This document shows, piece by piece, positions 1-64,000 of a stretch of 64,000 bases of DNA. A program made the translations under genes and the position numbers. Location of the stretch: the NCBI GenBank assembly GCA_036499085.1, contig DASYEK010000116.1, forward strand, positions 273-64,272, in the 5' to 3' direction. The notes beneath the pieces were generated by a model, which ran no database searches, was not told where the DNA came from, and saw nothing but the letters and a program-made list of their open reading frames with translations. The DNA comes from Herbaspirillum sp. (GTDB taxonomy: Bacteria; Pseudomonadota; Gammaproteobacteria; Burkholderiales; Burkholderiaceae_D). The first letter of the stretch is position 1. Every line of letters begins with the position of its first letter.

Positions 1-2
1 GC

Positions 3-1733
3 GTGGAAGAAACGCTGAAGACGCTGCCGAAATACGCCGAAACCGACCGCGCGCTGATCGACCAGGTGTTGGAAGAGGGCGGCAAATTCGCGTCGGAAGT
101 GCTGTTCCCGCTGAACCGCAGCGGCGACCGCGAAGGCTGCCATCACGACAAGGCCGCCAGGACCGTCACTACGCCGAAGGGCTACAAGGAAGCCTACAAG
201 CAATACGTCGACGCCGGCTGGCCTTCGCTGGCCTGCGATCCGGAACTCGGCGGGCAAGGCCTGCCGGTGGTGGTAAACAATTCCTTCTACGAAATGATCA
301 ACTCGGCCAACCAGGCCTGGACCATGTATCCGGGCCTGTCGCACGGCGCCTACGAATGCCTGCACGCGCACGGCACGGCGGAGCAGAAGGAAAAATACTT
401 GCCGAAACTGGTTTCCGGCGAATGGACCGGCACCATGTGCCTGACCGAGGCGCACTGCGGCACCGACCTCGGCCTGCTGCGCTCGAAAGCGGAGCCGCAG
501 CCCGACGGCAGCTACAAAATCACCGGCAGCAAGATCTTCATTTCGGCCGGCGAACACGACATGGCCGAGAACATCCTGCATCTGGTGCTGGCGCGGCTGC
601 CGGACGCGCCCGAGGGGTCGAAAGGCATCTCGCTGTTCCTGGTGCCGAAATTCCTGTCCGATGCCGGCGGCGCGCTGGGCGAACGCAATCCGATTTTCGT
701 CGGCGCCATCGAAGAGAAAATGGGCATCCACGGCAACGCCACCTGCCAACTGAACCTGGACGGCGCGACCGGCACACTGATCGGCGAACCGCACAAGGGC
801 CTGAATGCGATGTTCGTGTTCATGAACTTCGCCCGCCTTGGCGTCGGCATGCAGGGCCTGGGACTGACGGAAGTCGCGTATCAGAACGCCGTCGTCTATG
901 CCAAGGATCGCATCCAGATGCGCAGCCTGTCCGGCGTCAAGGCGCCCGACAAGCCGGCCGATCCGATCATCGTGCATCCGGATGTACGCCGCATGCTGCT
1001 GACCGCCAGGGCCTATGCCGAAGGCGCGCGCGCATTCTGTTCCTATGTCGCGCTGCAGATCGACAAGGAACTCAACCATCCCGACGAAGCCGTGCGCAAG
1101 GATGCCGCCGACCAGGTCGCGCTGCTGACGCCGGTCATCAAGGCCTTCCTGACGGACAATGCCTGGACCGCCACTTCGGAATGCCTGCAAGTCTACGGCG
1201 GACACGGTTATATCGCCGAATGGGGCATGGAGCAATACGTGCGCGATGCCCGCATCAACATGATCTACGAAGGCACCAACACCATCCAGTCGCTCGATCT
1301 GCTGGGACGCAAGATCCTGATGGACAACGGCGCCAAGCTGAAAAAATTCGGCGCGCAGATCCAGGCCTTCGTGGAAGACAACGGGCTGGACGAAAACCTG
1401 TCCGAATTCATCACGCCGCTGGCCGATATCGGCGACAAGGTCACCAAGCTGACCATGGAAATCGGCATGAAGGCGTTCCAGAACCAGGACGAAGTCGGCG
1501 CGGCGGCAGTGCCATATCTGCGCGTGGTCGGCCACCTGGTTTATGCGTATCTTTTTGCGCAGATGGCAAAGATTGCGCTGGAGAAAAAAGACAGCGGCGA
1601 CACGTTCTATACGGCCAAGCTGGCCACGGCGCGTTTCTATTTCGCGCGTCTGCTGCCGGAAACCGCGATGCTGATCCGCCAGGCGCGTTCGGGATCGGGT
1701 AATCTGATGGCGCTGGACGCAGACCTGTTCTGA
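3..1733 (+). CDS. Acyl-CoA dehydrogenase (long, C-terminal-domain type), 5' end outside window
   Basis: ACAD motifs: TMCLTEAHCGTDL, GSKIFIS, KMGIHGNAT, LQVYGGHGY, IYEGTNTIQ; first gene of fad cluster. Confidence 0.95.
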   Translation: MEETLKTLPKYAETDRALIDQVLEEGGKFASEVLFPLNRSGDREGCHHDKAARTVTTPKGYKEAYKQYVDAGWPSLACDPELGGQGLPVVVNNSFYEMINSANQAWTMYPGLSHGAYECLHAHGTAEQKEKYLPKLVSGEWTGTMCLTEAHCGTDLGLLRSKAEPQPDGSYKITGSKIFISAGEHDMAENILHLVLARLPDAPEGSKGISLFLVPKFLSDAGGALGERNPIFVGAIEEKMGIHGNATCQLNLDGATGTLIGEPHKGLNAMFVFMNFARLGVGMQGLGLTEVAYQNAVVYAKDRIQMRSLSGVKAPDKPADPIIVHPDVRRMLLTARAYAEGARAFCSYVALQIDKELNHPDEAVRKDAADQVALLTPVIKAFLTDNAWTATSECLQVYGGHGYIAEWGMEQYVRDARINMIYEGTNTIQSLDLLGRKILMDNGAKLKKFGAQIQAFVEDNGLDENLSEFITPLADIGDKVTKLTMEIGMKAFQNQDEVGAAAVPYLRVVGHLVYAYLFAQMAKIALEKKDSGDTFYTAKLATARFYFARLLPETAMLIRQARSGSGNLMALDADLF

Positions 1734-1796
1734 GCACTGGCGCCGCCGCCCGATTGAACTGCAAGCTCCCCACCCTTCCCAATCCAGGAGAAATGC

Positions 1797-4184
<2,388 letters not shown>

Positions 4185-4276
4185 AGCCTGGCCGGAAGCC
4201 ATCGCGGGCGCTTTACCGCGCTTGATCAACTTACGCTCAGCGTTCACGCAAATAATGCAGTGCAAGGAGAAATGAC

Positions 4277-5473
4277 ATGACAAAACAACTTCAGGACGCC
4301 TACATCGTCGCCGCGACCCGGACCCCGATCGGCAAGGCGCCGCGCGGCATGTTCAAGAACACGCGTCCGGACGACCTGCTGGTGCGGGCGATCCAGTCGG
4401 CGGTGGCGCAGGTGCCGGGCCTGGACCCGAACCTGATCGAAGACGCCATCGTCGGCTGCTCGTTTCCGGAAGGTGCGCAGGGCCTGAACATGGCGCGCAT
4501 TGCGGTGCTGCTGGCGGGTTTGCCGAAGACCGTGGGCGGCGTGACCGTCAATCGCTATTGCGCTTCCGGCATCACCGCGATCGCGATGGCGGCCGACCGC
4601 ATCCGCGTCGGCCAGGCCGATGTGATGATCGCCGCCGGCGCCGAGTCGATGTCGATGGTGCCGATGATGGGTTTCCATCCGTCGATGAACATGGAAGTCT
4701 TCAAGGACGAGAATATCGGCATGGCTTACGGCATGGGCCTCACCGCCGAGAAGGTTGCGGCGCAGTGGAAAGTGTCGCGCGAAGACCAGGACCAGTTCTC
4801 CCTGGAATCGCACCAGAAGGCGATTGCGGCGCAGAAGGCCGGTCACTTCAAGGACGAGACCACGCCGGTCGAGATCATCGAGCGTTTCCCGAACCTGTCC
4901 ACCGGCCAGATCGATATCGTGACCCGCACCGTCGATACCGACGAAGGCGCGCGCGCCGATTCCACGCTGGCGGCGCTGACCAGGCTCAAGCCGGTGTTCG
5001 CCGCCAAGGGCAGCGTCACCGCCGGCAACAGTTCGCAGATGTCGGACGGCGCGGGCGCGCTGATCCTGGTCAGCGAAAAGATCCTGAAGCAATTCAACCT
5101 GACGCCGCTGGCGCGCTTCGCCGCGTTTGCCGTCAAGGGCGTGCCGCCGGAAATCATGGGCATCGGTCCGAAAGAGGCGATTCCGGTCGCGTTGCGCGCC
5201 GCCGGCATCACACAGGATCAGCTGGACTGGATCGAGCTCAACGAAGCCTTCGCTGCGCAGGCGCTGGCCGTGATCCGCGACCTGGGCCTGGACCCGTCCA
5301 AGGTCAATCCCATGGGCGGCGCGATCGCGCTGGGCCATCCGCTCGGCGCCACCGGCGCGATCCGTGCGGCGACCACCATCCATGCCCTGCGTCGCAACAA
5401 GCTGAAATACGGCATGGTGACCATGTGCGTCGGCACCGGCATGGGCGCGGCAGGTATTTTCGAACGCATGTAA
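4277..5473 (+). CDS. fadA: Acetyl-CoA C-acyltransferase (3-ketoacyl-CoA thiolase)
   Basis: NRYCASG, ELNEAFA, GHPLGATG, MCVGTGMG thiolase motifs; AAGGAG RBS. Confidence 0.95.
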   Translation: MTKQLQDAYIVAATRTPIGKAPRGMFKNTRPDDLLVRAIQSAVAQVPGLDPNLIEDAIVGCSFPEGAQGLNMARIAVLLAGLPKTVGGVTVNRYCASGITAIAMAADRIRVGQADVMIAAGAESMSMVPMMGFHPSMNMEVFKDENIGMAYGMGLTAEKVAAQWKVSREDQDQFSLESHQKAIAAQKAGHFKDETTPVEIIERFPNLSTGQIDIVTRTVDTDEGARADSTLAALTRLKPVFAAKGSVTAGNSSQMSDGAGALILVSEKILKQFNLTPLARFAAFAVKGVPPEIMGIGPKEAIPVALRAAGITQDQLDWIELNEAFAAQALAVIRDLGLDPSKVNPMGGAIALGHPLGATGAIRAATTIHALRRNKLKYGMVTMCVGTGMGAAGIFERM

Positions 5474-5507
5474 TGCAAGGCATGGCAATCCCAAAGGCAT
5501 AGACCGC

Positions 5508-5541
5508 AAAGGCCGCGCAATATTCTTGCGCGGCCTTTTTT
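5508..5541 (+). terminator. Rho-independent terminator after thiolase
   Basis: AAAGGCCGCGCAA-TATTC-TTGCGCGGCCTTT stem followed by T run. Confidence 0.8.
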
Positions 5542-5563
5542 ATTCAGACAAATCGAGGCCAGC

Positions 5564-6337
5564 ATGCAAACAGCCGACGTCGCAATCGCCAAACAGGATG
5601 GCTTGCTCAGCATCGTCTTCAATCGCGAATCGAAAAAGAACGCCATCACCACCGTCATGTACCAGGCCATGTGTGATGCATTGCAGGCTGCGGAAAGCGA
5701 TCCGGAAATACGCGCCATCCTGTTCCTCGGCAATTCCCGGATATTCACCGCCGGCAACGACCTGGAAGACTTCCTGCAGAATCCGCCGAAGGGCGCCGAC
5801 AGCCCGGTAGTGCAATTCCTGCTGCGCATCAGCCAGGCGAGCAAGCCGCTGGTGGCCGGCGTCTGCGGCAATGCGATCGGCATCGGCAGCACCATGCTGC
5901 TGCATTGCGACCTGGTCTATGCCGCGGATAACGCCAAATTCGCCATGCCGTTCGCGCAACTGGGTTTGTGCCCGGAAGCGGCTTCATCGCTATTGCTGCC
6001 GCAAGTGGCCGGCTACCAGCGCGCTGCCGAGAAATTGTTGCTGGGCGAAGCGTTCGGCGCCGACGAGGCCTTGCAGATGGGATTGATCAGCAAGGTATTG
6101 CCGGCGGCCGAACTGGAGGCGTATGCGCGCGGACAGGCCGCCAAGTTGATCGCATTGCCTGCCTCATCTATACGCGTGACCAAGCTGCTGATGAAGCAGA
6201 ATCGGAAAGCGGCGATCGAGCAGACGATTTTCGAGGAAGTCGAGCAATTCGGCGCAATGCTGAAATCGCCCGAAGCGCGCGAGGCGATGACGGCGTTTCT
6301 TGAGAAACGGAAGGCGGATTTCAGGCGGTTTGCTTGA
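5564..6337 (+). CDS. Enoyl-CoA hydratase/isomerase family protein
   Basis: FTAGNDL, AIGIG, LGLCPEA crotonase motifs. Confidence 0.9.
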   Translation: MQTADVAIAKQDGLLSIVFNRESKKNAITTVMYQAMCDALQAAESDPEIRAILFLGNSRIFTAGNDLEDFLQNPPKGADSPVVQFLLRISQASKPLVAGVCGNAIGIGSTMLLHCDLVYAADNAKFAMPFAQLGLCPEAASSLLLPQVAGYQRAAEKLLLGEAFGADEALQMGLISKVLPAAELEAYARGQAAKLIALPASSIRVTKLLMKQNRKAAIEQTIFEEVEQFGAMLKSPEAREAMTAFLEKRKADFRRFA

Positions 6338-6459
6338 AAAATTTCCTGATGCGTCTTTGGAAGATCGATATTGCCTAGCGCGGTGCGCTATTATTCGATT
6401 TCGCCAATCGCATTATTTTTTGCGCATTATTTCTTTCATTATCTCGCTGAATACCGACC

Positions 6460-6618
6460 ATGAAACAAATCATCACCAGCATCCTCATCGGCATCGCGTT
6501 GTACTTTCTCTATCCCATCATCGCCCGCTTCGTTTCCAATCATCATTTGCTGGTAATGGCGATTTCCGGCGGCGTGATTTCCTATCTTGTGATGTTGATC
6601 ATGGATCGAATCAACTAA
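6460..6618 (+). CDS. Small 52-aa two-transmembrane protein (below ORF-track cutoff)
   Basis: Manual translation MKQIITSILIGIALYFLYPIIARFVSNHHLLVMAISGGVISYLVMLIMDRIN*; two hydrophobic stretches. Confidence 0.55.
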   Translation: MKQIITSILIGIALYFLYPIIARFVSNHHLLVMAISGGVISYLVMLIMDRIN

Positions 6619-6829
6619 GAAGAAAATTCTTCTCGATTCCGGCGGTTATTCGATGCCGGAAAGTTTTCTTTGTCGATGCCAAGCCAAGGACAGTCACCCA
6701 CGCATAGCCGGTGGCTAACACGGTTGGCCATCCTCGCTATAGTTTCCAGCGTGTTGTTTACTTGGGAATCTGACTTATCTTGAAGTCCGCTATCTGCAGC
6801 CGCCGTCAGATAAAAACGAAAGTAGATCA

Positions 6830-7273
6830 ATGGGAATACTGAATGACGCCATACGCGAGATAGCGTTGGAGAAACAAGCGGCCGAAGATGAATTCAGGCA
6901 GGCGCTGGAGGATTTCGACATGATCACATCCAGAGCCGCCGACACGGTGAAGCAGGCGATTGCGGCCTTGCGGATTGAGCTGCAGGCCGCTGATTGGTGG
7001 TCCGATGAATTAAGTGAGGATAACCGGAAGCCTCACTATCTGAGCTTGAGCTTTCGCGTGCGGCGCTATTCAGGAAATCACGATCTGGAAATCAATCCTG
7101 ATTATTTTTATTCGATTAAATTTGATGCGTTGGGCGGGGCCGTCAGGACGACGGGCGAAATCGATCCGTTGCTGGAACCACATGAATTTCGTGGTGTTGC
7201 CAGACAGGATTTTGCATTGGATCTGCAGATGGATATCAAACTATTCTTGAAAGCAATTCTTTATAGAAACTGA
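6830..7273 (+). CDS. Hypothetical protein (147 aa)
   Basis: Clean ORF with natural composition in AT-richer DNA; no family recognised. Confidence 0.6.
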   Translation: MGILNDAIREIALEKQAAEDEFRQALEDFDMITSRAADTVKQAIAALRIELQAADWWSDELSEDNRKPHYLSLSFRVRRYSGNHDLEINPDYFYSIKFDALGGAVRTTGEIDPLLEPHEFRGVARQDFALDLQMDIKLFLKAILYRN

Positions 7274-7511
7274 GATAGGCAGGCGGGAGAATTACGGGAA
7301 GTCCTCTTTCGGCCAGAAGCGGTCAATCGAATTATTCTTTAGGTGAAACCGAACTCACGGTTTGGCGGAGAAAATACAAATCAACTATCAAATTTGTTGT
7401 GAAACCTAGTGGTGCCCAATGCCTGATAATGGACAGTTAACGTATATGACATAGTAGTCGTCTATAGCGCAATGACGCATAGTGAATGTTGGCGGACAAT
7501 AGCTTGAATGA

Positions 7512-7525
7512 CACCGCTTCCGCCA
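7512..7525 (+). other. tRNA-Ser(UGA) 3'-end-like fragment (possible att-site scar); not a full tRNA
   Basis: CACCGCTTCCGCCA resembles the recalled 3' end of proteobacterial tRNA-Ser(UGA), directly followed by a terminator; no cloverleaf upstream. Confidence 0.4.
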
Positions 7526-7532
7526 GATTGTT

Positions 7533-7561
7533 AAAAACCCTTGATTTCAAGGGTTTTTTTT
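7533..7561 (+). terminator. Rho-independent (possibly bidirectional) terminator
   Basis: AAAAACCCTTG-ATTT-CAAGGGTTTTTTTT. Confidence 0.8.
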
Positions 7562-7785
7562 CGTCTAAAAAAATCTAGGCATAAGACCTTCATAGTCTAA
7601 AACACGCAGCTCCAAGATACATCTAAAGTCGAATGCCACTGTAAAAAAACAAGAAAAGTATTAAAGAAATGGAAATGTTTTCCGATAAAAGAATTGGCCA
7701 GCAAATTCAAATCTGCAAACAGTTTCTGACAAATTATGACAGCCAAACAAAGCCTCTCATTGCCATCCGCGGAGAAAATTCAAAA

Positions 7786-10074
7786 ATGAACCACAACTTC
7801 AAAGTCATCTTCAACAGCAGTCTCGGCATTTCGCAAGTCGTATCGGAACACACTCGCGGCAAGGGCAAGAGCAAGACCGTGCGCGCAACGGGCAAGACGG
7901 CCAAGGCAATGAAAAAAGCAATCGCGGTGGTACCTGGCCTTGCGCTGGGTTTCGCGCTGGCGCCGGCCGTATGGGCGCAGTCGGTCACTTTCGATGGCGT
8001 GGATCAAGGAGCGACGTCGACCTCGACGCAAAGTTCGCTCGGCGCCGGCGGCGCCAATCCCAGCGCAGTCATTGTCACTGGCATCGGCGCAAACTGGACT
8101 CCCGGCGGCGGAGGTTCGATCTTCGTTGGCAGAGGCGGCACCGGCTCCCTCAATATCCTGAACGGCGGCAAGGTCAGCACCGGTGAGCTGCGGCTCGGAT
8201 TCGGGGGCAGCGGCAACGGCACCGTCAATCTCAATTCAAACGGCATACTGGAAACTGGCGGCGTACAAAAGGATAGCCCCCAAGGCGTCCTCAGCGTCGA
8301 CGGCGGTATTCTGCGCGCCATGTACAGTGAGTCGGACTTCCTGCGAAGTTTCTCCACCGGCGACATCACCATCGGCAATGGCGGCGCTTTTATCGATACG
8401 CAAGGCTTTTCTGTCGGCATCGCCAGCGCTGCCGGCATTTTCACCGGCAGCGGCGGCCTGACCAAGCAAGGCAGCGGCACGCTGACCATCAACGGCGGCA
8501 ACACGTGGGGCGGCAACACCACGGTGTCGGCCGGTACGCTGACACTGGGCAGCTACGCCCAGAGCAGCGGCCAGGCACTGGGCATAGGTGCCGCCAGTAC
8601 GTCGAATTACGGCAAGCTGAATGTCACCGGCACCGCCACCTTCAATGCCGGGGCAAACCTGGCCGTCAATGTGGCCGGCGTCAATACGCTGGCCAATGGG
8701 CAGACCCTGAGCGGCGTCATCACCGCCGGCACCCTCAATGCCTCCACCTTCAATGTCACGGACAATTCCGCGCTTTTCGATTTCCAGGCCACCCGCAATG
8801 GCAACAGTGTCGATCTGAATATCCTGCTCGCATCCACCACCACGCCCCCAACCGGCCCGACCGACTCCGCCAGTCTCACATCTTCCACCTTCAGTGGTGT
8901 CCGCGATGGGGTGCTCACCAGCGGCGTCTCTTCCGCCTTCGATGCCGCACGCGTTCTCGACAATCTCATCAACGCCGCGCCTGGCGGTGACATGGGTACG
9001 GTCATTACCGCACTCGGCCAGTTGAGCACGCAACGCGATGTCGGACGCGCCGCCGTGCAAACGCTGCCGTTGTTGACCAGCGGCGTCGCGCAATCCACTT
9101 TGGGCATGCTGGGATCGTTCAACAGCGTGGTGCAAAATCGTCTCTCCAACATTGGTGGCGGTAGCGGCTTAGTGGGTAGCGCCGGCGATGCCGGCAGCAC
9201 CCTCAGCGGCATTGCCACCGGTGAACATGCCGCCGATCGACACGTCTGGGCCAAGGCCTTCGGGTCACGCGCTGATCAGGACGATCGCAATGGTGCGTCC
9301 GGCTTCAGCGCCAATAGCTGGGGTACGGCTTTAGGTGCGGACAGCGCTTTGACACCCGATACGCTGCTGGGTATTTCATATGCCTACGCCAACAGCAGCG
9401 TCTACGGTAATTCAGATTTATCCGGCGCTGCACAGCACGCCAATATCGATTCGAATGTGCTCGGCATCTACGGCAGCACTGCGCTGCCGAACGCGATGCA
9501 ACTGGACTTCCAGGCCGATATCGGTCGCAGCCATACCGACGGCACACGCAATATCAACTTCGGCGGACTGAGCCGCACGGCGACGTCTGGTTACGCAACC
9601 TACAGCGCGCATGTCGGCACAGGATTATCGAAAGACATCGCCTTGACCGAGCGCACTACGTTCACTCCGGATGTTCGCGCCGATTACACGCAATTGCGGG
9701 CGCAGGGATACAGCGAATCGGGGGCGGGTGCATTGAATCTGAATGTGGATGCCAACACGACCAGAGCCTTCGTGCTGAGTGCCGGGGGAAGATTGCGTCA
9801 GGCATTGACGGAACATTCCTGGCTCAGCGCCAATCTCGGTGCCGGCTATGACACCATCAACGATCGCGGCGACGTGGTATCGGTCTATGCCGGTGCGCCA
9901 GGCCAATCCTTTACGACCACCGGCATCGATCATTCGCCGTGGCTCATCAACGCCGGCATCGGTTATACCTATCAGGCGAATTCAGGCATGCAGGTGGTGC
10001 TGCGCTATGACGTGGATGGGCGTAGCGGGTACTTGAATCAGACGGCTTCGGTCAAGGCCGGTTGGTTGTTTTGA
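7786..10074 (+). CDS. Type Va autotransporter (ESPR signal, short beta-helical passenger, C-terminal beta-barrel)
   Basis: MNHNFKVIFNSSLGISQVVSE ESPR-like start after GGAG; GSGGLTKQGSGTLTINGGNTWGGNTTVSAGTL passenger repeat; barrel begins near VWAKAFG and ends in ...KAGWLF. Confidence 0.9.
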   Translation: MNHNFKVIFNSSLGISQVVSEHTRGKGKSKTVRATGKTAKAMKKAIAVVPGLALGFALAPAVWAQSVTFDGVDQGATSTSTQSSLGAGGANPSAVIVTGIGANWTPGGGGSIFVGRGGTGSLNILNGGKVSTGELRLGFGGSGNGTVNLNSNGILETGGVQKDSPQGVLSVDGGILRAMYSESDFLRSFSTGDITIGNGGAFIDTQGFSVGIASAAGIFTGSGGLTKQGSGTLTINGGNTWGGNTTVSAGTLTLGSYAQSSGQALGIGAASTSNYGKLNVTGTATFNAGANLAVNVAGVNTLANGQTLSGVITAGTLNASTFNVTDNSALFDFQATRNGNSVDLNILLASTTTPPTGPTDSASLTSSTFSGVRDGVLTSGVSSAFDAARVLDNLINAAPGGDMGTVITALGQLSTQRDVGRAAVQTLPLLTSGVAQSTLGMLGSFNSVVQNRLSNIGGGSGLVGSAGDAGSTLSGIATGEHAADRHVWAKAFGSRADQDDRNGASGFSANSWGTALGADSALTPDTLLGISYAYANSSVYGNSDLSGAAQHANIDSNVLGIYGSTALPNAMQLDFQADIGRSHTDGTRNINFGGLSRTATSGYATYSAHVGTGLSKDIALTERTTFTPDVRADYTQLRAQGYSESGAGALNLNVDANTTRAFVLSAGGRLRQALTEHSWLSANLGAGYDTINDRGDVVSVYAGAPGQSFTTTGIDHSPWLINAGIGYTYQANSGMQVVLRYDVDGRSGYLNQTASVKAGWLF

Positions 10075-10151
10075 TCTTGTCCAGGAATGACAATTATCAG
10101 CCAAGAGCAGTCTTGAGTAAACTGCTCCAAAATCTATAGAAGATAAAAATT

Positions 10152-10601
10152 ATGTCTCTGGACATGACACTCGAGACTGAAGGTGATTCGCCGGATTGGG
10201 CCGTTTTAGAAAAGGCGGCAAAGGCAGTTGCATTGGGGGAATTGACCAATTCATTTTCGAGTCCGGAAAGAAAAGGGGTTTTGACTAACTTCTATGAAAT
10301 GGAAGAGAGGTTTGATGGCTGGTTCTTGAAGTCGAGAACTTCTTTCTGTTTGCACAAACAAGCAAGTCTTGAACATATCTGTGCGGAAGGCATGCACGGC
10401 TGTGATTTCAAAGTGCGATATATCATTGTCTTCCGCCCTCCGGCTAGCGGATATGACGAATTTGTAGAGGAAATCAGGGTTTTCTTAAGCACCTTAACGG
10501 ACCTGTCTTCAATGCAATTCGTACTCTCATTTCAGTACGAGGGCGTCTATGCCATTCGCAATGCGATCGGCTTCAGCTTTCACTGGGACGCACCAAAATA
10601 A
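10152..10601 (+). CDS. Hypothetical protein (149 aa), AT-rich
   Basis: ORF with atypical codon usage; no motif recognised. Confidence 0.6.
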   Translation: MSLDMTLETEGDSPDWAVLEKAAKAVALGELTNSFSSPERKGVLTNFYEMEERFDGWFLKSRTSFCLHKQASLEHICAEGMHGCDFKVRYIIVFRPPASGYDEFVEEIRVFLSTLTDLSSMQFVLSFQYEGVYAIRNAIGFSFHWDAPK

Positions 10602-10647
10602 ATATGATGCGTGAAGATGTCCGGTTCGCCCATATACCGACTGAGGG

Positions 10648-11274
10648 ATGCCAATGGAAAATATTTTTTCTGTAATTGATGCCGAAAAAGCGTTTAAAAA
10701 TTATGGATGCAAACATTTTTACATGTATAGAGAAGATCCAGATCTCTATTCAAAATATGAGAATCTAAATATATCGAAAGCGCAAGAGATACGATGGGCC
10801 TGTGAGACATACTCTGAGTGGGTTAAACGTTTGGCTGACGATACCATTTCACCAGACGAATTATGGGGAATGCACTCGAGGGCGACGGATTTGGTTGAAT
10901 ATATCAACAGTTTAGTTTCGCTCCGAAGTCTATTTGATATGTCGTTTCAAATACTAGAGAAAGTGCCTGAAAGTGATTGCATCATGTGTGCAGAGAATAT
11001 TCTTGGGCGCCGTGATGTCTCTTGCAAGGGTGGAGTCATTTTCCAATCCGTTAACTTACACGAGCCAGATTTGGCAATACTTTTTTTAGAGCTGGCGGGT
11101 AGATTTATAAGCAGATACGAAAAACGTAATCTCGAAAGAAGTGAGCAAGCGACGAAGCGTGCGAAGATAATTGAGTCAATGATAAGGCCTGAAGTAACTC
11201 CCGAATTAACCCCTGAAGCAGCTCCTCCATGGCGACAGCGAGCAGCAAATATTTTCTCGTCTTTCTTCCGTTAA
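10648..11274 (+). CDS. Hypothetical protein (208 aa), AT-rich
   Basis: Long ORF in AT-rich DNA with GAGG RBS. Confidence 0.65.
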   Translation: MPMENIFSVIDAEKAFKNYGCKHFYMYREDPDLYSKYENLNISKAQEIRWACETYSEWVKRLADDTISPDELWGMHSRATDLVEYINSLVSLRSLFDMSFQILEKVPESDCIMCAENILGRRDVSCKGGVIFQSVNLHEPDLAILFLELAGRFISRYEKRNLERSEQATKRAKIIESMIRPEVTPELTPEAAPPWRQRAANIFSSFFR

Positions 11275-11509
11275 ACAAGGCGGCATTCATTTTTCGTCCG
11301 CTTCGAGTAGCGGACTTCCGCAATCGGCCAGAAGCCCACGTTCAGAATTACAAAAATATACTGAGAACCGCGAGCTTCCAAAAGCTCGACATCCGAAAAA
11401 TAAAGACCACTAAAAAGCCCATTCGTACCAAAACAACAGTCCGAATGCAGCTTGCGGCGGCCTATATCGGATGCATTTCCAAATCCAGATGTTTTTCTTA
11501 ATAAAAAAC

Positions 11510-12223
11510 CTACAATCCAGTATCCCCACAAACCGGCCACGCAGTCCCTTTATCGACCACACGCAAGGCATTCCACAAAGTCGCACCATGCGTGGTAATA
11601 ACCGGCTTCTTGATTACTTTCTCGATCCGGTCGGCAGCACGCAGCGACTGCCAGTTCATGCAAGACAACAGCAGCGCATCCGAATCCGGATTCCAGCATT
11701 CCAACGCAAACTTCGCGATGGCGTCCGGCGGCACGCGTTCCTTGGTCAAGCCGTTCTTTTCCAGCACCGTGGCAGACACCGATGAAGACGTTTCAATACC
11801 ATTGGTGGCCAGATACGACACCGCGATCGCATTGGTTGTATCTCTATACGGCGCGATAAACGTGATATTGGCGGCCTTGATGTAACGCAAGGCCTCCACC
11901 ACCGACATCATCGTGGTGACCATTGGAATGCCGGTCTCCTCCAGCACCTGAGCGCACAGCGCCTGCTCCGCGGCATAGCCATGCAGGATGCCCGACGCCG
12001 CACAGCAGGACGCAATCACATCGACCTTGGCCGAAGCCAGCTCGCGCACCGCGCGCGGCAACGATTTCGACATCTCCAGGATACCGGCGTCGCCGCCGCC
12101 CGGATTGAACAGCCGCGTCGCAAAAAAATCGCATTGATCGCCGGCGATCGCGTAATACAAGGGTTCGGTGACGACCTGTCCGCTGTTGACGATCAGGCCG
12201 ACCTTGACTTTGGGTTGTTTCAT
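11510..12223 (-). CDS. Maleate cis-trans isomerase / arylmalonate decarboxylase (Asp/Glu racemase superfamily) protein
   Basis: VGLIVNS start, ELASAKVDVIASCCAASG, IAPY, LLLSCMNW, KPVITTHGATLW. Confidence 0.75.
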   Translation of the reverse strand: MKQPKVKVGLIVNSGQVVTEPLYYAIAGDQCDFFATRLFNPGGGDAGILEMSKSLPRAVRELASAKVDVIASCCAASGILHGYAAEQALCAQVLEETGIPMVTTMMSVVEALRYIKAANITFIAPYRDTTNAIAVSYLATNGIETSSSVSATVLEKNGLTKERVPPDAIAKFALECWNPDSDALLLSCMNWQSLRAADRIEKVIKKPVITTHGATLWNALRVVDKGTAWPVCGDTGL

Positions 12224-12247
12224 GACGTTCCTATAGAGATGCCAGTT

Positions 12248-12410
12248 ACTTCGCTTCAGGAAGATCTTGTTATACAGATCGTTCCAGTTATCGTTTTCGT
12301 CCAGGAATTCGGTGAATATCCTCGTACGGTGAATCGACAGTCTTGTTGATGGGAATGAAGTCCAGGCCGGCGACCCCTTTCTGCCCGTCCGTCAGCACGT
12401 AATCATAGAA
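12248..12410 (-). pseudogene. Frameshifted C-terminal remnant of a second ABC solute-binding protein
   Basis: Manual translation FYDYVLTDGQKGVAGLDFIPINKTVDSPYED / FTEFLDENDNWNDLYNKIFLK aligns with the C-terminus of the adjacent intact SBP (FYEFILSDDMQR...YVPTSRNVESP...LDNSEKW). Confidence 0.6.
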
Positions 12411-12434
12411 CGGCGTACCGTTCCCGGAATGTTC

Positions 12435-13517
12435 TTATTTGACGCCCTTGATCGTTTTCTTGAAATCCGCAGTCCATTTCTCGCTGTTGTCGAGCGCCTT
12501 GCTGGAATCGATCAGCTTGATCGGTATCTTCTTCAGCGGCGATTCGACGTTGCGGCTGGTCGGCACGTAGCCTCTCTTGCTCATGGCGCGCTGCATGTCG
12601 TCGCTCAGGATGAATTCGTAGAACAGTGTGGCAGCATTCGGATGCGGCGCATGCGCGGCCACGGCGATGCCGTTGGCGCGGGCGATGGCGGGCTCGATCA
12701 CGAACCAGTCGATCGGCGCACCCTTTTGCTTGGACTGTTCCGGCATGTGGCTATAGACGGTCAGCGCCAGCGGCACTTCGCCGGCGGCGACCAGGTTGTT
12801 CAGCAACGAATGGCCGTTGTAGACGGACAGGCCGTTGGTGGCGACCAGGTCGCGGAAGAATTTTAGCCCCGCGGTTTCGCCCATGCCGTCCACCACGGTG
12901 TAAAACCATTCCTCGTTATTGCCTTCAATGCCGAGACGGCCTTTCCACTTCGGATCGAGCAAGTCCTGATAGGTTCTCGGCAATTCGTCCTTGCGCACTG
13001 TGTTGGTGTTGTAGGCCTGGACCCAGACGTCCAGATAATGCGGAGCCCATTTGTGATGCTTCGGCACGGCGCCCGGGATCAGGCCGGCAAAGCTCGGCGA
13101 ACGTACTTCCTGCAAGGCATTTTCACGCGTCAATGCTTCCAGTTCGCCGCTGGCGATCTGGATCGAATCGACGTCGTAGCGCTTCGCCGCCTGCTCCGCC
13201 ATGACGCGTTGCTGCACCTTGTCGTTGGCGGAGCGCCAGACCGTGACCTTGACGCCGTACTTGCGTTCGAACAGGCTGGTCATCAGCGACAAATCGCCAG
13301 CGGCGACCGAGGTATAGAGCGTCAATGCGCCTTCTTTCCTGGCGCCGGCGACCAGGCGCTCCATGCGATCGGGGCCGTCATACATCGCAGCGCTGGCCGT
13401 GGCGGAAGCCGATCCTGCGGTCTGCGCCACTGCCGAAAACGCGGCGCACAGCCCCAGTGCCGATGCACAAGCCAATAAGCAGAACTGGCGTTTTCTCCGC
13501 GGATTTTTCTGATCCAT
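12435..13517 (-). CDS. ABC transporter extracellular solute-binding protein (Fe3+/thiamine/polyamine-like cluster)
   Basis: Signal peptide, ARKEGALTLYTS, LPRTYQDLLDPKWKG, HPNAATLFYEFIL; AAGGAG RBS before ATG at 13517. Confidence 0.85.
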   Translation of the reverse strand: MDQKNPRRKRQFCLLACASALGLCAAFSAVAQTAGSASATASAAMYDGPDRMERLVAGARKEGALTLYTSVAAGDLSLMTSLFERKYGVKVTVWRSANDKVQQRVMAEQAAKRYDVDSIQIASGELEALTRENALQEVRSPSFAGLIPGAVPKHHKWAPHYLDVWVQAYNTNTVRKDELPRTYQDLLDPKWKGRLGIEGNNEEWFYTVVDGMGETAGLKFFRDLVATNGLSVYNGHSLLNNLVAAGEVPLALTVYSHMPEQSKQKGAPIDWFVIEPAIARANGIAVAAHAPHPNAATLFYEFILSDDMQRAMSKRGYVPTSRNVESPLKKIPIKLIDSSKALDNSEKWTADFKKTIKGVK

Positions 13518-13611
13518 TGCTGTCTCCTTGATTTTCATTTTTGATTTATTTTTTCTTGCCATGAAATTGGGCCTGAAGGCCGCGCGCGGCACTGAATGTG
13601 CTCGGCACTGG

Positions 13612-13713
13612 CCGCGATGCCGTCGGTCTCAAGCAGATCAGCGCTATAGCGCGGTGTTTTCGGATTTCTTCCCGATGCTGCGCGAACGCGGCGCCGGCGC
13701 CGACCAGATCGAC
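13612..13713 (+). pseudogene. Possible remnant of a phosphotriesterase-like amidohydrolase C-terminus
   Basis: RDAVGLKQ / YSAVFSDFFPMLRERGAGADQID in two frames resembles the PTE-family C-terminal helix motif; short match. Confidence 0.3.
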
Positions 13714-14137
13714 GGCTATGTCGACGTTGCGCCAGGCATGACTTGCCGGACGGCATGGCGCCCGCGCGTACCGGTGCGGCGCCGTCGAGTGATGGGTCTT
13801 GTCTCCTTTGGTATGTGCAACGACGCGGTTTTTGTCCGACGCCAACGTCAACAGATATATATGATTTATGAATCGATCATAGGATCCGTTATCCGTGCTT
13901 GTCAACAGTTTGGTTCTATATGAAGGAACATTGTCCCTCCTGTCAGAATCAATCTTCTTATTGCTAACGGCAATTTATTTATTGCAGAAGCGCGTAGCCG
14001 CATTGAATGCGGCCTGATGACCTATTCCCTCGTGGTGACGCTGCTTTGTGCGTAATGAGCGGCAAATGCTGAACGGCGGCAATCGCCTGCCAGCCGCTAT
14101 CCGGCATAATATTCAATCCCGTCTCCCCTAGGCAAAA

Positions 14138-15133
14138 ATGCCCATCCACAAAGCCGTCATTCCCCTCCTGCATCGCCAGTCGCGCATATCGTCACGATCG
14201 CTGCCGCCCCGGCCGTCATCGGCTTCGATGTCGCCGGAAGACGCCGTCGCCAGAACACAGGCGCGCGAACAGCGGGACGCGCAGGTTCGCGGCGTGGCGT
14301 CGATACGGGAAATGCGCGAGGCGATCATGCACGCCGCGCGTGAACTGCCGGCGATTTCTTCCGTGCCGCGCATGGGCGCGATCGATGCGGCCGCCTTCCG
14401 CGCTCTCGCCGCGCGAGGCCTGCCGTTCCTGATTACCGGGCTGGTCGATAAATGGCCGCTGTCGGCACTGACGCCGCAAACGCTGCGGGAGCGCTTTGGC
14501 GGACTGCCCGTGCGCGCGCGGGTGGGCGACTATATCAATACCGCCTTCGCGCCCGATCGGGCGATGCAGGATATGTCGCTGCTGGCCTATCTTGAACTTG
14601 TCGGCGATGACAAACAGAATCGAGACCAGGATCAAGACCGGCATCAAGACCGGAACCAGAATCAGGATCGGAATCGCCAGCCGGACCCGCCCCCCTATCT
14701 GGGCAATCTGGCATTGCGCGAATTGAATGCGCTATGTCATTGGCCGGGCTATTTCAGGAAAATGGGACCGCCGCGCTTTTGGCTCGGCCCGCCGGGAACG
14801 GTGACGCCGCTGCATTGCGACTATGACGATAATATCTTCGCGCAGATCTGGGGCGCCAAGCGTATTTTCCTGTCGCCGCCTCACCACGACGAATTCCTGT
14901 ACACGCGCGAGGCCAATGCCCTTTTGTTCGGCTCGCCGTTCAATCCAGAGGCGCCGGATTTCGATCGATTTCCGCTGGCGCGCCAAGCCGCGATGATCGA
15001 ATGCATCGTGCAGGCCGGCGATCTCCTGTACGTGCCGGCCGGTTGGTATCACCAGGTTCGCGCACTGACCTTTTCGCTTTCCGCCAACCGGTGGGCCAGG
15101 GCGCTGCCATTGGCATTGCCGGCGCCAAAATAA
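14138..15133 (+). CDS. JmjC / cupin-like Fe(II)-2OG oxygenase
   Basis: TPLHCDYDD (HxD) and GWYHQV facial triad, FWLGP; start codon uncertain. Confidence 0.85.
   Translation: MPIHKAVIPLLHRQSRISSRSLPPRPSSASMSPEDAVARTQAREQRDAQVRGVASIREMREAIMHAARELPAISSVPRMGAIDAAAFRALAARGLPFLITGLVDKWPLSALTPQTLRERFGGLPVRARVGDYINTAFAPDRAMQDMSLLAYLELVGDDKQNRDQDQDRHQDRNQNQDRNRQPDPPPYLGNLALRELNALCHWPGYFRKMGPPRFWLGPPGTVTPLHCDYDDNIFAQIWGAKRIFLSPPHHDEFLYTREANALLFGSPFNPEAPDFDRFPLARQAAMIECIVQAGDLLYVPAGWYHQVRALTFSLSANRWARALPLALPAPK
14615..14686 (+). repeat. Six imperfect 12-nt tandem units encoding QNRD/QDQD/RHQD/RNQN/QDRN/RQPD in the JmjC gene
   Basis: cagaatcgagac caggatcaagac cggcatcaagac cggaaccagaat caggatcggaat cgccagccggac. 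Confidence 0.7.
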
Positions 15134-15228
15134 GGCATGGCGTTTCCATTTTTGGCGTTTGCCAGCAGAGTGTTGGATAAGTCGTCAGAATACGCAGTCT
15201 TTTACATGTCCTGCGCCATTCTTTTTTC

Positions 15229-16464
15229 ATGAACAAAACCGCGAATCATCCCCGTTTCCTGATATTTTTCATTTGCATGCTGGCCTCCGCGGGCCAGCTG
15301 GCGATCGATATTTACGTTCCCGCGCTGCCGACCATGGCGAATTTCTTCCAGACTTCGGCGCAGGCGATCCAGTCCAGCGTGTCGATTTACCTGGCGGCCT
15401 ATGCAGTCGGGCAACTGGTCTTCGGCCCCCTGGCGGACGCCTACGGCCGCAAAAAGGTGCTGGCGCTGGGATTGGCCGTCTTCACCTGCGGCTGCCTGCT
15501 CAGCCTGGCTGCCGGCAATCTGGAGACCTTTATCCTGGCGCGCTGCCTGCAAGGCTTCGGCATAGCAGCCACCAATCTGCTGGCCAAGGCAATCATCACC
15601 GATACCTTTTCGGGCCAGGCGCTGATGCATGTATTCACTTATACGGCCACCGCATGGGGGCTGGCGCCGATCCTGGCGCCTGTCATCGGGGCGCATCTGC
15701 AAACGGCGTTCGGCTGGCGTTCCTGCCTGACTTTCCTGCTGATCTATTCGCTGGTGATGTGGGTTTTGCTGTGGCGCTACCGGGAAACGCTGAAGCATCC
15801 GGTTCACCTGCATCCGAAAACGCTGGTCAAGAACGCCGGCATGGTGCTGGCGAGCCCTGTTTTCCAAAGCTGTTTCCTGGCGCAAGGGCTGTGCTACAGC
15901 ATTCTTCTGGTGTTCAACATCGTCGGGCCGTTCATTGTGCAAAACACCCTGCACAAGCCGCCGACCTATTTCGGCTACATGGCGCTGGCAATCGGGCTGA
16001 TGTATTTCCTGGGCGGGATTTCCAACCGGCTGCACCATCCCGGCTTACCCACGCCGGAACAACGGCTTCGCATCGGCGCGCGCGTCATGACAGGCGGGGC
16101 GGTCGTCATGCTGATTCTTGCGGTAACAATCGGCCTGAACGTATGGACCCTGATGTGTCCGGTGCTGCTGATGGGATTGTGCGCCGGCGCCATGTATCCG
16201 ACGCTGATGGCCAAGGGCAATTCGATTTTTCCCCATATCGCCGGGCTGACGAGCGCCATCCTCGGATTCGCGCTGCTGCTGGTGTCATCGGTGATGATGG
16301 GGCTGGCCGGCTTCATACCGTTCCACAGCTTGACCCCGGTGGCGGTCTTCTTCGTTATCCTGGGCTTTACCGTCATGAGTACGACAGGCAAATTCCTGCA
16401 TCACTACGAGCAGTCGGTCGAGCCTGTCGATTCGGATGGCCTCAAGGCGACCGGCGCGCGGTGA
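15229..16464 (+). CDS. MFS multidrug efflux transporter, Bcr/CflA (DHA1) type
   Basis: IDIYVPALP, GPLADAYGRKKV, APILAPVIG, RETL motifs; about 12 TM segments. Confidence 0.9.
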   Translation: MNKTANHPRFLIFFICMLASAGQLAIDIYVPALPTMANFFQTSAQAIQSSVSIYLAAYAVGQLVFGPLADAYGRKKVLALGLAVFTCGCLLSLAAGNLETFILARCLQGFGIAATNLLAKAIITDTFSGQALMHVFTYTATAWGLAPILAPVIGAHLQTAFGWRSCLTFLLIYSLVMWVLLWRYRETLKHPVHLHPKTLVKNAGMVLASPVFQSCFLAQGLCYSILLVFNIVGPFIVQNTLHKPPTYFGYMALAIGLMYFLGGISNRLHHPGLPTPEQRLRIGARVMTGGAVVMLILAVTIGLNVWTLMCPVLLMGLCAGAMYPTLMAKGNSIFPHIAGLTSAILGFALLLVSSVMMGLAGFIPFHSLTPVAVFFVILGFTVMSTTGKFLHHYEQSVEPVDSDGLKATGAR

Positions 16465-16505
16465 TGCGCGGGTCGTTACCGTAATGAACCGCTCTCGAAC
16501 GGCTG

Positions 16506-16754
16506 TTACCGGTAAAAAGCTTCGACCTTGCCTTTTACCTTGATCGTCAAGGGACGGCCTTTGCGGTCCAGCGCCTTGCCGGCCGGGACGCTGATCCATC
16601 CCTCGCTGATGCAATATTCGTCGACGTCGAAGCGTTCCTTGTCATTCAGCTTGATGCCGACATCGTGTTCGAAGATGGCGGCATCGTAGTGCGGGCTGCG
16701 GGGATCGATCGAGAGCCGATCGGGGAGCGGGGGGCGGTTTAAGGTATCGTTCAT
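16506..16754 (-). CDS. DUF3297 family protein
   Basis: LPDRLSIDPRSPHY...VDEYCISEGW...KGKVEAFY signature. Confidence 0.85.
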   Translation of the reverse strand: MNDTLNRPPLPDRLSIDPRSPHYDAAIFEHDVGIKLNDKERFDVDEYCISEGWISVPAGKALDRKGRPLTIKVKGKVEAFYR

Positions 16755-16901
16755 GGCGGCAATTATCGACGATAAGCCGCCTCAAAACAATTTTTTTGCC
16801 CGGTTTCGCCGAATTGCCCGCCGGCAGTCGCCCGGGGCCGGCGCGCATTCCCGGGGCGCCGGTGCGGCCGACCGATCGGCTGATCAGTCGATCGGCGGTA
16901 C

Positions 16902-17846
16902 TCAGGCCGATCCGGCGATGCAGTTGCGCCCGCGCTGCTTGGCCAGGTACAGGCGGCGATCCACCTCGCTGAGGAAGCCGCTCATGTCGTCGCCATGGAC
17001 CGGCACGATGCTGCCGATCCCCATGCTGAAGGTCACGCTCGGGCCGATCGCCGACGCGGCATGCGCAATGGCGGCGTCCGACAGCATCTGGCGGCAGCGC
17101 TGCGCCACCATCGATGCGGCGGCTTCGTCGGCTTCGGGCAGGACCAGCACGAATTCCTCGCCGCCGAAACGCGCCACGAAATCGCGCGGACGGTACAGTG
17201 CCGCGCTCAATACCTGCGCCACTTTCCGGAGGCAAGCGTCGCCCTCGATATGGCCGTAGTGATCGTTGTATTGCTTGAAGTAATCGATATCGATCATGAC
17301 CAGGGACAGCGGCACGCCTTGGCGCAGCGCGTTATTCCATTCCACCGCCGCCATGGCATCGAAGCGGCGCCGATTGGCCACGCCCGTCAGGCCGTCCTTG
17401 AACGACAGTTCTTCCAATTCCTTCTGCAGGGCTTCCAGTTTGGCCTCGTTGCGCTTGCGCTCGTCGATATCGAACATGAAGCCGATCAGCGCCTCGACCT
17501 CGCCGGCGGCATTGCGCGTCACGTGCACCACATCGCGGATCCAGACATAGCGTCCGTCCTTGGTCAGCGCGCGGTAATCGGCTTCATGGTCGGTGCCGGC
17601 CTGCGACTGCGCCACGCAGAAATTGACGATGCGTTCGCGCTCCTCTTCATGGATGCGGCTGGCCCAGTCCTGGGCGGAAACCCAGCTAGCCGCCGACCAG
17701 CCCAGCACGCCTTCGATCTGCGGGCCGATATAGGTGAATTGCATGGTCTTCCAGTCGATGCGCCAGGGAATCGCGTTGGTGGATTCCAGCAAGGTCTTGT
17801 AGACCGCGCTGTCGATTTCGTTGGGGGTATTATCTTGAGCGGGCAT
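16902..17846 (-). CDS. PAS-GGDEF diguanylate cyclase
   Basis: PAS (YIGPQIEGVLGW...YRALTKDGRYVWIRD), DGLTGVANRR, DIDYFKQYNDHYGH, RPRD I-site, GGEEF. Confidence 0.9.
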   Translation of the reverse strand: MPAQDNTPNEIDSAVYKTLLESTNAIPWRIDWKTMQFTYIGPQIEGVLGWSAASWVSAQDWASRIHEEERERIVNFCVAQSQAGTDHEADYRALTKDGRYVWIRDVVHVTRNAAGEVEALIGFMFDIDERKRNEAKLEALQKELEELSFKDGLTGVANRRRFDAMAAVEWNNALRQGVPLSLVMIDIDYFKQYNDHYGHIEGDACLRKVAQVLSAALYRPRDFVARFGGEEFVLVLPEADEAAASMVAQRCRQMLSDAAIAHAASAIGPSVTFSMGIGSIVPVHGDDMSGFLSEVDRRLYLAKQRGRNCIAGSA

Positions 17847-18045
17847 GAATTGCGTCTTGAAATTGCATCCGGTAATGAGTGGGGGTCGCACCTCTTTGAT
17901 GCACTTCGGATAATGTAACACCGGATAAGCGCCAGGAAAATCAATTCGGCTGGCCTGCTATCATCGCCAGTCGGCAGCTTGGCGATGCCGACCGCCTGGG
18001 GTCCAGGCGGCCCGCCGCCGTAACGACATCATGGAAGAAACCGCA

Positions 18046-18354
18046 ATGACCGAAGCGATCGAAATCACCACCTTCAAACTGGCCAAAGGGCATACCTGCG
18101 ACGATTTCGTGGCGGGCAATGCGGACGTGGACAAATGGCTGGCGCGCCAGCCTGGATTCCGCGCGCGCCGCATCGCGCAACGCGAGGACGGCGTCATTGT
18201 CGATATGCTGATATGGGCATCGGCGGACGATGCCGTGTCGGCCATGCACCGGCTGATGGACGAGCTGCGCGACAGCCCGGTGCATGCCATGATCAACCAG
18301 AAAACGGTGGCGTGGACGGTATCGTCCGTTTTTCATGCGGTCGACGCCGCATAG
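18046..18354 (+). CDS. Small dimeric alpha-beta barrel (ABM-like) hypothetical protein
   Basis: EITTFKL...WLARQPGFRARR...DMLIW pattern. Confidence 0.6.
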   Translation: MTEAIEITTFKLAKGHTCDDFVAGNADVDKWLARQPGFRARRIAQREDGVIVDMLIWASADDAVSAMHRLMDELRDSPVHAMINQKTVAWTVSSVFHAVDAA

Positions 18355-18357
18355 CGA

Positions 18358-18837
18358 TCAGCCGCGCCGGGCCGCCTCGATTGCGGCGATGTCGATTTTC
18401 TTCATCGTCATCATGGCGTCGAATGCGCGCTTGGCGGCAGCCCGATCGGGGTCGGTATACGCAGCGGTGAGCGCGCGCGGCGTAATCTGCCAAGACAATC
18501 CCCATTTATCCTTGCACCAGCCGCATTCGCTTTCCTGGCCGCCGTTGCCGACAATCGCATTCCACAGGCGATCCGTTTCGGCCTGGTCGTCGGTTGCCAC
18601 CTGGAACGAAAAGGCCTCGCTGTGCTTGAACGCCGCGCCGCCATTCAGGCCGAGGCAGGGAATGCCCATCACCGTGAACTCGACCGTCAGGACATTGCCT
18701 TCCTTGCCCGCCGGATAATCCCCTGGCGCGCGATGGACCGCGCCCACGGCGCTATCCGGAAACGTCTTTGCATAGAATGTCGCCGCTTCCAGTGCTGCAT
18801 CCTCGTACCAGAGGCAAATCGTGTTCTTGCTGACCAT
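18358..18837 (-). CDS. VOC / PhnB-like (3-demethylubiquinone-9 3-methyltransferase family) protein
   Basis: ICLWY, LNGG, SFQV, ECGWCKDKWGLSWQITP; AAGGAG RBS. Confidence 0.9.
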   Translation of the reverse strand: MVSKNTICLWYEDAALEAATFYAKTFPDSAVGAVHRAPGDYPAGKEGNVLTVEFTVMGIPCLGLNGGAAFKHSEAFSFQVATDDQAETDRLWNAIVGNGGQESECGWCKDKWGLSWQITPRALTAAYTDPDRAAAKRAFDAMMTMKKIDIAAIEAARRG

Positions 18838-19043
18838 TTTGGTTCTCCTTGAAAGCGTGCCGGAAGAATTTCCGGCGCGTCGGCTGGCGATATCGGGATG
18901 AATCGTGCATGGACGCCATTCTATGCCTGTTCTTGTTTTGGTAAAGATGCGTAAAGAGGCGCTGGCGGCGGCCGGTGCCTGGAATTTCCGCGATATCCGG
19001 GATGTAGAATGCCCCGTCTCGAAAAAATTCCAAAAAATAAAAA

Positions 19044-20063
19044 ATGGGGAAGCGAATGTTCTATTCATCGTGGATGCGCGGCGGCAAAACTCTGTCCATT
19101 CTGTCCAGGCTGTGCGTGTGGTTGCTGCTGGGCGCGACGCTGGGCCTGGCCGGATGTGCGGTATCGGTAAAGAAGTCGGATGACAGCGCACTGAAAATCA
19201 ACAAGGCATCGCGCAAACAGATCACGATGAACGTGACCGGTTCCCAGACCGCGACCGCCTCCAAGGACTGGCAACTGATGAGCGATGCGCTGCGCGACGC
19301 GATGGCGAGCGCGGCGTCGGCGATCGACGCCACCTTTTCGCTGCAGAAGGGAAAACCGCGGCCTACCGGACAGACCGGCACCCTGCTGGTCGTGGACATC
19401 AAGGATTTCCGCTATCTTTCCGAGACCGCGCGCTATCTGGCCGGGATCATGACCGGCAATGCCTTTGTCGACGCTTCCGTGCAGTTCAAGGATTTGCGCA
19501 CCGGGACAGCCATCGGCGAGCGGACCTTCAACACGTCTTCCAGCGCCTGGGAGGGCATCTTTTCCGCGATGACGGACAAGCAGGTTCGGGCGATCGCCAC
19601 GGAGATCGCCGACGAGATTCATCAGAGCAGCGACGCGCCGGCGCCGGCAGGCGCGGCCGCGGTCGACAGCCTTGCCGGCGGCGAAGAAAGCGCGGGAGCT
19701 GCCGCGCCGCAGGCAAGCGTGCCTGCCGTGCAATGGCGCGGCCTGATGGCTTGCGATGCGCGCAAGGACAGCGGCGCGACCGCCGCTGCCTACCAGGCGA
19801 AATTCGACATGGAGGTGGCCGGCTCGGCGGTCACCCTGCATAGGCAGAATGCAAATGTCAGGGAAACGCTGTCCGGCGATATCGAAGACGGCGCGGTCGA
19901 TTTGCACGGCATCGGCTATCGGCTGGCGAATAAATCCAAAATGTGGCAACTCAGAATACAGGGCGCATTCCTGCCGGACGGCAATACCTTTTCAGGCAAG
20001 GGCAATATGCTGCTTGGCGCCAAGCCGATCCGGAATTGCGACCTGACCATGGTGAAGAACTAG
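19044..20063 (+). CDS. DUF4410-like lipoprotein with additional C-terminal beta-rich domain
   Basis: LAGC lipobox; FRYLSETARYLAGIMTGNAFVDASV motif; Ala/Pro linker then second domain; start uncertain. Confidence 0.6.
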   Translation: MGKRMFYSSWMRGGKTLSILSRLCVWLLLGATLGLAGCAVSVKKSDDSALKINKASRKQITMNVTGSQTATASKDWQLMSDALRDAMASAASAIDATFSLQKGKPRPTGQTGTLLVVDIKDFRYLSETARYLAGIMTGNAFVDASVQFKDLRTGTAIGERTFNTSSSAWEGIFSAMTDKQVRAIATEIADEIHQSSDAPAPAGAAAVDSLAGGEESAGAAAPQASVPAVQWRGLMACDARKDSGATAAAYQAKFDMEVAGSAVTLHRQNANVRETLSGDIEDGAVDLHGIGYRLANKSKMWQLRIQGAFLPDGNTFSGKGNMLLGAKPIRNCDLTMVKN

Positions 20064-20126
20064 GCATCGCCCGACCTCCGGTATCATCGGATCTTTCCAT
20101 TATCCAGAAGATGCAAGGAGGCAGGT

Positions 20127-20678
20127 TTGACTTCTCTTCCCTCGGCCCGCGAGGTCGTCGACTATTGGCGCGAAGCCGGCTTGAAGAAACGGTGGTTTTC
20201 CAAGGATGCCGCTTTCGACGCCGACTTCAAGGCGCGTTTCGAAGCAGCGCATCATGCCGCCGCCAGAGGCGAACTCGACGGCTGGTCGGCGCATGCCGAA
20301 GGCGCCCTGGCGCTGGCGATATTGCTCGACCAGTTTCCGCGTAATGCCTATCGCGACAGCGGCCATATGTTCGCGACCGACGGCAAGGCATTGGCGGTGG
20401 CGGATGCCGCGATCGCCGCCGGCCTGGACATGGCATTCGATCCCGCTCTCCGTTCCTTTTTCTATATGCCGTTCATGCATTCGGAATCGCCGGCTGCGCA
20501 GGATCGTTCGGTCCAGTTGTGCGGCAGCCTCGGCCAGGCCGACACGCTGCGTTTTGCCATCCTGCATCGCGATATCGTCCAGCGCTTCGGCCGCTTTCCG
20601 CATCGCAATGCGGCATTGGGGCGCGATGCCACGGCGGAAGAACAGGCCTTTCTGGACGGCGGCGGTTTTTCGGGCTGA
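20127..20678 (+). CDS. DUF924 family protein
   Basis: WF-KD...LLDQFPRN...FFYMPFMHSE...RFGRFPHRN..LGR; TTG start after AAGGAG. Confidence 0.9.
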   Translation: MTSLPSAREVVDYWREAGLKKRWFSKDAAFDADFKARFEAAHHAAARGELDGWSAHAEGALALAILLDQFPRNAYRDSGHMFATDGKALAVADAAIAAGLDMAFDPALRSFFYMPFMHSESPAAQDRSVQLCGSLGQADTLRFAILHRDIVQRFGRFPHRNAALGRDATAEEQAFLDGGGFSG

Positions 20679-20704
20679 AGCGGCGTCGCATGGCGGCGCG
20701 CGCC

Positions 20705-21055
20705 TCAGTCGGGCCGGTCCGCCTGCCACGCCGCCCGGAAGCAGCAGGCCGCCGCGGCGATCGTCGCGATCGCCAGCAGATACGCCAGGTTTTTTCCTTG
20801 CAACAGATCGTGCAGCTTGCGCTTGTAGGCAGCGGTGATGAGCGCGGCATTGCCGCCATATTTGCGGAGCATGTCGGCGTCTTCCTTGGTGTCCGCGTCT
20901 TGCGACACATATACCTGGTCGCCGACAATATGATAATGCGCCGCCTCGCTCTCGAACGCTCGCGTCCTGATGTCGTAGGCGATGGAAAGGCCGACGATCA
21001 GAACGACCATGCCGAGCACGGTGAGCCAGAGTCTCGACGATGAAAATCCGCGCAT
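20705..21055 (-). CDS. Hypothetical membrane protein (2 TM), third gene of DUF3142 operon
   Basis: Hydrophobic N- and C-terminal segments; GGGAGG RBS 13 bp after upstream stop. Confidence 0.6.
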   Translation of the reverse strand: MRGFSSSRLWLTVLGMVVLIVGLSIAYDIRTRAFESEAAHYHIVGDQVYVSQDADTKEDADMLRKYGGNAALITAAYKRKLHDLLQGKNLAYLLAIATIAAAACCFRAAWQADRPD

Positions 21056-21067
21056 GCTTTCCTCCCT

Positions 21068-23596
21068 TTACCGGGCCTGAACAGGCTGGCGGCGACGGCG
21101 CGCCAGCCAGATCGCGCCGCCGGCAAGCAACAGCAAGGCCGGCGCGCCTGCAATAAATACCCCGCGGCGGTGATCGCGCAGCCAGCGGCCTGCCGCGCGC
21201 CAGGCCTGTACATACGGGAAGCGCGCCGCGGCCCGGAAGTCGGGCTCCGCGCAAGCCGCGCCGAAATCCTTTGCAAAAGGCACCAATGCGCCTTCCTTGA
21301 CATAGCGCCGATACAGTTTGCTCGCGTCTTCGCCGAAGTCGAATCCCGCGCCTTTGCATAGTACCGCCGCGAAGGCCTGGGAGCGGGGCGGCAGCAGATC
21401 GGCCGCATGTGTAATGTGATCCACCGCCAGATCACGATAGTGATAACGAAAATTCGGCCTGGATTCGCTGGCCGCATAGCGCCGCCGTTCTTCGTCGGTG
21501 ACAAACGGCCCCGGCAGTTCCTGGGCCGCGCGCGCCTGCGGCGTTTCCCGTTCCGCATCGACCGATCGGCTGCGGCCGATGCCATAGTCGAACGCGCCGT
21601 CGAAAGCGGCAAAATCGGGCGACTGTTCATAGCCCATGATCTGCATGCCGCGCCGCCTCGCCAGGACGGCCGCCTGGTACCAGCCTTGGGCGCGGGTGGC
21701 GGAACGCCAGGCATGCCGCGCCTGGTCGAGCGCGGCGCCATATGCCCTGGCCGATGCGCGCAGGCGCCACGTCGCCAGGGTAACCTTGCCGTCTTCAAGC
21801 GTGCTGTCGATATAGCGCGGATCGTTGTCGTCCGGGAAATAAGGCAGGGCTTCGGCTATCCGCTCTTCCCTGACCAGCTTGCGGGCCAGCAGCAGGCGCA
21901 ACCGGTCGGCGATTTTCTGGGGATGCAGTTGCATCCAGTCGCTGCGCTGCGCCGGCGTCATCGCGGCAATATCGGGCGGCAGGACCGGCACGCTTGGCCG
22001 CACATTCGCATCGACATAATTCTTCAATTCATTTGTGGTGAGCACGCGTTCGGCGACGTAAAAGGCGTCGCCGCTATATTCGCCATACACGCTGCGGCGC
22101 GTGAGGTCGGCATCGACGCTGGCCGCGGCCGCATACAACTGATCGAGCGCCTCCACATATTGGCCGCGCGAGAGCGTCAGCACGCCTTGCTCCGCTTTCA
22201 GCAGCGAGGCGCTGGCAGGCTCCAGGCTGGTATCGGCTTGCGGAAAGGCCCTGGATGCCTGCGCATAGGCATCGGCCGCCGCTGCGATATCGCCGCGCCT
22301 CAGGGCCAGCTTGGCGCGGACCCAGCTCGACAGCGCGCTGGACTGCTTGTCGATCAGCGCTTGCGCCAGGTCGTAGCGGCCGATCCGATAGGCCAGCGCC
22401 GCCAGGCGATCGGCATCGGCAACGTGGTCGATGCCGCGCCGTTGCAGCGCGGCGGCCAGGGATTGCAATATCGGATTCGGTTTCAGGTCTTCGCCGCCGC
22501 GGCCGCTTTTTTCACCCCGGGCCGCATCGATATAGCCGGTGCGGCCCATCGGCTGTTCGCCGAAAGAAAGGGCAGTCGCCGGATCGTCATGCGCCACATC
22601 GCCCACGCGCGCCAATGCATATGCCACCAACACCCGTTGCGCCAGCGGATCGTCGATCATCCGGGCGATGCGCGCCTCGTCGTCCAGGATCCAGGCCGCG
22701 ATGTAGCGCAACGACGCCAGGCCGCTGACCGAACCGTGCGCGGCCTGTTCGATGTAGAGATGCATGGCCTGTTTCAGGTCGTCCGGCGCGATGCCTTCGG
22801 CGCAGGGCGCGGCATTGATGAAATCGCGATAGCTGCATGGCGTCCCGTCCTGCCGCAGATAAAGGCGGGCCTGTTCGCCGAAGCTGGCCACCGCCAGGCC
22901 CTGGACGTCGGAAGCGCCGGCATTGGCGCGGGTGCGCGCCAGCGCATAGGCGCGTATGGCATCGGCGCGCCGGTTTTTTGCTTCTGCGTCGCTGTTGGCG
23001 GACTGCATGGCGTTGGCATAGCCTTGGCCCAGCATGTAGGCGGCCCAGACCGACCGCGGGCCGCCTTCCGCGGCCGGCAAGGCCAGCACGGCCTGGAAGC
23101 GGCGTTGCGCCCGGGCGGCTTGCGCCATGTCGAGCGGCGCCAGCGGCACGATCCTTTCGGACTTCGGCGAGGCAGCCGCGTAATCGACGGCGCCGGCGGT
23201 GTACAGGCGCACGGCCATCGGCAAGCCGTCTCCCACGGCATAGGCCTGGTCGCCATCGGCCGCCTGGCGCATCGCCTTGATGGCGTCGAGCTGCGCGGCG
23301 CTCAGGGCGATATCCCGCGGTTGGCCTGGTCCGGAGGTTGCCGAGGCCGAATCCGGCGGCTCCACGGTCCCGGCCTCGAACGGGTCGTAGTCGGTTTCCC
23401 TGGCCGCCAGGCGATCGGACACGGGCATCAGATGCGCCACCTCAAATGCAAACGAATTGACCGGCGTGCTTTTCAGCGTGCCGGCCCGGTCGTCGAGCGC
23501 CTGCATCCAGAAATCCGGGCCGCAAGCCAGGACAGCGATGGCGCTGGCGCCGGCTGCTGCCGCGATGAACAGCGCCAGGTGTTTACGATTGAACAT
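21068..23596 (-). CDS. Large secreted alpha-helical (TPR-like) protein with C-terminal membrane anchor
   Basis: Signal peptide ending ACGPDF; repeated A-rich helices (AAYMLG, WVRAKLALRRG, YVAERVLT); C-terminal hydrophobic stretch followed by RRRR. Confidence 0.75.
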   Translation of the reverse strand: MFNRKHLALFIAAAAGASAIAVLACGPDFWMQALDDRAGTLKSTPVNSFAFEVAHLMPVSDRLAARETDYDPFEAGTVEPPDSASATSGPGQPRDIALSAAQLDAIKAMRQAADGDQAYAVGDGLPMAVRLYTAGAVDYAAASPKSERIVPLAPLDMAQAARAQRRFQAVLALPAAEGGPRSVWAAYMLGQGYANAMQSANSDAEAKNRRADAIRAYALARTRANAGASDVQGLAVASFGEQARLYLRQDGTPCSYRDFINAAPCAEGIAPDDLKQAMHLYIEQAAHGSVSGLASLRYIAAWILDDEARIARMIDDPLAQRVLVAYALARVGDVAHDDPATALSFGEQPMGRTGYIDAARGEKSGRGGEDLKPNPILQSLAAALQRRGIDHVADADRLAALAYRIGRYDLAQALIDKQSSALSSWVRAKLALRRGDIAAAADAYAQASRAFPQADTSLEPASASLLKAEQGVLTLSRGQYVEALDQLYAAAASVDADLTRRSVYGEYSGDAFYVAERVLTTNELKNYVDANVRPSVPVLPPDIAAMTPAQRSDWMQLHPQKIADRLRLLLARKLVREERIAEALPYFPDDNDPRYIDSTLEDGKVTLATWRLRASARAYGAALDQARHAWRSATRAQGWYQAAVLARRRGMQIMGYEQSPDFAAFDGAFDYGIGRSRSVDAERETPQARAAQELPGPFVTDEERRRYAASESRPNFRYHYRDLAVDHITHAADLLPPRSQAFAAVLCKGAGFDFGEDASKLYRRYVKEGALVPFAKDFGAACAEPDFRAAARFPYVQAWRAAGRWLRDHRRGVFIAGAPALLLLAGGAIWLARRRRQPVQAR

Positions 23597-24926
23597 GAAA
23601 GGTAATCTCTTCTCGAGGACAAACAAGCCAGCCGATACGGCGCTGGCGTCCCGCACGCAGTAATCCGTCCTGCGTGCGCCGCAGATACATGCCTTGCGCA
23701 TCTGTTTCGAGCGCATAGCCGTTGATGCCGTCGCCGTTCCTGCAGCGGCCGTCCAGCCTTATCGACAACGGCAGTGCCGTATCGGCGCCGCCGGTATTCA
23801 CCAGGATCACATCCCGCAGGGCCGGGTTGGCCTGGCCGGCATCGGCTTGCGCCACGACAGTCACGCCGGCCTGCAAGGGCTGCCGCGCCAGGACCGCGCG
23901 CCAGGTCGGCAGGCTCCAGGCGCGCGCATCGTCCGTGGTCGGCAGGCGGAACCAGACGATGCCTGCCATGCCGCGCGGACGATCGCGTTCGATTTGCGAA
24001 ACGAAGGCCGCCATGGCTGCCGGCTGCGCCACCAGTTCGCTCGCGGCAGCCGATCCCGCGGTCGTCAATGTCGGGCGTTCGCTCTCGATGCCGGCGATAT
24101 TGCCGTTGGCATCCCAGGCCACGCGCGTGCCGTAGGTCGGCAACGCCACCCGCCAGGGACGATCGGTATGTTCGGCAAAGGCGGCCAGCCATGCCCGCGC
24201 GCGTTTGGCGTCGAACAGCCCTTGCCGGGGATTCAATACGGCATGCACTTGCAGCACGGACTCGTCGGCGGCGGCAAGCAGGCTGTCGAGTACCGGGCTT
24301 TCCAGCCAGGTGGGCAGGGCGGTGATGGAAAGCTTGGTAGCCGGCGGCAACTGCTTTCTCAAGGCAATGAGGAAATGCGCATAGGCCGGCAGGCGGGCGG
24401 TGGCGCAGTCGTGATCGATTTCCACGCCCGCGATCGGCACGCCGGCCTGTCGCCAGCGTTTTATCGCGGCATCGATTTGTGCGATCGGGGCCGCTTCCGA
24501 AGCTGATTCTAAAGCCGATCCTGAAGCCGACGTTGAAGCCGACCTTGAAGCCGATCCCCGCAGTTCGTCCAGTTGGCCGTTGATGCGCACCACCATGATG
24601 ACAGGGCGCTTGTCCGCTATCAGCGCGTTCCAGTCCGGCGTGATCCCCGTCCAGCGATCGGCGCCATCCAATTCGGCGGCCAGCACGCGCCATGCGCCCA
24701 CCAGGCCGTCGCTGGCCTGCATCGCCTGCGGTACGGCCGGGGTCCAACGGCGTTGCCAGATATAGGCGTCCTGTTTCAGCGGCGTAGGCGTCTCCGATGG
24801 CGCGCAAGCACTGAGCAGGCAGCAGGCCAGGGCCAGGAATACGCATGGCCGCCAGGTCGATGCCGGAAGCCGCCGCAGGCTGGACGCTGCATCGTGACCA
24901 TGGGAACGGCGTTCGCTGGCATGCAT
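23583..24926 (-). CDS. DUF3142 domain lipoprotein
   Basis: LSAC lipobox, QDAYIWQRRW, GVEIDHDCATARL, SITALPTW, VLQVHAV, WFRLP; overlaps downstream gene by 14 nt. Confidence 0.8.
   Translation of the reverse strand: MHASERRSHGHDAASSLRRLPASTWRPCVFLALACCLLSACAPSETPTPLKQDAYIWQRRWTPAVPQAMQASDGLVGAWRVLAAELDGADRWTGITPDWNALIADKRPVIMVVRINGQLDELRGSASRSASTSASGSALESASEAAPIAQIDAAIKRWRQAGVPIAGVEIDHDCATARLPAYAHFLIALRKQLPPATKLSITALPTWLESPVLDSLLAAADESVLQVHAVLNPRQGLFDAKRARAWLAAFAEHTDRPWRVALPTYGTRVAWDANGNIAGIESERPTLTTAGSAAASELVAQPAAMAAFVSQIERDRPRGMAGIVWFRLPTTDDARAWSLPTWRAVLARQPLQAGVTVVAQADAGQANPALRDVILVNTGGADTALPLSIRLDGRCRNGDGINGYALETDAQGMYLRRTQDGLLRAGRQRRIGWLVCPREEITFHVQS
24499..24558. repeat. Five 12-nt tandem units (GAAGCCGAxxxT) encoding a Ser/Ala-rich insertion
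   Basis: gaagctgattct aaagccgatcct gaagccgacgtt gaagccgacctt gaagccgatccc. Confidence 0.8.
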
Positions 24927-25118
24927 GGGGATGATTTTGTTGTCTTGCCGGGGCAGGATGTTGTTGTCATGGGATTTTACCGAGATTTCCCGGATTATCG
25001 ATGTCTCGGAGTGCTATATTTCCTTCCAGCGATTCGAACCGGATAGCCTGATCGCTGGCAAGCTGGAAGTGCCGCAACCGAGATGCATCGGATCTGATAA
25101 CGCATAAGGAGCAACGTC

Positions 25119-25880
25119 ATGCGCGCAGCAATAAAAATAGCAACGGCCACCGCCCTGGCATTGGCGATGAGCGGCGCCTTGGCCGCGGACCTGGTTGCAT
25201 TCTCGGCCGCGGCGGTCAAGTCTTCCCTGGCCGACCTGCCAAAGGCATTCCTGGCGAAAACCGGAAAAATCGTCCATTTCGAATACGCTACCGCCGGGGC
25301 GATGCGGGACAAGGCGCTGCAAGGCGCCAGTTTCGACGTGATCGTCTTGACGCCATCGGCCATGAAAGAATTGGAAGCCAAGTCGCTGGTGGATGCCAAA
25401 TCCCGGTTGACCCTCGGGACAACAAGCCTGGGCGCCGGCGTGGCGAAGGGGCATCCGGCGCTGGACATCGGCAACGTCGAGGGTTTAAAAAAGGCCTTGC
25501 TGTCGGCAACTTCCATCGGCATCGCCGATCCGGCGCGCGGCGCCACCACAGGCATCTATCTGGCCGGGCTCTTTGAAAAGCTGGGACTTGGCGATCGACT
25601 CAAGAACAAGGTCAAGGTTTTCCCCGACGGGCAAAATGCCATGGAAGCGGCAGCCAAGGGGGAAGTCGACATCGCGATCGGACAAGTCAGCGAGGCGGCG
25701 CCGGTGAAGACGCTCGGCGCGTTAACCTTCCTCCCTGACGACGTGCAGCTGCGTACGGTCTATGTTGCGGCCATTGCGGCGAAAGCGCCGAATCCGGAAG
25801 CGGCGGCCATGCTGCTGGACGTCATCAAGTCCGCGCCTATCCAGAAGGCCCTTCGGGCCAATGGGTTTGCCACGCCTTGA
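25119..25880 (+). CDS. ModA-like molybdate/anion substrate-binding protein (orphan)
   Basis: Signal peptide, FSAAAVK, IGIADPARGATTG, GEVDIAIGQVSE; no permease adjacent. Confidence 0.75.
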   Translation: MRAAIKIATATALALAMSGALAADLVAFSAAAVKSSLADLPKAFLAKTGKIVHFEYATAGAMRDKALQGASFDVIVLTPSAMKELEAKSLVDAKSRLTLGTTSLGAGVAKGHPALDIGNVEGLKKALLSATSIGIADPARGATTGIYLAGLFEKLGLGDRLKNKVKVFPDGQNAMEAAAKGEVDIAIGQVSEAAPVKTLGALTFLPDDVQLRTVYVAAIAAKAPNPEAAAMLLDVIKSAPIQKALRANGFATP

Positions 25881-25939
25881 TGAATGCCCGGCCAGGATAA
25901 CGTTGACCTGAAAACCTAGCGCAAAACAAAAGGGGCCCC

Positions 25940-26515
25940 ATGAAAAAGAATCGCCTCGAAGCCTTCAGCGACGGCGTGATCGCCATCATTATCACCATCA
26001 TGGTGCTCAACCTGAAAGCGCCGGCCGGGCATGACCTGGCGGCGCTGCTGGAAGTGATGCCGACCTTGTGCGGCTATGTGCTCAGCTTCGTCTATGTCGG
26101 GATCTACTGGAACAACCACCATCATCTGCTGCAGGCGGTCGGCCGGATCAACGGCCTGGCGCTGTGGGCCAATCTGCATCTGCTGTTCTGGCTGTCGCTG
26201 ATTCCGTTTTCAACGGAATGGATGGGGCATGATTACCAGGGGGCGATGGCGGTGGCCGTGTACGGCTTCATCTTGATGGCGTGCGGCATCGCGTTCGACA
26301 TCCTGGCGCGCGTGCTGCGGCATGCGAACCAGCATGAAACCACGCTGGCCGACCTGTCCGCGGTCAGCCCCAAGGCGCTGGCGTCCATGGCGGCCTATGC
26401 GACGGCCATCGTGCTGGCGTTCTTCTGGCCGGCCCTGTCGCTGGCTTTGTATATTGTGGGCGCGGCACTGTGGATCGTGCCGGACCGGCGCATTGAAAAG
26501 ACCTTGACCGAGTAG
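25940..26515 (+). CDS. TMEM175 family K+ channel (DUF1211)
   Basis: RLEAFSDGVIAIIITIMVL signature, YWNNHH. Confidence 0.9.
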   Translation: MKKNRLEAFSDGVIAIIITIMVLNLKAPAGHDLAALLEVMPTLCGYVLSFVYVGIYWNNHHHLLQAVGRINGLALWANLHLLFWLSLIPFSTEWMGHDYQGAMAVAVYGFILMACGIAFDILARVLRHANQHETTLADLSAVSPKALASMAAYATAIVLAFFWPALSLALYIVGAALWIVPDRRIEKTLTE

Positions 26516-26617
26516 ATAACGGGCCTGGCGCGCCGGCGTCCATGCCGGCATGCGGATCCGGGTTCGCGGCCGGGGTCATGCATTCGAACCAGGCCCGAAC
26601 CCGGGCGTGACGCCGCT

Positions 26618-28480
26618 TCAGCGCTTCAGTTGCGCCAGGTCGCGCACCGCGCCGCGGTCGGCCGAGGTGGTCAGCGCGGCATAAGCCTGCAAGGCCTGCG
26701 AAACGTAGCGCTCGCGCTGCACCGGCTGCCAGGCGTCCTGACCCAGCGCTTCCATCTTGGCGCGGCGATGCGCCAGGGCTTCGGCGTCCACGCGCAGGTT
26801 GATGGTGCGCGCCGGGATGTCGATGTCGATCAGGTCGCCTTCTTCCACCAGGCCGATCGCGCCGCCTTCCGCCGCTTCCGGCGAAGCATGGCCGATCACC
26901 AGGCCGGAAGAACCGCCGGAAAAGCGGCCGTCCGTGAACAGTGCGCAGGCCTTGCCGAGTCCCTTCGACTTGATATACGAGGTCGGATACAGCATCTCCT
27001 GCATGCCCGGCCCGCCCTTTGGGCCTTCGTAGCGGATGATGACGACATCGCCCGCATGCACGGTATCGCCGAGGATCGCTTCCACCGCCGCGTCCTGGCT
27101 TTCGAACACGCGCGCCTTGCCGGAGAATTTCAGGATGCTTTCATCCACGCCGGCGGTCTTCACGATGCAGCCCTTTTCGGCGATGTTGCCGTACAGGACC
27201 GCCAGGCCGCCATCCTGCGAATAGGCGTGTTCGCGGTCGCGGATGCAGCCGGCGCTGCGGTCGAGGTCGTTCTGTTCGTAACGTTCGGATTGCGAGAACG
27301 CCACCTGCGTCGGCACGCCGCCCGGCGCGGCGCGGAACCACTGATGCACGGCCGCATCCTTGCTGCGGACGATGTCGTATTGCTCGATCGCCTCGCCCAT
27401 GGTCGGCGTGTGCACGGTCGGCAGCGAGGTGTCCAGCAGGCCGGCGCGCGCCAGTTCGCCCAGGATCGAGAAGATGCCGCCGGCGCGGTGCACGTCTTCG
27501 ATATGGAATTTGTCGGTCATCGGCGCCACCTTGCACAGGCAAGGCACCTTGCGCGAGATGCGGTCGATGTCGGCCATCTTGAATTCCACCTGCGCTTCGT
27601 GCGCGGCGGCCAGCAGGTGCAGCACGGTATTGGTGGAACCGCCCATCGAGACATCCAGCGCCATCGCGTTTTCGAACGCGGCCTTGGTGGCGATGCTGCG
27701 CGGCAGGACCGAGTAATCGTCCTGTTCGTAATGGCGCTTGGCCAGTTCGACGATCAGGCGGCCGGCGCGCAGGAACAGTTCCTTGCGATCCGCATGCGTG
27801 GCCACGATGGTGCCGTTGCCGGGCAAGGCCAGGCCCAATGCCTCGGTCAGGCAGTTCATCGAGTTCGCCGTGAACATGCCGGAGCACGAACCGCAGGTAG
27901 GGCATGCCGAGCGTTCGATTTCCGCCACGTCCGCATCGGACACGCTGCTGTCGCCGGCCTTGACCATCGCGTCGATCAGGTCCAGCTTGATGATTTTCTG
28001 GGCGCCGTCGACCACCTTCAGGACCTTGCCGGCTTCCATCGGGCCGCCCGAGACGAACACCACGGGAATATTCAGGCGCATAGCGGCCATCAGCATGCCG
28101 GGCGTAATCTTGTCGCAATTCGAGATGCAGACCATCGCATCGGCGCAATGCGCGTTGACCATGTATTCGACCGAGTCGGCGATCAGGTCGCGCGACGGCA
28201 GCGAATACAGCATGCCGCCGTGGCCCATGGCGATGCCGTCATCGACGGCGATGGTGTTGAATTCCTTGGCGACGCCGCCGGCGGCTTCGATCTCGCGCGC
28301 CACCATCTGGCCCAGGTCCTTCAGATGCACGTGTCCAGGCACGAACTGGGTGAAGGAATTGACGACGGCGATGATCGGCTTGTCGAAATCGCCGTCCTTC
28401 ATGCCGGTGGCGCGCCAGAGCGCGCGGGCGCCGGCCATGTTGCGGCCTTGGGTGGTGGTGTGGGAACGATAGGTCGGCAT
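26618..28480 (-). CDS. ilvD: Dihydroxy-acid dehydratase
   Basis: [67 protein letters not shown]. Confidence 0.98.
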
Positions 28481-28781
28481 GCTGGGTGTCTCCTCAGGGC
28501 GGCATATGAATGGGAACGCTAGAGTGCCGCATGGGCAGTGAGTTGTCCAATATATAATTCGATGGTCTGTAATTCGATTTGGATATTACTGGAAAAGGCC
28601 AAAAAGAAGGCCGGGAGGCCGGAAGGGCGGGAAGGCCGATCCGGCCGGTACCTGCATTCGCGCCGCAGGCAAATATCGGATAATAGAATAGAAGAGGCTG
28701 CCGCCCAGCCATGGACCCGGCCGCCGATTGCAGATACAAAGAAAGAATCAGAGAATTTTTACCCTATCCCAGGACACCGCC

Positions 28782-29267
28782 ATGATGAAAACCCTGCTTG
28801 CATTCGCCGCTGTGGCGGCCGTCGGCTTGATTGCCGCCGCCTCGGGCGCGCGCGCCGAAACCGTCGGCGACGTGTCGACCACTTTCCGCTGGATAGGCGC
28901 CAACAACAAGATCGTCGTCGATGTATTCGACGATCCCAAGGTCGGCGGCATATCCTGCTATCTGTCGCATGCGAAGACCGGCGGGGTCAAGGGTTCGCTC
29001 GGCATCGCCGAGGACACCGCCGACGCCGCCGTGGCTTGCCGGCAAGTGGGGCCGATCGTTTTCACCGGCGTTTTGCCGCAAGAGGAAGAAGTGTTCTCGG
29101 AACGCTCCTCGTTCCTGTTCAAGCATGTGCGCGTAGTGCGCATGGCGGACAAAAAACGCAATACGCTGGTGTATCTGGTGTACTCTGATCGGGTGATCGA
29201 CGGCAGTCCGAAAAACAGCATTACGGCGGTTCCGGTGCCTGCCAATCAGCCGCTGCCGGTGAAATGA
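28782..29267 (+). CDS. creA: CreA family protein
   Basis: FDDPKVGGISCYLS...AEDTADAAVACRQVGP, LVYLVYSDRVIDGSPKNS. Confidence 0.9.
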   Translation: MMKTLLAFAAVAAVGLIAAASGARAETVGDVSTTFRWIGANNKIVVDVFDDPKVGGISCYLSHAKTGGVKGSLGIAEDTADAAVACRQVGPIVFTGVLPQEEEVFSERSSFLFKHVRVVRMADKKRNTLVYLVYSDRVIDGSPKNSITAVPVPANQPLPVK

Positions 29268-29310
29268 TCTTCGCTATGTTCGCTGTCTTGCAGGAAAGAG
29301 GAAGGATGCA

Positions 29311-30411
29311 ATGAAGCTGACCCTGGTGGTTTTCGACGGCGTGCAAGCGCTTGACGTGGCTGGCCCCCTGGACGTGTTCGCGGAGGCGAATCTCCTGCTG
29401 CCCAAAAAAGACCATTATGAGATTACGCTCGTCGGCGAGCGGCCCGGCAGCGTCATGTGCTCCAGCGGCATGGAGTTCAAGGTGCATTACGATTACGCGA
29501 ATTTCCATTCGGAAAGCGACCTGCTGCTGGTCGCCGGCGGGCCGCGGGTGCCGGAATATCGGCCCGATCCGGCATTCCTGGCCTGGCTCAACCGGCGCGT
29601 GCAGGACACCAGCAGGTTCGGCGCCGTCTGCAATGGCGTGTTCTTGCTGGGGCATGCGGGACTGCTGGCGGGCCGCGAAATCACGACGCACTGGGACCAT
29701 GCCGAGCGGCTTTCCAGGCAGTTCCCCGATTCGACCGTGCGGCCGGACAAGATATTCGTGCGCGACGGCAATCTCTTCACCTGCGGCGGCGTCACCGCCG
29801 GCATCGACCTTTGCCTGGCGCTGGTCGCCGAGGATTGGGGGCATGAACTGGCGGTGAAGGTCGCCAAGCGCCTGATCGTATACATCCGCCGCGACGGCGG
29901 GCAATCGCAATACAGCCCTTATCTGGCGGTCGGCCCGGACGAGGACTCCCTGGTCGCCAAGGTCTTGAAGTATGTGACCGATCATATCGGCGACGCCTTG
30001 ACCATCGAGGAAATTGCCGATGCGGTCGGGGTCAGCCGGCGCACCTTCTCGCGCGCGTTCGCCAAACATGCGAACGTGACGCCGTCGGTGTTCGTGGAGC
30101 AGGTCCGTATCGATTTCGCGCGCAAGCTGCTGGAAGAAACCGATGTGCCGCTGAAGACGGTCGCGTTCCGCTGCGGGTTTCATAACGCGACCCAGATGCG
30201 GATGATTTTCTCGCGCCGGCTGAGCACTACGCCCAAGCTCTACCGGGAGCGTTTCCATGCCGACGACCTGCCTCGCGCGGACGCCGCAAGTCCGCGCAAC
30301 AAGCTGTTGCGGCCGGCGGCCAAGTCCATGCCCAGGCTCGCGCCCGAGCCGATGCCCGCCCTCACGCTGGTTCCCCCGGCGCTGATCAAGCAATCGCAGG
30401 GCGGCCGGTAA
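29311..30411 (+). CDS. GlxA-family AraC regulator (DJ-1/PfpI + HTH)
   Basis: LDVAGPLDVF, AVCNG, TTHW, TCGGVTAGIDL, RRDGGQSQY, C-terminal AraC HTH. Confidence 0.9.
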   Translation: MKLTLVVFDGVQALDVAGPLDVFAEANLLLPKKDHYEITLVGERPGSVMCSSGMEFKVHYDYANFHSESDLLLVAGGPRVPEYRPDPAFLAWLNRRVQDTSRFGAVCNGVFLLGHAGLLAGREITTHWDHAERLSRQFPDSTVRPDKIFVRDGNLFTCGGVTAGIDLCLALVAEDWGHELAVKVAKRLIVYIRRDGGQSQYSPYLAVGPDEDSLVAKVLKYVTDHIGDALTIEEIADAVGVSRRTFSRAFAKHANVTPSVFVEQVRIDFARKLLEETDVPLKTVAFRCGFHNATQMRMIFSRRLSTTPKLYRERFHADDLPRADAASPRNKLLRPAAKSMPRLAPEPMPALTLVPPALIKQSQGGR

Positions 30412-31330
30412 CGGTAGATGCCAGCCGCGTGTTCCCATTCGCATCGAACACTTCGATCATCCATTCGACAAACACCCGCACGCGCGTGCTCAGGTGCCGG
30501 TTGGGCGAATAGATAATCGACACCGGCACCGGCGCGGACGACCAATCCGCGAGCAGCGGCACCAGATGGCCGCTATCGATATGCGGCTGCGCGCCGAACG
30601 CCAGCGTATGCACGATTCCCAGTCCCGCCAGGCCCGCAGCCAGCGCCGCATTTGCATCGTTGACCGCCAGGAAATGCCGGCCCTTGACGGTGTGTCGTTG
30701 CTCGCCCGACGCCAGCTCGATCGGCAATTGCCGGCCCGAACCCGCAAAGAAATAACGCACCAGCGCATGCCCTTGTTCCAGGTCGGCCGGGTGCGCCGGC
30801 GTGCCGTGGCGTTGCAGGTATAGCGGCGCGGCGCACAACACGAACGGCAGGTCGCCGACATGCCGTGCGATCAGCGAAGGATCGGCCGGCCGGCCGCCGC
30901 GCACCACGCAATCGATGCCGTCGCTGATCAGGTCGGCCGGGCGGTCGCTGACGCCGATATCGAGCTGCAATTCGGGATAGCGGGCGTGGAATGCGGGCAA
31001 TGCCGGAATCACCAATTGGGTCGCCATCAGCGATCCCATATCCACCCGCAATTTTCCGCGCGGCCGGGTTTGCGTGCTGGCCAGTTCGGATTCGACCTCC
31101 TGCCATTCCTCGACCAGTCGCGACATGCGCTGATAATAGGCGGCGCCGTCGGCGGTCGGCGAGACCCGGCGCGTGGTGCGGTTCAGCAGCTTGGTGCGCA
31201 GATGCGCTTCCAGCGACTGCACCAGCTTGGTCACGGTATTGCGCGGCAGGTGCAGCGAGTCCGACGCCTTGGTGAAGCTGCCGGTTTCGATCACGCGAAT
31301 GAAGGCGCGCACGGCGGTGAAATAGTCCAT
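30386..31330 (-). CDS. LysR-family regulator (CrgA/DmlR-like)
   Basis: MDYFTAVRAF...GSFTKAS...LLNRTTRRVSPT, EGIDCVVR; divergent from quinone oxidoreductase. Confidence 0.92.
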   Translation of the reverse strand: MDYFTAVRAFIRVIETGSFTKASDSLHLPRNTVTKLVQSLEAHLRTKLLNRTTRRVSPTADGAAYYQRMSRLVEEWQEVESELASTQTRPRGKLRVDMGSLMATQLVIPALPAFHARYPELQLDIGVSDRPADLISDGIDCVVRGGRPADPSLIARHVGDLPFVLCAAPLYLQRHGTPAHPADLEQGHALVRYFFAGSGRQLPIELASGEQRHTVKGRHFLAVNDANAALAAGLAGLGIVHTLAFGAQPHIDSGHLVPLLADWSSAPVPVSIIYSPNRHLSTRVRVFVEWMIEVFDANGNTRLASTVTGRPAIA

Positions 31331-31353
31331 GGGGTTCCCAATGGTTATCCGAA

Positions 31354-31415
31354 TGCATGGGCCTGCATTCGCTTGCATGGCCTTGCATAATTTGCATGGT
31401 TTGCATGGTTTGCAA
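31354..31415. repeat. Phased TGCAT repeats in LysR/qor divergent promoter
   Basis: TGCA(T) starts at 31354, 31364, 31374, 31384, 31393, 31402, 31411. Confidence 0.7.
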
Positions 31416-31548
31416 ATTTGCTTCGATTATCGCCAATTTAGGAACACTGGTGCATTAAATAAGCTGTTTATCATCAATTCATCGCTATATAGACTGTTTC
31501 TCAGGGCGGATTCGGGCGAATCCTTGCCGATCAAACAGGAGAAATGCG

Positions 31549-32586
31549 ATGACGCAAACGACGACACAAACGACGACACAAACGACAACACCAGCGATCC
31601 AGCATCAGGTACGGATCTACGAATACGGCGCGCCTTCGGTGCAGCGCTACGAGCCGATCGAGGCGCCGGTCGGCGCACCCGGCCCGGGGCAGGTGCGGCT
31701 GCGGCATGAAGCGATCGGCCTGAATTTTGTCGATACGCTGTTTCGCAGCGGGGCCATGAAGATGCCGCTGCCGTTCGGCATGGGCGTGGAAGGGGCAGGC
31801 GTGGTGGAGGCGGTCGGCGAAGGCGTCGAACATTTGCAGGCCGGCGATCGCGCGGCCTATTTCTTTGCCTTCGGCGCGTATGCCGATGCGCGCCTGGTCG
31901 ACGCCAATGTGCTGGTCAAGCTGCCGGACGATATGCCGGCATCGGTGGCCGCGTCGCTGATGGCCAAGGGCTTGACCGCGTGGGTCATGCTGAAACGGGC
32001 GCATCCGGTGCGGCGCGGTGAAATCGTGCTGGTGCACGGCGCCGCCGGCGGCGTCGGTTCCCTGGCGGCGACCTGGGCCAAATCGCTGGGCGCAGTCGTG
32101 ATCGCCACGGTCGGCACGCCTGCCAAGGCGGCCGGCGTGCGCGCCCTGGGCATCGACCATGTGCTGGAAAGCGCCGATCCGAATCTGGTGGCGAAGATCC
32201 ATGCGATTTCCGGCGGGCATGGCGTCGATGTGGTGTATGAACTGGTCGGCAAGGCGACCTTCCGGCAATCGGTGCTGGCCTTGCGCGATGGCGGCGACCT
32301 GATTCATCCGGGCAGCGCTTCGGGGGCGCCTGACGAGGCGGACAAGGAACCGCTGGCCGCGCGCGGCATCCGCTATGCGCAGCCGATTACGGGCCAGAAC
32401 ATACCGGACCGCGAAACGCTGGAAGCGGCCAGCGCGGAATTGTTTGCGGCGTGGCGCGCCGGCGTATTCGGCGCGATCGAGCCGCGGCGCTACGCCTTGT
32501 CGGATGCGGTCCGCGCACATGAAGACATCGCCGCGCGGCGCATGACGGGCGCGGCGATTCTGGTGCCGGAAGGCGCAGAGCAATGA
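31549..32586 (+). CDS. NADPH:quinone oxidoreductase (MDR/zeta-crystallin family)
   Basis: AIGLNFVD, GVEGAGVV, HGAAGGVG, VYELVG; N-terminal (TQTT)3 from a 12-nt tandem repeat. Confidence 0.9.
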   Translation: MTQTTTQTTTQTTTPAIQHQVRIYEYGAPSVQRYEPIEAPVGAPGPGQVRLRHEAIGLNFVDTLFRSGAMKMPLPFGMGVEGAGVVEAVGEGVEHLQAGDRAAYFFAFGAYADARLVDANVLVKLPDDMPASVAASLMAKGLTAWVMLKRAHPVRRGEIVLVHGAAGGVGSLAATWAKSLGAVVIATVGTPAKAAGVRALGIDHVLESADPNLVAKIHAISGGHGVDVVYELVGKATFRQSVLALRDGGDLIHPGSASGAPDEADKEPLAARGIRYAQPITGQNIPDRETLEAASAELFAAWRAGVFGAIEPRRYALSDAVRAHEDIAARRMTGAAILVPEGAEQ

Positions 32587-32760
32587 ACCATTGCCTCTAC
32601 CCGGCATGAACGGCTTTTCTTGAATTTATAAAAATTCCCGTTCGTGCCGAGTAGGCCGCAGGCCGTATCGAAGTACCACCGCCATGCGAACAAGTTTCAG
32701 TATTTGAGGGCGGTGGCGATCCGTCGATACGAGGCAGGGCAGGGAACGAAAAGCCGCGAA

Positions 32761-33915
32761 CTAGGCGCGGGCCCGCACCAGCCGCAGCCGCGTGATTTCG
32801 CTCGGCGCGCCGAAACGCACCGGCGGCCCCCAATAGCCGGTGCCGCGGCTGGTGTAGACCCACATCCTGTCGAGCAGATGCAGGCCGGCGGTGTAAGGTT
32901 GCTGAAAACGGACGAAGTGGTTCCACGGCCAGAACTGGCCGCCGTGGGTATGGCCGGAGAGTTGCAGGTCGAAGCCCGCTGCCGCCGCGGCTTTGGCCGA
33001 GCGCGGTTGATGCGCCAGCAGGATTTTCGGCGCGGCAGCCGGCGCGCCCAGCATGGCGCGCGCGGGATCGCTGGCCTGCGCCGGGTCGAAATGTCCCGCG
33101 GTGTAATCGTTCACGCCGGCCAGCACCAGTTGCGCGCCGTCATGTTCGATGACCGCATGCTCGTTCATCAGGCCTTGCAGGCCGAGCCGCCGGAATTCCT
33201 GCATCCAGGCGCCGGCGCCGGAATAGTATTCATGGTTGCCGGTAACCACATACACGCCGTGCCGCGCCTGCAATTTGGCCAGCGGCGCGGCCTGCTGCGC
33301 CAATTGCATGACGCTGCCGTCGACCACGTCGCCGGTGATGGCGACCGCATCGGCCCGCAGGCTGTTGACCTTGTCGACGATGGCCTGCACATAGCGTTTC
33401 TTGATGGTCGGCCCGATATGGATATCGCTGATCTGGACGATGGTGAAACCGGCCAGCGCGTCGGGCAGGCCGGCAAGCGGGATCTCGACGTCGACCACGC
33501 GCGCCAGGCTGCGCGCGTTGATGAAACCCGCCAGCGTCGCCAGCAAGGCGGCGGCCACTACCCATGTCGCGCTGTCGTTGCGGAAGCCGTCGGCCGGCCA
33601 GTTCGCCGGCGTCACTGCCGGCGCCACCACCAACGCCACTTCGCGCAGCAGGGTCAGCACCAGCAGCGAAGAAAACAATCCCATCGCGATAAAGCCGGCC
33701 CAGCTGAGGCGATCCGCCAATTCCTGCCGCACCTCAAGGAAGCGCGCCATCAGGCCGAGCGGAATCAGGCCGGCGGAAATGGCGAGCAGGCCGGCGCCGA
33801 GAATTTCACCCGGCGCGCCGATCGGCATCGCCGGCAACAGGCGCCAGCCGATGTAGACATGCAGCAATAAAAGGACGATCAGGATATTGGCGAAGGGCCG
33901 GGCCCTGATGGGCAT
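32761..33915 (-). CDS. Membrane-anchored metallophosphoesterase (YkuE-like)
   Basis: QISDIH, ITGDVVDG, GNHEYY, LLAHQP, LSGHTHGGQ; N-terminal TM helices. Confidence 0.92.
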   Translation of the reverse strand: MPIRARPFANILIVLLLLHVYIGWRLLPAMPIGAPGEILGAGLLAISAGLIPLGLMARFLEVRQELADRLSWAGFIAMGLFSSLLVLTLLREVALVVAPAVTPANWPADGFRNDSATWVVAAALLATLAGFINARSLARVVDVEIPLAGLPDALAGFTIVQISDIHIGPTIKKRYVQAIVDKVNSLRADAVAITGDVVDGSVMQLAQQAAPLAKLQARHGVYVVTGNHEYYSGAGAWMQEFRRLGLQGLMNEHAVIEHDGAQLVLAGVNDYTAGHFDPAQASDPARAMLGAPAAAPKILLAHQPRSAKAAAAAGFDLQLSGHTHGGQFWPWNHFVRFQQPYTAGLHLLDRMWVYTSRGTGYWGPPVRFGAPSEITRLRLVRARA

Positions 33916-34061
33916 CGTCTTTTCGTTCGTATTTGCCACGTTTTTCCTGTCATTCCTGTTGGAGACCCCTCGCGAGCCGGGCAATAAGGCGGGTCGATAC
34001 CGCCCATATTGCGCGCTTCGGCGCTTTTCCAAGGGACGTCCGGCCGTGTTCTGCGCTCATG

Positions 34062-34093
34062 AAAAAACCCGGCGCATCGTGAATGTGCCGGGC
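34062..34093 (-). terminator. Rho-independent terminator of CHRD gene
   Basis: Minus strand GCCCGGCACATTCACGATGCGCCGGGTTTTTT. Confidence 0.65.
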
Positions 34094-34143
34094 TGTTTGG
34101 GTTCCCGAATGGCAATGCCGGGTTGCGGACCTGGTTTGACGCC

Positions 34144-34593
34144 TCAGTTCGGCGGCAGGTTGGCGCGGACTTCGCCGGCCGGATGGGCCGCGCTATGCAC
34201 GTTGACATACAGGCGGCCGGCCTGGAGGGCGGCGTATTGTTCGTCGGTCAGCATGGTATTGTCCGGCGCGCTGAAGACGTTGTCGGCGGTCTTCTTGAAC
34301 GGCACGATGACCGGGCCGTTGGCGCCCGGCGTCGGCGCCATGTGGATATGGGCCATGGTCGGCACGATGCCGGTGGTGGTGATGGTGCCGCTGACCATCC
34401 TGTCGGCGCCGATCTTGACGGTGCTGATTGCGGTGGCGTTGCTGGCGACCGGCGGCACTTCCTGGGCGCCGGTCAGGGTTTGGGTCCTGGCGCCGTCCTT
34501 CATTCCCATGCCGGAACAGCCGGCGATGATCAAGGCGGCGCTGGCGAGGGCGACGGACAGGCACAGGCGCATATTCTTTTGCAGAACTTTCAT
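34144..34593 (-). CDS. CHRD-domain lipoprotein
   Basis: IAGC lipobox, LTGAQEVPPV, MAHIH, GRLYVNVHSAAHPAGEVR. Confidence 0.9.
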   Translation of the reverse strand: MKVLQKNMRLCLSVALASAALIIAGCSGMGMKDGARTQTLTGAQEVPPVASNATAISTVKIGADRMVSGTITTTGIVPTMAHIHMAPTPGANGPVIVPFKKTADNVFSAPDNTMLTDEQYAALQAGRLYVNVHSAAHPAGEVRANLPPN

Positions 34594-34711
34594 GGCGATC
34601 TCCTTGTTGTGATCGGCAGCCGGTGTCGGACGACGCCGGCGCTGCCGCTTGCTGAATGCCGAGACTGGGAATGACGGATATTTTTGTTGTGAAATGCGTG
34701 CCGGGCGTGTT

Positions 34712-35050
34712 TCAGACCGTATCGATGCCGATCGGTTCAACGTAGCGGTTCGGCTCCTTCGACGGCTGCACCATCCAGTACAGCACGATCAGCCAGCCGA
34801 TAACCGGCACCAGCGCGATCAACTGCCACCAGCCGCTGCGGTCGATATCGTGCAGCCGGCGCGCCGCCACCGCGATGCTGGGCAGGAACAGGGCGATCGA
34901 AAGCGCGACCGACCATTGCCCGGCAGCCGACATGGCCGTCGACACCAGCAGCGCGAACAGCGTCCACCACCAGTATTCCGAGCGCACGGCGCGGCCGTCG
35001 AAGACCGCATATTTCTTGAAACAGGTTTTGATCGAATCGATGAATGTCAT
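34712..35050 (-). CDS. DUF805 membrane protein
   Basis: KYAVFDGRAVRSEYWW, ARRLHDIDRSGWW. Confidence 0.92.
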   Translation of the reverse strand: MTFIDSIKTCFKKYAVFDGRAVRSEYWWWTLFALLVSTAMSAAGQWSVALSIALFLPSIAVAARRLHDIDRSGWWQLIALVPVIGWLIVLYWMVQPSKEPNRYVEPIGIDTV

Positions 35051-35105
35051 GGCGTCCCCTCTACTTGCTGCAAATGATTTTAAATGGCTGCCGCACTGCG
35101 CGGCC

Positions 35106-36176
35106 TTACTCCAACCGGTCGTGCCCGGCCGGATGCTGGCCGGTGGTAAACAGATCCCAGACCGACATGAACATCGCGGCGATCACCGGGCCGATCACGA
35201 AGCCGTTCAGGCCGAACAGCGACATGCCGCCCAGGGTCGAGATCAGCACTACGTAATCGGGCATCTGGGTGTCCTTGCCGACCAGGATCGGACGCATGAT
35301 GTTGTCCACCAGGCCGATGACGATAACGCAGAACGCGATCAGTGTGAAGCCCTTCCAGAGCACGCCGGTGGCCAGGAAATAGATCGCCACCGGACCCCAG
35401 ATCAGCGCTGCGCCGATGGCCGGCAGCAGCGACAGGAACGCCATCAGCACGCCCCACAGCAGCGAACCCTCGATGCCGAGGATCCAGAAAATCAGCCCGC
35501 CCAGCGCGCCCTGCGCGGCGGCGACGGCGATATTGCCCTTGACCGTGGCGCGGATGACGGTGGTGAATTTGCTGAACAGCAGGCGCTTGTGGGACGGCGT
35601 CAGCGGAATCGCGTGGCGGATGCGGGCCGAGAGCGCGCTGCCGTCGCGCAGCAGGAAATACAGCAGATACAGCATGATGCCGAAGCCGACCAGGAAGCTG
35701 AATGCGTTCTGGGTGATGCTGAGCGCCTGCTTGGCGATGATCTGGCTGCCTTGCACGGCACCCGCGGACAGCGTTTGCTGGATCGCGGCCAGGTCGTTCA
35801 GGCCGAAGCGCTCCAGCAATCCCACCGCCCAGTGCGGCAGGGCGGCGACGGTTTGCTGGAAATACAGGCCGAAATTGATCTGCCCGGAGCGGATCGAATC
35901 ATAGATCAGGATGGCTTCCTTGACGATGGAAATGCTGATGAAGGTCAGCGGCAGGATCACGATCACCAGCACCAGGAACAGCGTGGCCAGCGCGGCGAGG
36001 TTGCGGCGCTGGTTCATCTTCACCAGCAGCCTGCGGTAAAACGGCGCGAACAGGATCGCCAGCACCGATCCCCAGAACACCGCGCCGTAGAACGGCAGCA
36101 GGATCCAGCCGAAGGCGATGGTGACGACGATGAGCAGGGCGAGGAAGGTTTTTTCGTGTAATTGCGGTGTGTTCAT
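35106..36176 (-). CDS. AI-2E family transporter
   Basis: LLYFLLRDG, AAAQGALGG, LPAIGAAL, VDNIMRP, FGLNGFVIGP. Confidence 0.9.
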   Translation of the reverse strand: MNTPQLHEKTFLALLIVVTIAFGWILLPFYGAVFWGSVLAILFAPFYRRLLVKMNQRRNLAALATLFLVLVIVILPLTFISISIVKEAILIYDSIRSGQINFGLYFQQTVAALPHWAVGLLERFGLNDLAAIQQTLSAGAVQGSQIIAKQALSITQNAFSFLVGFGIMLYLLYFLLRDGSALSARIRHAIPLTPSHKRLLFSKFTTVIRATVKGNIAVAAAQGALGGLIFWILGIEGSLLWGVLMAFLSLLPAIGAALIWGPVAIYFLATGVLWKGFTLIAFCVIVIGLVDNIMRPILVGKDTQMPDYVVLISTLGGMSLFGLNGFVIGPVIAAMFMSVWDLFTTGQHPAGHDRLE

Positions 36177-36343
36177 AAGGTCGGGCGCGGGCGGCGGCCT
36201 GTAGGGAGTCGATTGGTAACCATGCTAACCGAAGTCGCGCCGCTTGAATGAAAAAAAGGGCGGCGCGTCGGGTGCATGGCGTCTCATGGCGCTGTCTTGC
36301 CTTGTATTGCCTGGACCGGGGGCACGCCTGCTTGCATTCCTTG

Positions 36344-37621
36344 TCAGGCTTCGAAACGAAACGGCGCATCGTCGATCGGCGGCGCGCGCCCGGCGATCTG
36401 CTCACCGAGGATGCTGGCGCTGCCGCAGGCCAGGGTCCATCCCAGCGCGCCGTGGCCGACATTGAGGTACAGGTTCGGAACCGGCGAGGCGCCGATGAGC
36501 GGCACGCCGGTCGGCGTCGCGGGACGGAAGCCGGCCCACGGAGACAGCCGGGCCTGGTCGGACAGGCCGCCGCAGGCCGGAAACATCTCGGCCGTGCCCA
36601 TGATCAGTTCGCGCATCGCGCGCTCCGGAATGGCGCGGTCCATGCCGACCAGTTCGACCCGGCCCGCCACGCGCAAACGATCGCCCAGCCGCGCATAGAC
36701 GATCTTGCGCGACAGGTCGGTAATCGACACCTGCGGCGCCGGATCCGCTTCCGCCGGCGTCCCGGCGGCAAGCGGCACCGTGATGCTGTAGCCCTTCAGC
36801 GGATACAGCGGCAGCCGGAAGCCGGCCATGCGCGCAAAGGCCGCGCTTTCGGTGCCCAGCGCCAGCACGAAACTGTCGGCCTCGATCTCGCGCTCGCCGG
36901 CGATCACCGAGCGCAATACGCCATCCGACAGCCGCAGATTGGTCAAGCGAGTGTCGCCCAGGAATCGGAAATTCGGATCGGTCTGCATCGCCGCGACCAA
37001 GCCGCGGCAGAACGCGCCGCAGTCGCCGACGTCTTCATCGGGCGTATAGACGCCGCCGGCCCAGCGCCGCTGCGATCCGGCCAGGGCCGGTTCGATTTCC
37101 AGGCAGCGCGCCGCGCCGAGCACTTCCTGCCGGCTGCCATATTGCGCCTGGAAGGCGACTTGGGCGCGGGCGCCGTGCAGTTCACGGGTTTCGGTATACA
37201 TCACCAGTTTGCCGGCCTGGCGATGCGAGAATTCCAAGGCCGGCAAGGCAGCCGTGATTTGCTGCAGGCTGTCTCGGCTGAGCGCGGCCAGGCGCAGCAG
37301 TTCGACCGTGGTCTGGCGTGCGCGGTTGCGGTTGCTGGCGCCGAGGAAGCGCAGCAGCCAACGCCATTGCGCCGGGTCGGCCTGCAAGCGCAGCGTCAAC
37401 GGCGAATCGGCGCCGAACATATAGTGCGGCCAGTGGCTCCAGACCGACGGATCGGCCAGCGGCGCGACATAGGAATAGCTGAGCTGGGCGCCATTATTCA
37501 GGCTGGTCTGGCTGCCGGCCTCGGACATGGCGTCGAGCAGGGTTACCTGGTGGCCGTCCTGCAGCAGGCGGTAGGCCGAAGTCACGCCGATTACGCCGGC
37601 TCCCAAGACGCAGATTTGCAT
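36344..37621 (-). CDS. D-amino acid dehydrogenase (DadA-like flavoprotein)
   Basis: GAGVIG, TSLNNGAQLSY, YPLKGYS, WAGFRPATP, GHGALGWT. Confidence 0.88.
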   Translation of the reverse strand: MQICVLGAGVIGVTSAYRLLQDGHQVTLLDAMSEAGSQTSLNNGAQLSYSYVAPLADPSVWSHWPHYMFGADSPLTLRLQADPAQWRWLLRFLGASNRNRARQTTVELLRLAALSRDSLQQITAALPALEFSHRQAGKLVMYTETRELHGARAQVAFQAQYGSRQEVLGAARCLEIEPALAGSQRRWAGGVYTPDEDVGDCGAFCRGLVAAMQTDPNFRFLGDTRLTNLRLSDGVLRSVIAGEREIEADSFVLALGTESAAFARMAGFRLPLYPLKGYSITVPLAAGTPAEADPAPQVSITDLSRKIVYARLGDRLRVAGRVELVGMDRAIPERAMRELIMGTAEMFPACGGLSDQARLSPWAGFRPATPTGVPLIGASPVPNLYLNVGHGALGWTLACGSASILGEQIAGRAPPIDDAPFRFEA

Positions 37622-37747
37622 TGACTATCCCATATCAGAAGAAGATAGGGATCACTATAGGGGCTTCCCGGCGGCTTGTCTTATGCGTTTTCGGCATTCG
37701 CCCCCGGTATTCGCTGTTTCTCCGTTTTTGTTCTTATCCTGCTACAG

Positions 37748-37774
37748 GGCCCGGGCAAAGCATTTGCCCGGGCC
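37748..37774. terminator. Perfect 12-bp hairpin at left end of redox island
   Basis: GGCCCGGGCAAA-GCA-TTTGCCCGGGCC just after the stop of the minus-strand oxidoreductase. Confidence 0.55.
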
Positions 37775-37787
37775 ATGGCCTAAACCC

Positions 37788-38705
37788 TTATGGACGAACG
37801 TTGATAATTGTTTTTCCGGGGATCCGCTTGGTTGGATTGAATGCCGCGACGGCGTCATCGAGGGACGCGATATTGCCGATATTCGTGTGCAGCCGCCCGT
37901 CCCGTACCCGCTGGACGATCTCGATCAGTTGGGCACGATCGGACTCGACGACGAAGTCGATCGCGACGCCGGCCGCCGGGCGCGTTTCGACCGGCCCGAC
38001 GACGGATACCAGCGTACCTCCTGCTCGAATGAGGTCCGCCGACCGCCTCTGGATGTCGCCGCCGATGACATCGAACACCAGGTCGACTCCGCCGACATCT
38101 TCCAGGGCATCGTTGTCGAGATCGATGAATTCGTTTGCGCCGAAGTCCAATGCCTTCTGACGATCAGCGGCGCGTCCCGTCCCTATGACGTAGGCGCCGG
38201 CTTCTCGTGCGAGTTGCGTTACCATCGACCCGACCGCACCAGCCGCGCCGTGCGCGATCACGCTTTGCCCTGCCCGAAGGCGGCCGTGTTCGAACAGTCC
38301 CTGCCACGCGGTCAGTCCCGAGATCGGCAAACTCGCGCCTACCGTGAAATCGACATCGCCCGGCAGCGGCGCCAGGTTGCGCGCCTCGATCGCAATGTAT
38401 TCGGCCAGGGTGCCGTCGCGATACCAGTCCGCGAGACCGAATACCCGTTGTCCCACGGACAGACCGGTCGTGCCGTAGCCGAGAGCAGTGACCACGCCCG
38501 CCAACTCATGTCCCGGGATCGACGGCGCTCGATCACGCTCTCCTCGATCCGTCCAGGTCGAAGGCCAGGTCAATTCAGTCCCGACGAATCCCGATGCATG
38601 AATCTGAACGATGACGTCGTTTATCGCGGCCGCCGGCTCGGGCCGCTCGGCCAGCGCCATCCCGGCCGTTCCCGCCGCCTGATTTTTCACAATGATTGCC
38701 TTCAT
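37788..38705 (-). CDS. NADP-dependent oxidoreductase (MDR family)
   Basis: IPGHELAGVV, GLTAWQGLF, HGAAGAVG, DLVFDVIGG. Confidence 0.88.
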   Translation of the reverse strand: MKAIIVKNQAAGTAGMALAERPEPAAAINDVIVQIHASGFVGTELTWPSTWTDRGERDRAPSIPGHELAGVVTALGYGTTGLSVGQRVFGLADWYRDGTLAEYIAIEARNLAPLPGDVDFTVGASLPISGLTAWQGLFEHGRLRAGQSVIAHGAAGAVGSMVTQLAREAGAYVIGTGRAADRQKALDFGANEFIDLDNDALEDVGGVDLVFDVIGGDIQRRSADLIRAGGTLVSVVGPVETRPAAGVAIDFVVESDRAQLIEIVQRVRDGRLHTNIGNIASLDDAVAAFNPTKRIPGKTIINVRP

Positions 38706-38764
38706 GGGGAAAATCTCCTTTAAGTTCGGCTCAAGTGGTCGAGCCGTTATGAGAACGATGTGCT

Positions 38765-39187
38765 TTATTTTCGCGCGGCAACCGGCGCGGACAAGGTTGC
38801 CAGATAAGCGATGATATCTCGCCGCTGCGCTACGTCATCAAGGGAAAAGTACATATTGTTTCCGGGCGCCATGTCTTGCGGTCCTTGCAGCCACTTGTCA
38901 AGGCGCTCCCTTGTCCAGATTCCCCGCAGTTGCTTCAGCGCTTGCGAGTATTCGTAGCCTGGGACACTCGCCACCTTCCTGCCGACCACGCCGCGATGAA
39001 GCGGGCCGACGCGATTCGCGTCCACCGCGTGGCATCCGCCGCACTTCGCTTCGTAAAGCGACTTGCCGTCGACCGCATTTCCGATCGATTGCGCCAATGC
39101 GCCCGGAGATGCGGGCAGCATCAAGGCGGCCGCCATGCACGCCGCGGCCAGGTGGCGCAACGGCCGCTGTGTCGACGAACGGAACAT
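38765..39187 (-). CDS. Class I cytochrome c (c2-like), exported
   Basis: Signal peptide, CGGCH heme motif, GPLHRGVVGR, PGNNM distal Met. Confidence 0.88.
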   Translation of the reverse strand: MFRSSTQRPLRHLAAACMAAALMLPASPGALAQSIGNAVDGKSLYEAKCGGCHAVDANRVGPLHRGVVGRKVASVPGYEYSQALKQLRGIWTRERLDKWLQGPQDMAPGNNMYFSLDDVAQRRDIIAYLATLSAPVAARK

Positions 39188-39191
39188 CGCC

Positions 39192-39776
39192 TTAGCCGAA
39201 CAGATATGCCTTGGCCTGTATCGGTTGGCCGAGCGCGTTGTTGAGGGTGGTCCAGTGCACCGCTTCATCGGTGGCGAGTTGCCCGAACAGATGCGCCAGC
39301 TTGCGATCCTGGAGTGCGGCGATCTGGCCGGCATAGGCATTGGTCGCGCCCTGTTCGAGACGCGTCGCCAGGGCGACGACATCGCCTTCGGATTTCAGCG
39401 CCCCGAGATTGAGCGATTTGGTGTATTCGGCATCGGTCTTCGGTTTGACAGGGTTGCCGCCGGCTTTGGAGATAAGCGCCATCAGCGAATCCCGATGCTG
39501 TTGATGGTGGCCGAGAAAGATCAATGCGGTTTTCAATGTTGCCGGCGTGAGCAATCCGCTGGCGCCCGCGATCTGGTATGCCGCAATTCCCTCATGTTCC
39601 AATGCGAGCGCGCCCTGCATGATGCCGACATCCTGGGCCGGATCGGCTTTTGCGCCTGCCGATATGCCGGCCAGCGCAATGGCGCCAAAGCCGGAAGCCG
39701 CAAAGCCGGCATTACGCAAGAATATCCGCCGCGGCGCTGCAGCCTGATCGAGATTTTCAATGAGATCGTTGGTCAT
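39192..39776 (-). CDS. Tat-exported ferritin-like domain protein
   Basis: RRIFL twin-arginine signal; di-iron ligand patterns LEHE, HHQQH, LEQGA, DEAVH; AGGAG RBS. Confidence 0.8.
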   Translation of the reverse strand: MTNDLIENLDQAAAPRRIFLRNAGFAASGFGAIALAGISAGAKADPAQDVGIMQGALALEHEGIAAYQIAGASGLLTPATLKTALIFLGHHQQHRDSLMALISKAGGNPVKPKTDAEYTKSLNLGALKSEGDVVALATRLEQGATNAYAGQIAALQDRKLAHLFGQLATDEAVHWTTLNNALGQPIQAKAYLFG

Positions 39777-40053
39777 GCTTTTCTCCTGTTCGACTGGTTT
39801 TGCATGGCAAGGCCCATGCTGGTTTGATCGCTGTTCGTTCACGGACCAGTCTACGGATGCCGCTTTGCCAAGGAAAGCGGCCATGCGACGAAATGGACGA
39901 TTTGGCGTATTTAAAGGATTTCCTGTATCGACATCGGCTGGCGGCAATGCCATCTGGCATAGGATCAGGCGACGCAGCTATCGCAGCCGGTCGCCGCCTT
40001 CAAACCGCGGTTGGAGGCATCGCCCCGATGGAACAAAATCGGTTGTCGGACGT

Positions 40054-40503
40054 TCACGATTCAAACAATTTTCGATAATCCCCATAACCCTGGCTTTCCA
40101 GTTCGGCGACCGGAATAAAGCGCAGCGATGCGGAGTTGATGCAATAGCGCAAACCGCCCGCTTCCACCGGTCCGTCCGGGAAAACGTGGCCCAGATGGCT
40201 ATCGCCGTGAGTCGAACGTGCTTCCGTGCGAATCATGCCGTGCGCCGTGTCGCGTTTCTCGACCACATTCGCGGCATCGATCGGTTTGGTAAAGCTTGGC
40301 CAGCCGGAGCGGCTGTCGAATTTGTCTGTCGAGGCAAACAAGGGTTCGCCCGATACCACGTCCACATAGATGCCGGGCACCTTGTTGTCCCAATACTCGT
40401 TCTTGAAAGGCAGTTCCGTTCCATTCTGTTGCGTCACCCGATATTGTTCAGGCGAGAGGCAAGAGACCGCTTCGGGATTTTTGATGTAATCAGGCATGTT
40501 CAA
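40054..40503 (-). CDS. msrB: Peptide-methionine (R)-S-oxide reductase
   Basis: [42 protein letters not shown]; start may be 40497. Confidence 0.95.
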
Positions 40504-40592
40504 ACTCCTTCAGAGAATGATGAATTGTCGCCAGAAATGCAGGCCGGCCTATCTGAATCGGCCGCCGCGGCCTCATCGCGGCAACATCGATT

Positions 40593-41081
40593 TCAGGTCG
40601 CGGGATGGGCATTCTTCAACAATGAAATAAAGCGATCGAGATCAAGCGTGAAACCATTGTCGATTACCACATTGTCGGGATCGATCGTGACAAACCAGGG
40701 CGTGCCGCCGGTTCGGTATTCTTCGATGGTTGCGGGATGGGAATTTCCAGGCGACGCAACATCATGGCCGAAAGGGATATGCAAATGGTGGCGCGCCTGA
40801 TTGAGCGCCAGTTTGTCGGACGTATTGACATCCTGGCCTTCAAAGACGGTCTGAATTACAGCAAATCCCACGCCACGATCCTGAAAGTGGTTCAGCAACC
40901 TTTTCAACACAGGGAATCCTAACGAATGGCAGCCCGGGCACCAGTGCTGGAAAAAGAACAACACTTTGTAACCCTCGCCGAGTTCGGCCAGTTTTAATTC
41001 AGGACGTTCCTTGCCATCGGCATCGATCCAGTAAGACGCCCGCAATTCCGGCGCCTGACGGCCGATAATTCCCATTTCCAT
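40593..41081 (-). CDS. Thioredoxin-fold redoxin (TlpA/AhpC-TSA-like), cytoplasmic
   Basis: HWCPGC motif, GTPW cis-Pro loop; AAGGAGG RBS; no signal peptide. Confidence 0.85.
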   Translation of the reverse strand: MEMGIIGRQAPELRASYWIDADGKERPELKLAELGEGYKVLFFFQHWCPGCHSLGFPVLKRLLNHFQDRGVGFAVIQTVFEGQDVNTSDKLALNQARHHLHIPFGHDVASPGNSHPATIEEYRTGGTPWFVTIDPDNVVIDNGFTLDLDRFISLLKNAHPAT

Positions 41082-41095
41082 GTCGGTTTCCTCCT

Positions 41096-41623
41096 TCAAG
41101 ATTGCGCTTTGGCGGCTTTTGCGCGGCCGGGAAGCCGCCAGTTGGGTCTGATGAAGTGACACGTATAGCCGCCAGGGTGGCGTTCAAGATAATTTTGGTG
41201 TTCCGGCTCGGCCTCCCAGAATGAACCTGCGGCCGCAACCTCGGTGACGATTTTTCCTGGCCACAACCCGGAAGCCTCGACATCGGCGATGGTCTCCGCG
41301 ATGGTCTGCCTTTGTCGCTCATCTGTATAGAACAGGGCCGACCGATAGCTGCCCCCGGTATCGTTACCCTGGCGATTGCTCGTGGTTGGATCATGGATCT
41401 GGAAAAAAAATTCCAGAATCTGGCGATAACTGATGGTTTCAGGGTTGAAGGTGATTTCGATCGCTTCGGCATGCGTGCCATGATTGCGGTAGGTTGCGTT
41501 GGGCACATCGCCACCGGTATAGCCGACGCGAGTGGAAACTACTCCAGGATAGCGCCGCAATAGATCCTGCATGCCCCAGAAGCAACCTCCGGCAAGGATC
41601 GCTTTTTCAATGTCTTTCGTCAT
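41096..41623 (-). CDS. msrA: Peptide-methionine (S)-S-oxide reductase
   Basis: [40 protein letters not shown]. Confidence 0.97.
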
Positions 41624-41756
41624 TTTGATATTCCTTAATGGAAAGTCTATCGGCGGAAAGGTCAGTGGATGACTATGTATCGCTCGCCTTGCGCAAGGTT
41701 GCGCATGCCATCACACGTTCGAGCCGACGCATTTGCTACAACTGCTATCGTTTTAA

Positions 41757-41829
41757 AGTTTAGATGAACCACGCAATTCAGAAATCCTTAAAATGCATCC
41801 ATTAGTCCAATTCGGTAGACATCGCTTCC
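41757..41829 (-). promoter_or_regulatory. Predicted AraC-activated promoter of msrA operon
   Basis: Minus strand GGAC-taatggatgcattttaa-GGAT-N21-TAAACT, plus a third half-site GGAA 21 nt upstream. Confidence 0.65.
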
Positions 41830-41889
41830 ACGTGTAAAACAAAAAATATACATTTCCGAAACGTTGGCAATACTTAAAAGGATCAAAAC

Positions 41890-42852
41890 GTGTCAGACAA
41901 GCCTCTTTTACGAATTTCTCCTTCGGATCTGGATAGCCTGCTGACGATGCTGGACGTCAATTTCGTCCGTTTATCGGAATGCCTGGTCAGTCCCGGCTGG
42001 CAGTTGGAATTGGGTGATGTCGAAGCGCCGGGACTGCATTACAACCTTGCGGGGACCGGCCGCATGGTCGTCGGTGAAATGGTCATCGAACTCAGGCCTC
42101 ATACTCTGGTTATTCTCCCGGCGAGACAGAAATTCTATATTGAGGTCCCCTCGGACGATGCGGAAATGCCGGTGCCTGAAGTCCTGGATGGACGGGCCAT
42201 CGATTTTCCCTCCGGAGCAGTGCGCAGATATGTCGCCGGACGTTCGGATCCGCACATCATCATGATCTGTGGCTATTTCCGGGCAATGTATGGCACTTCC
42301 ATGGATTTGTTCGCCATGCTCACCATGCCGATCGTGGAGCAATTCGATGCATCCGATCATCTCGACACCAGGCTGAAACTGGCGATGACCGAACTGATCG
42401 CGCAAGAAGTCGGGGCGGGAGCGATGACGACGACGTTGCTGAAACAAGTGCTGGTGGTTCTGCTGCGGCGCTCATTGAGCAGCGCGGACCATTGGGTCGA
42501 ACGCTTTTCGATGTTCAGCAATTCGCATGTCGCTCGTGCATTCGCCGATATGGTGACGCAGCCCGGCGCTCCGCATTCCATACGAAGCCTCGCGCAGAGC
42601 GCATGCCTCAGCAGGTCGGCGTTCATGTCGCATTTCACCAGTCTTTTCGGACGCCCGCCAATGGAAGCCCTGCGCGAAATCCGCATGCGTCAAGCGGCCC
42701 TCCTGCTGGCCAACGACAGCATGCCGATCGATCAGATTGCCCGCGCGGTAGGTTATGAAAGCCGTAGCAGTTTTCTCCGGGCCTTCCGCAAAGCCTACGG
42801 TAACGATCCTTCGGACTATCGCTCCAAAGGGCGGCGCGTCCCAGAACTGTAG
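41890..42852 (+). CDS. AraC regulator with cupin sensor domain and two RclR-like Cys (AraC-1)
   Basis: LSECLVSPGW and IMICGYF cysteines; SLAQSACLSRSAF and VGYESRSSFLRAF HTHs; GTG start. Confidence 0.9.
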   Translation: MSDKPLLRISPSDLDSLLTMLDVNFVRLSECLVSPGWQLELGDVEAPGLHYNLAGTGRMVVGEMVIELRPHTLVILPARQKFYIEVPSDDAEMPVPEVLDGRAIDFPSGAVRRYVAGRSDPHIIMICGYFRAMYGTSMDLFAMLTMPIVEQFDASDHLDTRLKLAMTELIAQEVGAGAMTTTLLKQVLVVLLRRSLSSADHWVERFSMFSNSHVARAFADMVTQPGAPHSIRSLAQSACLSRSAFMSHFTSLFGRPPMEALREIRMRQAALLLANDSMPIDQIARAVGYESRSSFLRAFRKAYGNDPSDYRSKGRRVPEL

Positions 42853-42872
42853 TATTTCTGCAATCGCCGATT

Positions 42873-43832
42873 TCAATTCGCGCGCAGTCCCACCACATTG
42901 AACAGTTGTTGCCGATCGGTCCAGGCCTGCTCCACCTGCCATCCATTGGCTATCGCCAGGGCAGAAAAATCTTCAAGGCTGTATTTGCGAGAGCTTTCGG
43001 TATGGATGGTTTCACCGGCTTCGAAGTCATAGCTGAAATCATTGACGGTGACTGTTTGCGCCACCTGACTGACCAGATGCATTTCGACCGCGGATTCGAC
43101 ACTATTCCAACGGACAGCGTGCCGAAAGCCGGACACTGCGAAATCGCCGCCCAGCTCACGATTGATTCGTGTCAATAGATTGAGATTGAATCGTGCAGTG
43201 ACCTCTTGTGCATCGTCATAGGCAGCCAGCATTGTTTCCGTATCTTTTTTCAAGTCGAAACCGATGATGGCGACGCCGTCCTTGCCCACGTGTCGACGCA
43301 TGCGTTGCAGGAATGCGCCGGCCTCTGCGACGTCGAGATTGCCGATGGTGGAGCCTGGAAAGAATGCCACCCGACGCCCCTCGGGCAAAGCGGCCGGCAG
43401 TTCGAAATCGATCATGAAATCTGAAACCATCGGGTCCACCTGGAGCTTCGGAAAGCGCTCGCGAATGCGCACTACCGTCTGTTCCAGGAATTCGGCGGCG
43501 ATATCGATGGGGATATATTGCCGTGGCGTGCATAGCGCTGCAATCAGCGTTTCGGTCTTGATGCCGGCGCCGGCGCCATACTCAAGCAGCGTGGCGCCGC
43601 TGCCTGCAAAGTCGGCTATGGCGCTCGCGTTATCCAGCAGAATCGCGGATTCGGTGCGTGTCGGATAGTACTCCGGCAATTGCGTGATTGCTTCGAACAG
43701 TTCCGAACCTGCATTGTCGTACAGCCATCGGCAGGGGAGGTTTTTCCGACGATGCGAAAGTCCGTTGATTACATCGGCCAGGAAGGCATTCCGATGGTGA
43801 TTCGGGCTCATTGCCTTATAGATCATGTCCAT
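42873..43832 (-). CDS. egtD: L-histidine N-alpha-methyltransferase (hercynine synthase)
   Basis: KNLPCRWLYD..GSELFEAITQLPEYYPTRTE, EYGAGAGIKT, FFPGSTIGN, AYDD..VTARFNLN, IHTESSRKY. Confidence 0.92.
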   Translation of the reverse strand: MDMIYKAMSPNHHRNAFLADVINGLSHRRKNLPCRWLYDNAGSELFEAITQLPEYYPTRTESAILLDNASAIADFAGSGATLLEYGAGAGIKTETLIAALCTPRQYIPIDIAAEFLEQTVVRIRERFPKLQVDPMVSDFMIDFELPAALPEGRRVAFFPGSTIGNLDVAEAGAFLQRMRRHVGKDGVAIIGFDLKKDTETMLAAYDDAQEVTARFNLNLLTRINRELGGDFAVSGFRHAVRWNSVESAVEMHLVSQVAQTVTVNDFSYDFEAGETIHTESSRKYSLEDFSALAIANGWQVEQAWTDRQQLFNVVGLRAN

Positions 43833-43891
43833 TTACTTTTTTAATCATGGTTTGCGTTTGATGTTATTTCGCTTGGGGATGAGCGAAGATC

Positions 43892-43943
43892 AGCTTAAAT
43901 CAAAGTGATGATCCAAAAGTCCTTTAGAAGAGCCCATCGGTCC
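43892..43943 (-). promoter_or_regulatory. Predicted AraC-activated promoter of egtD
   Basis: Minus strand GGAC-cgatgggctcttctaaa-GGAC-N21-TAAGCT. Confidence 0.65.
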
Positions 43944-44053
43944 TATTTTGTGTTCCGCAACTGTTAATAAGTGAGCAAAAATCGTAGAGTCGCTCGGAAA
44001 TGGAAACGCTTGCCAGCCCCGAAAATGAACGACCTGACGAAAGTTTCAAAAGC

Positions 44054-45049
44054 ATGACCGGCAAACTGATTTTACGAATTGCACCTTCAGACTTGGATAA
44101 TCTGATGAGTACATTGGAAGTGAATTTCGTCAAATTGGCAGAATGCCTGGTGAGCACGGGCTGGCGATTGGTATTGCAGGGAATCGATGCGCCTGGAATC
44201 CACTACAACCTGAGTGGCGTGGGCAAAATGATCGTAGGCGATCAGCCGCCGATCGAACTGCTGCCGCACACGCTGGTCATCGTCCCGCCCGGGCACTCGG
44301 TCCGCATTGAGGTCCCGGCGCCTCAATGCCCGTCGTCATCGTTGAATACCGTGGAAAACCGCTGGCAGGCGCCTGTGCCCGGCGCCCTGCGCAGATTCCG
44401 GGCCGGCGACGGCGAACCGCACATCATGTTGATCTGCGGACACTTTCGGGCTTCCTACGGTGCATCGCTGGATCTGTTTGCGGGCTTGCGTGCGCCGATC
44501 GTCGAACAATTCGAAGCCATCGACCAACTCGATCGAAAACTGACCTCGGCGCTCGCGGAGCTAGTGGCGCAGGAGGTCGGAATGGGCGCGATGACCACCA
44601 CATTGTTGAAACAAGTTCTGGTGGCCCTGCTGCGCCGCTCCCTCGGTTCCGTCAGTTTGTGGCTCGAAAGATTTCCAATACTGAGCGACCCGCTGATTGC
44701 GCGCGCGTTCACCGATATGGTTTCGCACCCTGGAGCCCCGCATTCGGTGCAAAGCCTGGCGCAAAGCGCCTGCCTGAGCCGATCCGCATTCATGGCCCGA
44801 TTCGCCAGCCTGTTCGGTCAAACCCCGATGGCGGCGCTACGGGAACTGCGCATGCGCCAGGCGGCGATGCTATTGACCGCGAATAACCTTTCGATATTCC
44901 AGATCGCGCATAGTGTGGGTTACGCGAACCGCAGCAGTTTCCTGCGGGCTTTCCGTAAAGTGTATGGCTGCGATCCGTCGCATTATCGTAGCGGAGATCG
45001 ACCGCCCATCGATGAAAAAATCCCGCTATCGGAAGAAATGAATGAATAA
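44054..45049 (+). CDS. AraC regulator, close paralog of AraC-1 (AraC-2)
   Basis: LRIAPSDLD, LAECLVSTGW, MLICGHF, SLAQSACLSRSAF; upstream in-frame ATG at 44000 possible. Confidence 0.9.
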   Translation: MTGKLILRIAPSDLDNLMSTLEVNFVKLAECLVSTGWRLVLQGIDAPGIHYNLSGVGKMIVGDQPPIELLPHTLVIVPPGHSVRIEVPAPQCPSSSLNTVENRWQAPVPGALRRFRAGDGEPHIMLICGHFRASYGASLDLFAGLRAPIVEQFEAIDQLDRKLTSALAELVAQEVGMGAMTTTLLKQVLVALLRRSLGSVSLWLERFPILSDPLIARAFTDMVSHPGAPHSVQSLAQSACLSRSAFMARFASLFGQTPMAALRELRMRQAAMLLTANNLSIFQIAHSVGYANRSSFLRAFRKVYGCDPSHYRSGDRPPIDEKIPLSEEMNE

Positions 45050-45124
45050 TGAATAGAACGACAAGCAACCTTGAGCCATCAGGGAGATTTACCTTCAACT
45101 CAATTTCACTAATGAGAAATCATC

Positions 45125-45571
45125 ATGACCGACAAAACACTTCTAAAGAACACCATGCTGGACCTCGAAACCGAAAGGTTGGCTTATTCCGAGCGTGCTT
45201 ATGCCGATTATCTATGCCGTAGCGCACGCGACCAAAGCCAGGCAGGAGACCACGGGCAGGACTCGCAGCAGTTCGAGGATGCCGAAATAGCACAGGCGTT
45301 CGAATGTCCCATCGAAACGCATCAGGAAGCGCTCGCGAAATTACGCCATATCGATTTCGGCCCGAAGTCGGAAGTGCGGGAAGGGGCTGCCGTCCGCTTC
45401 AATGACCGCTGGTTCGTGATTGCAATCGCTACAGAAGAATTCACCTGCGACGGCATCACCTATATGGGCATATCAAGCCAGGCGCCAATCTTCGAGGCAA
45501 TGCAAGGCAAGGCCGCCGGCGATGTCTTTGAATTCAACCGCCGAAAAATCCGGGTGGAAGCGGTGGCTTGA
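45125..45571 (+). CDS. GreA/GreB-like protein
   Basis: N-terminal coiled-coil with AGD tip; C-terminal ISSQAPIFEAMQGKAAGDVFEFN matches the Gre C-terminal domain pattern. Confidence 0.6.
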   Translation: MTDKTLLKNTMLDLETERLAYSERAYADYLCRSARDQSQAGDHGQDSQQFEDAEIAQAFECPIETHQEALAKLRHIDFGPKSEVREGAAVRFNDRWFVIAIATEEFTCDGITYMGISSQAPIFEAMQGKAAGDVFEFNRRKIRVEAVA

Positions 45572-45666
45572 TCGACTTCATTCGAAGTCGCTTGCTACAC
45601 GGATTCAACAAGAAATGGCGGCATCTGCGCAACCTTTTCCATTTTGCGGGTTTACTTTCATTAGAC

Positions 45667-45718
45667 AGACTTTTAGACTCATTTTCAGGACTTGCCATCC
45701 TTTCATCTGCCTTAAACT
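45667..45718 (+). promoter_or_regulatory. Predicted AraC-activated promoter of PEP-mutase/dps/kef/flavoprotein run
   Basis: Plus strand AGAC-ttttagactcattttca-GGAC-N21-TAAACT. Confidence 0.65.
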
Positions 45719-45852
45719 ATAAATCGGTCGCGTAACCGACGTAGGCGGACGTCACCGCGTCCTTTCGTGAAACGGGCGGCGCCGGGTTCGCCAATGTGCC
45801 TCTTGCACGTTGATGCGAGTATTTCATCATCCACCGACACGACGAGGTTTCC

Positions 45853-46917
45853 ATGACCCGCACAATTTCTGAAAAACGCGCCATCTTCCGCGCCCTCCAT
45901 GAACAAGGTTGTTTCGTGCTGCCGAATCCCTGGGACGTGGGTAGCGCCCGCTATCTGCAAGGCCTGGGCTTCAAGGCCTTGGCGACAACAAGCGCGGGTT
46001 ATGCATGGTCGCAAGGCCTGCCGGACGGCGCCGCCACGCTGGAAATGGCATTGGCCCACTTGCGCGACATAGTGGCCGCAACCGATCTGCCGGTCAACGC
46101 CGATTTTGAACATGGCTTTGCCGCCGATCCCGAAGGGGTCGCGAAAAACGTCAAGCTCGCCATCGAGACCGGCATAGCGGGATTATCGATCGAGGACAGT
46201 ACCGGCGACGCCGCCAAACCTTTGTTCGCCATCGAAGAAGCAAGCGCCAGGATACGGGCTGCACGCAACGCAATCGACAGTGCTGGCGGCGACGTCCTGC
46301 TGATCGGCCGCGCGGAAAATTTCTTCATCGGAAAACCAGACCTGCAGGACACCATTGCCCGTTTGAAGGCTTATTCCGCGGCCGGCGCCGACTGCCTCTA
46401 TGCACCTGACATCGAGACGCGCGAAGACATTGCCGCAATAGTGGCCGCGGTTGCGCCGAAACCCTTCAACCTGTTGATCCGTTCGGACAACGGCCTGACC
46501 TTGCAGGACGCCGCCGATCTCGGCGTCCGCCGCATCAGCGTCGGCGCCGCGTTGGCACGCTCTGCGTGGGGCGGGTTCATGCGTGCGGCGCAAACCATTT
46601 CGCGAGGCCGTTTCGACGGTTTCGCCGATGCCGCGCCGGGCGCGCAACTGAATGCCTTCTTCCGTGTCTCAGGCGAAGAGCCATTGATGAAGCAGCCCGC
46701 GCACATTGTCGGCAAAGTCGAATATCGTGAAGGCGAAGGACCTTTGCTGGAGATCCCCTGCGGCGTTGTGGAAGTCGAAACCAATGCGGTCGATGCAATC
46801 TTCAGTTGGCCGGACGGCAAGTCCCATGGACTTGCGGCGATGCCGGTCGCCAATTTTTGCCGGTATGTCGCCGATGGAGCGATCACCGTCGCCGCGAAGC
46901 CGCCATTGCGTACTTAG
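45853..46917 (+). CDS. Isocitrate lyase/PEP mutase family protein with ~76-aa C-terminal extension
   Basis: LPNPWDVGSA, ALATTSAG, PVNADFE.G, GLSIEDS, AGADCLYAP; extension begins MKQPAHIVGKVEYREG. Confidence 0.85.
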   Translation: MTRTISEKRAIFRALHEQGCFVLPNPWDVGSARYLQGLGFKALATTSAGYAWSQGLPDGAATLEMALAHLRDIVAATDLPVNADFEHGFAADPEGVAKNVKLAIETGIAGLSIEDSTGDAAKPLFAIEEASARIRAARNAIDSAGGDVLLIGRAENFFIGKPDLQDTIARLKAYSAAGADCLYAPDIETREDIAAIVAAVAPKPFNLLIRSDNGLTLQDAADLGVRRISVGAALARSAWGGFMRAAQTISRGRFDGFADAAPGAQLNAFFRVSGEEPLMKQPAHIVGKVEYREGEGPLLEIPCGVVEVETNAVDAIFSWPDGKSHGLAAMPVANFCRYVADGAITVAAKPPLRT

Positions 46918-47022
46918 CGCGCGTATCGGCCTTGTTGCCGTCGGCATCGATTGGCGCAACGCAGAAAAGTTCGCTGGGCAACCATCGAACCTATTTCAAC
47001 CCCAACTACAAGGACAGCCATC

Positions 47023-47538
47023 GTGACCAAATCTCCTCCCAAAATTCGCCGCAAACTCCCCATGGCAACCCCCTCCGCCCTGGGCGCGGATGCGGTGCGA
47101 GACATCTCCGGCGGCCTTTCCATATTGCTGGCCGATTTTTTTGCGTTGTATCTGAAAACCAAGAATTTCCACTGGCACGTATCGGGTCCCCATTTCCGCG
47201 ACTATCATCTGATGCTGGACGAACAGGCTACCCAGATTTTTGCCGCCACCGATCCGATCGCCGAACGTACACGCAAGCTTGGCGGCACCACGCTTCGCTC
47301 CATTGGCCAGATTGCTCGCCTGCAACGCATATCGGACAACGATGCCGATTTTGTCGACGCGTCGGGCATGCTGGCGGAATTGCGCGAAGACAACCTTACG
47401 GTGGTGGCCAAGATGCGCGAAGTGCACGGATTGTGTGACGAATACAATGACGTTGCGACCGCAAGCCTGCTCGAAAACTGGATCGACGAAGCCGAGCAGC
47501 GCATCTGGTACCTGTTCGAGGCCGGCAAGAATGGTTGA
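47023..47538 (+). CDS. dps: Dps DNA-protecting ferritin
   Basis: LYLKTKNFHWHVSGPHFRDYHLMLDEQ...DPIAER ferroxidase motifs; GTG start after AAGGA. Confidence 0.93.
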   Translation: MTKSPPKIRRKLPMATPSALGADAVRDISGGLSILLADFFALYLKTKNFHWHVSGPHFRDYHLMLDEQATQIFAATDPIAERTRKLGGTTLRSIGQIARLQRISDNDADFVDASGMLAELREDNLTVVAKMREVHGLCDEYNDVATASLLENWIDEAEQRIWYLFEAGKNG

Positions 47539-47604
47539 TCGAGGCCATGCCGGGAAGACCTCCTCAACCAGGAAGCCGGCATAACGTCAATTTTCGATGA
47601 GGCC

Positions 47605-49314
47605 ATGACAGATACCGCAACGCTTGCCGTCCTGCTGCCAGTCATCTTGCTGCTGTTTCTCGCGGTGGCGACGGCTATCGCCAGCCGTATCGTCGGCTTG
47701 AGTCCCATCGTCGGCTACATCGCGCTCGGACTGGCGCTGCGGGCCGGAGGCGTCGGCTTCCTGTTCGAACAGTCGACCATTGCGCTGCTGGCGGAACTGG
47801 GCGTCATTTTCCTGCTGTTCGACATCGGGCTGCACTTTTCGCTCGCGCACGTGCGTCGGCAAGCGTCGGACATCTTTGCCTTCGGCCCGTTCCAGGTCGT
47901 GTTTGCCACCGTTGCGATCGGTCTCGCCGCGCTGGCTTTCGGCATGGACCTGCTGCCCGCCCTGCTGACAGGGGCGGTGCTGGCGTTGTCTTCGACCGCC
48001 GTGGTCGGACGCCTGATCGCCGAGCGCCACCAGCAGAACTGCCCGGTCGGACTGACCGCCACTTCCATCCTTGTATTCCAGGACGTGGCCGCGATCTTTC
48101 TCCTGATCGTCGCCGGCGCGCTGGATGGCGGCGGATCGGTCTGGATCGCCGCTTTGCAGGCACTGGGCAAAGCGGTGCTGGCCTTTGCCGTCACCGTGGC
48201 CATCGCCAGGCTGTTGATCGGACCGCTGCTGGCACTGGTAGCGCGCACCAGGAATGAAGAGGTGTTCACCGCGATGGCGCTGCTGATCGCGCTGGCGGCC
48301 GGCTGGGCGACCGGCCAGATCGGTCTTTCGCTGACCCTCGGTGCTTTCCTGGGCGGACTGGCGCTGGCGAAAACGCCTTATCGGGCCGTCATTGAATCTG
48401 AAATCAGGCCTTTCCGCGGATTGCTGCTCGGGTTTTTCTTCATTTCGATCGGCCTGTCGCTGGACGTGGCCGCCCTGGCAAGCTCGTGGCGGATCGTCAT
48501 CGGCCTCACCGTTCTGTTGCTTGCGCTCAAGATCGTCTCCAACATCCTGGCCAGCCGCGTCTTCCGCTGGTCGGTGCCGGGTTCGACGCAGCTCGGCTTC
48601 CTGCTGGCGCAGGGTTCGGAATTCGCATTCGTCATATTGAGCCTGTCCGCGGTGCGCGCCGTCATCGGGGAATCGCGCGCCTCGGTCATCATTGCCGTGG
48701 TGGCGCTGAGCATGGCGGTCACGCCCAATCTGGCCGACGCCGGCCGCAAGCTGGCCGGTCGCATGCGCATGCGCCGACAGCAGCAAAAGGCGATGATCGA
48801 AGAACTTACGCCGCAACTGGAAGCGGCGCCGGCGATCATCATCGGCATGGGGGAAATCGGCCGGACGGTGGCGGATGCCTTGATCAAATTCGAAATCGGC
48901 TATTACGCCATCGAACGCGATCCGCAACGTCTGCAAATGGCGATCGCCGATGGCTACAACGTCGTCTTCGGAGACGGTGCGGACATGCGGTTATGGGGGT
49001 CGATACAGCTTCATGCGCGCAAGCTGAGCGTTCTGACCGCTCCGGATTTCGAGGTGCTGAAGGAGACCGCTCCGATGGCGAAGATGCAATTCCCCAACCT
49101 GAAGCGCTTCGCGGTGGTAAGCGACGAAAGCGGACTTGAACGCTTCCATGGCATAGGCTTGCAGGCCATCGTGGATCGGAGCCTTCCGCGCGGAATCGAC
49201 GTCGCCATGGAAATCCTGACCGAATTGGAGATGCCGGCCGCGGCCATCGAAGAGTGGGTCAACGAGCAAACGCAATTTGCGGATTCGAACCCGCTGCTGA
49301 AGTCCGCCGCCTGA
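47605..49314 (+). CDS. CPA2 cation:proton antiporter with KTN domain (KefB/KefC-like)
   Basis: LAELGVIFLLFDIGL, ALSSTAVV, FQDVAA, LGAFLGGL, LAQGSEFAFV, KTN GMGEIG. Confidence 0.88.
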   Translation: MTDTATLAVLLPVILLLFLAVATAIASRIVGLSPIVGYIALGLALRAGGVGFLFEQSTIALLAELGVIFLLFDIGLHFSLAHVRRQASDIFAFGPFQVVFATVAIGLAALAFGMDLLPALLTGAVLALSSTAVVGRLIAERHQQNCPVGLTATSILVFQDVAAIFLLIVAGALDGGGSVWIAALQALGKAVLAFAVTVAIARLLIGPLLALVARTRNEEVFTAMALLIALAAGWATGQIGLSLTLGAFLGGLALAKTPYRAVIESEIRPFRGLLLGFFFISIGLSLDVAALASSWRIVIGLTVLLLALKIVSNILASRVFRWSVPGSTQLGFLLAQGSEFAFVILSLSAVRAVIGESRASVIIAVVALSMAVTPNLADAGRKLAGRMRMRRQQQKAMIEELTPQLEAAPAIIIGMGEIGRTVADALIKFEIGYYAIERDPQRLQMAIADGYNVVFGDGADMRLWGSIQLHARKLSVLTAPDFEVLKETAPMAKMQFPNLKRFAVVSDESGLERFHGIGLQAIVDRSLPRGIDVAMEILTELEMPAAAIEEWVNEQTQFADSNPLLKSAA

Positions 49315-49384
49315 CAGGCGGCCGGCATCCGTTCCCAGATGGAACGGAAACCAAATATCAATCACGTACCCAGGGGAAAAAAGC

Positions 49385-50806
49385 ATGACCGGTTTCAAAT
49401 CCACTTCCGATTCCACGCCCTCCGCATCGCCCCGCGTCTTCGACGCGATCCTGATCGGCACCGGCCAGGCCGCGCCCGCGCTTGCCAACCGCTTGACGGC
49501 TGCCGGCATGACGGTCGCGGTAATCGAACGCAACCTGGTGGGCGGCACCTGCGTCAACGCGGGCTGCACGCCGACCAAGGCGATGGTGGCCAGTGCCTAC
49601 GTGGCGCGCATGGCCGCCCGCGGCGCGGAATACGGCGTGATGCTGCCCGGGCCGGCGCGCATCGACATGGCCGCGATCAAGGCGCGCGCGGCCGCCATCG
49701 CCCAGGCCAGCCGCTCGGGCCTCGAAGACTGGATGAACAATATGCCCGGCTGCACGCTCATTCGCGGCCACGCGCGTTTCGAAAGCGCACGCCGAATCCG
49801 GGTCGGGGAACAATTGATCACGGCCGACAAGATATTCATCAATGTCGGCGGGCGCGCATCGATCCCCGGCATCGAGGGCCTGGATCGCATTCCGTACCTG
49901 ACCAATACCGGCATGCTGGCGCTCGACCAGGTCCCGCGCCATCTGATCGTGATCGGCGGCAGCTACATCGGGCTGGAATTTGCCCAGATGTTCCGCCGCT
50001 TCGGCGCGGAAGTGACGGTGCTCCAGAGAGGCCCGCGCCTGATTCCGCAGGAAGACGGCGAAGTCTCGGCGCAGATCAAGGCGATCCTGGAAAACGAAGG
50101 CGTCGAGATCCGGCTGAATGCGGAATGCATCCGGGTTCGCCCGCTTCCGGAAGGGGTCGCCGTCGGCGTCAACGGTTCGGCGGCCGAGCAAGAGATCGTC
50201 GGCAGCCACGTCCTGCTCGCCGCCGGCAGGCGGCCGAACACCGACGACCTGGGCCTGGACCAGGCCGGCGTGGCGACCGATGCGGCCGGCTACATCGCGG
50301 TCGACGGCCAGCTGCGCACCAGCGTCGAAGGAATCTGGGCGCTCGGCGACTGCAACGGCCGCGGCGCATTCACGCATACTTCCTACAACGATTTCGAGAT
50401 CGTTGCCGCGAACCTGCTCGACGGCGAGGCGCGCTCTGTTGCGGATCGGATTCCCGCCTATGCGCTATATATCGATCCGCCGCTGGGCCGGGTCGGGATG
50501 ACGGTGACGCAGGCGCAAAAGGCCGGCCGCACCGTCCGCGTCGGCATGCGGCCGATGACCCGCGTCGCGCGCGCCAAGGAAAAGGGCGAGGCGCAAGGGT
50601 CGATGCGGGTAGTGGTCGATGCAACCACGGATGAGATCCTGGGCGCCGCGATCCTGGGGCCTGGCGGCGACGAAGCCGTTCATATGGTGCTGGCCGCGAT
50701 GTCCGCCGGCGTGTCCTATACCGTACTGACGCGGACCGTGGCAATCCATCCTACTGTCTCGGAGTTGATACCGACCATCCTCGGCGAGCTTTCGGCGCCG
50801 CTGTGA
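49385..50806 (+). CDS. Flavoprotein disulfide reductase (RclA/MerA/LpdA superfamily; lacks MerA N-domain and C-terminal CC)
   Basis: GTGQAA, GGTCVNAGCTPTK redox CxxxxC, GGSYIGLE, GRRPNT, ALGDC, IHPTVSE. Confidence 0.88.
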   Translation: MTGFKSTSDSTPSASPRVFDAILIGTGQAAPALANRLTAAGMTVAVIERNLVGGTCVNAGCTPTKAMVASAYVARMAARGAEYGVMLPGPARIDMAAIKARAAAIAQASRSGLEDWMNNMPGCTLIRGHARFESARRIRVGEQLITADKIFINVGGRASIPGIEGLDRIPYLTNTGMLALDQVPRHLIVIGGSYIGLEFAQMFRRFGAEVTVLQRGPRLIPQEDGEVSAQIKAILENEGVEIRLNAECIRVRPLPEGVAVGVNGSAAEQEIVGSHVLLAAGRRPNTDDLGLDQAGVATDAAGYIAVDGQLRTSVEGIWALGDCNGRGAFTHTSYNDFEIVAANLLDGEARSVADRIPAYALYIDPPLGRVGMTVTQAQKAGRTVRVGMRPMTRVARAKEKGEAQGSMRVVVDATTDEILGAAILGPGGDEAVHMVLAAMSAGVSYTVLTRTVAIHPTVSELIPTILGELSAPL

Positions 50807-50813
50807 CCCTTCC

Positions 50814-51284
50814 CTATTTCACGATAGGTTGCACACCGTACTTTTGATGGTAGGTGCTCCTGATCTCATCCTGGCTTCGGGGAGGTTTGGCGAAGACATG
50901 GGCCGGCGACAGCAATGGAGTGATCGAAGTGGGTTCGATTTTGACAACTTGATCGACGGGATACTCCGGGCCGTTCGTCGCCTGGACCCAGTCCGCGATC
51001 ATCGAATACTCGTCGTTGCCTGGCGACAGTATCAACGCACGTCCCTTGAAGCGATAGCCGCGTCTCTCGAAGACGTCGACTACATTGATTTCGATGGCGG
51101 GATTGCGTTTCAGGTTGCGTATCGTGCCGGGCGATGCGATATCGGCGAAATAGAGAACGCCGTTCCTGACCGTCAGGGACGCCTTAGGGGAAAGGTTGGG
51201 CGTGCCGTCCTCATTGACTGTCGCGACGAACGACAGTATCGCCTGCTTGATGATCGCCTGCATGTCGGCATTGATTTCAATCAT
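50814..51284 (-). CDS. Pyridoxamine 5'-phosphate oxidase-like FMN-binding protein
   Basis: FVATVNEDGTPNLSPKASL, TIRNLKRNP, RRGYRFKG; AAGGAG RBS. Confidence 0.85.
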   Translation of the reverse strand: MIEINADMQAIIKQAILSFVATVNEDGTPNLSPKASLTVRNGVLYFADIASPGTIRNLKRNPAIEINVVDVFERRGYRFKGRALILSPGNDEYSMIADWVQATNGPEYPVDQVVKIEPTSITPLLSPAHVFAKPPRSQDEIRSTYHQKYGVQPIVK

Positions 51285-51378
51285 GGATATTCTCCTTAAT
51301 GTCATTTAATGAACTTGGGCAAACGCTTGTCATTGGCGTCGATGCGGTACGGCACAGGCGAGGCCGATTTCCTGCCAT

Positions 51379-52149
51379 TCAAGTTTCCGAAGCCAGGTAC
51401 CGGCTGGCCCAGGTCGATATCATCGCCGCGGCATAGTCCGCGTCGGCACGCCGCGTCAACAGGTGGTCGGCATCGTCCAGGGAAATGAAGCTCTTCGGAT
51501 GTTTCGCCACTGCAAAGATGCGCGCGGCATTCTCGATATCCACTGTCGCATCCAACGGCGCATGCAAGACCAGCAATGGAATTCGCAACCGCGCGATCCG
51601 CGACGCCAGGTCATGACGCGCCAGGTCCTCGATGAAACTCTTGCGCACCACGAACGGCCTGCCGGCCAGCGTTACCTCCGCTTGCCCCTGTGTCTCGATG
51701 GTTTGAAGGCTTTGCGGGCCAAACTGATGCAGGACATGGCTGACATCGAAAGGCGCGCCCAGCGTAGCCACGGCGCGAATGCCCGGCATCTCGCCTGCGG
51801 CCATCAAGACCGCCGCGCCCCCCAGGCTATGGCCGACGAGAATGGATGGCGGCTTGCCTTCCGCGGCCATCGCGTTGCCGGCCGCGACCAGATCGCTTAC
51901 GTCCGCGGCGAAAGTCGTGTCGGCGAAGCTTCCACCGCTATTGCCCAGTCCGGCAAAGTCGAAGCGCAACACGCCGATGCCGCGGGCAGCCAGGGCGCGC
52001 GCCAGGCGAGTGGACGCCAGGTTGTCCTTGCCGCATGTGAAGCAGTGGGCAAGTATGGCCCAACCCCGCGGCTGCGCATCCGGCAGTTCCAGTCGGCCGG
52101 CAAGCCGGTAGCCATGCGGTCCGTCAAATTCAAAGGTTTGTGCCGTCAT
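51379..52149 (-). CDS. Alpha/beta hydrolase (N-domain of the hydrolase-OsmC fusion type, without OsmC)
   Basis: AHCFTCGKD, LRFDFAGLGNS, GHSLGG nucleophile elbow, LHAPLD, LDDADHLL. Confidence 0.85.
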   Translation of the reverse strand: MTAQTFEFDGPHGYRLAGRLELPDAQPRGWAILAHCFTCGKDNLASTRLARALAARGIGVLRFDFAGLGNSGGSFADTTFAADVSDLVAAGNAMAAEGKPPSILVGHSLGGAAVLMAAGEMPGIRAVATLGAPFDVSHVLHQFGPQSLQTIETQGQAEVTLAGRPFVVRKSFIEDLARHDLASRIARLRIPLLVLHAPLDATVDIENAARIFAVAKHPKSFISLDDADHLLTRRADADYAAAMISTWASRYLASET

Positions 52150-52255
52150 AAGTCGCTTTCCCTGGTATCGGCGCACATATATCGATGCGTTCCGCGGGCG
52201 AATTCCGAATAGGTGATCCGGGCTCGCTCGCAGGACGATTTATCGGTTTGCCGGC

Positions 52256-52795
52256 TTAATCGACGGCTGGAAAATCGACGTCGGTGCCGTTGATACGGTT
52301 GAAGGTATTGGTGAACAGGCCAAGCGCCATGGTCAGCGAGATCTCGGCCAATTGGGTATCGGTATAGCCGGCCGCGCGGATGGCATCGAATTCGTCCTGG
52401 CTGATCGTGCCGCTGGTGGCGTGGAGGTGGGACACGAAACGCACCAGGGCATCGCGCTTGGCGTCGCCCGTGGGCTGCCCGGCGCGAATGGCGCGCAAGG
52501 CATCGGCGGACAGGCCGGTCATCTTGCCGACAAAGCTGTGGGCGGCCACGCAAACGTCGCAACCCGTCTTCGCGCTGAGCAACAGCTTGATGGTTTCGAG
52601 TTCCTGGTGGCTCAGGCCGCCAGAGTTCAATACGCGCTGGGTATTGAGCACCGCGGCCAGGGATGCCGGAACGAGATGACCCAATGCTGCATATGTGTTC
52701 GGGACGCGGCCGCCGGCTATCTTCTTGACCTGTGCGTAAATATCGGCGGTGGCGCCGGTGGCGGACTCGACGTCGGGGATGGCGATGCGGCTCAT
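52256..52795 (-). CDS. Carboxymuconolactone decarboxylase / AhpD-like peroxidase
   Basis: GRVPNTY, ETIKL, GCDVCVAAH CxxC-H motif, FTNTFN. Confidence 0.88.
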   Translation of the reverse strand: MSRIAIPDVESATGATADIYAQVKKIAGGRVPNTYAALGHLVPASLAAVLNTQRVLNSGGLSHQELETIKLLLSAKTGCDVCVAAHSFVGKMTGLSADALRAIRAGQPTGDAKRDALVRFVSHLHATSGTISQDEFDAIRAAGYTDTQLAEISLTMALGLFTNTFNRINGTDVDFPAVD

Positions 52796-52832
52796 GGTAT
52801 GCCTCTTTCATCAGGGGGGATTGGGAACCTAC

Positions 52833-52895
52833 ACTTTAGGCGTACTCGATATCGATTTCGAGACTGTATGAGATCAATAAAATGCTGAAAAGGAT
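52833..52895 (-). promoter_or_regulatory. Predicted promoter of the AhpD-like gene, with inverted AraC-type half sites
   Basis: Minus strand ATCCT-N16-ATCTC-N5-GTCTC-N21-TAAAGT. Confidence 0.4.
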
Positions 52896-53002
52896 CAAAA
52901 CAACCGGGCAATCCTTTACCCGAATGCGCGCGCTTCAATACGATGCCAGCCGTCTTGTCGGGATCGGGATTCAGGTGCCGGCCGTGTAGATGCGCGCCTC
53001 AT

Positions 53003-53986
53003 CTACGCTTCACACCGAATGCGAAGCGTATTGCCCGGTTTCAGCCCTCGGCGGCGCCATTGCCCCGGCGTCATCCCCATCTTGTCGGTGAATACGCGCC
53101 GGAATGCAGCCACGGATCGATACCCGACCGCATCGGTCACGGCCTCGGTAGTCATGCCCGGCTTCTGCAGCTCGCTGGCGGCCAGGCTCATTCGAATATC
53201 GGCCAGCATCTCGATGGCCGACCGGCCGAACTTGTCCTGAAATTGCCGCATGAATGTGGCTCGCGACATGCTGCACAATCGAGCCAGGTCAGGCAGGTTC
53301 CAAGGCCGCGCCGGCTCGGCGAGCATGGCTGAAATGGCCGGGGCCAGTCGTGGATGGCCTGCCAGCGCCAATAAGCCCGCCGGGGCCTGTTCGGACTCGC
53401 TCGCCGCGCGTAGCGTCAGTGTGAACAGCGCCGACGTGAGCGCGTTGAGGATCGCGAATCTGCCTGGTTTATCGCCGACCGATTCTGTGCACATCAGCCC
53501 CACCAGACCGGCCAGGTGATTCGAAGCAGGCCCGCTTCCTTCTTCACCCCGACCGCCCGTGGCGCGCACCGTCAAGGTCGTGGGAAGGTAATCGCGAATC
53601 AGTCGATCATGAGGCGGTCCGATAAAAAATCGCCCGCATAACATGTCCAGCCGTTCACCTTGTCCATCGTTTTCCTTGAGCGCCCATCCTGCAGAATTTT
53701 GCCGATTATAGGTATGCCCTGGCGCCTGACCGCTGCCATCGTTCAGGACGTGCGCCGACCCGTGAGGCAACAGCACGATATCTCCGCTCAGGAGTTCCGT
53801 GGCTGTGCCCGTCTCCGGATCCTCGATAACGGCCCGGCCCTTGAGGATGACGTGGTAGGGAATCTCGTGCGCGGCGGACTGATCCCAGGTCACGCGCCAT
53901 GGCGCACCGTAGATGCAGCGGACCTCCAACTGCCCGGTGATGGTGATCATTTGCAGGAGATGGCTCAACCAGTCGACTTGGGACAT
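53003..53986 (-). CDS. AraC regulator with cupin domain, RclR-like (AraC-3)
   Basis: MSQVDWLSHLL, EVRCIYGAPW and MLCGRF cysteines, LCSMSRATF, VGYRSVAAFRRVF. Confidence 0.9.
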   Translation of the reverse strand: MSQVDWLSHLLQMITITGQLEVRCIYGAPWRVTWDQSAAHEIPYHVILKGRAVIEDPETGTATELLSGDIVLLPHGSAHVLNDGSGQAPGHTYNRQNSAGWALKENDGQGERLDMLCGRFFIGPPHDRLIRDYLPTTLTVRATGGRGEEGSGPASNHLAGLVGLMCTESVGDKPGRFAILNALTSALFTLTLRAASESEQAPAGLLALAGHPRLAPAISAMLAEPARPWNLPDLARLCSMSRATFMRQFQDKFGRSAIEMLADIRMSLAASELQKPGMTTEAVTDAVGYRSVAAFRRVFTDKMGMTPGQWRRRGLKPGNTLRIRCEA

Positions 53987-54058
53987 AGGATTCCGTCAGA
54001 TCTCAGCACAAAAAAGAGCGGGAACCAATTGCGGCAATGCGCCGGCCGGCGGTCTCGG

Positions 54059-54910
54059 TCATTGCGATGCCCCTTTTGCGGCTGTTCGCATGGCCGATTC
54101 GCGTGCGCGCGCAATATCGTCGGCGATAGCGGCGCGGTGCGGATCTCCCTCGGGCAAGATGGCTGCCAAGCGTTCCCAGTAGGCGGACGCCTCGGCAAAA
54201 CGGCCTGCCTCGAACGCGGCCATGCCGGCCAGCTTCAGGCTGGTCGCCTCTTGTGGATCGCCAGCCAGGGCTTCGTCGGTCAGCGCCTTCAGCTTGGGCG
54301 TCCATTGCCGGCCACCCGCGAAATACAGGGCTTCCGCCCAGCGTCCCAGCAGTTGCGGCGGCCGGCCCGCCAAATTGGCGGCGCGCTCGAACGCCCGGGC
54401 CGCGTCGGCCATGCGTTCCTGCGCCGCGTAGGCGCGACCCAGCAATGACCAACCTTCGGCCGAGTCTGGTGTTGCCGCCAGTAATGCTTCCAGGCGCATG
54501 GCGACTTTCTCGACATTTTGCGCTTTGAGGCCGGCATCCTGTTGTTCCTGCATCAGTTGATCCGACGAACCCCAGTGCAGGTACAACACCAGCGCCAGCA
54601 GCGGCGTCGACAGCGCCGCGACCAGGGGAACAGTTCGCCCCAAGGGAGCGTCTGCCGGGTGCGGGGCGTCCTGCGCATCGTCCAGCAATACGCGGGCCGC
54701 CTCGTCCCGCCCGGCGTTGAACTGTTCCGCGTCAAGCGTGCCGGCGTCGCGCAGCGTTTCCAATTCGTTCAGACGTTCGCGGTAGACGTCGACGTTCAGG
54801 CTTGCACGGTCGGCGTTGAAACCCCTGCGAGGGCGGCGCAATTGGGGCAGCAGGATGAAAGCCGGAGCTGCTGCAAGAAGCAGCCCCGCGTACAACCAGA
54901 ACATGGTCAT
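54059..54910 (-). CDS. ccmI: Cytochrome c maturation protein CcmI/CycH (TPR)
   Basis: N-terminal TM, NVDVYRERLNEL, P..AEGWSLLGRAY TPR; ATGA overlap with ccmH. Confidence 0.85.
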   Translation of the reverse strand: MTMFWLYAGLLLAAAPAFILLPQLRRPRRGFNADRASLNVDVYRERLNELETLRDAGTLDAEQFNAGRDEAARVLLDDAQDAPHPADAPLGRTVPLVAALSTPLLALVLYLHWGSSDQLMQEQQDAGLKAQNVEKVAMRLEALLAATPDSAEGWSLLGRAYAAQERMADAARAFERAANLAGRPPQLLGRWAEALYFAGGRQWTPKLKALTDEALAGDPQEATSLKLAGMAAFEAGRFAEASAYWERLAAILPEGDPHRAAIADDIARARESAMRTAAKGASQ

Positions 54911-55395
54911 GTATCTGACTCCGTGGATGGGGCTGCGTCCTGCAGCAGACTGGCCAGGCGAAGCCGCTCGGCGTCGGACAATGGGCTTTCGGTTGCCGGA
55001 CGTGAGCGGCGCCGGTTCGCGACGATGGCCGCCAAGGCCGCGCCGCCGGCCAGCAACAGCAGGGCTGGGCCGAACCACAGCAGCATGGTGCGGGAGGATA
55101 GCGGCGGGTCGTAAAGGACGAAGTCGCCGTAGCGCGAGACCATGAAGTCGACGATCTGTTCGTCGCTTCGGCCTTCTACCACCATGCGCCGGACCTCGCC
55201 GCGTAAATCGTGGGCGATGGGCGAACTCGATTCCGCAATGTTCTGATTCTGGCACTTGGGACAGCGCAGTACCGAGGCCAGATCGTAATAGCGTTGACGC
55301 TGGGCGTCGTCAGGGAATTCGAGGACCTCGATGGCGGCATGGCTGGCGTTCAGCATGCCAAGGACAAGAACGAGCGCGGCGATCAGGCGTTTCAT
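54907..55395 (-). CDS. ccmH: Cytochrome c maturation protein CcmH
   Basis: LRCPKCQNQNIAES, FMVSRYGDFVLYDPP. Confidence 0.95.
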   Translation of the reverse strand: MKRLIAALVLVLGMLNASHAAIEVLEFPDDAQRQRYYDLASVLRCPKCQNQNIAESSSPIAHDLRGEVRRMVVEGRSDEQIVDFMVSRYGDFVLYDPPLSSRTMLLWFGPALLLLAGGAALAAIVANRRRSRPATESPLSDAERLRLASLLQDAAPSTESDT

Positions 55396-55931
55396 CGCGC
55401 GGCCTCGCGTAGCAGCTTGTCGTAGACCGGCGCCAGTTCTTCCCGCCAGACACGCTCGTCAATGATGCCGACGTACTTGTCGCGAATGACGCCTTTGCCA
55501 TCGATGAAGAAGGTCTCGGGGGCGCCGTACACGCCGAGGTCCAGGCCCAGTGTGCCGGCGGCGTCCTCGATGGTCAGCCGATATGGGTTGTGCAATGTGC
55601 GCAGCCAGTGCTGCGCGGCGTTGCGGTCGTCCTTGTAATCGACCCCGTAGATGACGACACCCTGGCCGGCCAGCCTGGTCAACACCGGGTGTTCCTCGCG
55701 GCAGGATGGGCACCATGTCGCCCAGACGTTGACCAGTGCAGGCCGGCCCTTCAAGTCGTCGCGAGTCAGCATGCGCGATGTTTCCTCGAGCGCCGGTAGC
55801 GCGAAGGCGGGAAACGGCTTGCCGATCAGCGCGGAGGGCAGCCGGGTGGGATCGAGGAACAGGCTGCGATATAGCACTACCGCGAGAAACAGGAACAATG
55901 CCGGCGGCAGCAGCAACAGCAATCGTTTCAT
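55392..55931 (-). CDS. ccmG: Thiol:disulfide interchange protein CcmG/DsbE
   Basis: LPSALIGKPFP, NVWATWCPSC, GVYGAPETF. Confidence 0.95.
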   Translation of the reverse strand: MKRLLLLLPPALFLFLAVVLYRSLFLDPTRLPSALIGKPFPAFALPALEETSRMLTRDDLKGRPALVNVWATWCPSCREEHPVLTRLAGQGVVIYGVDYKDDRNAAQHWLRTLHNPYRLTIEDAAGTLGLDLGVYGAPETFFIDGKGVIRDKYVGIIDERVWREELAPVYDKLLREAAR

Positions 55932-57898
55932 GGCCGCGCTCCGGCAATGCGCATGTCCGGAGCCGGCCGGGCCGCCCGGGGGCGATAGCGCCGATCGGAC
56001 GCCGCCAGCAAGCCGCCCAGGGCCATCATCAATGCGCCGAGCCAGATCCAGCGCACGAACGGTTTGATCTGCACCCGCACCGCCCAGGCGCCGTCGGCCA
56101 GCGGCTCTCCCAATGCCACGAACAGGTCGCGCGTGAAGCCGCCCTGAATGCCGGCCTCGGTGGTGGAAGTCTGCTGGACGCGATAGACGCGCTTTTCCGG
56201 GTGCAGCATGGCGACCTCGCGGCCATCGCGAATGACTCGTACACTGCCGCGATCGCTGGTGTAGTTAGGCCCCTGGCGCCGGGCTGTGCCTTCGAACACA
56301 AACCGATAGCTGCCCAGTTCCATGGCGGTGCCGGGCGCCATGCGCAGCTCCCGCTCCAGGCTGCCGGTGCTGGCCAGCACGACGCCCAAAGCGCACACGG
56401 CGAAGCCGAGGTGGCCCAGATGCATGCCCCAATAACTGCGCCCCAAGGCCGGCAGGCCCTTGCGCAGCCCTTGGTGGCGCGTCTTGTCGCGGATGTCGCG
56501 CAGGCCCGCCAGCACCATCCATGCGGCCAACAGGCAACCGGCCGCCACCGCCCAACGCGACCGCTCGTGCAGGGTAGCTGCGGCCAGCGCGACCAGCAGG
56601 CTGGTCGCCAGCACCGGTGCGAGCATGCGCGCCAGCCAGCGTGCCGGCGTGTCTTTCCAGCGCGTGAGCATGCCGACGGCAGCCGTCGTCATCAGCAGCG
56701 CCATCAGCGGCACGAACATGGCATTGAAATAAGGCGGGCCGACCGACAGCTTGGCGCCGGTCAGTGCATCGAGAATCAAGGGGTAGAGCGTGCCCAGCAG
56801 GATCATGGCCGCGGCCACCGACAACAGTAGATTGTTCACCAGCAGCAGCGTTTCGCGCGACCAGATCCCGAAGCCGGCCCGGCTCTTGACCACCGGCGCG
56901 CGCAGCGCGAATAGCGCAAGCGAGCCGCCGACCACTACCAGCAGGAACGCCAGCACAAACACGCCGCGCGTCGGATCGGTGGCGAAGGCGTGTACGGAGG
57001 TCAGCACGCCCGAGCGAACCAGGAAAGTGCCCAGCAAGCTGAGCGAGAACGCGGCGATGGCAAGCAGCACGGTCCAGCTCTTGAACACACCGCGTTTTTC
57101 GGTTGCGGCCAGGGAGTGGATCAACGCCGCCCCCACCAGCCAGGGCATGAACGATGCGTTTTCGACGGGATCCCAGAACCACCAACTGCCCCATCCCAGC
57201 TCGGAATAGGCCCACCACGACCCAAGGGCGATGCCCAGGCCGAGAAAGGCCCATGCCACGGTTGTCCAGGGGCGCGACCAGCGTGCCCAGGCAGCGTCGA
57301 GCTTGCCGTCCAGCAGGGCCGCGATGGCGAAGGCGAATGCCACCGAGAAGCCGACGTAGCCCATGTAAAGTATGGGCGGATGGACGATCAGGCCGATGTC
57401 CTGCAGCAAGGGATTGAGGTCGCGGCCATCGGCGGGGACGTTGGACAGCAAGCGGGCGAAAGGATTGGAGGTGCCGATCAGGAACAGCAGGAAACCCGTG
57501 CTGATCATGCCCATCACGGCGAGAACCCGGGCCAGCATCGCCTCCGGCAACTGGCGGGCGCCGAGCGAGACCGCGAATGTCCAGCCGGACAGTATCAACA
57601 CCCACAGCAGCAGCGAGCCTTCGTGCGAGCCCCAGACTGCGCTGAACTTGTAGTACCAGGGCAGCGCGCTGTTGGAGTTTTGCGCGACATAGGCGACCGA
57701 AAAATCATCCGTCAGGAAAGCATGGGTCAGGCACGCGAATGAAAACATCAGGAATGCAAATTGCCCCCAGGCGGCCGGCCTCGCCAACGCCATCCAGCGC
57801 CGGTCGCCGCGCCAGGCGCCGGCCAGCGGGATGCTCGCTTGCACCAGGGCGAGGCATAGCGCCAGGATCAGGGCCAGGAGTCCGAGTTCGGGGATCAT
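55928..57898 (-). CDS. ccmF: Heme lyase CcmF
   Basis: [53 protein letters not shown]. Confidence 0.97.
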
Positions 57899-58362
57899 CG
57901 AGCGGGCTCCTGTTTGACGGGCGGGAAATGGCCGGCCGCACCGGCTTGCTTCAGTGCATGCATGGCTTCGGGCGGCATGTAGTTTTCGTCGTGCTTGGCC
58001 AGGATTTCGTCGGCCTGCAGGCTGCCGTCGTCGTCGAGCCTGCCCGAGGCGACAATGCCCTGGCCCTCGCGAAACAGGTCCGGCAGGATGCCCTGGTAGC
58101 GCACGACGATGCTGCGGGCGCCGTCGGTGACGTTGAATCGCAGCATCAGCGAGTCTTGCGTGCGCTTGAGCGATCCGGACTCGACCATACCGCCGGCGCG
58201 GATGCGGGTGCCGTGCGGCGCTTCGCCGGCGGCGATCTGGCTTGGGGTGTAGAACAGGTTAATGTTTTCTTGCAGCGCGGCCAATGCCAGCGCCGAAGCA
58301 GCGCCGGCGCCGAATACCAGGGCCAGTATCCAGTACAGGCGCTTCTTGCGGGCGGGGGTCAT
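57895..58362 (-). CDS. ccmE: Heme chaperone CcmE
   Basis: [33 protein letters not shown] (heme-binding His/Tyr). Confidence 0.96.
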
Positions 58363-58538
58363 GGCGATGCCTCCCGGCGCCGGCGGCGTATCCGGTCGTT
58401 CAAGTAGCGGCGGCGCGCCAGCAGGGGTAACGCGATATTCAAGGCCATCACTACCAGGCACAAGCCATATGCGCTCCACACGTAGGCGCCATGGCCGCCC
58501 ATGGCGAGAAAATCGGCGAACGAGGCAAAGGCAATCAT
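58359..58538 (-). CDS. ccmD: Heme exporter protein CcmD
   Basis: [16 protein letters not shown] plus TM and basic tail; overlaps ccmC and ccmE by 4 nt. Confidence 0.88.
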
Positions 58539-59290
58539 GTCCGGTCCCTGAGCAGTCGAGCGATCTCGGCGTCGGCCCAGCGGCTGCCGGCCTCGCGGCG
58601 CAGCACTTCCAGGCGCATGCGCGCGAACAATACCGCCCCAAAGAAGCAATAGAAGCCCAGTACCGCCAGCAGCAACGGCAGCCACATCTGCGCCGGCATG
58701 GCGGGTTTGTGCGCGAGCGAAAAGCTGGCGGGCTGATGCAGGGTGTTCCACCATTCGACCGAATACTTGATGATGGGGATGTTGATGACGCCGATCACGG
58801 CCAGCAACGCGCAGCCGCGCGCCGCGCTGTCGCGGTTGATGATTGCCTGGCCCAATGCGATCACGCCCAGATACAGGAACAGCAGGATGAGCATGGAGGT
58901 CAGGCGCGCATCCCATACCCAATAGGCGCCCCAGGTGGGCTTGCCCCAGATCGAGCCGGAGGTCAGCGCGATGACCGTCATCCAGGCGCCGATCGGCGCG
59001 GCCTGCTTCAGGGCGATGTCGGCCAGCTTCATTTTCCAGATCAGGGAAATCATGCCGGCAGCAGCGAGCATGACGTAAATGGATTGCGCCAGCAGCGCCG
59101 CGGGCACGTGGATATAGATGATGCGGAAGCTGTCGCCCTGCTGGTAGTCCGGCGGCGCGAATGCCAGGCCCCATGCCAGGCCGACTGCAAGCAGCAGCGC
59201 GCTGGCGGCGGCCAGCCAGGGCAGGCACTTGCCGCTCATGTCGTGGAACCATTTGGGCGAACCCCATTTATGTAACCAGATCCAGTTCAT
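58535..59290 (-). CDS. ccmC: Heme exporter protein CcmC
   Basis: [26 protein letters not shown] domain, WWNTLHQ. Confidence 0.96.
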
Positions 59291-59336
59291 TCAAGTCGCT
59301 CGCAAGGGTTAGTCGGGCCTGCGCCGTGGATGCGTG

Positions 59337-60008
59337 TCATTCGGCGACGCTGATGGACAGCCCCGCGGCAACGGCAAACGGCGTCAGGGTGATTGCCAGC
59401 ACGGCGAGGCAGGCCAGCCACAGCAGATGCCCCGCGACCGGCAGATTCTGCAAGGCGGCCTGCAGGGCGCCGCTGCCCAGGATCAGCACCGGGATATACA
59501 GCGGCAGAACCAGCAAGGCCAGTAATAGGCCGCCGCGCCGCAAACCGACCGTGAGTGCCGCGCCGACGGCCCCCAGCAGGCTGAGCACCGGCGTGCCCAG
59601 CAGCAGCGACAGCAACAATGTCGGGAGGCAATGCGCCGGCAGGCCAAGCATCAGGGCCAGGAACGGGGCCAGCACAACCAGCCCAAGGCCGCTGCAAAGC
59701 CAGTATGCCGCTACCTTGGCCAATGCCAGCACCGTCAGCGAGTGCGACGAAAGCACCCATTGTTCCAGCGAGCCGTCCTCGAAATCGGTACGGAACAGGC
59801 CATCCAGCGAGAGCAACACGGCCAACAGCGCCGCGACCCATAGCAAGCCGGGGGCGACATTTTGCAGAATCAGCGATTGCGGTCCCAGCGCCAGCGGAAA
59901 CAGCGCGACGACTACGGAGAAGAACACCAAGGGATTGGCAAGGTCTGCGGGACGACGGCATAACAGGCGTAGCTCTTTATTGAACAGGGAGACAAAGGTC
60001 ATGCTCAC
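59337..60008 (-). CDS. ccmB: Heme exporter protein CcmB
   Basis: [32 protein letters not shown]; GTG start. Confidence 0.95.
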
Positions 60009-60694
60009 GGGGCGTACTGTCCCAGATCAAGGTCGGCGTAGGTTTGCGCTCGCCGGGTCAGCTCATGATGCGTGGTCAGCGCCACCGTGCCGCCGCGCTC
60101 GCAATGCATTGCCAGGTGCGATTCCAGTTGCGCTATGCCGGCAGCGTCCAGTGCCGTGAACGGCTCATCCAGCAACCACAGCGCGGGCGCATCGGGCAGG
60201 TACAGGCGTGCCAGCGCGATGCGGCGCTGCTGCCCGGCCGACAGCGCATGGCATGGCGTATCCTCGAAGCCGCGCAAGCCGACCGCGGCCAGGGCCTGCC
60301 CGATTTCGGCGGTTGCGCCGCGCCCGTGCAAGGCTCCCAGCCAGGCCAGGTTTTCCGTGGCGGTCAACAGCGCCTTGACGCCGGCGGCATGGCCTATCCA
60401 CAGCAGCCGGGAAGCCAGGGCGCCGCGCTGCGAGGCGAGATCCCGGCCGAACAAGCTGACATGGCCGGCGGCCGGGCGGGCCAGCCCGCACAGCAGGCGC
60501 AGCAGGCTGCTTTTGCCGCTGCCATTGGGGCCGCGGATGCGCAACATGGTGCCGGCATGCAGCCGAAAGCTCACGCTCGCGAATAGCTGGCGTTGGTCGC
60601 GTTCGCAGCCGAGAGCGACTGCGTCGAGCACGGGACCGGCGGCGTCCGCGCCGGCATCCTGGAAGCCGCGAAATCTGTGCATGGCGTACCGCAT
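60005..60694 (-). CDS. ccmA: Heme ABC exporter ATPase CcmA
   Basis: [36 protein letters not shown]; start codon uncertain. Confidence 0.95.
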
Positions 60695-60719
60695 CTACAG
60701 CCTGGCGTCCATGCCGCGC

Positions 60720-61298
60720 TTATCGCTTCAGGATCGGATAGCCGTCGGTGTAAATCCAGTCCGATGCTTGCGCCGGCACGTGGCAGGACTGACAGTCCTT
60801 CTTGAAGTCCGTGGACGTTGTCTTTTTGGAGTCGGTCGCGTCGAACCAGGACCAACCCCAACCGTCGCCCCAAAGCTTGTTCTTTGGAAAGCGGCCGACG
60901 TCATCCTTCACCATGACAAACCAGCCGGCGAGAGTGTCGGCACTGCTTACGGTTCCGGTGGTCATGGGTTTGGTAGCGGCCTTGAACACTTCCTTCACCA
61001 GAACGGTGCCATCGGGAAAGTGCCCGGTCTTGCGGTATGCGGCGATCGTTCCGGGAGATGCGTAGACAACGTGCATCTGTTTTGAGCCCGGGCCTTTGTC
61101 ATCTGCCACGGCCCAGGTTCCCAGCATCTGATAAGTGGTCCGATAGTCCGCGGGAACGCGCATATTTCCCTGGTTGTCGACCGCGGCCGCGGTCTTTGGG
61201 CCGAACTGCGAGCGTGTGTTCGTCTGCCCGAAGGCAGCGACGTGGACCATCATGGATAATCCTACCAGGGCGACGCCCAAGGCACTTATGATTCTCAT
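60720..61298 (-). CDS. Cytochrome P460 family protein B (divergent)
   Basis: Signal peptide, P.DYR..Y, HVVY, GHFPDGTVLVKE, VMVKD, GWGW, C-terminal CQSCH, DWIY. Confidence 0.85.
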   Translation of the reverse strand: MRIISALGVALVGLSMMVHVAAFGQTNTRSQFGPKTAAAVDNQGNMRVPADYRTTYQMLGTWAVADDKGPGSKQMHVVYASPGTIAAYRKTGHFPDGTVLVKEVFKAATKPMTTGTVSSADTLAGWFVMVKDDVGRFPKNKLWGDGWGWSWFDATDSKKTTSTDFKKDCQSCHVPAQASDWIYTDGYPILKR

Positions 61299-61345
61299 GG
61301 CACTGTTTCCTTGTGTTGGTGAATCGGCGGCATTCATCGACGATT

Positions 61346-61942
61346 TCAGTCGTCCAGCAATGGATAGAACTGGGTCCAGACATCGTCTTTCTTGGCGTTC
61401 GCCCGGTGGCAGAACGCGCATTCCTCATTGGGTTTCACCTTCGCGGTCGCTGCCTTCGGTTCGAAGTGGTTGAAGTTGTAGTAGCCCCATCCCCCGGTGG
61501 CGACGTAACGCTTGGAATCCTTGACGGTCACGTCGGCGCCGTTAAACTTCCCGGGAAAGTAGCCGCGCCCGGATGCCTCGGTGCGCGATCCGTCCGGGTT
61601 CTGGGCCGGAAGCAGCAGTTGCAATTCCTTGAAGAAGATCGTTCCCTCCGGGAATTCGCCGGTCTTCTTGTAAATCGCATACGAGCCCGGCTCGATGTAG
61701 ACGTTGTGGAATTCAGGGAAATTGGCCTTGCCGCCGTTGAGCGCGTTAGGCGTGAGCGGTGAGCCGACGTATACCCACTCATGAAAATTCTTCGGCAGGA
61801 TCAGGTCGCCTGATTTCGTATATTCGGGGAGATAGCGCTTTCTCGCTTGCGTGCCCCCGTCGCTGGACGACGACTGGGCGAATGTGGTTGTTATGACAAG
61901 CGCGCTGAGACCCGCAGCAGCAATCAGTAAGGGAATACGCAT
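61346..61942 (-). CDS. Cytochrome P460 family protein A (Nitrosomonas CytL-like)
   Basis: GDLILPKNFHEWVYVG..TPNALNGGKA.F, KKTGEFPEGTIFFKE, SGRGYF, VKDSKR, CAFCH, VWTQFYPLL; GGAGAAAAGG RBS. Confidence 0.9.
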   Translation of the reverse strand: MRIPLLIAAAGLSALVITTTFAQSSSSDGGTQARKRYLPEYTKSGDLILPKNFHEWVYVGSPLTPNALNGGKANFPEFHNVYIEPGSYAIYKKTGEFPEGTIFFKELQLLLPAQNPDGSRTEASGRGYFPGKFNGADVTVKDSKRYVATGGWGYYNFNHFEPKAATAKVKPNEECAFCHRANAKKDDVWTQFYPLLDD

Positions 61943-61979
61943 ACCTTTTCTCCTTCTCTCCACGAATAGTTGAGCGCTC

Positions 61980-62031
61980 ATCCTATCTTTGTCGACGGTT
62001 CCAATGGTCTCGAAATTGTTCCAATTCGTCC
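61980..62031 (-). promoter_or_regulatory. Predicted AraC-activated promoter of the P460-ccm operon
   Basis: Minus strand GGAC-gaattggaacaatttcg-AGAC-N21-TAGGAT. Confidence 0.65.
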
Positions 62032-62293
62032 AAATATTCGAATTGGATTCATAACCGACCGCATATGCGAATCTTCGTTGTCCGGGGCATCAAACAGATG
62101 CATCCGGATCTGCGGGCTTTAGGCCAAGGAGTATCGTAGGACCGCGTCGCGGCGGTCGCGCGGCGGCAATGGAAGGCGGATCAATTGGCAAGGGTCCATT
62201 CGGCGAGCAAAGACGCACGCAATCTTCCCAATCATGCTGTGCGCTGATCCTGAGGAATGCCGCGCTGACGGCGGCCTTGTATTTGGAACCGGC

Positions 62294-62764
62294 TTATCTT
62301 CTTGCCGAACAATCGAGGAATTGCGCCTGCTCCGGCAGGCGCGCCAGGGTGGCGCCGTCCGGTTCGTCATCGAAGTATTTATGCAGCGCGCGGTTGAACA
62401 GCTGCCGGTCCGGGGTCGCATTGCCCGATGCGGCGGAGAACAGCGTCATCGAGGAGCGGAATTTCATTTCGTCGGGATCGCCGAATATCGCATAGGCCGA
62501 CTTGCCAGGGATGGCGTCGACCAATGCCGTGCACTTGCGCAGGCGTTCGCCCAGCAGGGGGTGATCCAGGTAAGCCTCGGCTTCCGCCAGGGAGGCGATG
62601 GCGAAGCGGCGCGCCATTTCGCTGCTGCCGAGTCCGGTCAATTGCGGAAAGATGAACCACATCCAGTGCGTCTGCTTGCGGCCGGCGCGCAGTTCCGCGC
62701 AAACCTGTTCGAACACCGGCGCCTGTGCATCGACGAAACGCTGCAATTGGTAGGGGTCGTTCAC
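62294..62764 (-). CDS. DUF1810 family protein
   Basis: LQRFVDAQ, ELRAGRKQTHWMWFIFPQ, YLDHPLLGERL, KFRSSMTLF. Confidence 0.92.
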   Translation of the reverse strand: MNDPYQLQRFVDAQAPVFEQVCAELRAGRKQTHWMWFIFPQLTGLGSSEMARRFAIASLAEAEAYLDHPLLGERLRKCTALVDAIPGKSAYAIFGDPDEMKFRSSMTLFSAASGNATPDRQLFNRALHKYFDDEPDGATLARLPEQAQFLDCSARR

Positions 62765-62908
62765 GCCGGTCTCCCGCTGTTTAGCTTATATGGTTGATGA
62801 GATTGCTTGGAAATATTGCCGCGATGGAAGTTCCGCATCGAGCAAAAAATTTCGGCGGCGGCGCGGCGGCCATGTATTCCGATTCCTGGCCGCGAGCGTC
62901 GGTTACAA

Positions 62909-63880
62909 ATGTCGATTTGTCAGTACAATTGGCCGGAACCTCATAACCCGGTACCGGACATCGCCGCCATCGACATCAATCATATCGACCTCAATCTGCT
63001 GCGGGTGCTGTTGACGGTCGGTCAGGAAGAAAGCGTTTCGGTCGCGGCCGAGCGCCTCGGGCTGTCGCAGTCGACGGTCAGCAGCGCGCTCGGGCGGCTG
63101 CGGACGCTGACCAGGGACCCCCTGTTCGTGCGCGGCCAAGGCGGCATGCAGATGACCGATTACGCCAAGACGCTCTTCAAGTCGGTTGAAGCCGGCTTTG
63201 CCTCGATGGACCTGGCCTTGCGCGAACATGCCTCGTTCGACCCCGGCACGGCGCGCGACACCTTTACCATCCTGATGAGCAATATCGGCCAGTCGGTCTC
63301 GGTGCCGCACCTGCTGCGCCATGCGCAAGAGCATGCGCCGGGACTGCGTTTCAACATCATGCAGTTTTCGCGTTTCAGCTATCTGCAGCAGCTTGAAACG
63401 GGCGAAGCGGACCTGGTCTGCGGCTATATCTCGCGTCCGAAGGAATGCCTGCGTTCGATCAAGCTGGTCGATACCGAATTCGTTTGCCTGTTCCGCGAAG
63501 GCCATCCGCTGATCCATGACGAAATCACGCCGCAGTTGTATGCGAAGCTGGACCATGTCGCGGTCAAGCGCGAGCGCGACAGTGGACGCGGCATCGAGTT
63601 GCTGCACGAGCTGGGTCTGGAAAAACGCATCAAGTTGACGCTGCCGCATATCAGCGCCATCCCGCCCATCATTTTCGTGACCGACCTGGTGCTGACCACC
63701 ACGCGCGGCTTCGCCGAGACCTATGCGCGCATGCGTGGATTGCGCTGGCTGCCGCTGCCCTACAAGCTGCCGTCCACCGATGTCGCCATTTTCTGGCACG
63801 AGAAAAAGCAGACCGACGCCGCCAACAAGTGGCTGCGCAACTTCATGCGGGACAGTATTGTGCAGGGATATAAATTGTGA
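62909..63880 (+). CDS. LysR-family regulator (NodD/NahR-like)
   Basis: DLNLLRVL, SVSVAAERLGLSQSTVSSALGRLR, DPLFVR, WHEKKQTDAANKWLR; start uncertain. Confidence 0.88.
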   Translation: MSICQYNWPEPHNPVPDIAAIDINHIDLNLLRVLLTVGQEESVSVAAERLGLSQSTVSSALGRLRTLTRDPLFVRGQGGMQMTDYAKTLFKSVEAGFASMDLALREHASFDPGTARDTFTILMSNIGQSVSVPHLLRHAQEHAPGLRFNIMQFSRFSYLQQLETGEADLVCGYISRPKECLRSIKLVDTEFVCLFREGHPLIHDEITPQLYAKLDHVAVKRERDSGRGIELLHELGLEKRIKLTLPHISAIPPIIFVTDLVLTTTRGFAETYARMRGLRWLPLPYKLPSTDVAIFWHEKKQTDAANKWLRNFMRDSIVQGYKL

Positions 63881-64000
63881 ATGCGCCTTTTGATTTTCGT
63901 CCGGAGGTGATCCTTCGATACGATGCTGCGCATCTACTCAGGACGAACGGGAGTTTTTATGAATTTAAAGAAAGCCGTTTGGTTTCTTGAATTTTCGTCC

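Follow-up and report, generated by a model that had tools for sequence, protein, structure and literature searches.

An accessory region, probably for stress defence, with RclR-like regulators and a tandem of cytochromes P460 in Herbaspirillum sp.

About 26 kb of stress-defence genes lie beside ordinary core genes in the window, the whole 64-kb stretch of Herbaspirillum sp. contig DASYEK010000116.1 that was analysed. The region is accessory and is lacking as a block in the 43 sampled sister species. On balance, we read the DNA that starts near 37.7 kb and reaches 62 kb or beyond as an anciently acquired and rearranged stress-defence region, whose modules would be controlled by AraC regulators with a cysteine pair and directed against a thiol-reactive oxidant.

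Three or more modules that co-travel in other lineages would have been put together round a native dps gene to form the region. In module 1, the paralogous RclR-like regulators AraC1 and AraC2 flank genes that may repair or buffer oxidised sulfur, namely msrA-redoxin-msrB, egtD, kef and the gene of an RclA-like flavoprotein disulfide reductase (FDR), and a quinone oxidoreductase-like protein (QOR) would functionally belong with them. Module 2 has the RclR-like AraC3 upstream of genes for an AhpD-like CxxC protein, a hydrolase and a PNPOx-like flavoprotein, with a conserved promoter, and in module 3 two periplasmic P460s would be transcribed before a full System I for haem attachment that is their own. 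We propose that a thiol-reactive oxidant, most likely of the hypohalous, chloramine or HOSCN type, would oxidise the AraC cysteine pair and so switch the modules on. The cytoplasmic enzymes would repair methionine sulfoxide and convert the oxidant, or the metal and disulfide products it leaves, to reduced forms, Kef would acidify the cytoplasm, and the P460 pair would handle small nitrogen- or halogen-oxide species in the periplasm. Chlorine, nitrogen and electrophile stress are the candidate classes of inducer.

Gene content and accessory status of the region

Gene families were assigned by Pfam and NCBIfam profile searches, with NCBIfam equivalog cut-offs applied (Table 1). Every gene listed in an earlier note on this DNA was present where that note had placed it; its list did not include the QOR, a 148-aa protein, a PEP-mutase/isocitrate-lyase-family protein, the PNPOx-like flavoprotein and the alpha/beta hydrolase. 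A ferritin-like/cytochrome c fusion was rejected, the gene calls (253 and 140 aa) giving two overlapping genes; the clusters of Herminiimonas, G265 and G094 contain no homologue of this pair, which is specific to the present genome's version of the package.

Table 1. Features of the region and one regulator gene near it (window positions)
Feature	Position	Strand	Basis
DJ-1/PfpI-AraC regulator, near the region	29311..30411		
QOR, NAD(P)H quinone oxidoreductase-like (PIG3/zeta-crystallin family)	37788..38705	-	Pfam ADH_N/ADH_zinc_N; TIGR02824
Mono-haem cytochrome c, 140 aa	38765..39187	-	Pfam; CGGCH
Ferritin_2/DUF4439 protein, 253 aa	39192..39953	-	Pfam; twin-arginine motif RRIFL
msrA - thioredoxin-like CPGC redoxin - msrB operon	40054..41623	-	Pfam PMSR, AhpC-TSA/Thioredoxin_2, SelR
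AraC1, Cupin_6 + HTH_18, RclR-like, divergent from msrA	41890..42852	+	Pfam, NCBIfam
egtD, histidine N-alpha-methyltransferase	42873..43832	-	Pfam Methyltransf_33, E 3.5e-104
AraC2, Cupin_6-AraC, paralogue of AraC1	44000..45049	+	Pfam, NCBIfam
148-aa protein without family	45125..45571	+	no Pfam match
PEP-mutase/isocitrate-lyase-family protein	45853..46917	+	Pfam
Dps	47062..47538	+	Pfam
Kef-type K+/H+ antiporter with TrkA_N gate	47605..49314	+	Pfam Na_H_Exchanger + TrkA_N
FDR, flavoprotein disulfide reductase	49385..50806	+	NF004992
PNPOx-like flavoprotein	50814..51284	-	Pfam
Alpha/beta hydrolase	51379..52149	-	Pfam
AhpD-like CxxC protein (CDVC)	52256..52795	-	Pfam
Conserved promoter upstream of AhpD-like gene	52828..52900	-	alignment of G000 and G310 non-coding DNA
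AraC3, Cupin_6-AraC	53003..53986	-	Pfam, NCBIfam
ccmABCDEFGHI, complete System I cytochrome c maturation operon	54059..60694	-	Pfam
P460a, cytochrome P460	60720..61337	-	Pfam; signal peptide; C-terminal CxxCH
P460b, cytochrome P460	61346..61942/61981	-	Pfam; signal peptide; C-terminal CxxCH

Genome comparison gave a collinear match to the region in none of the 43 other species of the genus, and neither cytochrome P460 nor the System I CcmF (CcmF_C) was found in any of them (0/43 each), so that the alternative of syntenic core genes failed. Among the same 43 species kef had no DNA match. The region's msrA, msrB and egtD are extra copies, which, like the System II of the host, counts toward its accessory status: the other msrA lies on contig C33 (77% identity) and the other msrB on C3 (56%), while egtD is a stand-alone second copy with a paralogue on C83 (48%). 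MsrA and MsrB are cytoplasmic, since neither has a signal peptide. The dps gene is native to the genus; it is single copy, is matched in most species at 72-75% nucleotide identity, and elsewhere in the genus lies 2.5-4 kb from the homologue of the window gene at 25940-26515.

The composition check suggested earlier showed no more than a mild departure from the norm, with per-gene GC of 53-67% and a dinucleotide signature in the 54-95th percentile. The earlier remark that no integrase was visible was borne out, as there is no tyrosine integrase on the contig and no tRNA in the 64-kb window; an Rfam search gave no match. An independent 29.9-kb JGI metagenome contig has the same gene order, starting in the core genes (AI-2E/DAO) and ending with P460a, so that the junction of core and island is no artefact of binning or assembly.

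The region is a mosaic and not one clean insert. The closest sampled relative, G015, has the CHRD-AI2E-DAO flank in common (52-90% amino acid identity) and then diverges. It carries module 1 without P460/ccm, and two further genomes (G265 and G094) carry P460/ccm without module 1, which makes the modules separable. Of the single island of about 24.5 kb that the earlier note described, the accessory character therefore stood, whereas the single insert did not, because dps is native, the phyletic patterns of the modules differ, and the right edge reaches the contig end, where the boundary is lost.

Recurrence of the package in other lineages

If the package was co-selected, as the earlier note had supposed, the gene set should recur as a linked unit elsewhere. 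This supposition gained support from a single-strand supercluster in Herminiimonas and from the metagenome contigs L175, L176 and L187. In H. aquatilis and a second Herminiimonas genome (G310) the order on one strand is AraC-kef-FDR-egtD-b561-P460b-P460a-QOR-msrB-msrA-ccmA-I-DUF417, with gaps between genes of 0-250 bp; egtD starts 7 bp after FDR and the DUF417 protein (RclC family) ends the operon. Identities to the region's proteins are 69% for AraC1 (the first gene of the cluster, and also 69% to G015), 69% for Kef (encoded between AraC and FDR), 71% for FDR, 62% for EgtD, 82% for P460b, 71% for P460a, 82% for QOR and 60-87% for CcmA-I. The 148-aa protein is also conserved there (48%, tblastn to G310), and the b561 that accompanies P460 elsewhere is absent from the present genome. 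On this strand too, at a distance of about 10-25 kb, AraC3 (78%) is followed by the same gene families as in the region, in the order AraC3-AhpD-like x2-PNPOx (80%)-FDR2-QOR2-AraC.

The package appears to be mobile in these relatives. In the two Herminiimonas species, whose carriers come from a drinking-water source, it sits in a segment of about 156-190 kb that is 99-100% identical between them (99.4-100%, but 93.5% over the first 9 kb or so), with flanks at 72-81% and a tRNA-Ser and an integrase at the left edge.

In G015 AraC-msrA-FDR-egtD are co-directional and AraC3 stands beside AhpD, and five contigs from soil metagenomes (L175, L176, L177, L187 and L250) carry subsets of the package in other orders. 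From these sequence comparisons the region looks like a real defence package common to Herbaspirillum sp. and Herminiimonas. The linkage is lineage-limited, since the package neighbours are absent around 79 FDR relatives that are more distant (57-65% identical) and around two orthologues in the same family (70-72%).

That unrelated stress and haem-maturation operons merely piled up in a recombination-prone variable region, and look like a defence system because many common stress genes were read together, we consider very improbable. The native dps, the differing phyletic patterns and the FDR orthologues that stand alone are consistent with such a pile-up, as is the variability of the whole contig, which differs from G015 at 6.3-34.1 kb and everywhere beyond 37.7 kb; moreover, no promoter motif common to more than three island promoters was found. 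However, another genus has the families closely packed in order on a single strand, independent metagenome contigs have them reshuffled, AraCs with the cysteine pair occur in every version, and the P460-linked ccm forms a clade of its own: identities of 83-86% to the region's CcmF are confined to P460-linked copies, and no other CcmF in the family exceeds 62%.

Regulators and likeness to the rcl systems

The three window AraCs are 24-31% identical to E. coli RclR and all keep its Cys21 and Cys89, as do 15 of the 18 package-linked AraCs overall; the role of these cysteines in RclR has been described (PMC7464077). AraC1 has RclR as its best NCBIfam match (75 bits, where the cut-off is 400) and is about 60% identical to AraC2 (repeats D1/D2), and AraC3 reaches 135 bits on the RclR model, below the cut-off. 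The FDR scores 763 bits on NF004992 (cut-off 629) and 336 bits on the RclA model (cut-off 740). Its closest solved relatives are 6kgy/6kod, RclA being the best PDB match, and it shares 35% identity with E. coli RclA in an alignment that matches up the CxxxxC and HPxxSE motifs. It is RclA-like but of a distinct family.

The likeness to rcl proposed earlier thus held at the level of families (the two cysteines, the FDR, the AhpD-like gene after AraC3) and went no further, since no protein reaches the RclR or RclA equivalog cut-off and homologues of RclB and RclC are absent from the genome. Like the E. coli rclR-rclABC system against reactive chlorine and HOSCN, the region combines a Cupin_6-sensor AraC with a class-I FDR that has the CxxxxC active site and the C-terminal His-Glu motif, and the Herminiimonas version also has the DUF417 membrane protein. 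Unlike that system, the region has three regulators instead of one, its FDR ends a dps-kef-FDR string and is not divergent from a regulator, and it adds Msr, EgtD, Kef, QOR, an AhpD-like protein, two P460s and a whole Ccm.

Module 2 (50814..53986, minus strand) runs from AraC3 through the AhpD-like and hydrolase genes to the PNPOx-like gene. By fold and arrangement, it may be likened to P. aeruginosa RclR-RclX (RcsA), where RclR induces the adjacent AhpD-like RclX and the pair is induced by HOCl and HOSCN and protective against both (PMC7950407). In the region, however, AraC3 and the AhpD-like gene are co-directional (divergent in G015) and are followed by the hydrolase and flavoprotein genes. 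The AhpD-like promoter contains two TTGATC half-sites 21 bp apart, GTCTCGAAAT, and then GCCTAAAGTG. Its conservation between the genera (G000 versus G310) contrasts with that of the AhpD-like proteins encoded downstream, whose identity is only about 34%.

The tandem P460s, ccm and the class of stress

P460s of ammonia oxidisers and methanotrophs oxidise hydroxylamine and bind NO. The region's P460b belongs to the same fold family, with a strong similarity to the P460s of Nitrosomonas sp. AL212 and N. europaea (E 1e-44 to 1e-42). It has the CxxCH at its C-terminus as well as the cross-link Lys, and the Asp that it carries at the Glu97/Ala131 position supplies a distal carboxylate. In P460a the Lys is also retained, Phe occupies that position, and identity to P460b is 27%. 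In contrast to those systems, the host is a heterotroph-type Burkholderiales genome, and the two divergent P460s stand in tandem amid Msr and rcl-like genes and are presumably co-transcribed with a ccmABCDEFGHI of their own.

The package might be chiefly a defence against reactive nitrogen or hydroxylamine, in which the P460 pair with its own Ccm would oxidise hydroxylamine or bind NO that escapes from the nitrifiers of soil and water biofilms; the peroxynitrite or nitrosative damage that follows would be dealt with by Msr, FDR, EgtD and Kef, and the rcl likeness would reflect general thiol-switch regulators. The Nitrosomonas-like P460b with its Lys and carboxylate, the soil and drinking-water sources (both nitrifying habitats) and the constancy of the P460b-P460a tandem, the most constant package element (21 of the 29 metagenome contigs of at least 4.5 kb) and at the heart of every version, fit such a role. 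We nevertheless regard it as unlikely, given that partners resembling RclA, RclC and RclX speak for chlorine or thiocyanate oxidants, that G015 keeps module 1 without any P460, and that neither NO nor peroxynitrite elicits a response from E. coli RclR (review PMC7464077). Against a chlorine oxidant counts the source of the sequence: the earlier note had thought of chlorinated water, but the metagenome is catalogued as a soil sample, and chlorine disinfectants would not be expected in soil.

Soil origin would also suit an electrophile or quinone stress regulon, with Cys-pair AraCs that sense quinones and electrophiles from plants, fungi or humics, with detoxification by QOR and the PNPOx-like, hydrolase and AhpD-like proteins, and with P460 and ccm as passengers. 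Kef antiporters classically give glutathione-adduct-gated protection, and the region's Kef has the TrkA_N gate. QOR is the best conserved package protein and the most conserved cytoplasmic member (79-83% across lineages; 81-82% to the Herminiimonas copy; 64-83% where it lies beside P460 on metagenome contigs), it is duplicated in Herminiimonas and in L177, and the DJ-1/PfpI-AraC regulator lies nearby. We find this quite improbable, because MsrA/B and an RclA-like reductase suit oxidants better than alkylating electrophiles, and because QOR, msrB and msrA lie between P460a and ccmA in Herminiimonas (gaps 30-250 bp), where P460/ccm is thus no passenger.

The P460 pair is encoded next to a maturation system that is presumably its own. 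The region's ccm is the second such system of a host whose System II ResB lies on contig C5, and the Herminiimonas host has its own System I (second CcmF at 58%). The dedicated maturation paralogues NrfEFG and extra CcmF/CcsA serve unusual haem sites and likewise stand beside the special cytochrome presumably served; to our knowledge, these cases duplicate the lyase part only, for non-CxxCH motifs. Here, in contrast, a full nine-gene System I travels with ordinary-CxxCH cytochromes, in a System II host as well as in one with its own System I.

Gene content and edges of the region

The window covered nearly all of contig C116 of the Herbaspirillum sp. genome (4.0 Mb, 144 contigs, 93.6% complete). 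Its open reading frames were chosen by a GC3-guided pick and then scanned with Pfam and NCBIfam, and the resulting map is given in the table below. Signal peptides were present on both P460 cytochromes and absent from MsrA and MsrB. An Rfam scan of the whole window matched zero families, neither of the two repeats at the right end being assigned to one. The order from the AI-2E and DAO genes, ordinary genes to the left of the package, through P460a was identical on an independent 29.9-kb JGI metagenome contig, so that the join between core genes and region is real and an assembly artefact was ruled out; this metagenome is among the soil samples of bioRxiv 10.1101/2024.12.20.629349.

Features of the stress-defence package and its surroundings in the window
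Feature	Position	Strand	Description
TMEM175-type K+ channel gene	25940-26515		
CHRD gene	34144-34740		ordinary gene left of the package
Left-edge spacer	37622-37787		166 bp
msrA	first in block 41623 to 37788	-	
Redoxin	second in block	-	CPGC thioredoxin-like
msrB	third in block	-	
Ferritin_2/DUF4439 protein	after msrB in block	-	RRIFL twin-arginine motif
Cytochrome c		-	mono-haem; overlaps the Ferritin_2/DUF4439 gene
QOR	37788-38705, last of block	-	PIG3-type quinone oxidoreductase
Palindrome	41690-41705		TGCGCAA-GG-TTGCGCA, perfect; inside the msrA/AraC1 divergent spacer
AraC1	41890-42852	+	RclR-like regulator
egtD	between AraC1 and AraC2	-	
AraC2	44000-45049	+	RclR-like regulator
148-aa protein	after AraC2	+	without family
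TGCGCAACC of the palindrome	45626-45634		upstream of the PEP-mutase-like gene
PEP-mutase-family protein	after the 148-aa protein	+	
dps	after the PEP-mutase gene	+	
kef	after dps	+	
FDR	49385-50806	+	flavoprotein disulfide reductase
AraC3	53003-53986	-	RclR-like regulator
AhpD-like promoter	52828-52900		
AhpD-like gene	52256-52795	-	CDVC protein
Hydrolase		-	alpha/beta hydrolase
PNPOx-like gene		-	flavoprotein
P460b, P460a		-	
ccmABCDEFGHI		-	
First repeat	62092-62212		
LysR gene	62807-63880		
Second repeat	63893-63980		where the contig ends

A DNA search of the genus, covering 43 further species, returned no collinear match to the region, only scattered single genes, which speaks against the alternative, raised in the earlier note, that these are syntenic core genes of the genus. 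Profile searches for cytochrome P460 and CcmF_C matched 0 of the 43 species. The host genome encodes System II ResB elsewhere, together with further copies of msrA (77%), msrB (56%) and egtD (48%).

Comparison with G015, the closest sampled relative, showed that the two share the CHRD-AI2E-DAO genes (52-90% amino acid identity) as far as window position 37621 and carry different genes beyond it, which places the left edge in the spacer that follows. The right end is lost, the contig stopping at 64.3 kb within multi-copy repeats. The gene dps is the sole copy in the genome and had a 72-75% nucleotide match in most species of the genus, in which it lies 2.5-4 kb from a homologue of the gene at 25940-26515. 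AraC3, the AhpD-like gene and the hydrolase were matched within the genus only in G015 and in genome G043, where they are on three contigs. The region is several pieces and not one clean insert; the 24.5-kb island proposed previously was supported in that no other of the 43 species has it as a block, but not as a single unit, with dps native and the right end lost.

The GC content of single genes varied from 53 to 67% (61% for the genome), and their dinucleotide signatures fell between the 54th and 95th percentiles, with ccm alone at the 95th; from this mild deviation, any acquisition would be old. No tRNA was found in the window, no integrase on this contig, as the earlier note had remarked, and no sign of mobility in the window genome.

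Several minor observations concern the surroundings. The neighbour of dps in other species is a TMEM175-type K+ channel gene (G008:C1:1172435-1175873; also in G012, G014 and G001), and the two genes are 21 kb apart in the window genome. The first repeat had 71-76% matches on many contigs of several species of the genus, one copy lying about 1.3 kb downstream of the egtD module of G015, and the second had 80-98% matches on many contigs of its own and other genomes. On contig C135 of G015, homologues of window 4277-6337 directly adjoin CHRD, so that about 28 kb of the window (6337-34144: a low-GC autotransporter, JmjC-cupin, MFS, GGDEF, IlvD and DJ-1/PfpI-AraC) represent a further insertion or rearrangement by comparison with G015. 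At C28:25338-26273 and C97:9340-10281 of the window genome lie paralogues of AraC3 (80%) and of the LysR gene (79%); C97-like DNA adjoins DAO in G015, which hints at the present site of the ancestral neighbour of DAO.

Linkage of the package genes in other lineages

The use of FDR as a query over named genomes returned 80 loci, of which 79 (57-65% identity) were without package neighbours. These neighbours were also missing at orthologues of 70-72% identity (G225 and G295), and FDR was rejected as a marker of the package. The best locus was that of Herminiimonas aquatilis CCUG 36956, in which nearly all package genes are on one strand. This cluster starts with an AraC (69% to AraC1), kef (69%), FDR (71%) and egtD (62%), which begins 7 bp after FDR, continues with cytochrome b561, P460b (82%), P460a (71%), QOR (82%), msrB and msrA, and ends with ccmA-I (60-87%) followed by a DUF417 protein. 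The complete genome of a second Herminiimonas (G310) carried more members on the cluster strand, within about 35 kb: redoxin (61%) and the 148-aa protein (48%), another AraC, additional copies of QOR (79%) and of an FDR-like gene, PNPOx (80%), an AhpD-like pair and AraC3 (78%), with the hydrolase (70%) nearby.

Subsets of the package were found in other genomes: P460a-QOR-msrB-msrA-ccm-DUF417 in G345 and G251, and P460b-b561-P460a-ccm followed by two AraCs in G094 and G265. In the window's own genus, G015 lacked P460 and ccm but had AraC-msrA-FDR-egtD in the same direction, with AraC3 next to AhpD. Among the 29 metagenome contigs of at least 4.5 kb from a scan with P460b, 21 had the P460 genes in tandem, and reshuffled orders occurred, such as P460b-P460a-QOR, then egtD, then msrA, msrB, AhpD-like and AraC3 (77%) in L176, AraC-DUF417-P460b-P460a-QOR-msrB-ccmA-I in L187, and AraC-QOR-AhpD-like-P460b-P460a in L175. 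The linkage is lineage-limited and modular, and its recurrence with shuffled order in several lineages is the signature of joint selection, which lends real support to the co-selected package of the earlier note. The region in the window is accessory and mosaic, and its members occur linked in other lineages. No paper describing this gene cluster was found in the literature.

Comparison of the package segment of G310 with that of H. aquatilis showed 99.4-100% identity, with 93.5% over the first 9 kb or so. The segment measures about 156-190 kb (from about 1.001-1.004 Mb to 1.16-1.19 Mb of G310:C1, matched to H. aquatilis contigs C2, C6 and C4; loci L123, L124, L138-L140, L146, L252, L254 and L255) and is flanked on both sides by syntenic DNA of 72-81% identity. 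At its left edge in G310 are a tRNA-Ser(GGA) gene (1,003,897-1,003,987) and, about 800 bp away, a tyrosine integrase (1,004,804-1,005,301). The pattern suggests a very recent exchange of a large segment between two Herminiimonas species, and the package, which recurs across genera and lies inside the exchanged segment, behaves as a transferable trait. Conjugation machinery was rejected, as the VirD4-type coupling protein PF02534 was found in neither G310 nor the window genome.

A recent transfer into the window genome was likewise rejected. The package copies of the window and Herminiimonas were 65-80% identical at the nucleotide level, core genes being 71-78% identical, and the GC content of each package copy was that of its own host; since the package is no closer than core genes and its GC is host-like, the acquisition is old.

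Two fragments were seen in Herminiimonas: 82 residues 51% identical to MsrA, between kef and FDR of H. aquatilis (L119:3752-3967), and 45 P460b-like residues upstream of redoxin in G310. Each is a relic of past rearrangement within the package.

Kinship to rcl systems, the P460 pair and its ccm genes

All three AraCs combined Cupin_6 and HTH_18 (Pfam), the domains expected of RclR. Cys21 and Cys89, the pair whose disulfide activates RclR (PMC7464077), were invariant in the three when aligned with E. coli RclR, and both were present in 15 of 18 package-linked AraCs. RclR was the best-scoring named family, with 75, 81 and 135 bits on model NF040475 against a cut-off of 400; by this NCBIfam cut-off the three are not RclR orthologues. 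FDR is a class-I pyridine-nucleotide disulfide oxidoreductase (Pyr_redox_2 and Pyr_redox_dim) with CxxxxC, 35% identical to E. coli RclA (GGTCVNAGC/GGTCINIGC and HPTVSE/HPSMSE aligned). It scored 336.5 bits on the RclA model NF040477, below the cut-off of 740, and is a member of NF004992 (763 bits, cut-off 629); its best solved relatives were 6kgy and 6kod.

In the rcl operon, RclB and RclC go with RclA, divergent from rclR, whereas no such arrangement was found in the window package. None of its open reading frames had a Pfam match to DUF1471 (RclB) or DUF417 (RclC), and a tblastn search with the Herminiimonas DUF417 protein found no match in the window genome. The versions in Herminiimonas, G345/G251, G094 and L187 did include a DUF417 protein, which in Herminiimonas was 29% identical to E. 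coli RclC (E 1e-14). An AhpD-fold protein of the CMD/AhpD family adjoins AraC3 downstream, a likeness to the RclR-RclX pair of Pseudomonas aeruginosa, in which RclX, an AhpD-like protein encoded next to RclR, is induced by it and the two give protection from HOCl and HOSCN (PMC7950407). The parts are kin at the family level to RclR, RclA, RclX and, in relatives, RclC. The rcl connection made earlier was retained in part: the Cys pair, FDR and the AhpD-like gene argue for it, while the scores below equivalog cut-offs and the absence of RclB and RclC argue against it.

Both P460s matched PF16694 and had a C-terminal CxxCH and the cross-link Lys, GTIFFKE and GTVLVKE aligning with GTVIVKE of 6amg. 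P460b, closely related to the Nitrosomonas enzymes (E 1e-44), carries Asp at the distal-base position, where P460a has Phe. All nine System I genes, ccmA to ccmI, were present and intact. The window CcmF shared 83-86% identity with P460-linked copies; across 400 genomes of the family no other CcmF exceeded 62%, and those of four other families of the order were 57-60% identical to it; Herminiimonas has an additional, ordinary CcmF (58%). The P460s have a private System I. No donor was found for ccm, as CcmFs from outside the package, whether within or beyond the family, were all 57-62% identical.

We infer that the thiol-switch AraCs turn modules on in response to an agent that oxidises thiols and methionine. 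The rcl-like parts favour hypohalous, chloramine or HOSCN chemistry, the P460 pair favours hydroxylamine or NO, and electrophiles would also fit QOR and Kef. Disinfectant chlorine as the selective agent for the source organism is argued against by its soil origin; H. aquatilis was isolated from drinking water (PMC5670224). On a possible, though quite improbable, reading, an inducible electron chain controlled by RclR-like regulators would be made up of the two tandem P460s, QOR, the membrane b561 present in relatives and the private Ccm, and would destroy a periplasmic H2N-X or halogen oxidant (monochloramine, hydroxylamine or related) before it enters the cytoplasm. Such a chain would be the first tie of P460 to reactive-chlorine or chloramine defence and the first stress regulon with its own complete cytochrome c maturation system.

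The known reactive-chlorine systems, rcl and RclR-RclX, are of small size and belong to host-associated bacteria. The package is a much larger, environmental version, in which RclR-, RclA-, RclC- and RclX-like parts are tied to methionine-sulfoxide repair, hercynine synthesis and Kef, with the unexpected addition of two cytochromes P460 and their haem-attachment system. It bears on the role of P460 in non-nitrifiers, on the need of a cytochrome for its own Ccm and on the oxidant-disinfectant tolerance of water and soil bacteria. As one carrier, the drinking-water type strain H. aquatilis CCUG 36956, can be cultured, these questions are directly testable.

Promoter elements

Upstream of the AhpD-like gene, non-coding DNA was conserved between the window genome and G310, the AhpD-like proteins themselves being only about 34% identical. 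The conserved elements comprise a pair of TTGATC half-sites, 21 bp from each other, as well as GTCTCGAAAT and GCCTAAAGTG. No k-mer of at least 8 was common to more than three package promoters, and a motif present in all of them was not found. Three candidates for a shared operator were rejected: one of the two copies of the 14-mer AAAAGGATCAAAAC is the ribosome-binding region of AraC1 (compared with G310 and G015), CCATnnGTCCnATT was confined to the paralogous AraC1 and AraC2 promoters, and GTCTCGAAAT had exact copies in front of AhpD and P460b alone and was without significance when one mismatch was allowed. The palindrome between msrA and AraC1, part of which recurs in front of the PEP-mutase-like gene, is a possible operator for a dimeric regulator distinct from the AraCs.

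Follow-up and report, generated by a model that had tools for sequence, protein, structure and literature searches.

The locus raises the question of whether four promoters in the window, the whole 64,000-nucleotide stretch of Herbaspirillum sp. DNA analyzed here, belong to one regulon, and which regulator would read the pattern RGAC-N17-RGAY-N21-TANNNT that an earlier note had described at each of them. The reading we favor, held on sequence evidence at a probability of roughly 0.7, is that the pattern is the operator and promoter of an RclR-like AraC clade, which would act as a thiol-switch class II activator of four transcription units, the P460-ccm operon probably being included by cross-recognition. 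The clade to which this operator belongs is widespread and so far uncharacterized.

Shared sites in the window and genome

All four sites were found with exactly the letters and positions originally reported, and an additional site carrying only the operator was located. Scores for sites 1 to 4 refer to a matrix trained on 31 non-redundant foreign sites, none of which came from the window.

Site 1, 41757..41808, minus strand: two units, GGAC and GGAT, 21 bp apart, with TAAACT; 45.9 bits
Site 2, 43892..43943, minus strand: operator with TAAGCT; 30.3 bits
Site 3, 45667..45718, plus strand: operator with TAAACT; 30.6 bits
Site 4 (subtype D), 61980..62031, minus strand: operator with TAGGAT; 32.1 bits
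Site 5, 39895..39926, plus strand: operator only, antisense, within the 5'-terminal part of the Ferritin_2 open reading frame

Exactly 4 matches were present in the window relative to 0.05 expected from 100 shuffles. This test was post hoc, the pattern having been drawn up from the sites themselves, and independent tests were therefore run. The pattern occurred 5 times in the genome (4.0 Mb), four of these being the window sites, and in a spacing grid of the window the 17/21 combination gave 4 matches while each other spacing gave 0-1. With the foreign-site matrix, the next site in the 4 Mb genome scored 15.4 bits and the shuffled maximum was 14.6 bits. The observation of a four-site motif, rare in background DNA, is confirmed. 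A comparison of the four promoter regions revealed no likeness beyond the operator and the -10 hexamer, which indicates a shared site rather than a copied cassette. No promoter was called at the four sites in a sigma-70 consensus scan, and known RNA elements were not found in an Rfam scan of the long leaders. Site 5 was the second best in the genome on the operator-only matrix (29.1 bits, background maximum 16.5-19.9); it has no -10 hexamer at +21, lacks promoter geometry and has a counterpart in a foreign locus (L009 at 2824).

Island genes and the motif in other bacteria

The genes of the island were as follows.

37788..39953, minus strand: Ferritin_2 (39192-39953), cytochrome c (38765-39382) and Zn-ADH (37788-38705), three genes that follow msrB on its strand
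40054..41623, minus strand: msrA (41096-41623), thioredoxin-like gene (40593-41162) and msrB (40054-40503), from Pfam
41890..42852, plus strand: AraC-1, Cupin_6 with HTH_18, RclR-like, Cys31/Cys127
42873..43832, minus strand: egtD, histidine-specific methyltransferase, from Pfam
44054..45049, plus strand: AraC-2, AraC-1 paralogue at about 60% identity, with an identical helix 6 and the same architecture
45125..45571, plus strand: 148-aa open reading frame after AraC-2, no Pfam match
45853..50806, plus strand: PEP-mutase-like gene, Dps-type ferritin, Kef-type K+/H+ exchanger and RclA-like FAD oxidoreductase
53003..53986, minus strand: AraC-3, a different Cupin_6 AraC, last gene, after ccmI
54059..61942, minus strand: P460A, P460B and System I ccm genes, a compact cluster behind site 4

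A foreign sample of 80 loci (514 kb) around AraC-1 homologues in other taxa contained 51 matches to the fixed pattern in 44 loci, with 0-4 matches at other spacings. The gap to TANNNT was N21 at 51 sites compared with N22 at 4 and other lengths at 0-1. Spacings of exact GGAC pairs peaked at 21 (81 versus 22.7 expected), 8 (50 versus 8.6) and 13 (46 versus 10.7). The 21-bp period and the fixed distance to a -10-like hexamer bear out the proposed AraC-type direct-repeat operator, and the peaks at 8 and 13 agree with the extra boxes previously seen at +8/+9. With an operator-only matrix, scores above 17 bits were obtained for 61 loci out of the 80, the other 19 having no operator above that value. 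The orthologous-promoter check that had been suggested, in which foreign sites also recovered those of the window, ties the motif to the AraC-1/AraC-2 family in many taxa. Two plasmid-borne homologues, in Sinorhizobium (46%) and Comamonadaceae OS-4 (52%), were without an intact motif, and one of these was divergent from msrB-msrA. The clade is large, the first protein search having given over 1,800 proteins at E <= 1e-40, and order-level sampling of relatives gave 1 match in 300 genomes with 7 candidates scored per genome.

Site 1 precedes the msrA ATG by 133 nt and is separated from the AraC-1 start by 81 bp, and near-identical counterparts were upstream of msrA in two foreign loci (L009, L011). 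The msrA-trx-msrB genes are likely an operon behind this site; a gene driven by the motif in L020 was 86% identical to the Zn-ADH further downstream. Site 2 is 59 nt upstream of the egtD ATG with AraC-2 divergent, its look-alikes were in L013 and L009 (at 7488), and egtD was also under the motif in L020. Behind site 3 is the closely spaced same-strand run from the PEP-mutase-like gene, 134 nt downstream, through the Dps, Kef and RclA-like genes. The PEP-mutase-like gene was present in 19 of the 80 loci and in L017, L052 and L055 lay under the motif or closely behind it, and a 53% homologue of the 148-aa open reading frame follows the AraC gene in L017. Site 4 is 37 nt upstream of the P460A ATG (61942), and three other genomes (L098, L099, L100) have orthologous sites in front of P460A. 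The ccm set comprises an ABC ATPase, CcmC, CcmE, a redoxin, CcmH and a TPR CcmI, and a 656-aa open reading frame is by its place the candidate CcmF. The proposed targets msrA, egtD, PEP-mutase-like, Kef and P460 recurred as motif-driven genes elsewhere, as did genes for an AhpD-like CMD, Ogt, DUF417 (RclC-type), Zn-ADH and the AraC gene itself.

Regulators, proposed mechanism and related systems

AraC-1 and AraC-2 belong to the AraC/XylS family (Pfam HTH_18, 74 and 70 bits, cut-off 33.6) and carry an N-terminal Cupin_6 sensor domain, while a search of solved structures gave a match limited to the HTH domain. Their best NCBIfam match was RclR. Scores against the RclR model NF040475 (AraC-1 74.7, AraC-2 80.8 and AraC-3 135.2 bits) were far below the equivalog cut-off of 400, and these proteins are therefore RclR-like and not RclR. 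AraC-1 and AraC-2 are 23% identical to E. coli RclR, which together with the low scores suggests that the inducing signal may differ. The redox-active cysteines of E. coli RclR are Cys21 and Cys89 (PMC7464077), and C31 and C127 of AraC-1 align with these and were invariant in 30 family members. The genome encodes no further members of this family besides AraC-1 and AraC-2. Helix 6 is identical between them and helix 3 differs (…FMSHF in AraC-1, …FMARF in AraC-2), a difference by which the two may not be interchangeable.

XylS at Pm, RhaS, MelR and AraC at araI1-I2 bind pairs of direct repeats that recur about every 21 bp, of which the proximal one extends over the -35 region, and in class II AraC/XylS regulation a single monomer contacts each repeat with both of its HTH motifs. 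Class II activation on direct repeats has also been summarized for the AraC-type regulator Rob (PMC9178005). In geometry, the sites described here have the features of a class II promoter, namely direct units 21 bp apart, a fixed N21 to the -10 hexamer and the lack of a -35 consensus. Each operator consists of two direct-repeat units 21 bp apart, of the form GGAC-N4/5-GG(A)y. With a transcription start about 7 nt past TAnnnT, the distal GGAC would fall around -58 and the proximal RGAY at about -37 to -34, where the proximal unit would cover the -35 region of a promoter without a good -35 box. A regulator dimer, with one monomer per unit, is predicted to recruit RNA polymerase by class II activation like XylS, RhaS and MelR. 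Oxidants would join the cupin cysteines C31 and C127 to render the regulator active, and AraC-1/2 would switch on msrA-trx-msrB, egtD and the PEP-mutase-like/Dps/Kef/RclA-like flavoprotein run, and probably also the P460-ccm operon by cross-recognition.

Control by an AraC-type class II activator that binds direct repeats is of a conventional kind. The proposed system differs from XylS, RhaS, MelR and AraC in the box (GGAC-N4/5-GG) and in the Cupin_6 sensor with its cysteine pair, and the signal would presumably be an oxidant instead of a sugar or aromatic ligand. The E. coli RclR (YkgD)/rclABC system has the same Cupin_6 and AraC HTH domains, both redox cysteines and a regulator divergent from its target, and overlaps in target genes through the RclA-like flavoprotein here and a DUF417/RclC gene under the motif in L028. 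However, E. coli RclR is 23-28% identical to the AraC regulators of the island, and the regulon here is much wider, including MsrAB, EgtD, Dps, Kef and P460-ccm. The E. coli rclA promoter was rejected as an example of the same architecture; it holds an AGAC-N4-AGAC unit in common, but its -10-like TATAGT is 32 nt and not 21 nt after the +21 position. In P. aeruginosa, RclR (PA14_07340) activates the adjacent AhpD-like rclX/rcsA (PMC7950407), and what would be the same regulator-target pair was present in 15 Paraburkholderia/Caballeronia loci, where a 180-aa CMD/AhpD-like gene lies beside the regulator with the motif directly upstream. Literature searches on RclR binding sites, Cupin_6 AraC proteins, AraC with msrA and hypochlorite, and P460 with AraC returned no description of the motif; a published RclR operator was likewise not found, Parker et al. 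2013 and Nontaleerak 2020 being outside the reach of the search.

On this reading the four promoters would form a genuine regulon of a conventional type, devoted to oxidant stress and extending to cytochrome P460 and to a gene of the ergothioneine pathway. More tentatively, it may represent an undescribed thiol-switch regulon, horizontally spread in Proteobacteria and reaching Planctomycetota, in which an RclR-like AraC clade with a single conserved operator co-induces oxidant defence (methionine repair, hercynine/ergothioneine synthesis, Dps, Kef and an RclA-like reductase) and P460 with haem-maturation machinery of its own. If so, P460 cytochromes would defend against reactive chlorine, chloramine or nitrogen oxidants rather than serve nitrogen metabolism alone. 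The analysis provides an operator model for the RclR-like clade, GGAC-N4/5-GG at 21 bp with a distance of 21 nt from the proximal GGAC to the -10 hexamer, and the predicted regulon brings classical genes of oxidant repair together with EgtD, P460 and a dedicated Ccm system. The role of P460 cytochromes in non-nitrifiers and the targets of RclR-type sensors outside enterobacteria are thereby made approachable.

Control of the P460 site and competing readings

Site 4 may instead be the operator of a lost regulator, AraC-D, with AraC-1/2 controlling only the three promoters at sites 1-3, in which case the P460-ccm operon would be unexpressed, driven constitutively by a different promoter or controlled in some other way. 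This is unlikely on balance but draws on several findings. Subtype D (GGACGA..GAAC..GAGACCA), conserved upstream of P460A in the three genomes mentioned above, adjoins a divergent Cupin_6 paralogue, AraC-D, in Allopusillimonas (G325), Cupriavidus pampae (L028) and a further genome (G040/L003). The AraC-D paralogues, located by P460A or DUF417, have the operator geometry and core boxes seen here but are 30-37% identical to AraC-1/2, and AraC-D was not found in this assembly (best match AraC-2 at 37%). Nucleotide synteny with Allopusillimonas also ends at about 62043, 12 bp past the distal edge of the operator at 62031. The regulon assigned to AraC-1/2 in the earlier note stood for sites 1-3, which resemble operators beside orthologues, but not as readily for site 4, whose orthologues pair with AraC-D.

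As AraC-D is absent here, control of P460 by AraC-1/2 would depend on cross-recognition. This is plausible because site 4 scored 25.5 bits (22.9 for the operator) on a matrix without subtype-D training sites, compared with a genome background of about 15 and 17.7 for the orthologous Allopusillimonas site. P460 genes were also directly behind general-type operators beside AraC-1-family genes in five loci (L029, L034, L040, L043, L086), and AraC-D has DNA-reading helices (SRSAF…, SRSSF…) similar to those in AraC-1/2. In H. aquatilis, AraC-D is likewise not adjacent to P460A. With the assembly 93.6% complete, a copy of AraC-D may exist elsewhere.

It is improbable that the regulators are mainly repressors or dual regulators and that the sites mark derepressed promoters. 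The operators are 81-110 bp upstream of divergent regulator genes, leaving room for autoregulation, and interference alone is conceivable at site 5 within a coding region. The fixed N21 to the -10 hexamer (51 sites versus 4 at N22) and the lack of a -35 consensus are nevertheless the signature of activator dependence, and RclR of E. coli and RclR of P. aeruginosa, the characterized relatives, both act as activators (PMC9600549, PMC7950407).

A positive feedback loop in which AraC-3 binds site 4 is more doubtful still. AraC-3 is located at the operon end after a 72-bp gap and is followed by a terminator-like hairpin, has both cysteines and is the closest of the three Cupin_6 regulators to RclR (135 bits). 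However, it shares only 24% identity with AraC-1 and has different sequences in both recognition helices (SRATFMRQF; VAAFRRVF), and no GGAC-type operator was found at its orthologue loci (L103-L106, and L027 with at most 17.4 bits), compared with 61 of 80 in the AraC-1 family, nor at an AraC-3-type paralogue on contig C28 (L093). AraC-3 is therefore probably not the binder of these sites.

Chance, a duplicated promoter cassette or an alternative sigma-factor promoter can be dismissed with near certainty: although the pattern was designed after the sites had been seen and GGAAC at site 4 superficially recalls ECF -35 boxes, chance is rejected by the cross-species enrichment, the foreign-trained matrix and the genome-wide count, a cassette by the absence of likeness outside the boxes, and an ECF/sigma -35/-10 promoter by a 21-nt gap from GGAC to the hexamer that is too long and by a motif that travels with the AraC gene and not with a sigma factor.

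A shared operator in the island promoters

An earlier note had seen a common promoter pattern, RGAC-N17-RGAY-N21-TANNNT, in four stretches of this DNA, and re-reading confirmed their sequences letter for letter. Together with Pfam and NCBIfam assignments of the adjoining genes, the features considered here are as follows.

Site 1: between msrA and the divergent AraC-1 gene; a thioredoxin-like gene and then msrB lie behind msrA
Site 2: between egtD and the divergent AraC-2 gene
Site 3: upstream of closely packed genes for a PEP-mutase-like protein, Dps, Kef and an RclA-like FAD oxidoreductase
Site 4: upstream of the cytochrome P460 genes P460A and P460B and a System I cytochrome c maturation (ccm) set, with AraC-3 as the final gene
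Site 5, 39895-39926 (+): an operator-only copy
AraC-1, 41890-42852, and AraC-2, 44054-45049: paralogous regulators
AraC-3, 53003-53986 (-): a Cupin_6 AraC regulator of a different type

Sites 1 to 4 accounted for all four pattern matches in the window, where 0.05 were expected from shuffled sequence, and for four of the five in the whole assembly (4.0 Mb, 144 contigs), while identical boxes at altered spacings gave 0-1 matches in the window. In that assembly the window occupies positions 273-64272 of contig C116. A promoter cassette copied from gene to gene was ruled out because mutual comparison found the four promoter regions unrelated apart from the boxes and the hexamer, so that the match reflects a shared site.

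As the pattern was derived from sites 1 to 4 themselves, tests free of that choice were sought in other organisms. Five loci found by a search with AraC-1, together about 52 kb, contained six exact copies of the fixed pattern. A comparison set of 80 loci (514 kb in total) was retrieved with a profile of 30 AraC-1 homologues and covered Burkholderiales, Bradyrhizobium, Rhizobium, Steroidobacteraceae, Woeseia, Gemmataceae and others. Within this set the fixed pattern had 51 matches in 44 loci and any other spacing of the same boxes had 0-4. Distances between exact GGAC pairs peaked at 21, 8 and 13 bp, which makes the operator unit GGAC-N4-GGAC/GGAY with a repeat distance of 21 bp; the 8-bp peak agrees with the extra boxes previously noted at +8/+9.

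A scoring matrix trained only on 31 non-redundant foreign sites gave 45.9, 32.1, 30.6 and 30.3 bits for the window sites and 15.4 bits for the best position elsewhere in the genome, with a shuffled maximum of 14.6 bits. With an operator-only matrix, 61 of the 80 loci had a site scoring over 17 bits. The enrichment in foreign loci and the gap in matrix scores clearly contradict the possibility, raised in the earlier note against its own proposal, that the motif is as frequent in random intergenic DNA, and on these comparisons it is a genuine, conserved predicted operator. Among the loci examined, the intact motif was absent at two more distant plasmid-borne homologues. Text searches of the accessible literature found no description of the motif.

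The AraC-1 and AraC-2 regulators

AraC-1 and AraC-2 are approximately 60% identical and both carry Cupin_6 and HTH_18 domains. RclR was the top NCBIfam match of each, yet the scores of 75-81 bits fall well short of the cut-off of 400; the two regulators resemble RclR without belonging to it. G+C content was 52-55% at 40-46 kb and 61-66% in most of the remaining window, and an AraC-1 orthologue was present in only one of 24 sampled congeners, a low G+C and rarity consistent with an acquired island.

A transcription start about 7 nt past the hexamer would place the proximal RGAY over -37 to -34 and the distal RGAC over -58 to -55, a geometry that would correspond to class II AraC/XylS activation on direct repeats. 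Promoter prediction called no consensus sigma-70 promoter at sites 1 to 4. A Cys21-Cys89 disulfide activates E. coli RclR (PMC7464077), and the aligned residues of AraC-1, C31 and C127, do not vary among 30 family members and also occur in AraC-2 and AraC-3; as counterparts of the disulfide pair they may form a thiol switch. The E. coli rclR-rclA spacer (L091 3580-3620) has an AGAC-N4-AGAC unit in the rclA promoter region like the units found here, although its -10-like TATAGT is one helical turn more distant than in AraC-1-family promoters. A hairpin with a 7-bp stem (45723-45740) begins 5 nt past the hexamer of site 3, where a 134-nt leader is predicted to start, and had no Rfam match; the msrA leader is similarly long (133 nt).

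In the DNA-binding domain the two regulators have the same helix 6 and differ in helix 3, which reads …FMSHF in AraC-1 and the orthologues closest to it and …FMARF in AraC-2 and the majority of family members. The core boxes should therefore be common to both, and their preferred promoters may differ. Gene context agrees with such a preference, with AraC-1 orthologues divergent from msrA (L005/L011, L009) and AraC-2-like genes adjoining Kef or egtD (L013, L020). In L009, a closely related island from an uncultured betaproteobacterium, the AraC-1 promoter and first 190 codons are deleted (5997-6393) and the msrA and egtD operators are retained; the contig carries another AraC-1-family member elsewhere (L017). 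AraC-2 is followed by a 148-aa ORF (45125-45571, +) that had no Pfam match and, as the L017 regulator is also followed by a 53% homologue, may be a conserved partner gene.

The P460 promoter

The operator subtype to which site 4 belongs, GGACGA-N4/5-GAAC-N6/8-GAGACCA, is conserved and also precedes P460A genes of 84-87% identity in Allopusillimonas, an uncultured betaproteobacterium and Herminiimonas aquatilis. Three genomes, those of Allopusillimonas, Cupriavidus pampae and G040, have next to the subtype a divergent gene of AraC-D, a Cupin_6 AraC subfamily whose members share 66-79% identity with each other and 30-37% with AraC-1 and AraC-2. A search of the Herbaspirillum sp. genome assembly did not find AraC-D. 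At the nucleotide level, synteny with the P460 island of Allopusillimonas (L114; 79% identity) ends at about 62043, 12 bp past the distal edge of site 4 (62031), and beyond the break are a DUF1810 gene (62294-62764, -), in the place of the divergent AraC-D, and a LysR gene. A 187-aa ORF at 62234-62797 (+) was considered spurious.

AraC-3 is an unlikely binder of site 4, since its recognition helices are unlike those of AraC-1 and AraC-2 and no GGAC-type operator occurs at the loci of its orthologues or of the second AraC-3-type gene of the assembly, a paralogue on contig C28. AraC-3 has 24% identity to AraC-1, lies 72 bp beyond ccmI and closes the gene series on the P460-ccm strand, with a terminator-like hairpin (52904-52923) behind it.

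Site 4 is not to be dismissed as a target of AraC-1 or AraC-2, as it scored 25.5 bits on a matrix trained without sites of its own subtype, P460 genes lie behind general-type operators beside AraC-1-family genes at five other loci, and the AraC-D recognition helices resemble those of AraC-1 and AraC-2. Control of P460 by AraC-1/2 through this site is thus plausible, and of the AraC-1/AraC-2 regulon proposed in the earlier note three promoters are well supported.

Regulon content and further copies

Directly behind foreign motifs were genes for a CMD/AhpD-like protein (15 Paraburkholderia/Caballeronia loci), Ogt (4), msrA (3, one in a Gemmataceae MAG), the PEP-mutase-like protein (3), LysR regulators (3), Kef (2), P460 (2), Zn-dependent dehydrogenase (2), RbsD/FucU (2), the regulator itself (2), egtD (1) and DUF417 of the RclC family (1). 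Counted up to 3 kb from each of the 80 regulator genes, PEP-mutase-like genes occurred at 19 loci, P460B at 8, P460A and msrA at 5 each, egtD at 4 and ccmH at 2. On both counts, in downstream genes and in neighbourhoods, the four previously linked gene sets recur with the regulator family. The content evidently overlaps with the targets of RclR, which are rclABC in E. coli and the AhpD-like rclX in P. aeruginosa (PMC9600549, PMC7950407). The type of control system is already known and the regulon is a further example, noteworthy mainly for EgtD and for P460 with its own ccm set.

Site 5 scored 29.1 bits on the operator-only matrix, the second best in the genome, and lies antisense within the first codons of a Ferritin_2 ORF, with a counterpart in L009 (2824). 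A -10 hexamer is missing at +21, and TAGGAT stands at +40; roles as a roadblock, antisense promoter or decoy are conceivable.

On the Comamonadaceae OS-4 plasmid pOS401 (L124 4440-5000), a 52% homologue annotated as 'RhaR', one of the two plasmid-borne homologues mentioned above, is divergent from msrB-msrA-...-grxC, with gshB and rclA_2 nearby, and the spacer contains only a degenerate operator copy (GGACGATAGAGCAC…) that lacks the proximal GGAC. The Zn-dependent dehydrogenase at 37788-38705 (-) shares 86% identity with a gene of a Steroidobacteraceae MAG (L020) that stands immediately after a motif copy, and so close a match across orders suggests that regulon genes have recently spread by horizontal transfer. 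A cytochrome P460 family protein, alpha/beta hydrolases, an NADP oxidoreductase and an AraC regulator were up-regulated in a Paraburkholderia edwinii hrcA mutant under phenazine stress (bioRxiv 10.64898/2026.10.29.762636), a set that resembles the island's in its gene names.

Follow-up and report, generated by a model that had tools for sequence, protein, structure and literature searches.

Organisation of the P460–ccm unit

In the 64,000-nt stretch of a Herbaspirillum sp. contig analysed here (the window), two genes for cytochrome P460-family proteins are located directly ahead of an intact ccmABCDEFGHI set (54059–60694), and the whole set is encoded on the minus strand. P460A (61346–61942) encodes a predicted periplasmic protein of 198 aa and P460B (60720–61298) a protein of 192 aa; both were started at the ATG proximal to a ribosome-binding site (RBS), which reproduces exactly the coordinates of the initial annotation. 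Its assignment of two tandem P460 genes is confirmed by matches covering the full PF16694 model (95.9 bits, E = 3e-27 for P460A; 102.5 bits, E = 2.8e-29 for P460B; cut-off 27). Each protein has a signal-peptide-like N-terminus, a lysine at the haem cross-link position (Lys105 in GTIFFKEL of P460A, Lys102 in GTVLVKEV of P460B) and a C-terminal CXXCH motif (C175-AF-C-H179 and C169-QS-C-H173, respectively). P460A is ∼50% identical to the P460 structures 6amg (Nitrosomonas sp. AL212) and 2je2 (N. europaea), with an E-value of 1e-44, and P460B matches P460 entries of the PDB at 1e-12. The two proteins share 28% identity, and are anciently diverged members of the P460 family.

The nine maturation genes comprise ccmA, the haem-exporter ATPase (60005–60694; NF010061, 270 bits, cut-off 195), ccmB (59337–60008; PF03379, E = 3.1e-69), ccmC (58535–59290; TIGR01191, 259.6 bits, cut-off 186), ccmD (58359–58538), the haem chaperone ccmE (57895–58362; NF009729, 222 bits, cut-off 171), the haem lyase ccmF (55928–57898; PF16327, E = 1.6e-121), the thioredoxin-like ccmG/dsbE (55392–55931; TIGR00385, 191.7 bits, cut-off 123), ccmH (54907–55395; PF03918, E = 1.9e-50) and ccmI, with an N-terminal membrane domain and a TPR domain (54059–54910; TIGR03142, 94.4 bits, cut-off 29.3; PF23914). 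The 59-aa CcmD was assigned from its translation, in the same slot and with the same length as the PF04995 CcmD proteins of loci L025, L026 and L028. The catalytic motifs are intact: HDENY with His124 in CcmE, LRCPKC in CcmH, WCPSC in CcmG and the WWD motif in CcmC and CcmF. In gene content, canonical order, motifs and translational coupling the set resembles System I of the E. coli/Pseudomonas type, but here it is headed by two putative client genes.

The gaps between P460A and P460B, P460B and ccmA, and ccmB and ccmC measure 47, 25 and 46 nt, and all remaining junctions, including that of ccmA with ccmB, are 4-nt overlaps. None of the intergenic gaps of the unit contained a terminator-like site in a simple scan. 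This arrangement makes it plausible that all eleven genes are co-transcribed as one ∼8-kb transcript, and agrees with the earlier description of the P460 pair as the head of a complete ccm operon.

Upstream of P460A lies a conserved 47-nt element (61997–62043, minus strand), a putative promoter/operator with the consensus ...TTTGGACGAATCAGAAC-N4-TTCGAGACC...; downstream of it come a −10-like CTACGATGA, likewise conserved, and the RBS. The element is kept in 10 loci of beta- and gammaproteobacteria belonging to different genera. In a whole-genome scan with its position weight matrix, the site scores 65.6 bits against 9.4 bits for the runner-up. The element is P460A's own and occurs once in the genome; the 'msrA-type promoter motif' under which the initial annotation had placed the unit, as a motif shared with other island promoters, was not reproduced. 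A candidate regulator of the unit, AraC-3 (53003–53986, minus strand), is encoded 72 nt downstream of ccmI and combines Cupin_6 and AraC-type domains (PF12852, PF12833). Its best NCBIfam match is RclR (135 bits, cut-off 400). In Cupriavidus, and also on a plasmid of Bradyrhizobium, homologues with 57–76% identity adjoin P460A.

An acquired island in a System II host

An insertion of 24.6 kb (37701–62314) has the unit at its right end; the initial annotation had likewise placed the unit inside an island. In the closest same-genus genome (G050), which lacks the insertion, only 570 bp separate the sequences flanking it (up to 37700 and from 62315), which map to C4:329614 and C4:330187. No DNA match to the 54–62 kb region was found among the same-genus genomes. 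The comparison shows the boundaries of the island and supports its acquisition. Besides the unit, the island carries genes for a quinone-oxidoreductase-like alcohol dehydrogenase (ADH), a cytochrome c, a ferritin-like protein, MsrB, a thioredoxin-like protein, MsrA, EgtD, a PEP-mutase-family protein, Dps, a KefC-like protein, an RclA-like flavoprotein, a PNPOx-like protein, a hydrolase, an AhpD-like protein and two Cupin_6-AraC regulators in addition to AraC-3.

The genome encodes a complete System II, with ResB and CcsA on contig C5, and a single copy of CcmF. ResB was found in all 44 same-genus genomes, while CcmF and P460 were detected in none of the 43 others. This supports a dedicated or accessory rather than housekeeping status of the island ccm operon, and bears out the earlier claim that the P460 pair has a maturation system of its own.

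The genome is a metagenome-assembled genome (MAG) of 144 contigs with an estimated contamination of 3.2%, and the GC content of the ccm stretch (64.5%) exceeds that of the genome (61.3%). Both would fit a mis-binned or chimeric stretch. However, the two flanks of the island lie on one contig and keep their synteny, at 81–91% identity, with a genome of the genus, the left part encodes Herbaspirillum-type proteins, and the contig end carries the genome's own REP family. An assembly artefact is thus very improbable, and so is a housekeeping role of this ccm set in a genus where System II is universal.

Recurrence of the P460–ccm linkage

The A/B pair is conserved at 70–88% identity across alpha-, beta- and gammaproteobacteria. 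Among 61 species loci with full context, the A-type P460 is adjoined by a B-type partner in 52, and at least two ccm genes lie within 10 kb of P460 in 26; many of the linked loci come from related Bradyrhizobium, so these linkage counts overstate independence. The order P460A-P460B-(ADH/msrB/msrA)-ccmA–I was found in Bordetella sp. H567, Janthinobacterium sp. Marseille, Herminiimonas, Allopusillimonas, Cupriavidus, Methylophilus and MAGs. In a sample of 401 genomes of the Oxalobacteraceae-type family, seven encode a P460 scoring like those of the window (96–104 bits). The two P460 genes are adjacent in five of them, the second P460 of G353 is on another contig, and G259 has a single match. In all seven, CcmF is encoded on the same contig, ∼4–7 kb from P460.

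In the CcmF phylogeny, the P460-linked proteins form a beta-type and an alpha-type clade, each with 100/100 support and a long stem, setting them apart from CcmF of E. coli/Pseudomonas-type systems. The CcmF of the window falls inside such a clade, and each clade nests with the CcmFs of its own class. This shows that the linkage of P460 to ccm arose at least twice independently. ResB is absent from Bradyrhizobium STM 3557 and Afipia 1NLS2, each of which encodes a P460-linked CcmF and a second CcmF; their native system is System I, and the P460-linked cluster is an extra copy. Cupriavidus H19C3 and Herminiimonas aquatilis combine ResB with two CcmFs. P460-linked ccm also differs from the E. coli/Pseudomonas systems in being an extra, horizontally acquired copy beside System II or, in alphaproteobacteria, beside System I. 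Since the pairing recurs in many unrelated bacteria, the P460 pair and Ccm probably act as one unit, and the comparative data make the case for dedicated maturation stronger than a single sequence could. Among the papers that could be searched, none describes the P460AB-ccm unit, in line with the earlier impression that it is uncharacterised.

One explanation for the linkage is that System II cannot mature A/B-type P460s, and System I travels along into System II hosts. The adjacency of ccm in seven of seven family genomes and the presence of ResB in the beta-type hosts tested would fit, as would the pair without ccm in Stutzerimonas, a member of a group natively using System I. Against it, Bradyrhizobium and Afipia carry a second, P460-linked ccm cluster although their native System I is in place, and within the family sampled, genomes with System II alone encode other P460 subtypes. 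CcmF was not detected in Paraburkholderia rhizosphaerae, which has the A-type only, or in a Chthoniobacterales MAG with two pairs. We consider this explanation improbable. The pair also occurs with no ccm within 10 kb in Rhizobium, Dongia and many Bradyrhizobium loci; these unlinked pairs and the two CcmF-less genomes suggest that the P460 pair can probably mature without linked Ccm.

The same cases agree with a general back-up function, where the island Ccm would be a stress-inducible or low-haem-proof replacement serving all c-type cytochromes and the P460 pair a co-regulated passenger. All Ccm components are present in canonical form, and their motifs reveal nothing P460-specific. Potential further clients exist: the island encodes a class I cytochrome c (38765–39382), and a cbb3-like oxidase with c-haem subunits adjoins the Bordetella unit. 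Yet the P460 pair, and no other cytochrome, recurs beside extra ccm clusters in both independent lineages, and every A/B-type genome of the family sample is ccm-linked, making a general back-up unlikely.

Putative role of the P460 pair

At the position of the distal carboxylate, P460A has Asp137 and P460B has Phe127. The Lys, Asp and CXXCH of P460A are invariant among 120 close homologues, with the exception of one His→Arg replacement, and the Lys, Phe and CXXCH of P460B are invariant among 120 homologues. Active Nitrosomonas-type P460 requires a precisely placed Glu. The Glu96Asp variant of NeP460 and the Ala131Asp variant of NsP460 are inactive (PMC11928373). The distal-pocket residues of the pair thus argue against classical hydroxylamine oxidation.

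A nitrogen-cycle enzyme, with the pair acting in hydroxylamine oxidation or NO handling (heterotrophic nitrification or NH2OH detoxification) and its oxidant-stress neighbours incidental, would be in keeping with the similarity of P460A to the characterised Nitrosomonas P460s, the retained cross-link lysine and the nitroreductase gene after the pair in Stutzerimonas. But P460A carries its Asp in a Nitrosomonas-type scaffold, and amo, hao, nor and nir were absent from all the neighbourhoods listed. Unlike the Nitrosomonas enzymes, the conserved A/B pair occurs beside oxidant-repair genes and an extra Ccm in heterotrophs, not in ammonia or methane oxidisers. A nitrogen-cycle function appears doubtful at best. 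The cytochrome c'-beta of Methylococcus capsulatus (McCP-beta, 6hih) has the same fold, and P460B resembles it in having a hydrophobic residue in the distal pocket. Members of this family have been proposed to bind NO or CO as ligands. The match of P460A and P460B to 6hih is weak (E ∼1e-4 to 1e-5), and cytochromes c'-beta have Phe or Met in place of the cross-link lysine that is invariant in both proteins.

The neighbours, here and in the loci of relatives, are msrA/B, AhpD-like, Dps, KefC-like and RclR-, RclA- and RclC-like genes, of which msrA/B and the AhpD- and Rcl-like genes are recurrent. RclR-RclABC is the reactive-chlorine response of E. coli (PMC7464077). The unit is likewise accompanied by Cupin_6-AraC regulators, a pyridine-nucleotide-disulfide flavoprotein and, in relatives, a DUF417 membrane protein, for each of which the Rcl model is the best or a notable NCBIfam match. 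The reactive-chlorine theme is nevertheless weak, because the matches fall far below the equivalog cut-offs (RclR 135 against 400 bits, RclA 336 against 740, RclC 69 against 275). There is no RclB, and the described Rcl system includes neither P460 nor Ccm. An oxidant-defence function of the P460–ccm unit, including the detoxification of NH2OH, NO, chloramine or HOCl proposed in the initial annotation, is suggested by genomic context only.

Taken together, we favour, with a probability of roughly 0.6, a mobile, self-contained periplasmic haem-protein module with a dedicated promoter and a role in oxidant defence. Horizontal transfer would bring P460A, P460B and a complete extra System I as one module, which would have entered this genome as the right-hand end of an island rich in oxidant-repair and thiol/redox genes. 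The conserved promoter would drive the P460 pair together with the ccm genes, and the Ccm proteins would supply and attach the c-haem needed by P460A and P460B, making their production independent of the housekeeping maturation of the host, which in Herbaspirillum is System II. We infer that Ccm specifically serves the P460 pair. P460A and P460B probably act together, possibly as a heterodimer. Their role is most likely periplasmic defence against a small reactive oxidant or nitrogen oxidant, with hypohalous acid, chloramine, NO and peroxide as candidate substrates, and most likely neither energy-yielding nor classical hydroxylamine oxidation.

When scored as NrfE, the island CcmF reaches 743 bits, below the NrfE-specific cut-off of 927. 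NrfEFG of E. coli are dedicated haem-lyase paralogues for the CXXCK haem of NrfA, and provide a precedent for extra CcmF/H-type genes beside their own client cytochrome. In the P460–ccm unit, by contrast, the entire ccmA–I pathway rather than the lyase alone is duplicated, and the putative P460 clients have an ordinary CXXCH.

The P460 pair and its ccm operon

Two genes on the minus strand, P460A (61346–61942, 198 aa) and P460B (60720–61298, 192 aa), encode proteins that match the P460 family model PF16694 over its full length (positions 1–125 in both), with E-values of 3e-27 (95.9 bits) and 2.8e-29 (102.5 bits) against a cut-off of 27 bits. The family membership and the coordinates proposed in the initial annotation are thereby confirmed exactly, with the starts placed at ATG codons that follow good ribosome-binding sites. 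Both proteins have a hydrophobic, signal-peptide-like N-terminal segment and a C-terminal CXXCH c-haem motif (CAFCH in P460A, CQSCH in P460B). The motif is invariant in 120 homologues of each protein, with the sole exception of a His-to-Arg change in one P460A homologue. A lysine aligned with the haem cross-link residue Lys106 of NsP460 is present in both proteins and is likewise invariant in 120 homologues of each. By this lysine both belong with P460 sensu stricto rather than with the c'-beta cytochromes, the cross-link itself being predicted.

P460A is ∼50% identical to the Nitrosomonas P460 structures, and P460B is further off. Close homologues of each number in the thousands, at 70–88% identity, and occur in Stutzerimonas, Pseudomonas, Rhizobium, Bradyrhizobium, Bordetella, Paraburkholderia, Cupriavidus, Herminiimonas, Massilia and Sphingomonas, as well as in acidobacterial and verrucomicrobial MAGs. 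The two proteins are only 28% identical to each other, yet the B-type gene comes next after the A-type gene in 52 of the 61 species loci with full context. This indicates that they form a conserved, anciently diverged pair. They define a large A/B subfamily of high conservation, which gene transfer has carried across three or more classes of proteobacteria and apparently also to Acidobacteriota and Verrucomicrobiota.

Behind the pair, on the same strand, lies a complete set of genes for System I (Ccm) cytochrome c maturation, as the initial annotation had claimed. Matches to Pfam/NCBIfam models identify ccmA (60005–60694), ccmB (59337–60008), ccmC (58535–59290), ccmE (57895–58362), ccmF (55928–57898), ccmG (55392–55931), ccmH (54907–55395) and ccmI (54059–54910), and ccmD (58359–58538) is recognised from its place in the operon, its size and its composition. 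Their functional motifs are all preserved: HDENY in CcmE, LRCPKC in CcmH, WCPSC in CcmG and the WWD-type motifs WGAYWVWD and WGSWWFWD in CcmC and CcmF. The genes are indeed tightly spaced, with gaps of 47, 25 and 46 nt and a 4-nt overlap at each remaining junction, and none of the intergenic gaps of the unit holds a terminator-like site by a consensus scan. A single transcript from P460A to ccmI is therefore plausible. The operon differs from a dedicated haem lyase of the NrfEFG type: CcmF falls short of the NrfE model TIGR03145 (743 bits, cut-off 927), the match to the NrfF model TIGR03147 is also below threshold (134 bits, cut-off 159), and the P460 proteins as clients carry CXXCH, whereas the client of an NrfEFG-type lyase carries CXXCK.

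An accessory System I in an acquired island

The assembly, a 4.0-Mb MAG of 144 contigs and 93.6% completeness, contains one copy of CcmF, which by itself would suggest that the island ccm genes are the housekeeping maturation system. This possibility is ruled out by the remainder of the genome and by the genus. A ResB gene followed by one for a CcsA-type protein, which together represent System II, is present on contig C5 of the same genome, and ResB occurs in 44 of 44 genomes of the genus. CcmF_C and P460 genes were found in none of the 43 other genomes, and a DNA search of the genus returned no match to 54–62 kb of the window. For a housekeeping protein encoded on the window's left side, the homologues that carry a name assign the genus to Herbaspirillum. 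Housekeeping maturation is thus by System II, and the System I operon is an accessory one. The description of the operon as the pair's own maturation system is upheld to this extent.

The operon is part of a 24.6-kb island (37701–62314), and its setting as acquired DNA is supported by comparison with the closest same-genus genome, G050. The two genomes are collinear up to position 37700 (C4:329614 in G050) and again from 62315 (C4:330187), at 81–91% identity, and the whole island is replaced in G050 by 570 bp. The collinearity of the flanks also rules out mis-binning of the ccm/P460 stretch, and the contig end bears a REP family that occurs on dozens of the genome's other contigs. The empty site in G050 (C4:329700–330180; 3700–4180 of the extracted region L119) contains a small gene whose product is lipoprotein-like and ends in a TonB_C-like domain.

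Other genes of the island encode a quinone-oxidoreductase-like ADH, a class I cytochrome c, a ferritin-like protein, MsrB, a thioredoxin-like protein, MsrA, three Cupin_6-AraC regulators, EgtD, a PEP-mutase-family protein, Dps, a KefC-like protein, an RclA-like flavoprotein, a PNPOx-like protein, a hydrolase and an AhpD-like protein. The island is a mosaic of different origins. GC content is 53–55% across msrA–AraC1–egtD–AraC2 (40001–46000), compared with 61% for the genome. It also dips to 47–49% at 6001–8000 and 10001–12000, and there may be further foreign DNA at 6–12 kb of the window. The window contains no tRNA, the island borders show no repeat pair, and none of the island genes scanned encodes an integrase.

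Two repeated elements were noted towards the right end of the window. An intergenic element of ∼117 nt (62092–62211), just within the island, is single-copy in this genome and multi-copy in many other genomes of the genus, at 72–78% identity and often at contig ends. We considered it as a tRNA or integration site and rejected this, finding neither a tRNA nor an Rfam match, and no transposase next to the two copies examined, which are those of two complete relatives. A REP-like repeat of 40–90 nt occupies 63885–64000 and continues to the contig end. Its copies, which often form clusters and are inverted, number in the dozens on many contigs of this genome and also occur elsewhere in the genus, and it probably caused the contig break.

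Recurrence of the pair with ccm genes

The arrangement recurs in other bacteria. At least two ccm genes lie within 10 kb of P460 in 26 of 61 loci, a count that overstates independence, as many of the loci are related. With only one or two ccm clusters per 4–9 Mb genome, the probability of chance adjacency to P460 is well under 1%. The collinear order P460A–P460B–(ADH, msrB, msrA)–ccmABCDEFGHI is shared by Bordetella sp. H567, Janthinobacterium sp. Marseille, Herminiimonas aquatilis, Allopusillimonas, Methylophilus sp. QUAN and two Burkholderiales MAGs. It is permuted in Cupriavidus sp. H19C3 (ccm–AraC–P460A). Bradyrhizobium, Afipia and alphaproteobacterial MAGs have another layout, in which ∼3 kb separate the pair from ccmC-G-E-F-H and a divergent ccmBA. 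In a sample of 401 genomes of the window's family, seven have P460 proteins that score like P460A and P460B; the two genes are adjacent in five of them, the second gene is on another contig in G353, and G259 has a single match. CcmF is encoded ∼4–7 kb away on the same contig in all seven.

The P460-linked ccm genes coexist with different native systems. Alongside ResB, Cupriavidus H19C3 and Herminiimonas aquatilis encode two CcmFs, and Methylophilus QUAN has ResB together with a CcmF in the P460-linked copy only. Bradyrhizobium sp. STM 3557 and Afipia sp. 1NLS2 lack ResB and have two CcmFs, of which one is encoded at the native locus and the other next to the P460 genes. In the latter two species the native System I genes are dispersed and the second cluster, beside the pair, is compact (1–7105 of locus L104 and 13179–20493 of locus L087); we know of no description of this cluster.

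A maximum likelihood tree of 31 CcmF sequences places nine P460-linked CcmFs of the beta type in one clade (100/100 support, stem length 0.76) among Burkholderiales CcmFs. Eight of the alpha type form a separate clade (100/100, stem 0.53), sister to the native CcmFs of Bradyrhizobium and Afipia. The positions of these clades in different places of the tree indicate that two Ccm lineages were recruited independently to the same P460 pair, each then diverging markedly. This two-fold recruitment is the strongest argument for a functional association between P460 and ccm, as opposed to hitch-hiking.

One explanation of the linkage would be that System II is unable to mature P460 proteins, so that the genes must bring System I into hosts such as Herbaspirillum. 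The presence of P460 genes in genomes without CcmF counts against this as a general rule. Within the family, the CcmF-less genomes G146, G404, G420, G379 and G312 encode another P460 subtype (∼125–136 bits to PF16694), and their P460-fold proteins are presumably matured by System II. No CcmF was detected in Paraburkholderia rhizosphaerae, which has P460A only, or in a Chthoniobacterales MAG with two pairs, although these genomes may be incomplete. The alphaproteobacterial ccm duplicates further show that host incompatibility alone does not account for the linkage. The pair also occurs without nearby ccm genes in Rhizobium, Dongia, many Bradyrhizobium loci and Stutzerimonas. In Stutzerimonas a Cupin_6-AraC gene diverges from the pair, and nitroreductase and AhpD-like genes come after the pair. 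All observations would be best explained if the linkage provided a co-regulated, host-independent capacity to make the P460 pair fast. A serious rival is that the island Ccm acts as a general back-up for cytochrome c maturation under stress, in which case the pair would not be its particular client.

P460 cytochromes have been studied almost only in nitrifiers and methanotrophs. The supposition that the unit had not been characterised is borne out by the literature searched: full-text searches yielded no paper that connects P460 with ccm, msr, hypochlorite or chloramine, and neither they nor a 2025 review of the family gave a description of a P460 pair, a P460–ccm linkage or an oxidant-stress P460. 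The review has nothing on gene context, and we found no mention of heterotrophs in it. The families are known, and what appears to be new is their combination, in which a complete additional System I is linked to its clients and horizontally mobile. The genomic evidence is solid and the comparative pattern surprising; the function we infer. The unit offers a testable handle on the role of P460 outside nitrification and on why cells keep two cytochrome c maturation systems, and culturable carriers exist (Janthinobacterium sp. Marseille, Herminiimonas, Cupriavidus, Stutzerimonas stutzeri and Bradyrhizobium). Should the Ccm copy prove client-specific, System I could no longer be viewed as a purely general housekeeping pathway.

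Possible function and regulation

Oxidation of NH2OH by P460 requires a distal carboxylate, Glu96 in NeP460 and Asp102 in McP460. The Methylococcus protein uses its Asp on a shifted strand, and in the Nitrosomonas scaffold the variants Glu96Asp and Ala131Asp are inactive (PMC11928373). The corresponding position is invariably Asp in P460A (Asp137), in a Nitrosomonas-type scaffold and unlike the Glu96 of NeP460, and invariably Phe in P460B (Phe127), which has no carboxylate there. Judged from these residues, classical NH2OH oxidation is doubtful for P460A and, under the known mechanism, excluded for P460B.

The recurrent neighbours of the pair are msrA/B, AhpD-like, quinone-oxidoreductase-like ADH, cytochrome b561, DUF417 and Cupin_6-AraC genes; besides a complete extra haem-attachment system, the subfamily has repeatedly been joined to genes for methionine-sulfoxide and peroxide repair. 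This context points to a role of the pair in periplasmic defence against oxidants or nitrogen oxidants. Among the neighbours, the best NCBIfam matches are to RclC and RclR, and RclA is one of the models matched by the flavoprotein. Each of these scores lies well under its equivalog cut-off; RclR, the best match for all five Cupin_6-AraC proteins tested, scores 75–135 bits against a cut-off of 400. The P460–ccm units are therefore not members of the described Rcl system, the reactive-chlorine response of E. coli (PMC7464077).

A cytochrome b561-family membrane protein (10950–11486 of locus L052, 10775–11305 of locus L055 and 8518–9060 of locus L028) is encoded between P460A and P460B in two Burkholderiales MAGs, and just upstream of the pair in Marseille, Bordetella and Afipia. 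It suggests a quinol-linked electron route to the pair; the window's genome has no island-type copy. A bolder and, in our estimate, rather unlikely proposal is that the two proteins form a heterodimeric periplasmic enzyme with a new activity, for which reduction or dismutation of chloramine or hypohalous oxidants with quinol-pool electrons delivered through cytochrome b561 is a candidate, and that this enzyme needs a specialised Ccm lineage which co-evolved with it twice independently. If true, it would be the first complete client-dedicated System I.

Alignment of 14 loci revealed a strongly conserved 47-nt element upstream of P460A (61997–62043). Together with a -10-like sequence, CTACGATGA, and the ribosome-binding site, it is common to ten genera of beta- and gammaproteobacteria. 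A weight matrix derived from these sequences scores 65.6 bits at 61997–62043 and at most 9.4 bits elsewhere in the genome, so the putative P460 promoter travels with the pair and is unique in this genome. The initial annotation had proposed an msrA-type motif common to P460 and other island promoters, which our upstream-region comparisons did not reproduce: blastn-short and 12-mer comparisons of twelve island upstream regions found nothing in common with that of P460A. Two candidates for a shared motif were rejected. CGAATTGGAM shows no clear enrichment (18 matches where 11 are expected, with 4 of 100 shuffles reaching 18), and the palindrome CCAATTCG-N10-CGAATTGG is unique.

The regulator of the pair is likely to be a Cupin_6-AraC protein. 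In Stutzerimonas and Allopusillimonas the gene for such a protein diverges from the pair, and in Cupriavidus it stands ahead of P460A. In the window's genome this role may fall to the Cupin_6-AraC protein AraC-3 (53003–53986), encoded 72 nt downstream of ccmI. A paralogue with 80% identity to AraC-3 lies on another contig of the same genome (C28:25338–26273), and G050 has a DNA match at 81% identity, so AraC-3 may predate the island or be duplicated.
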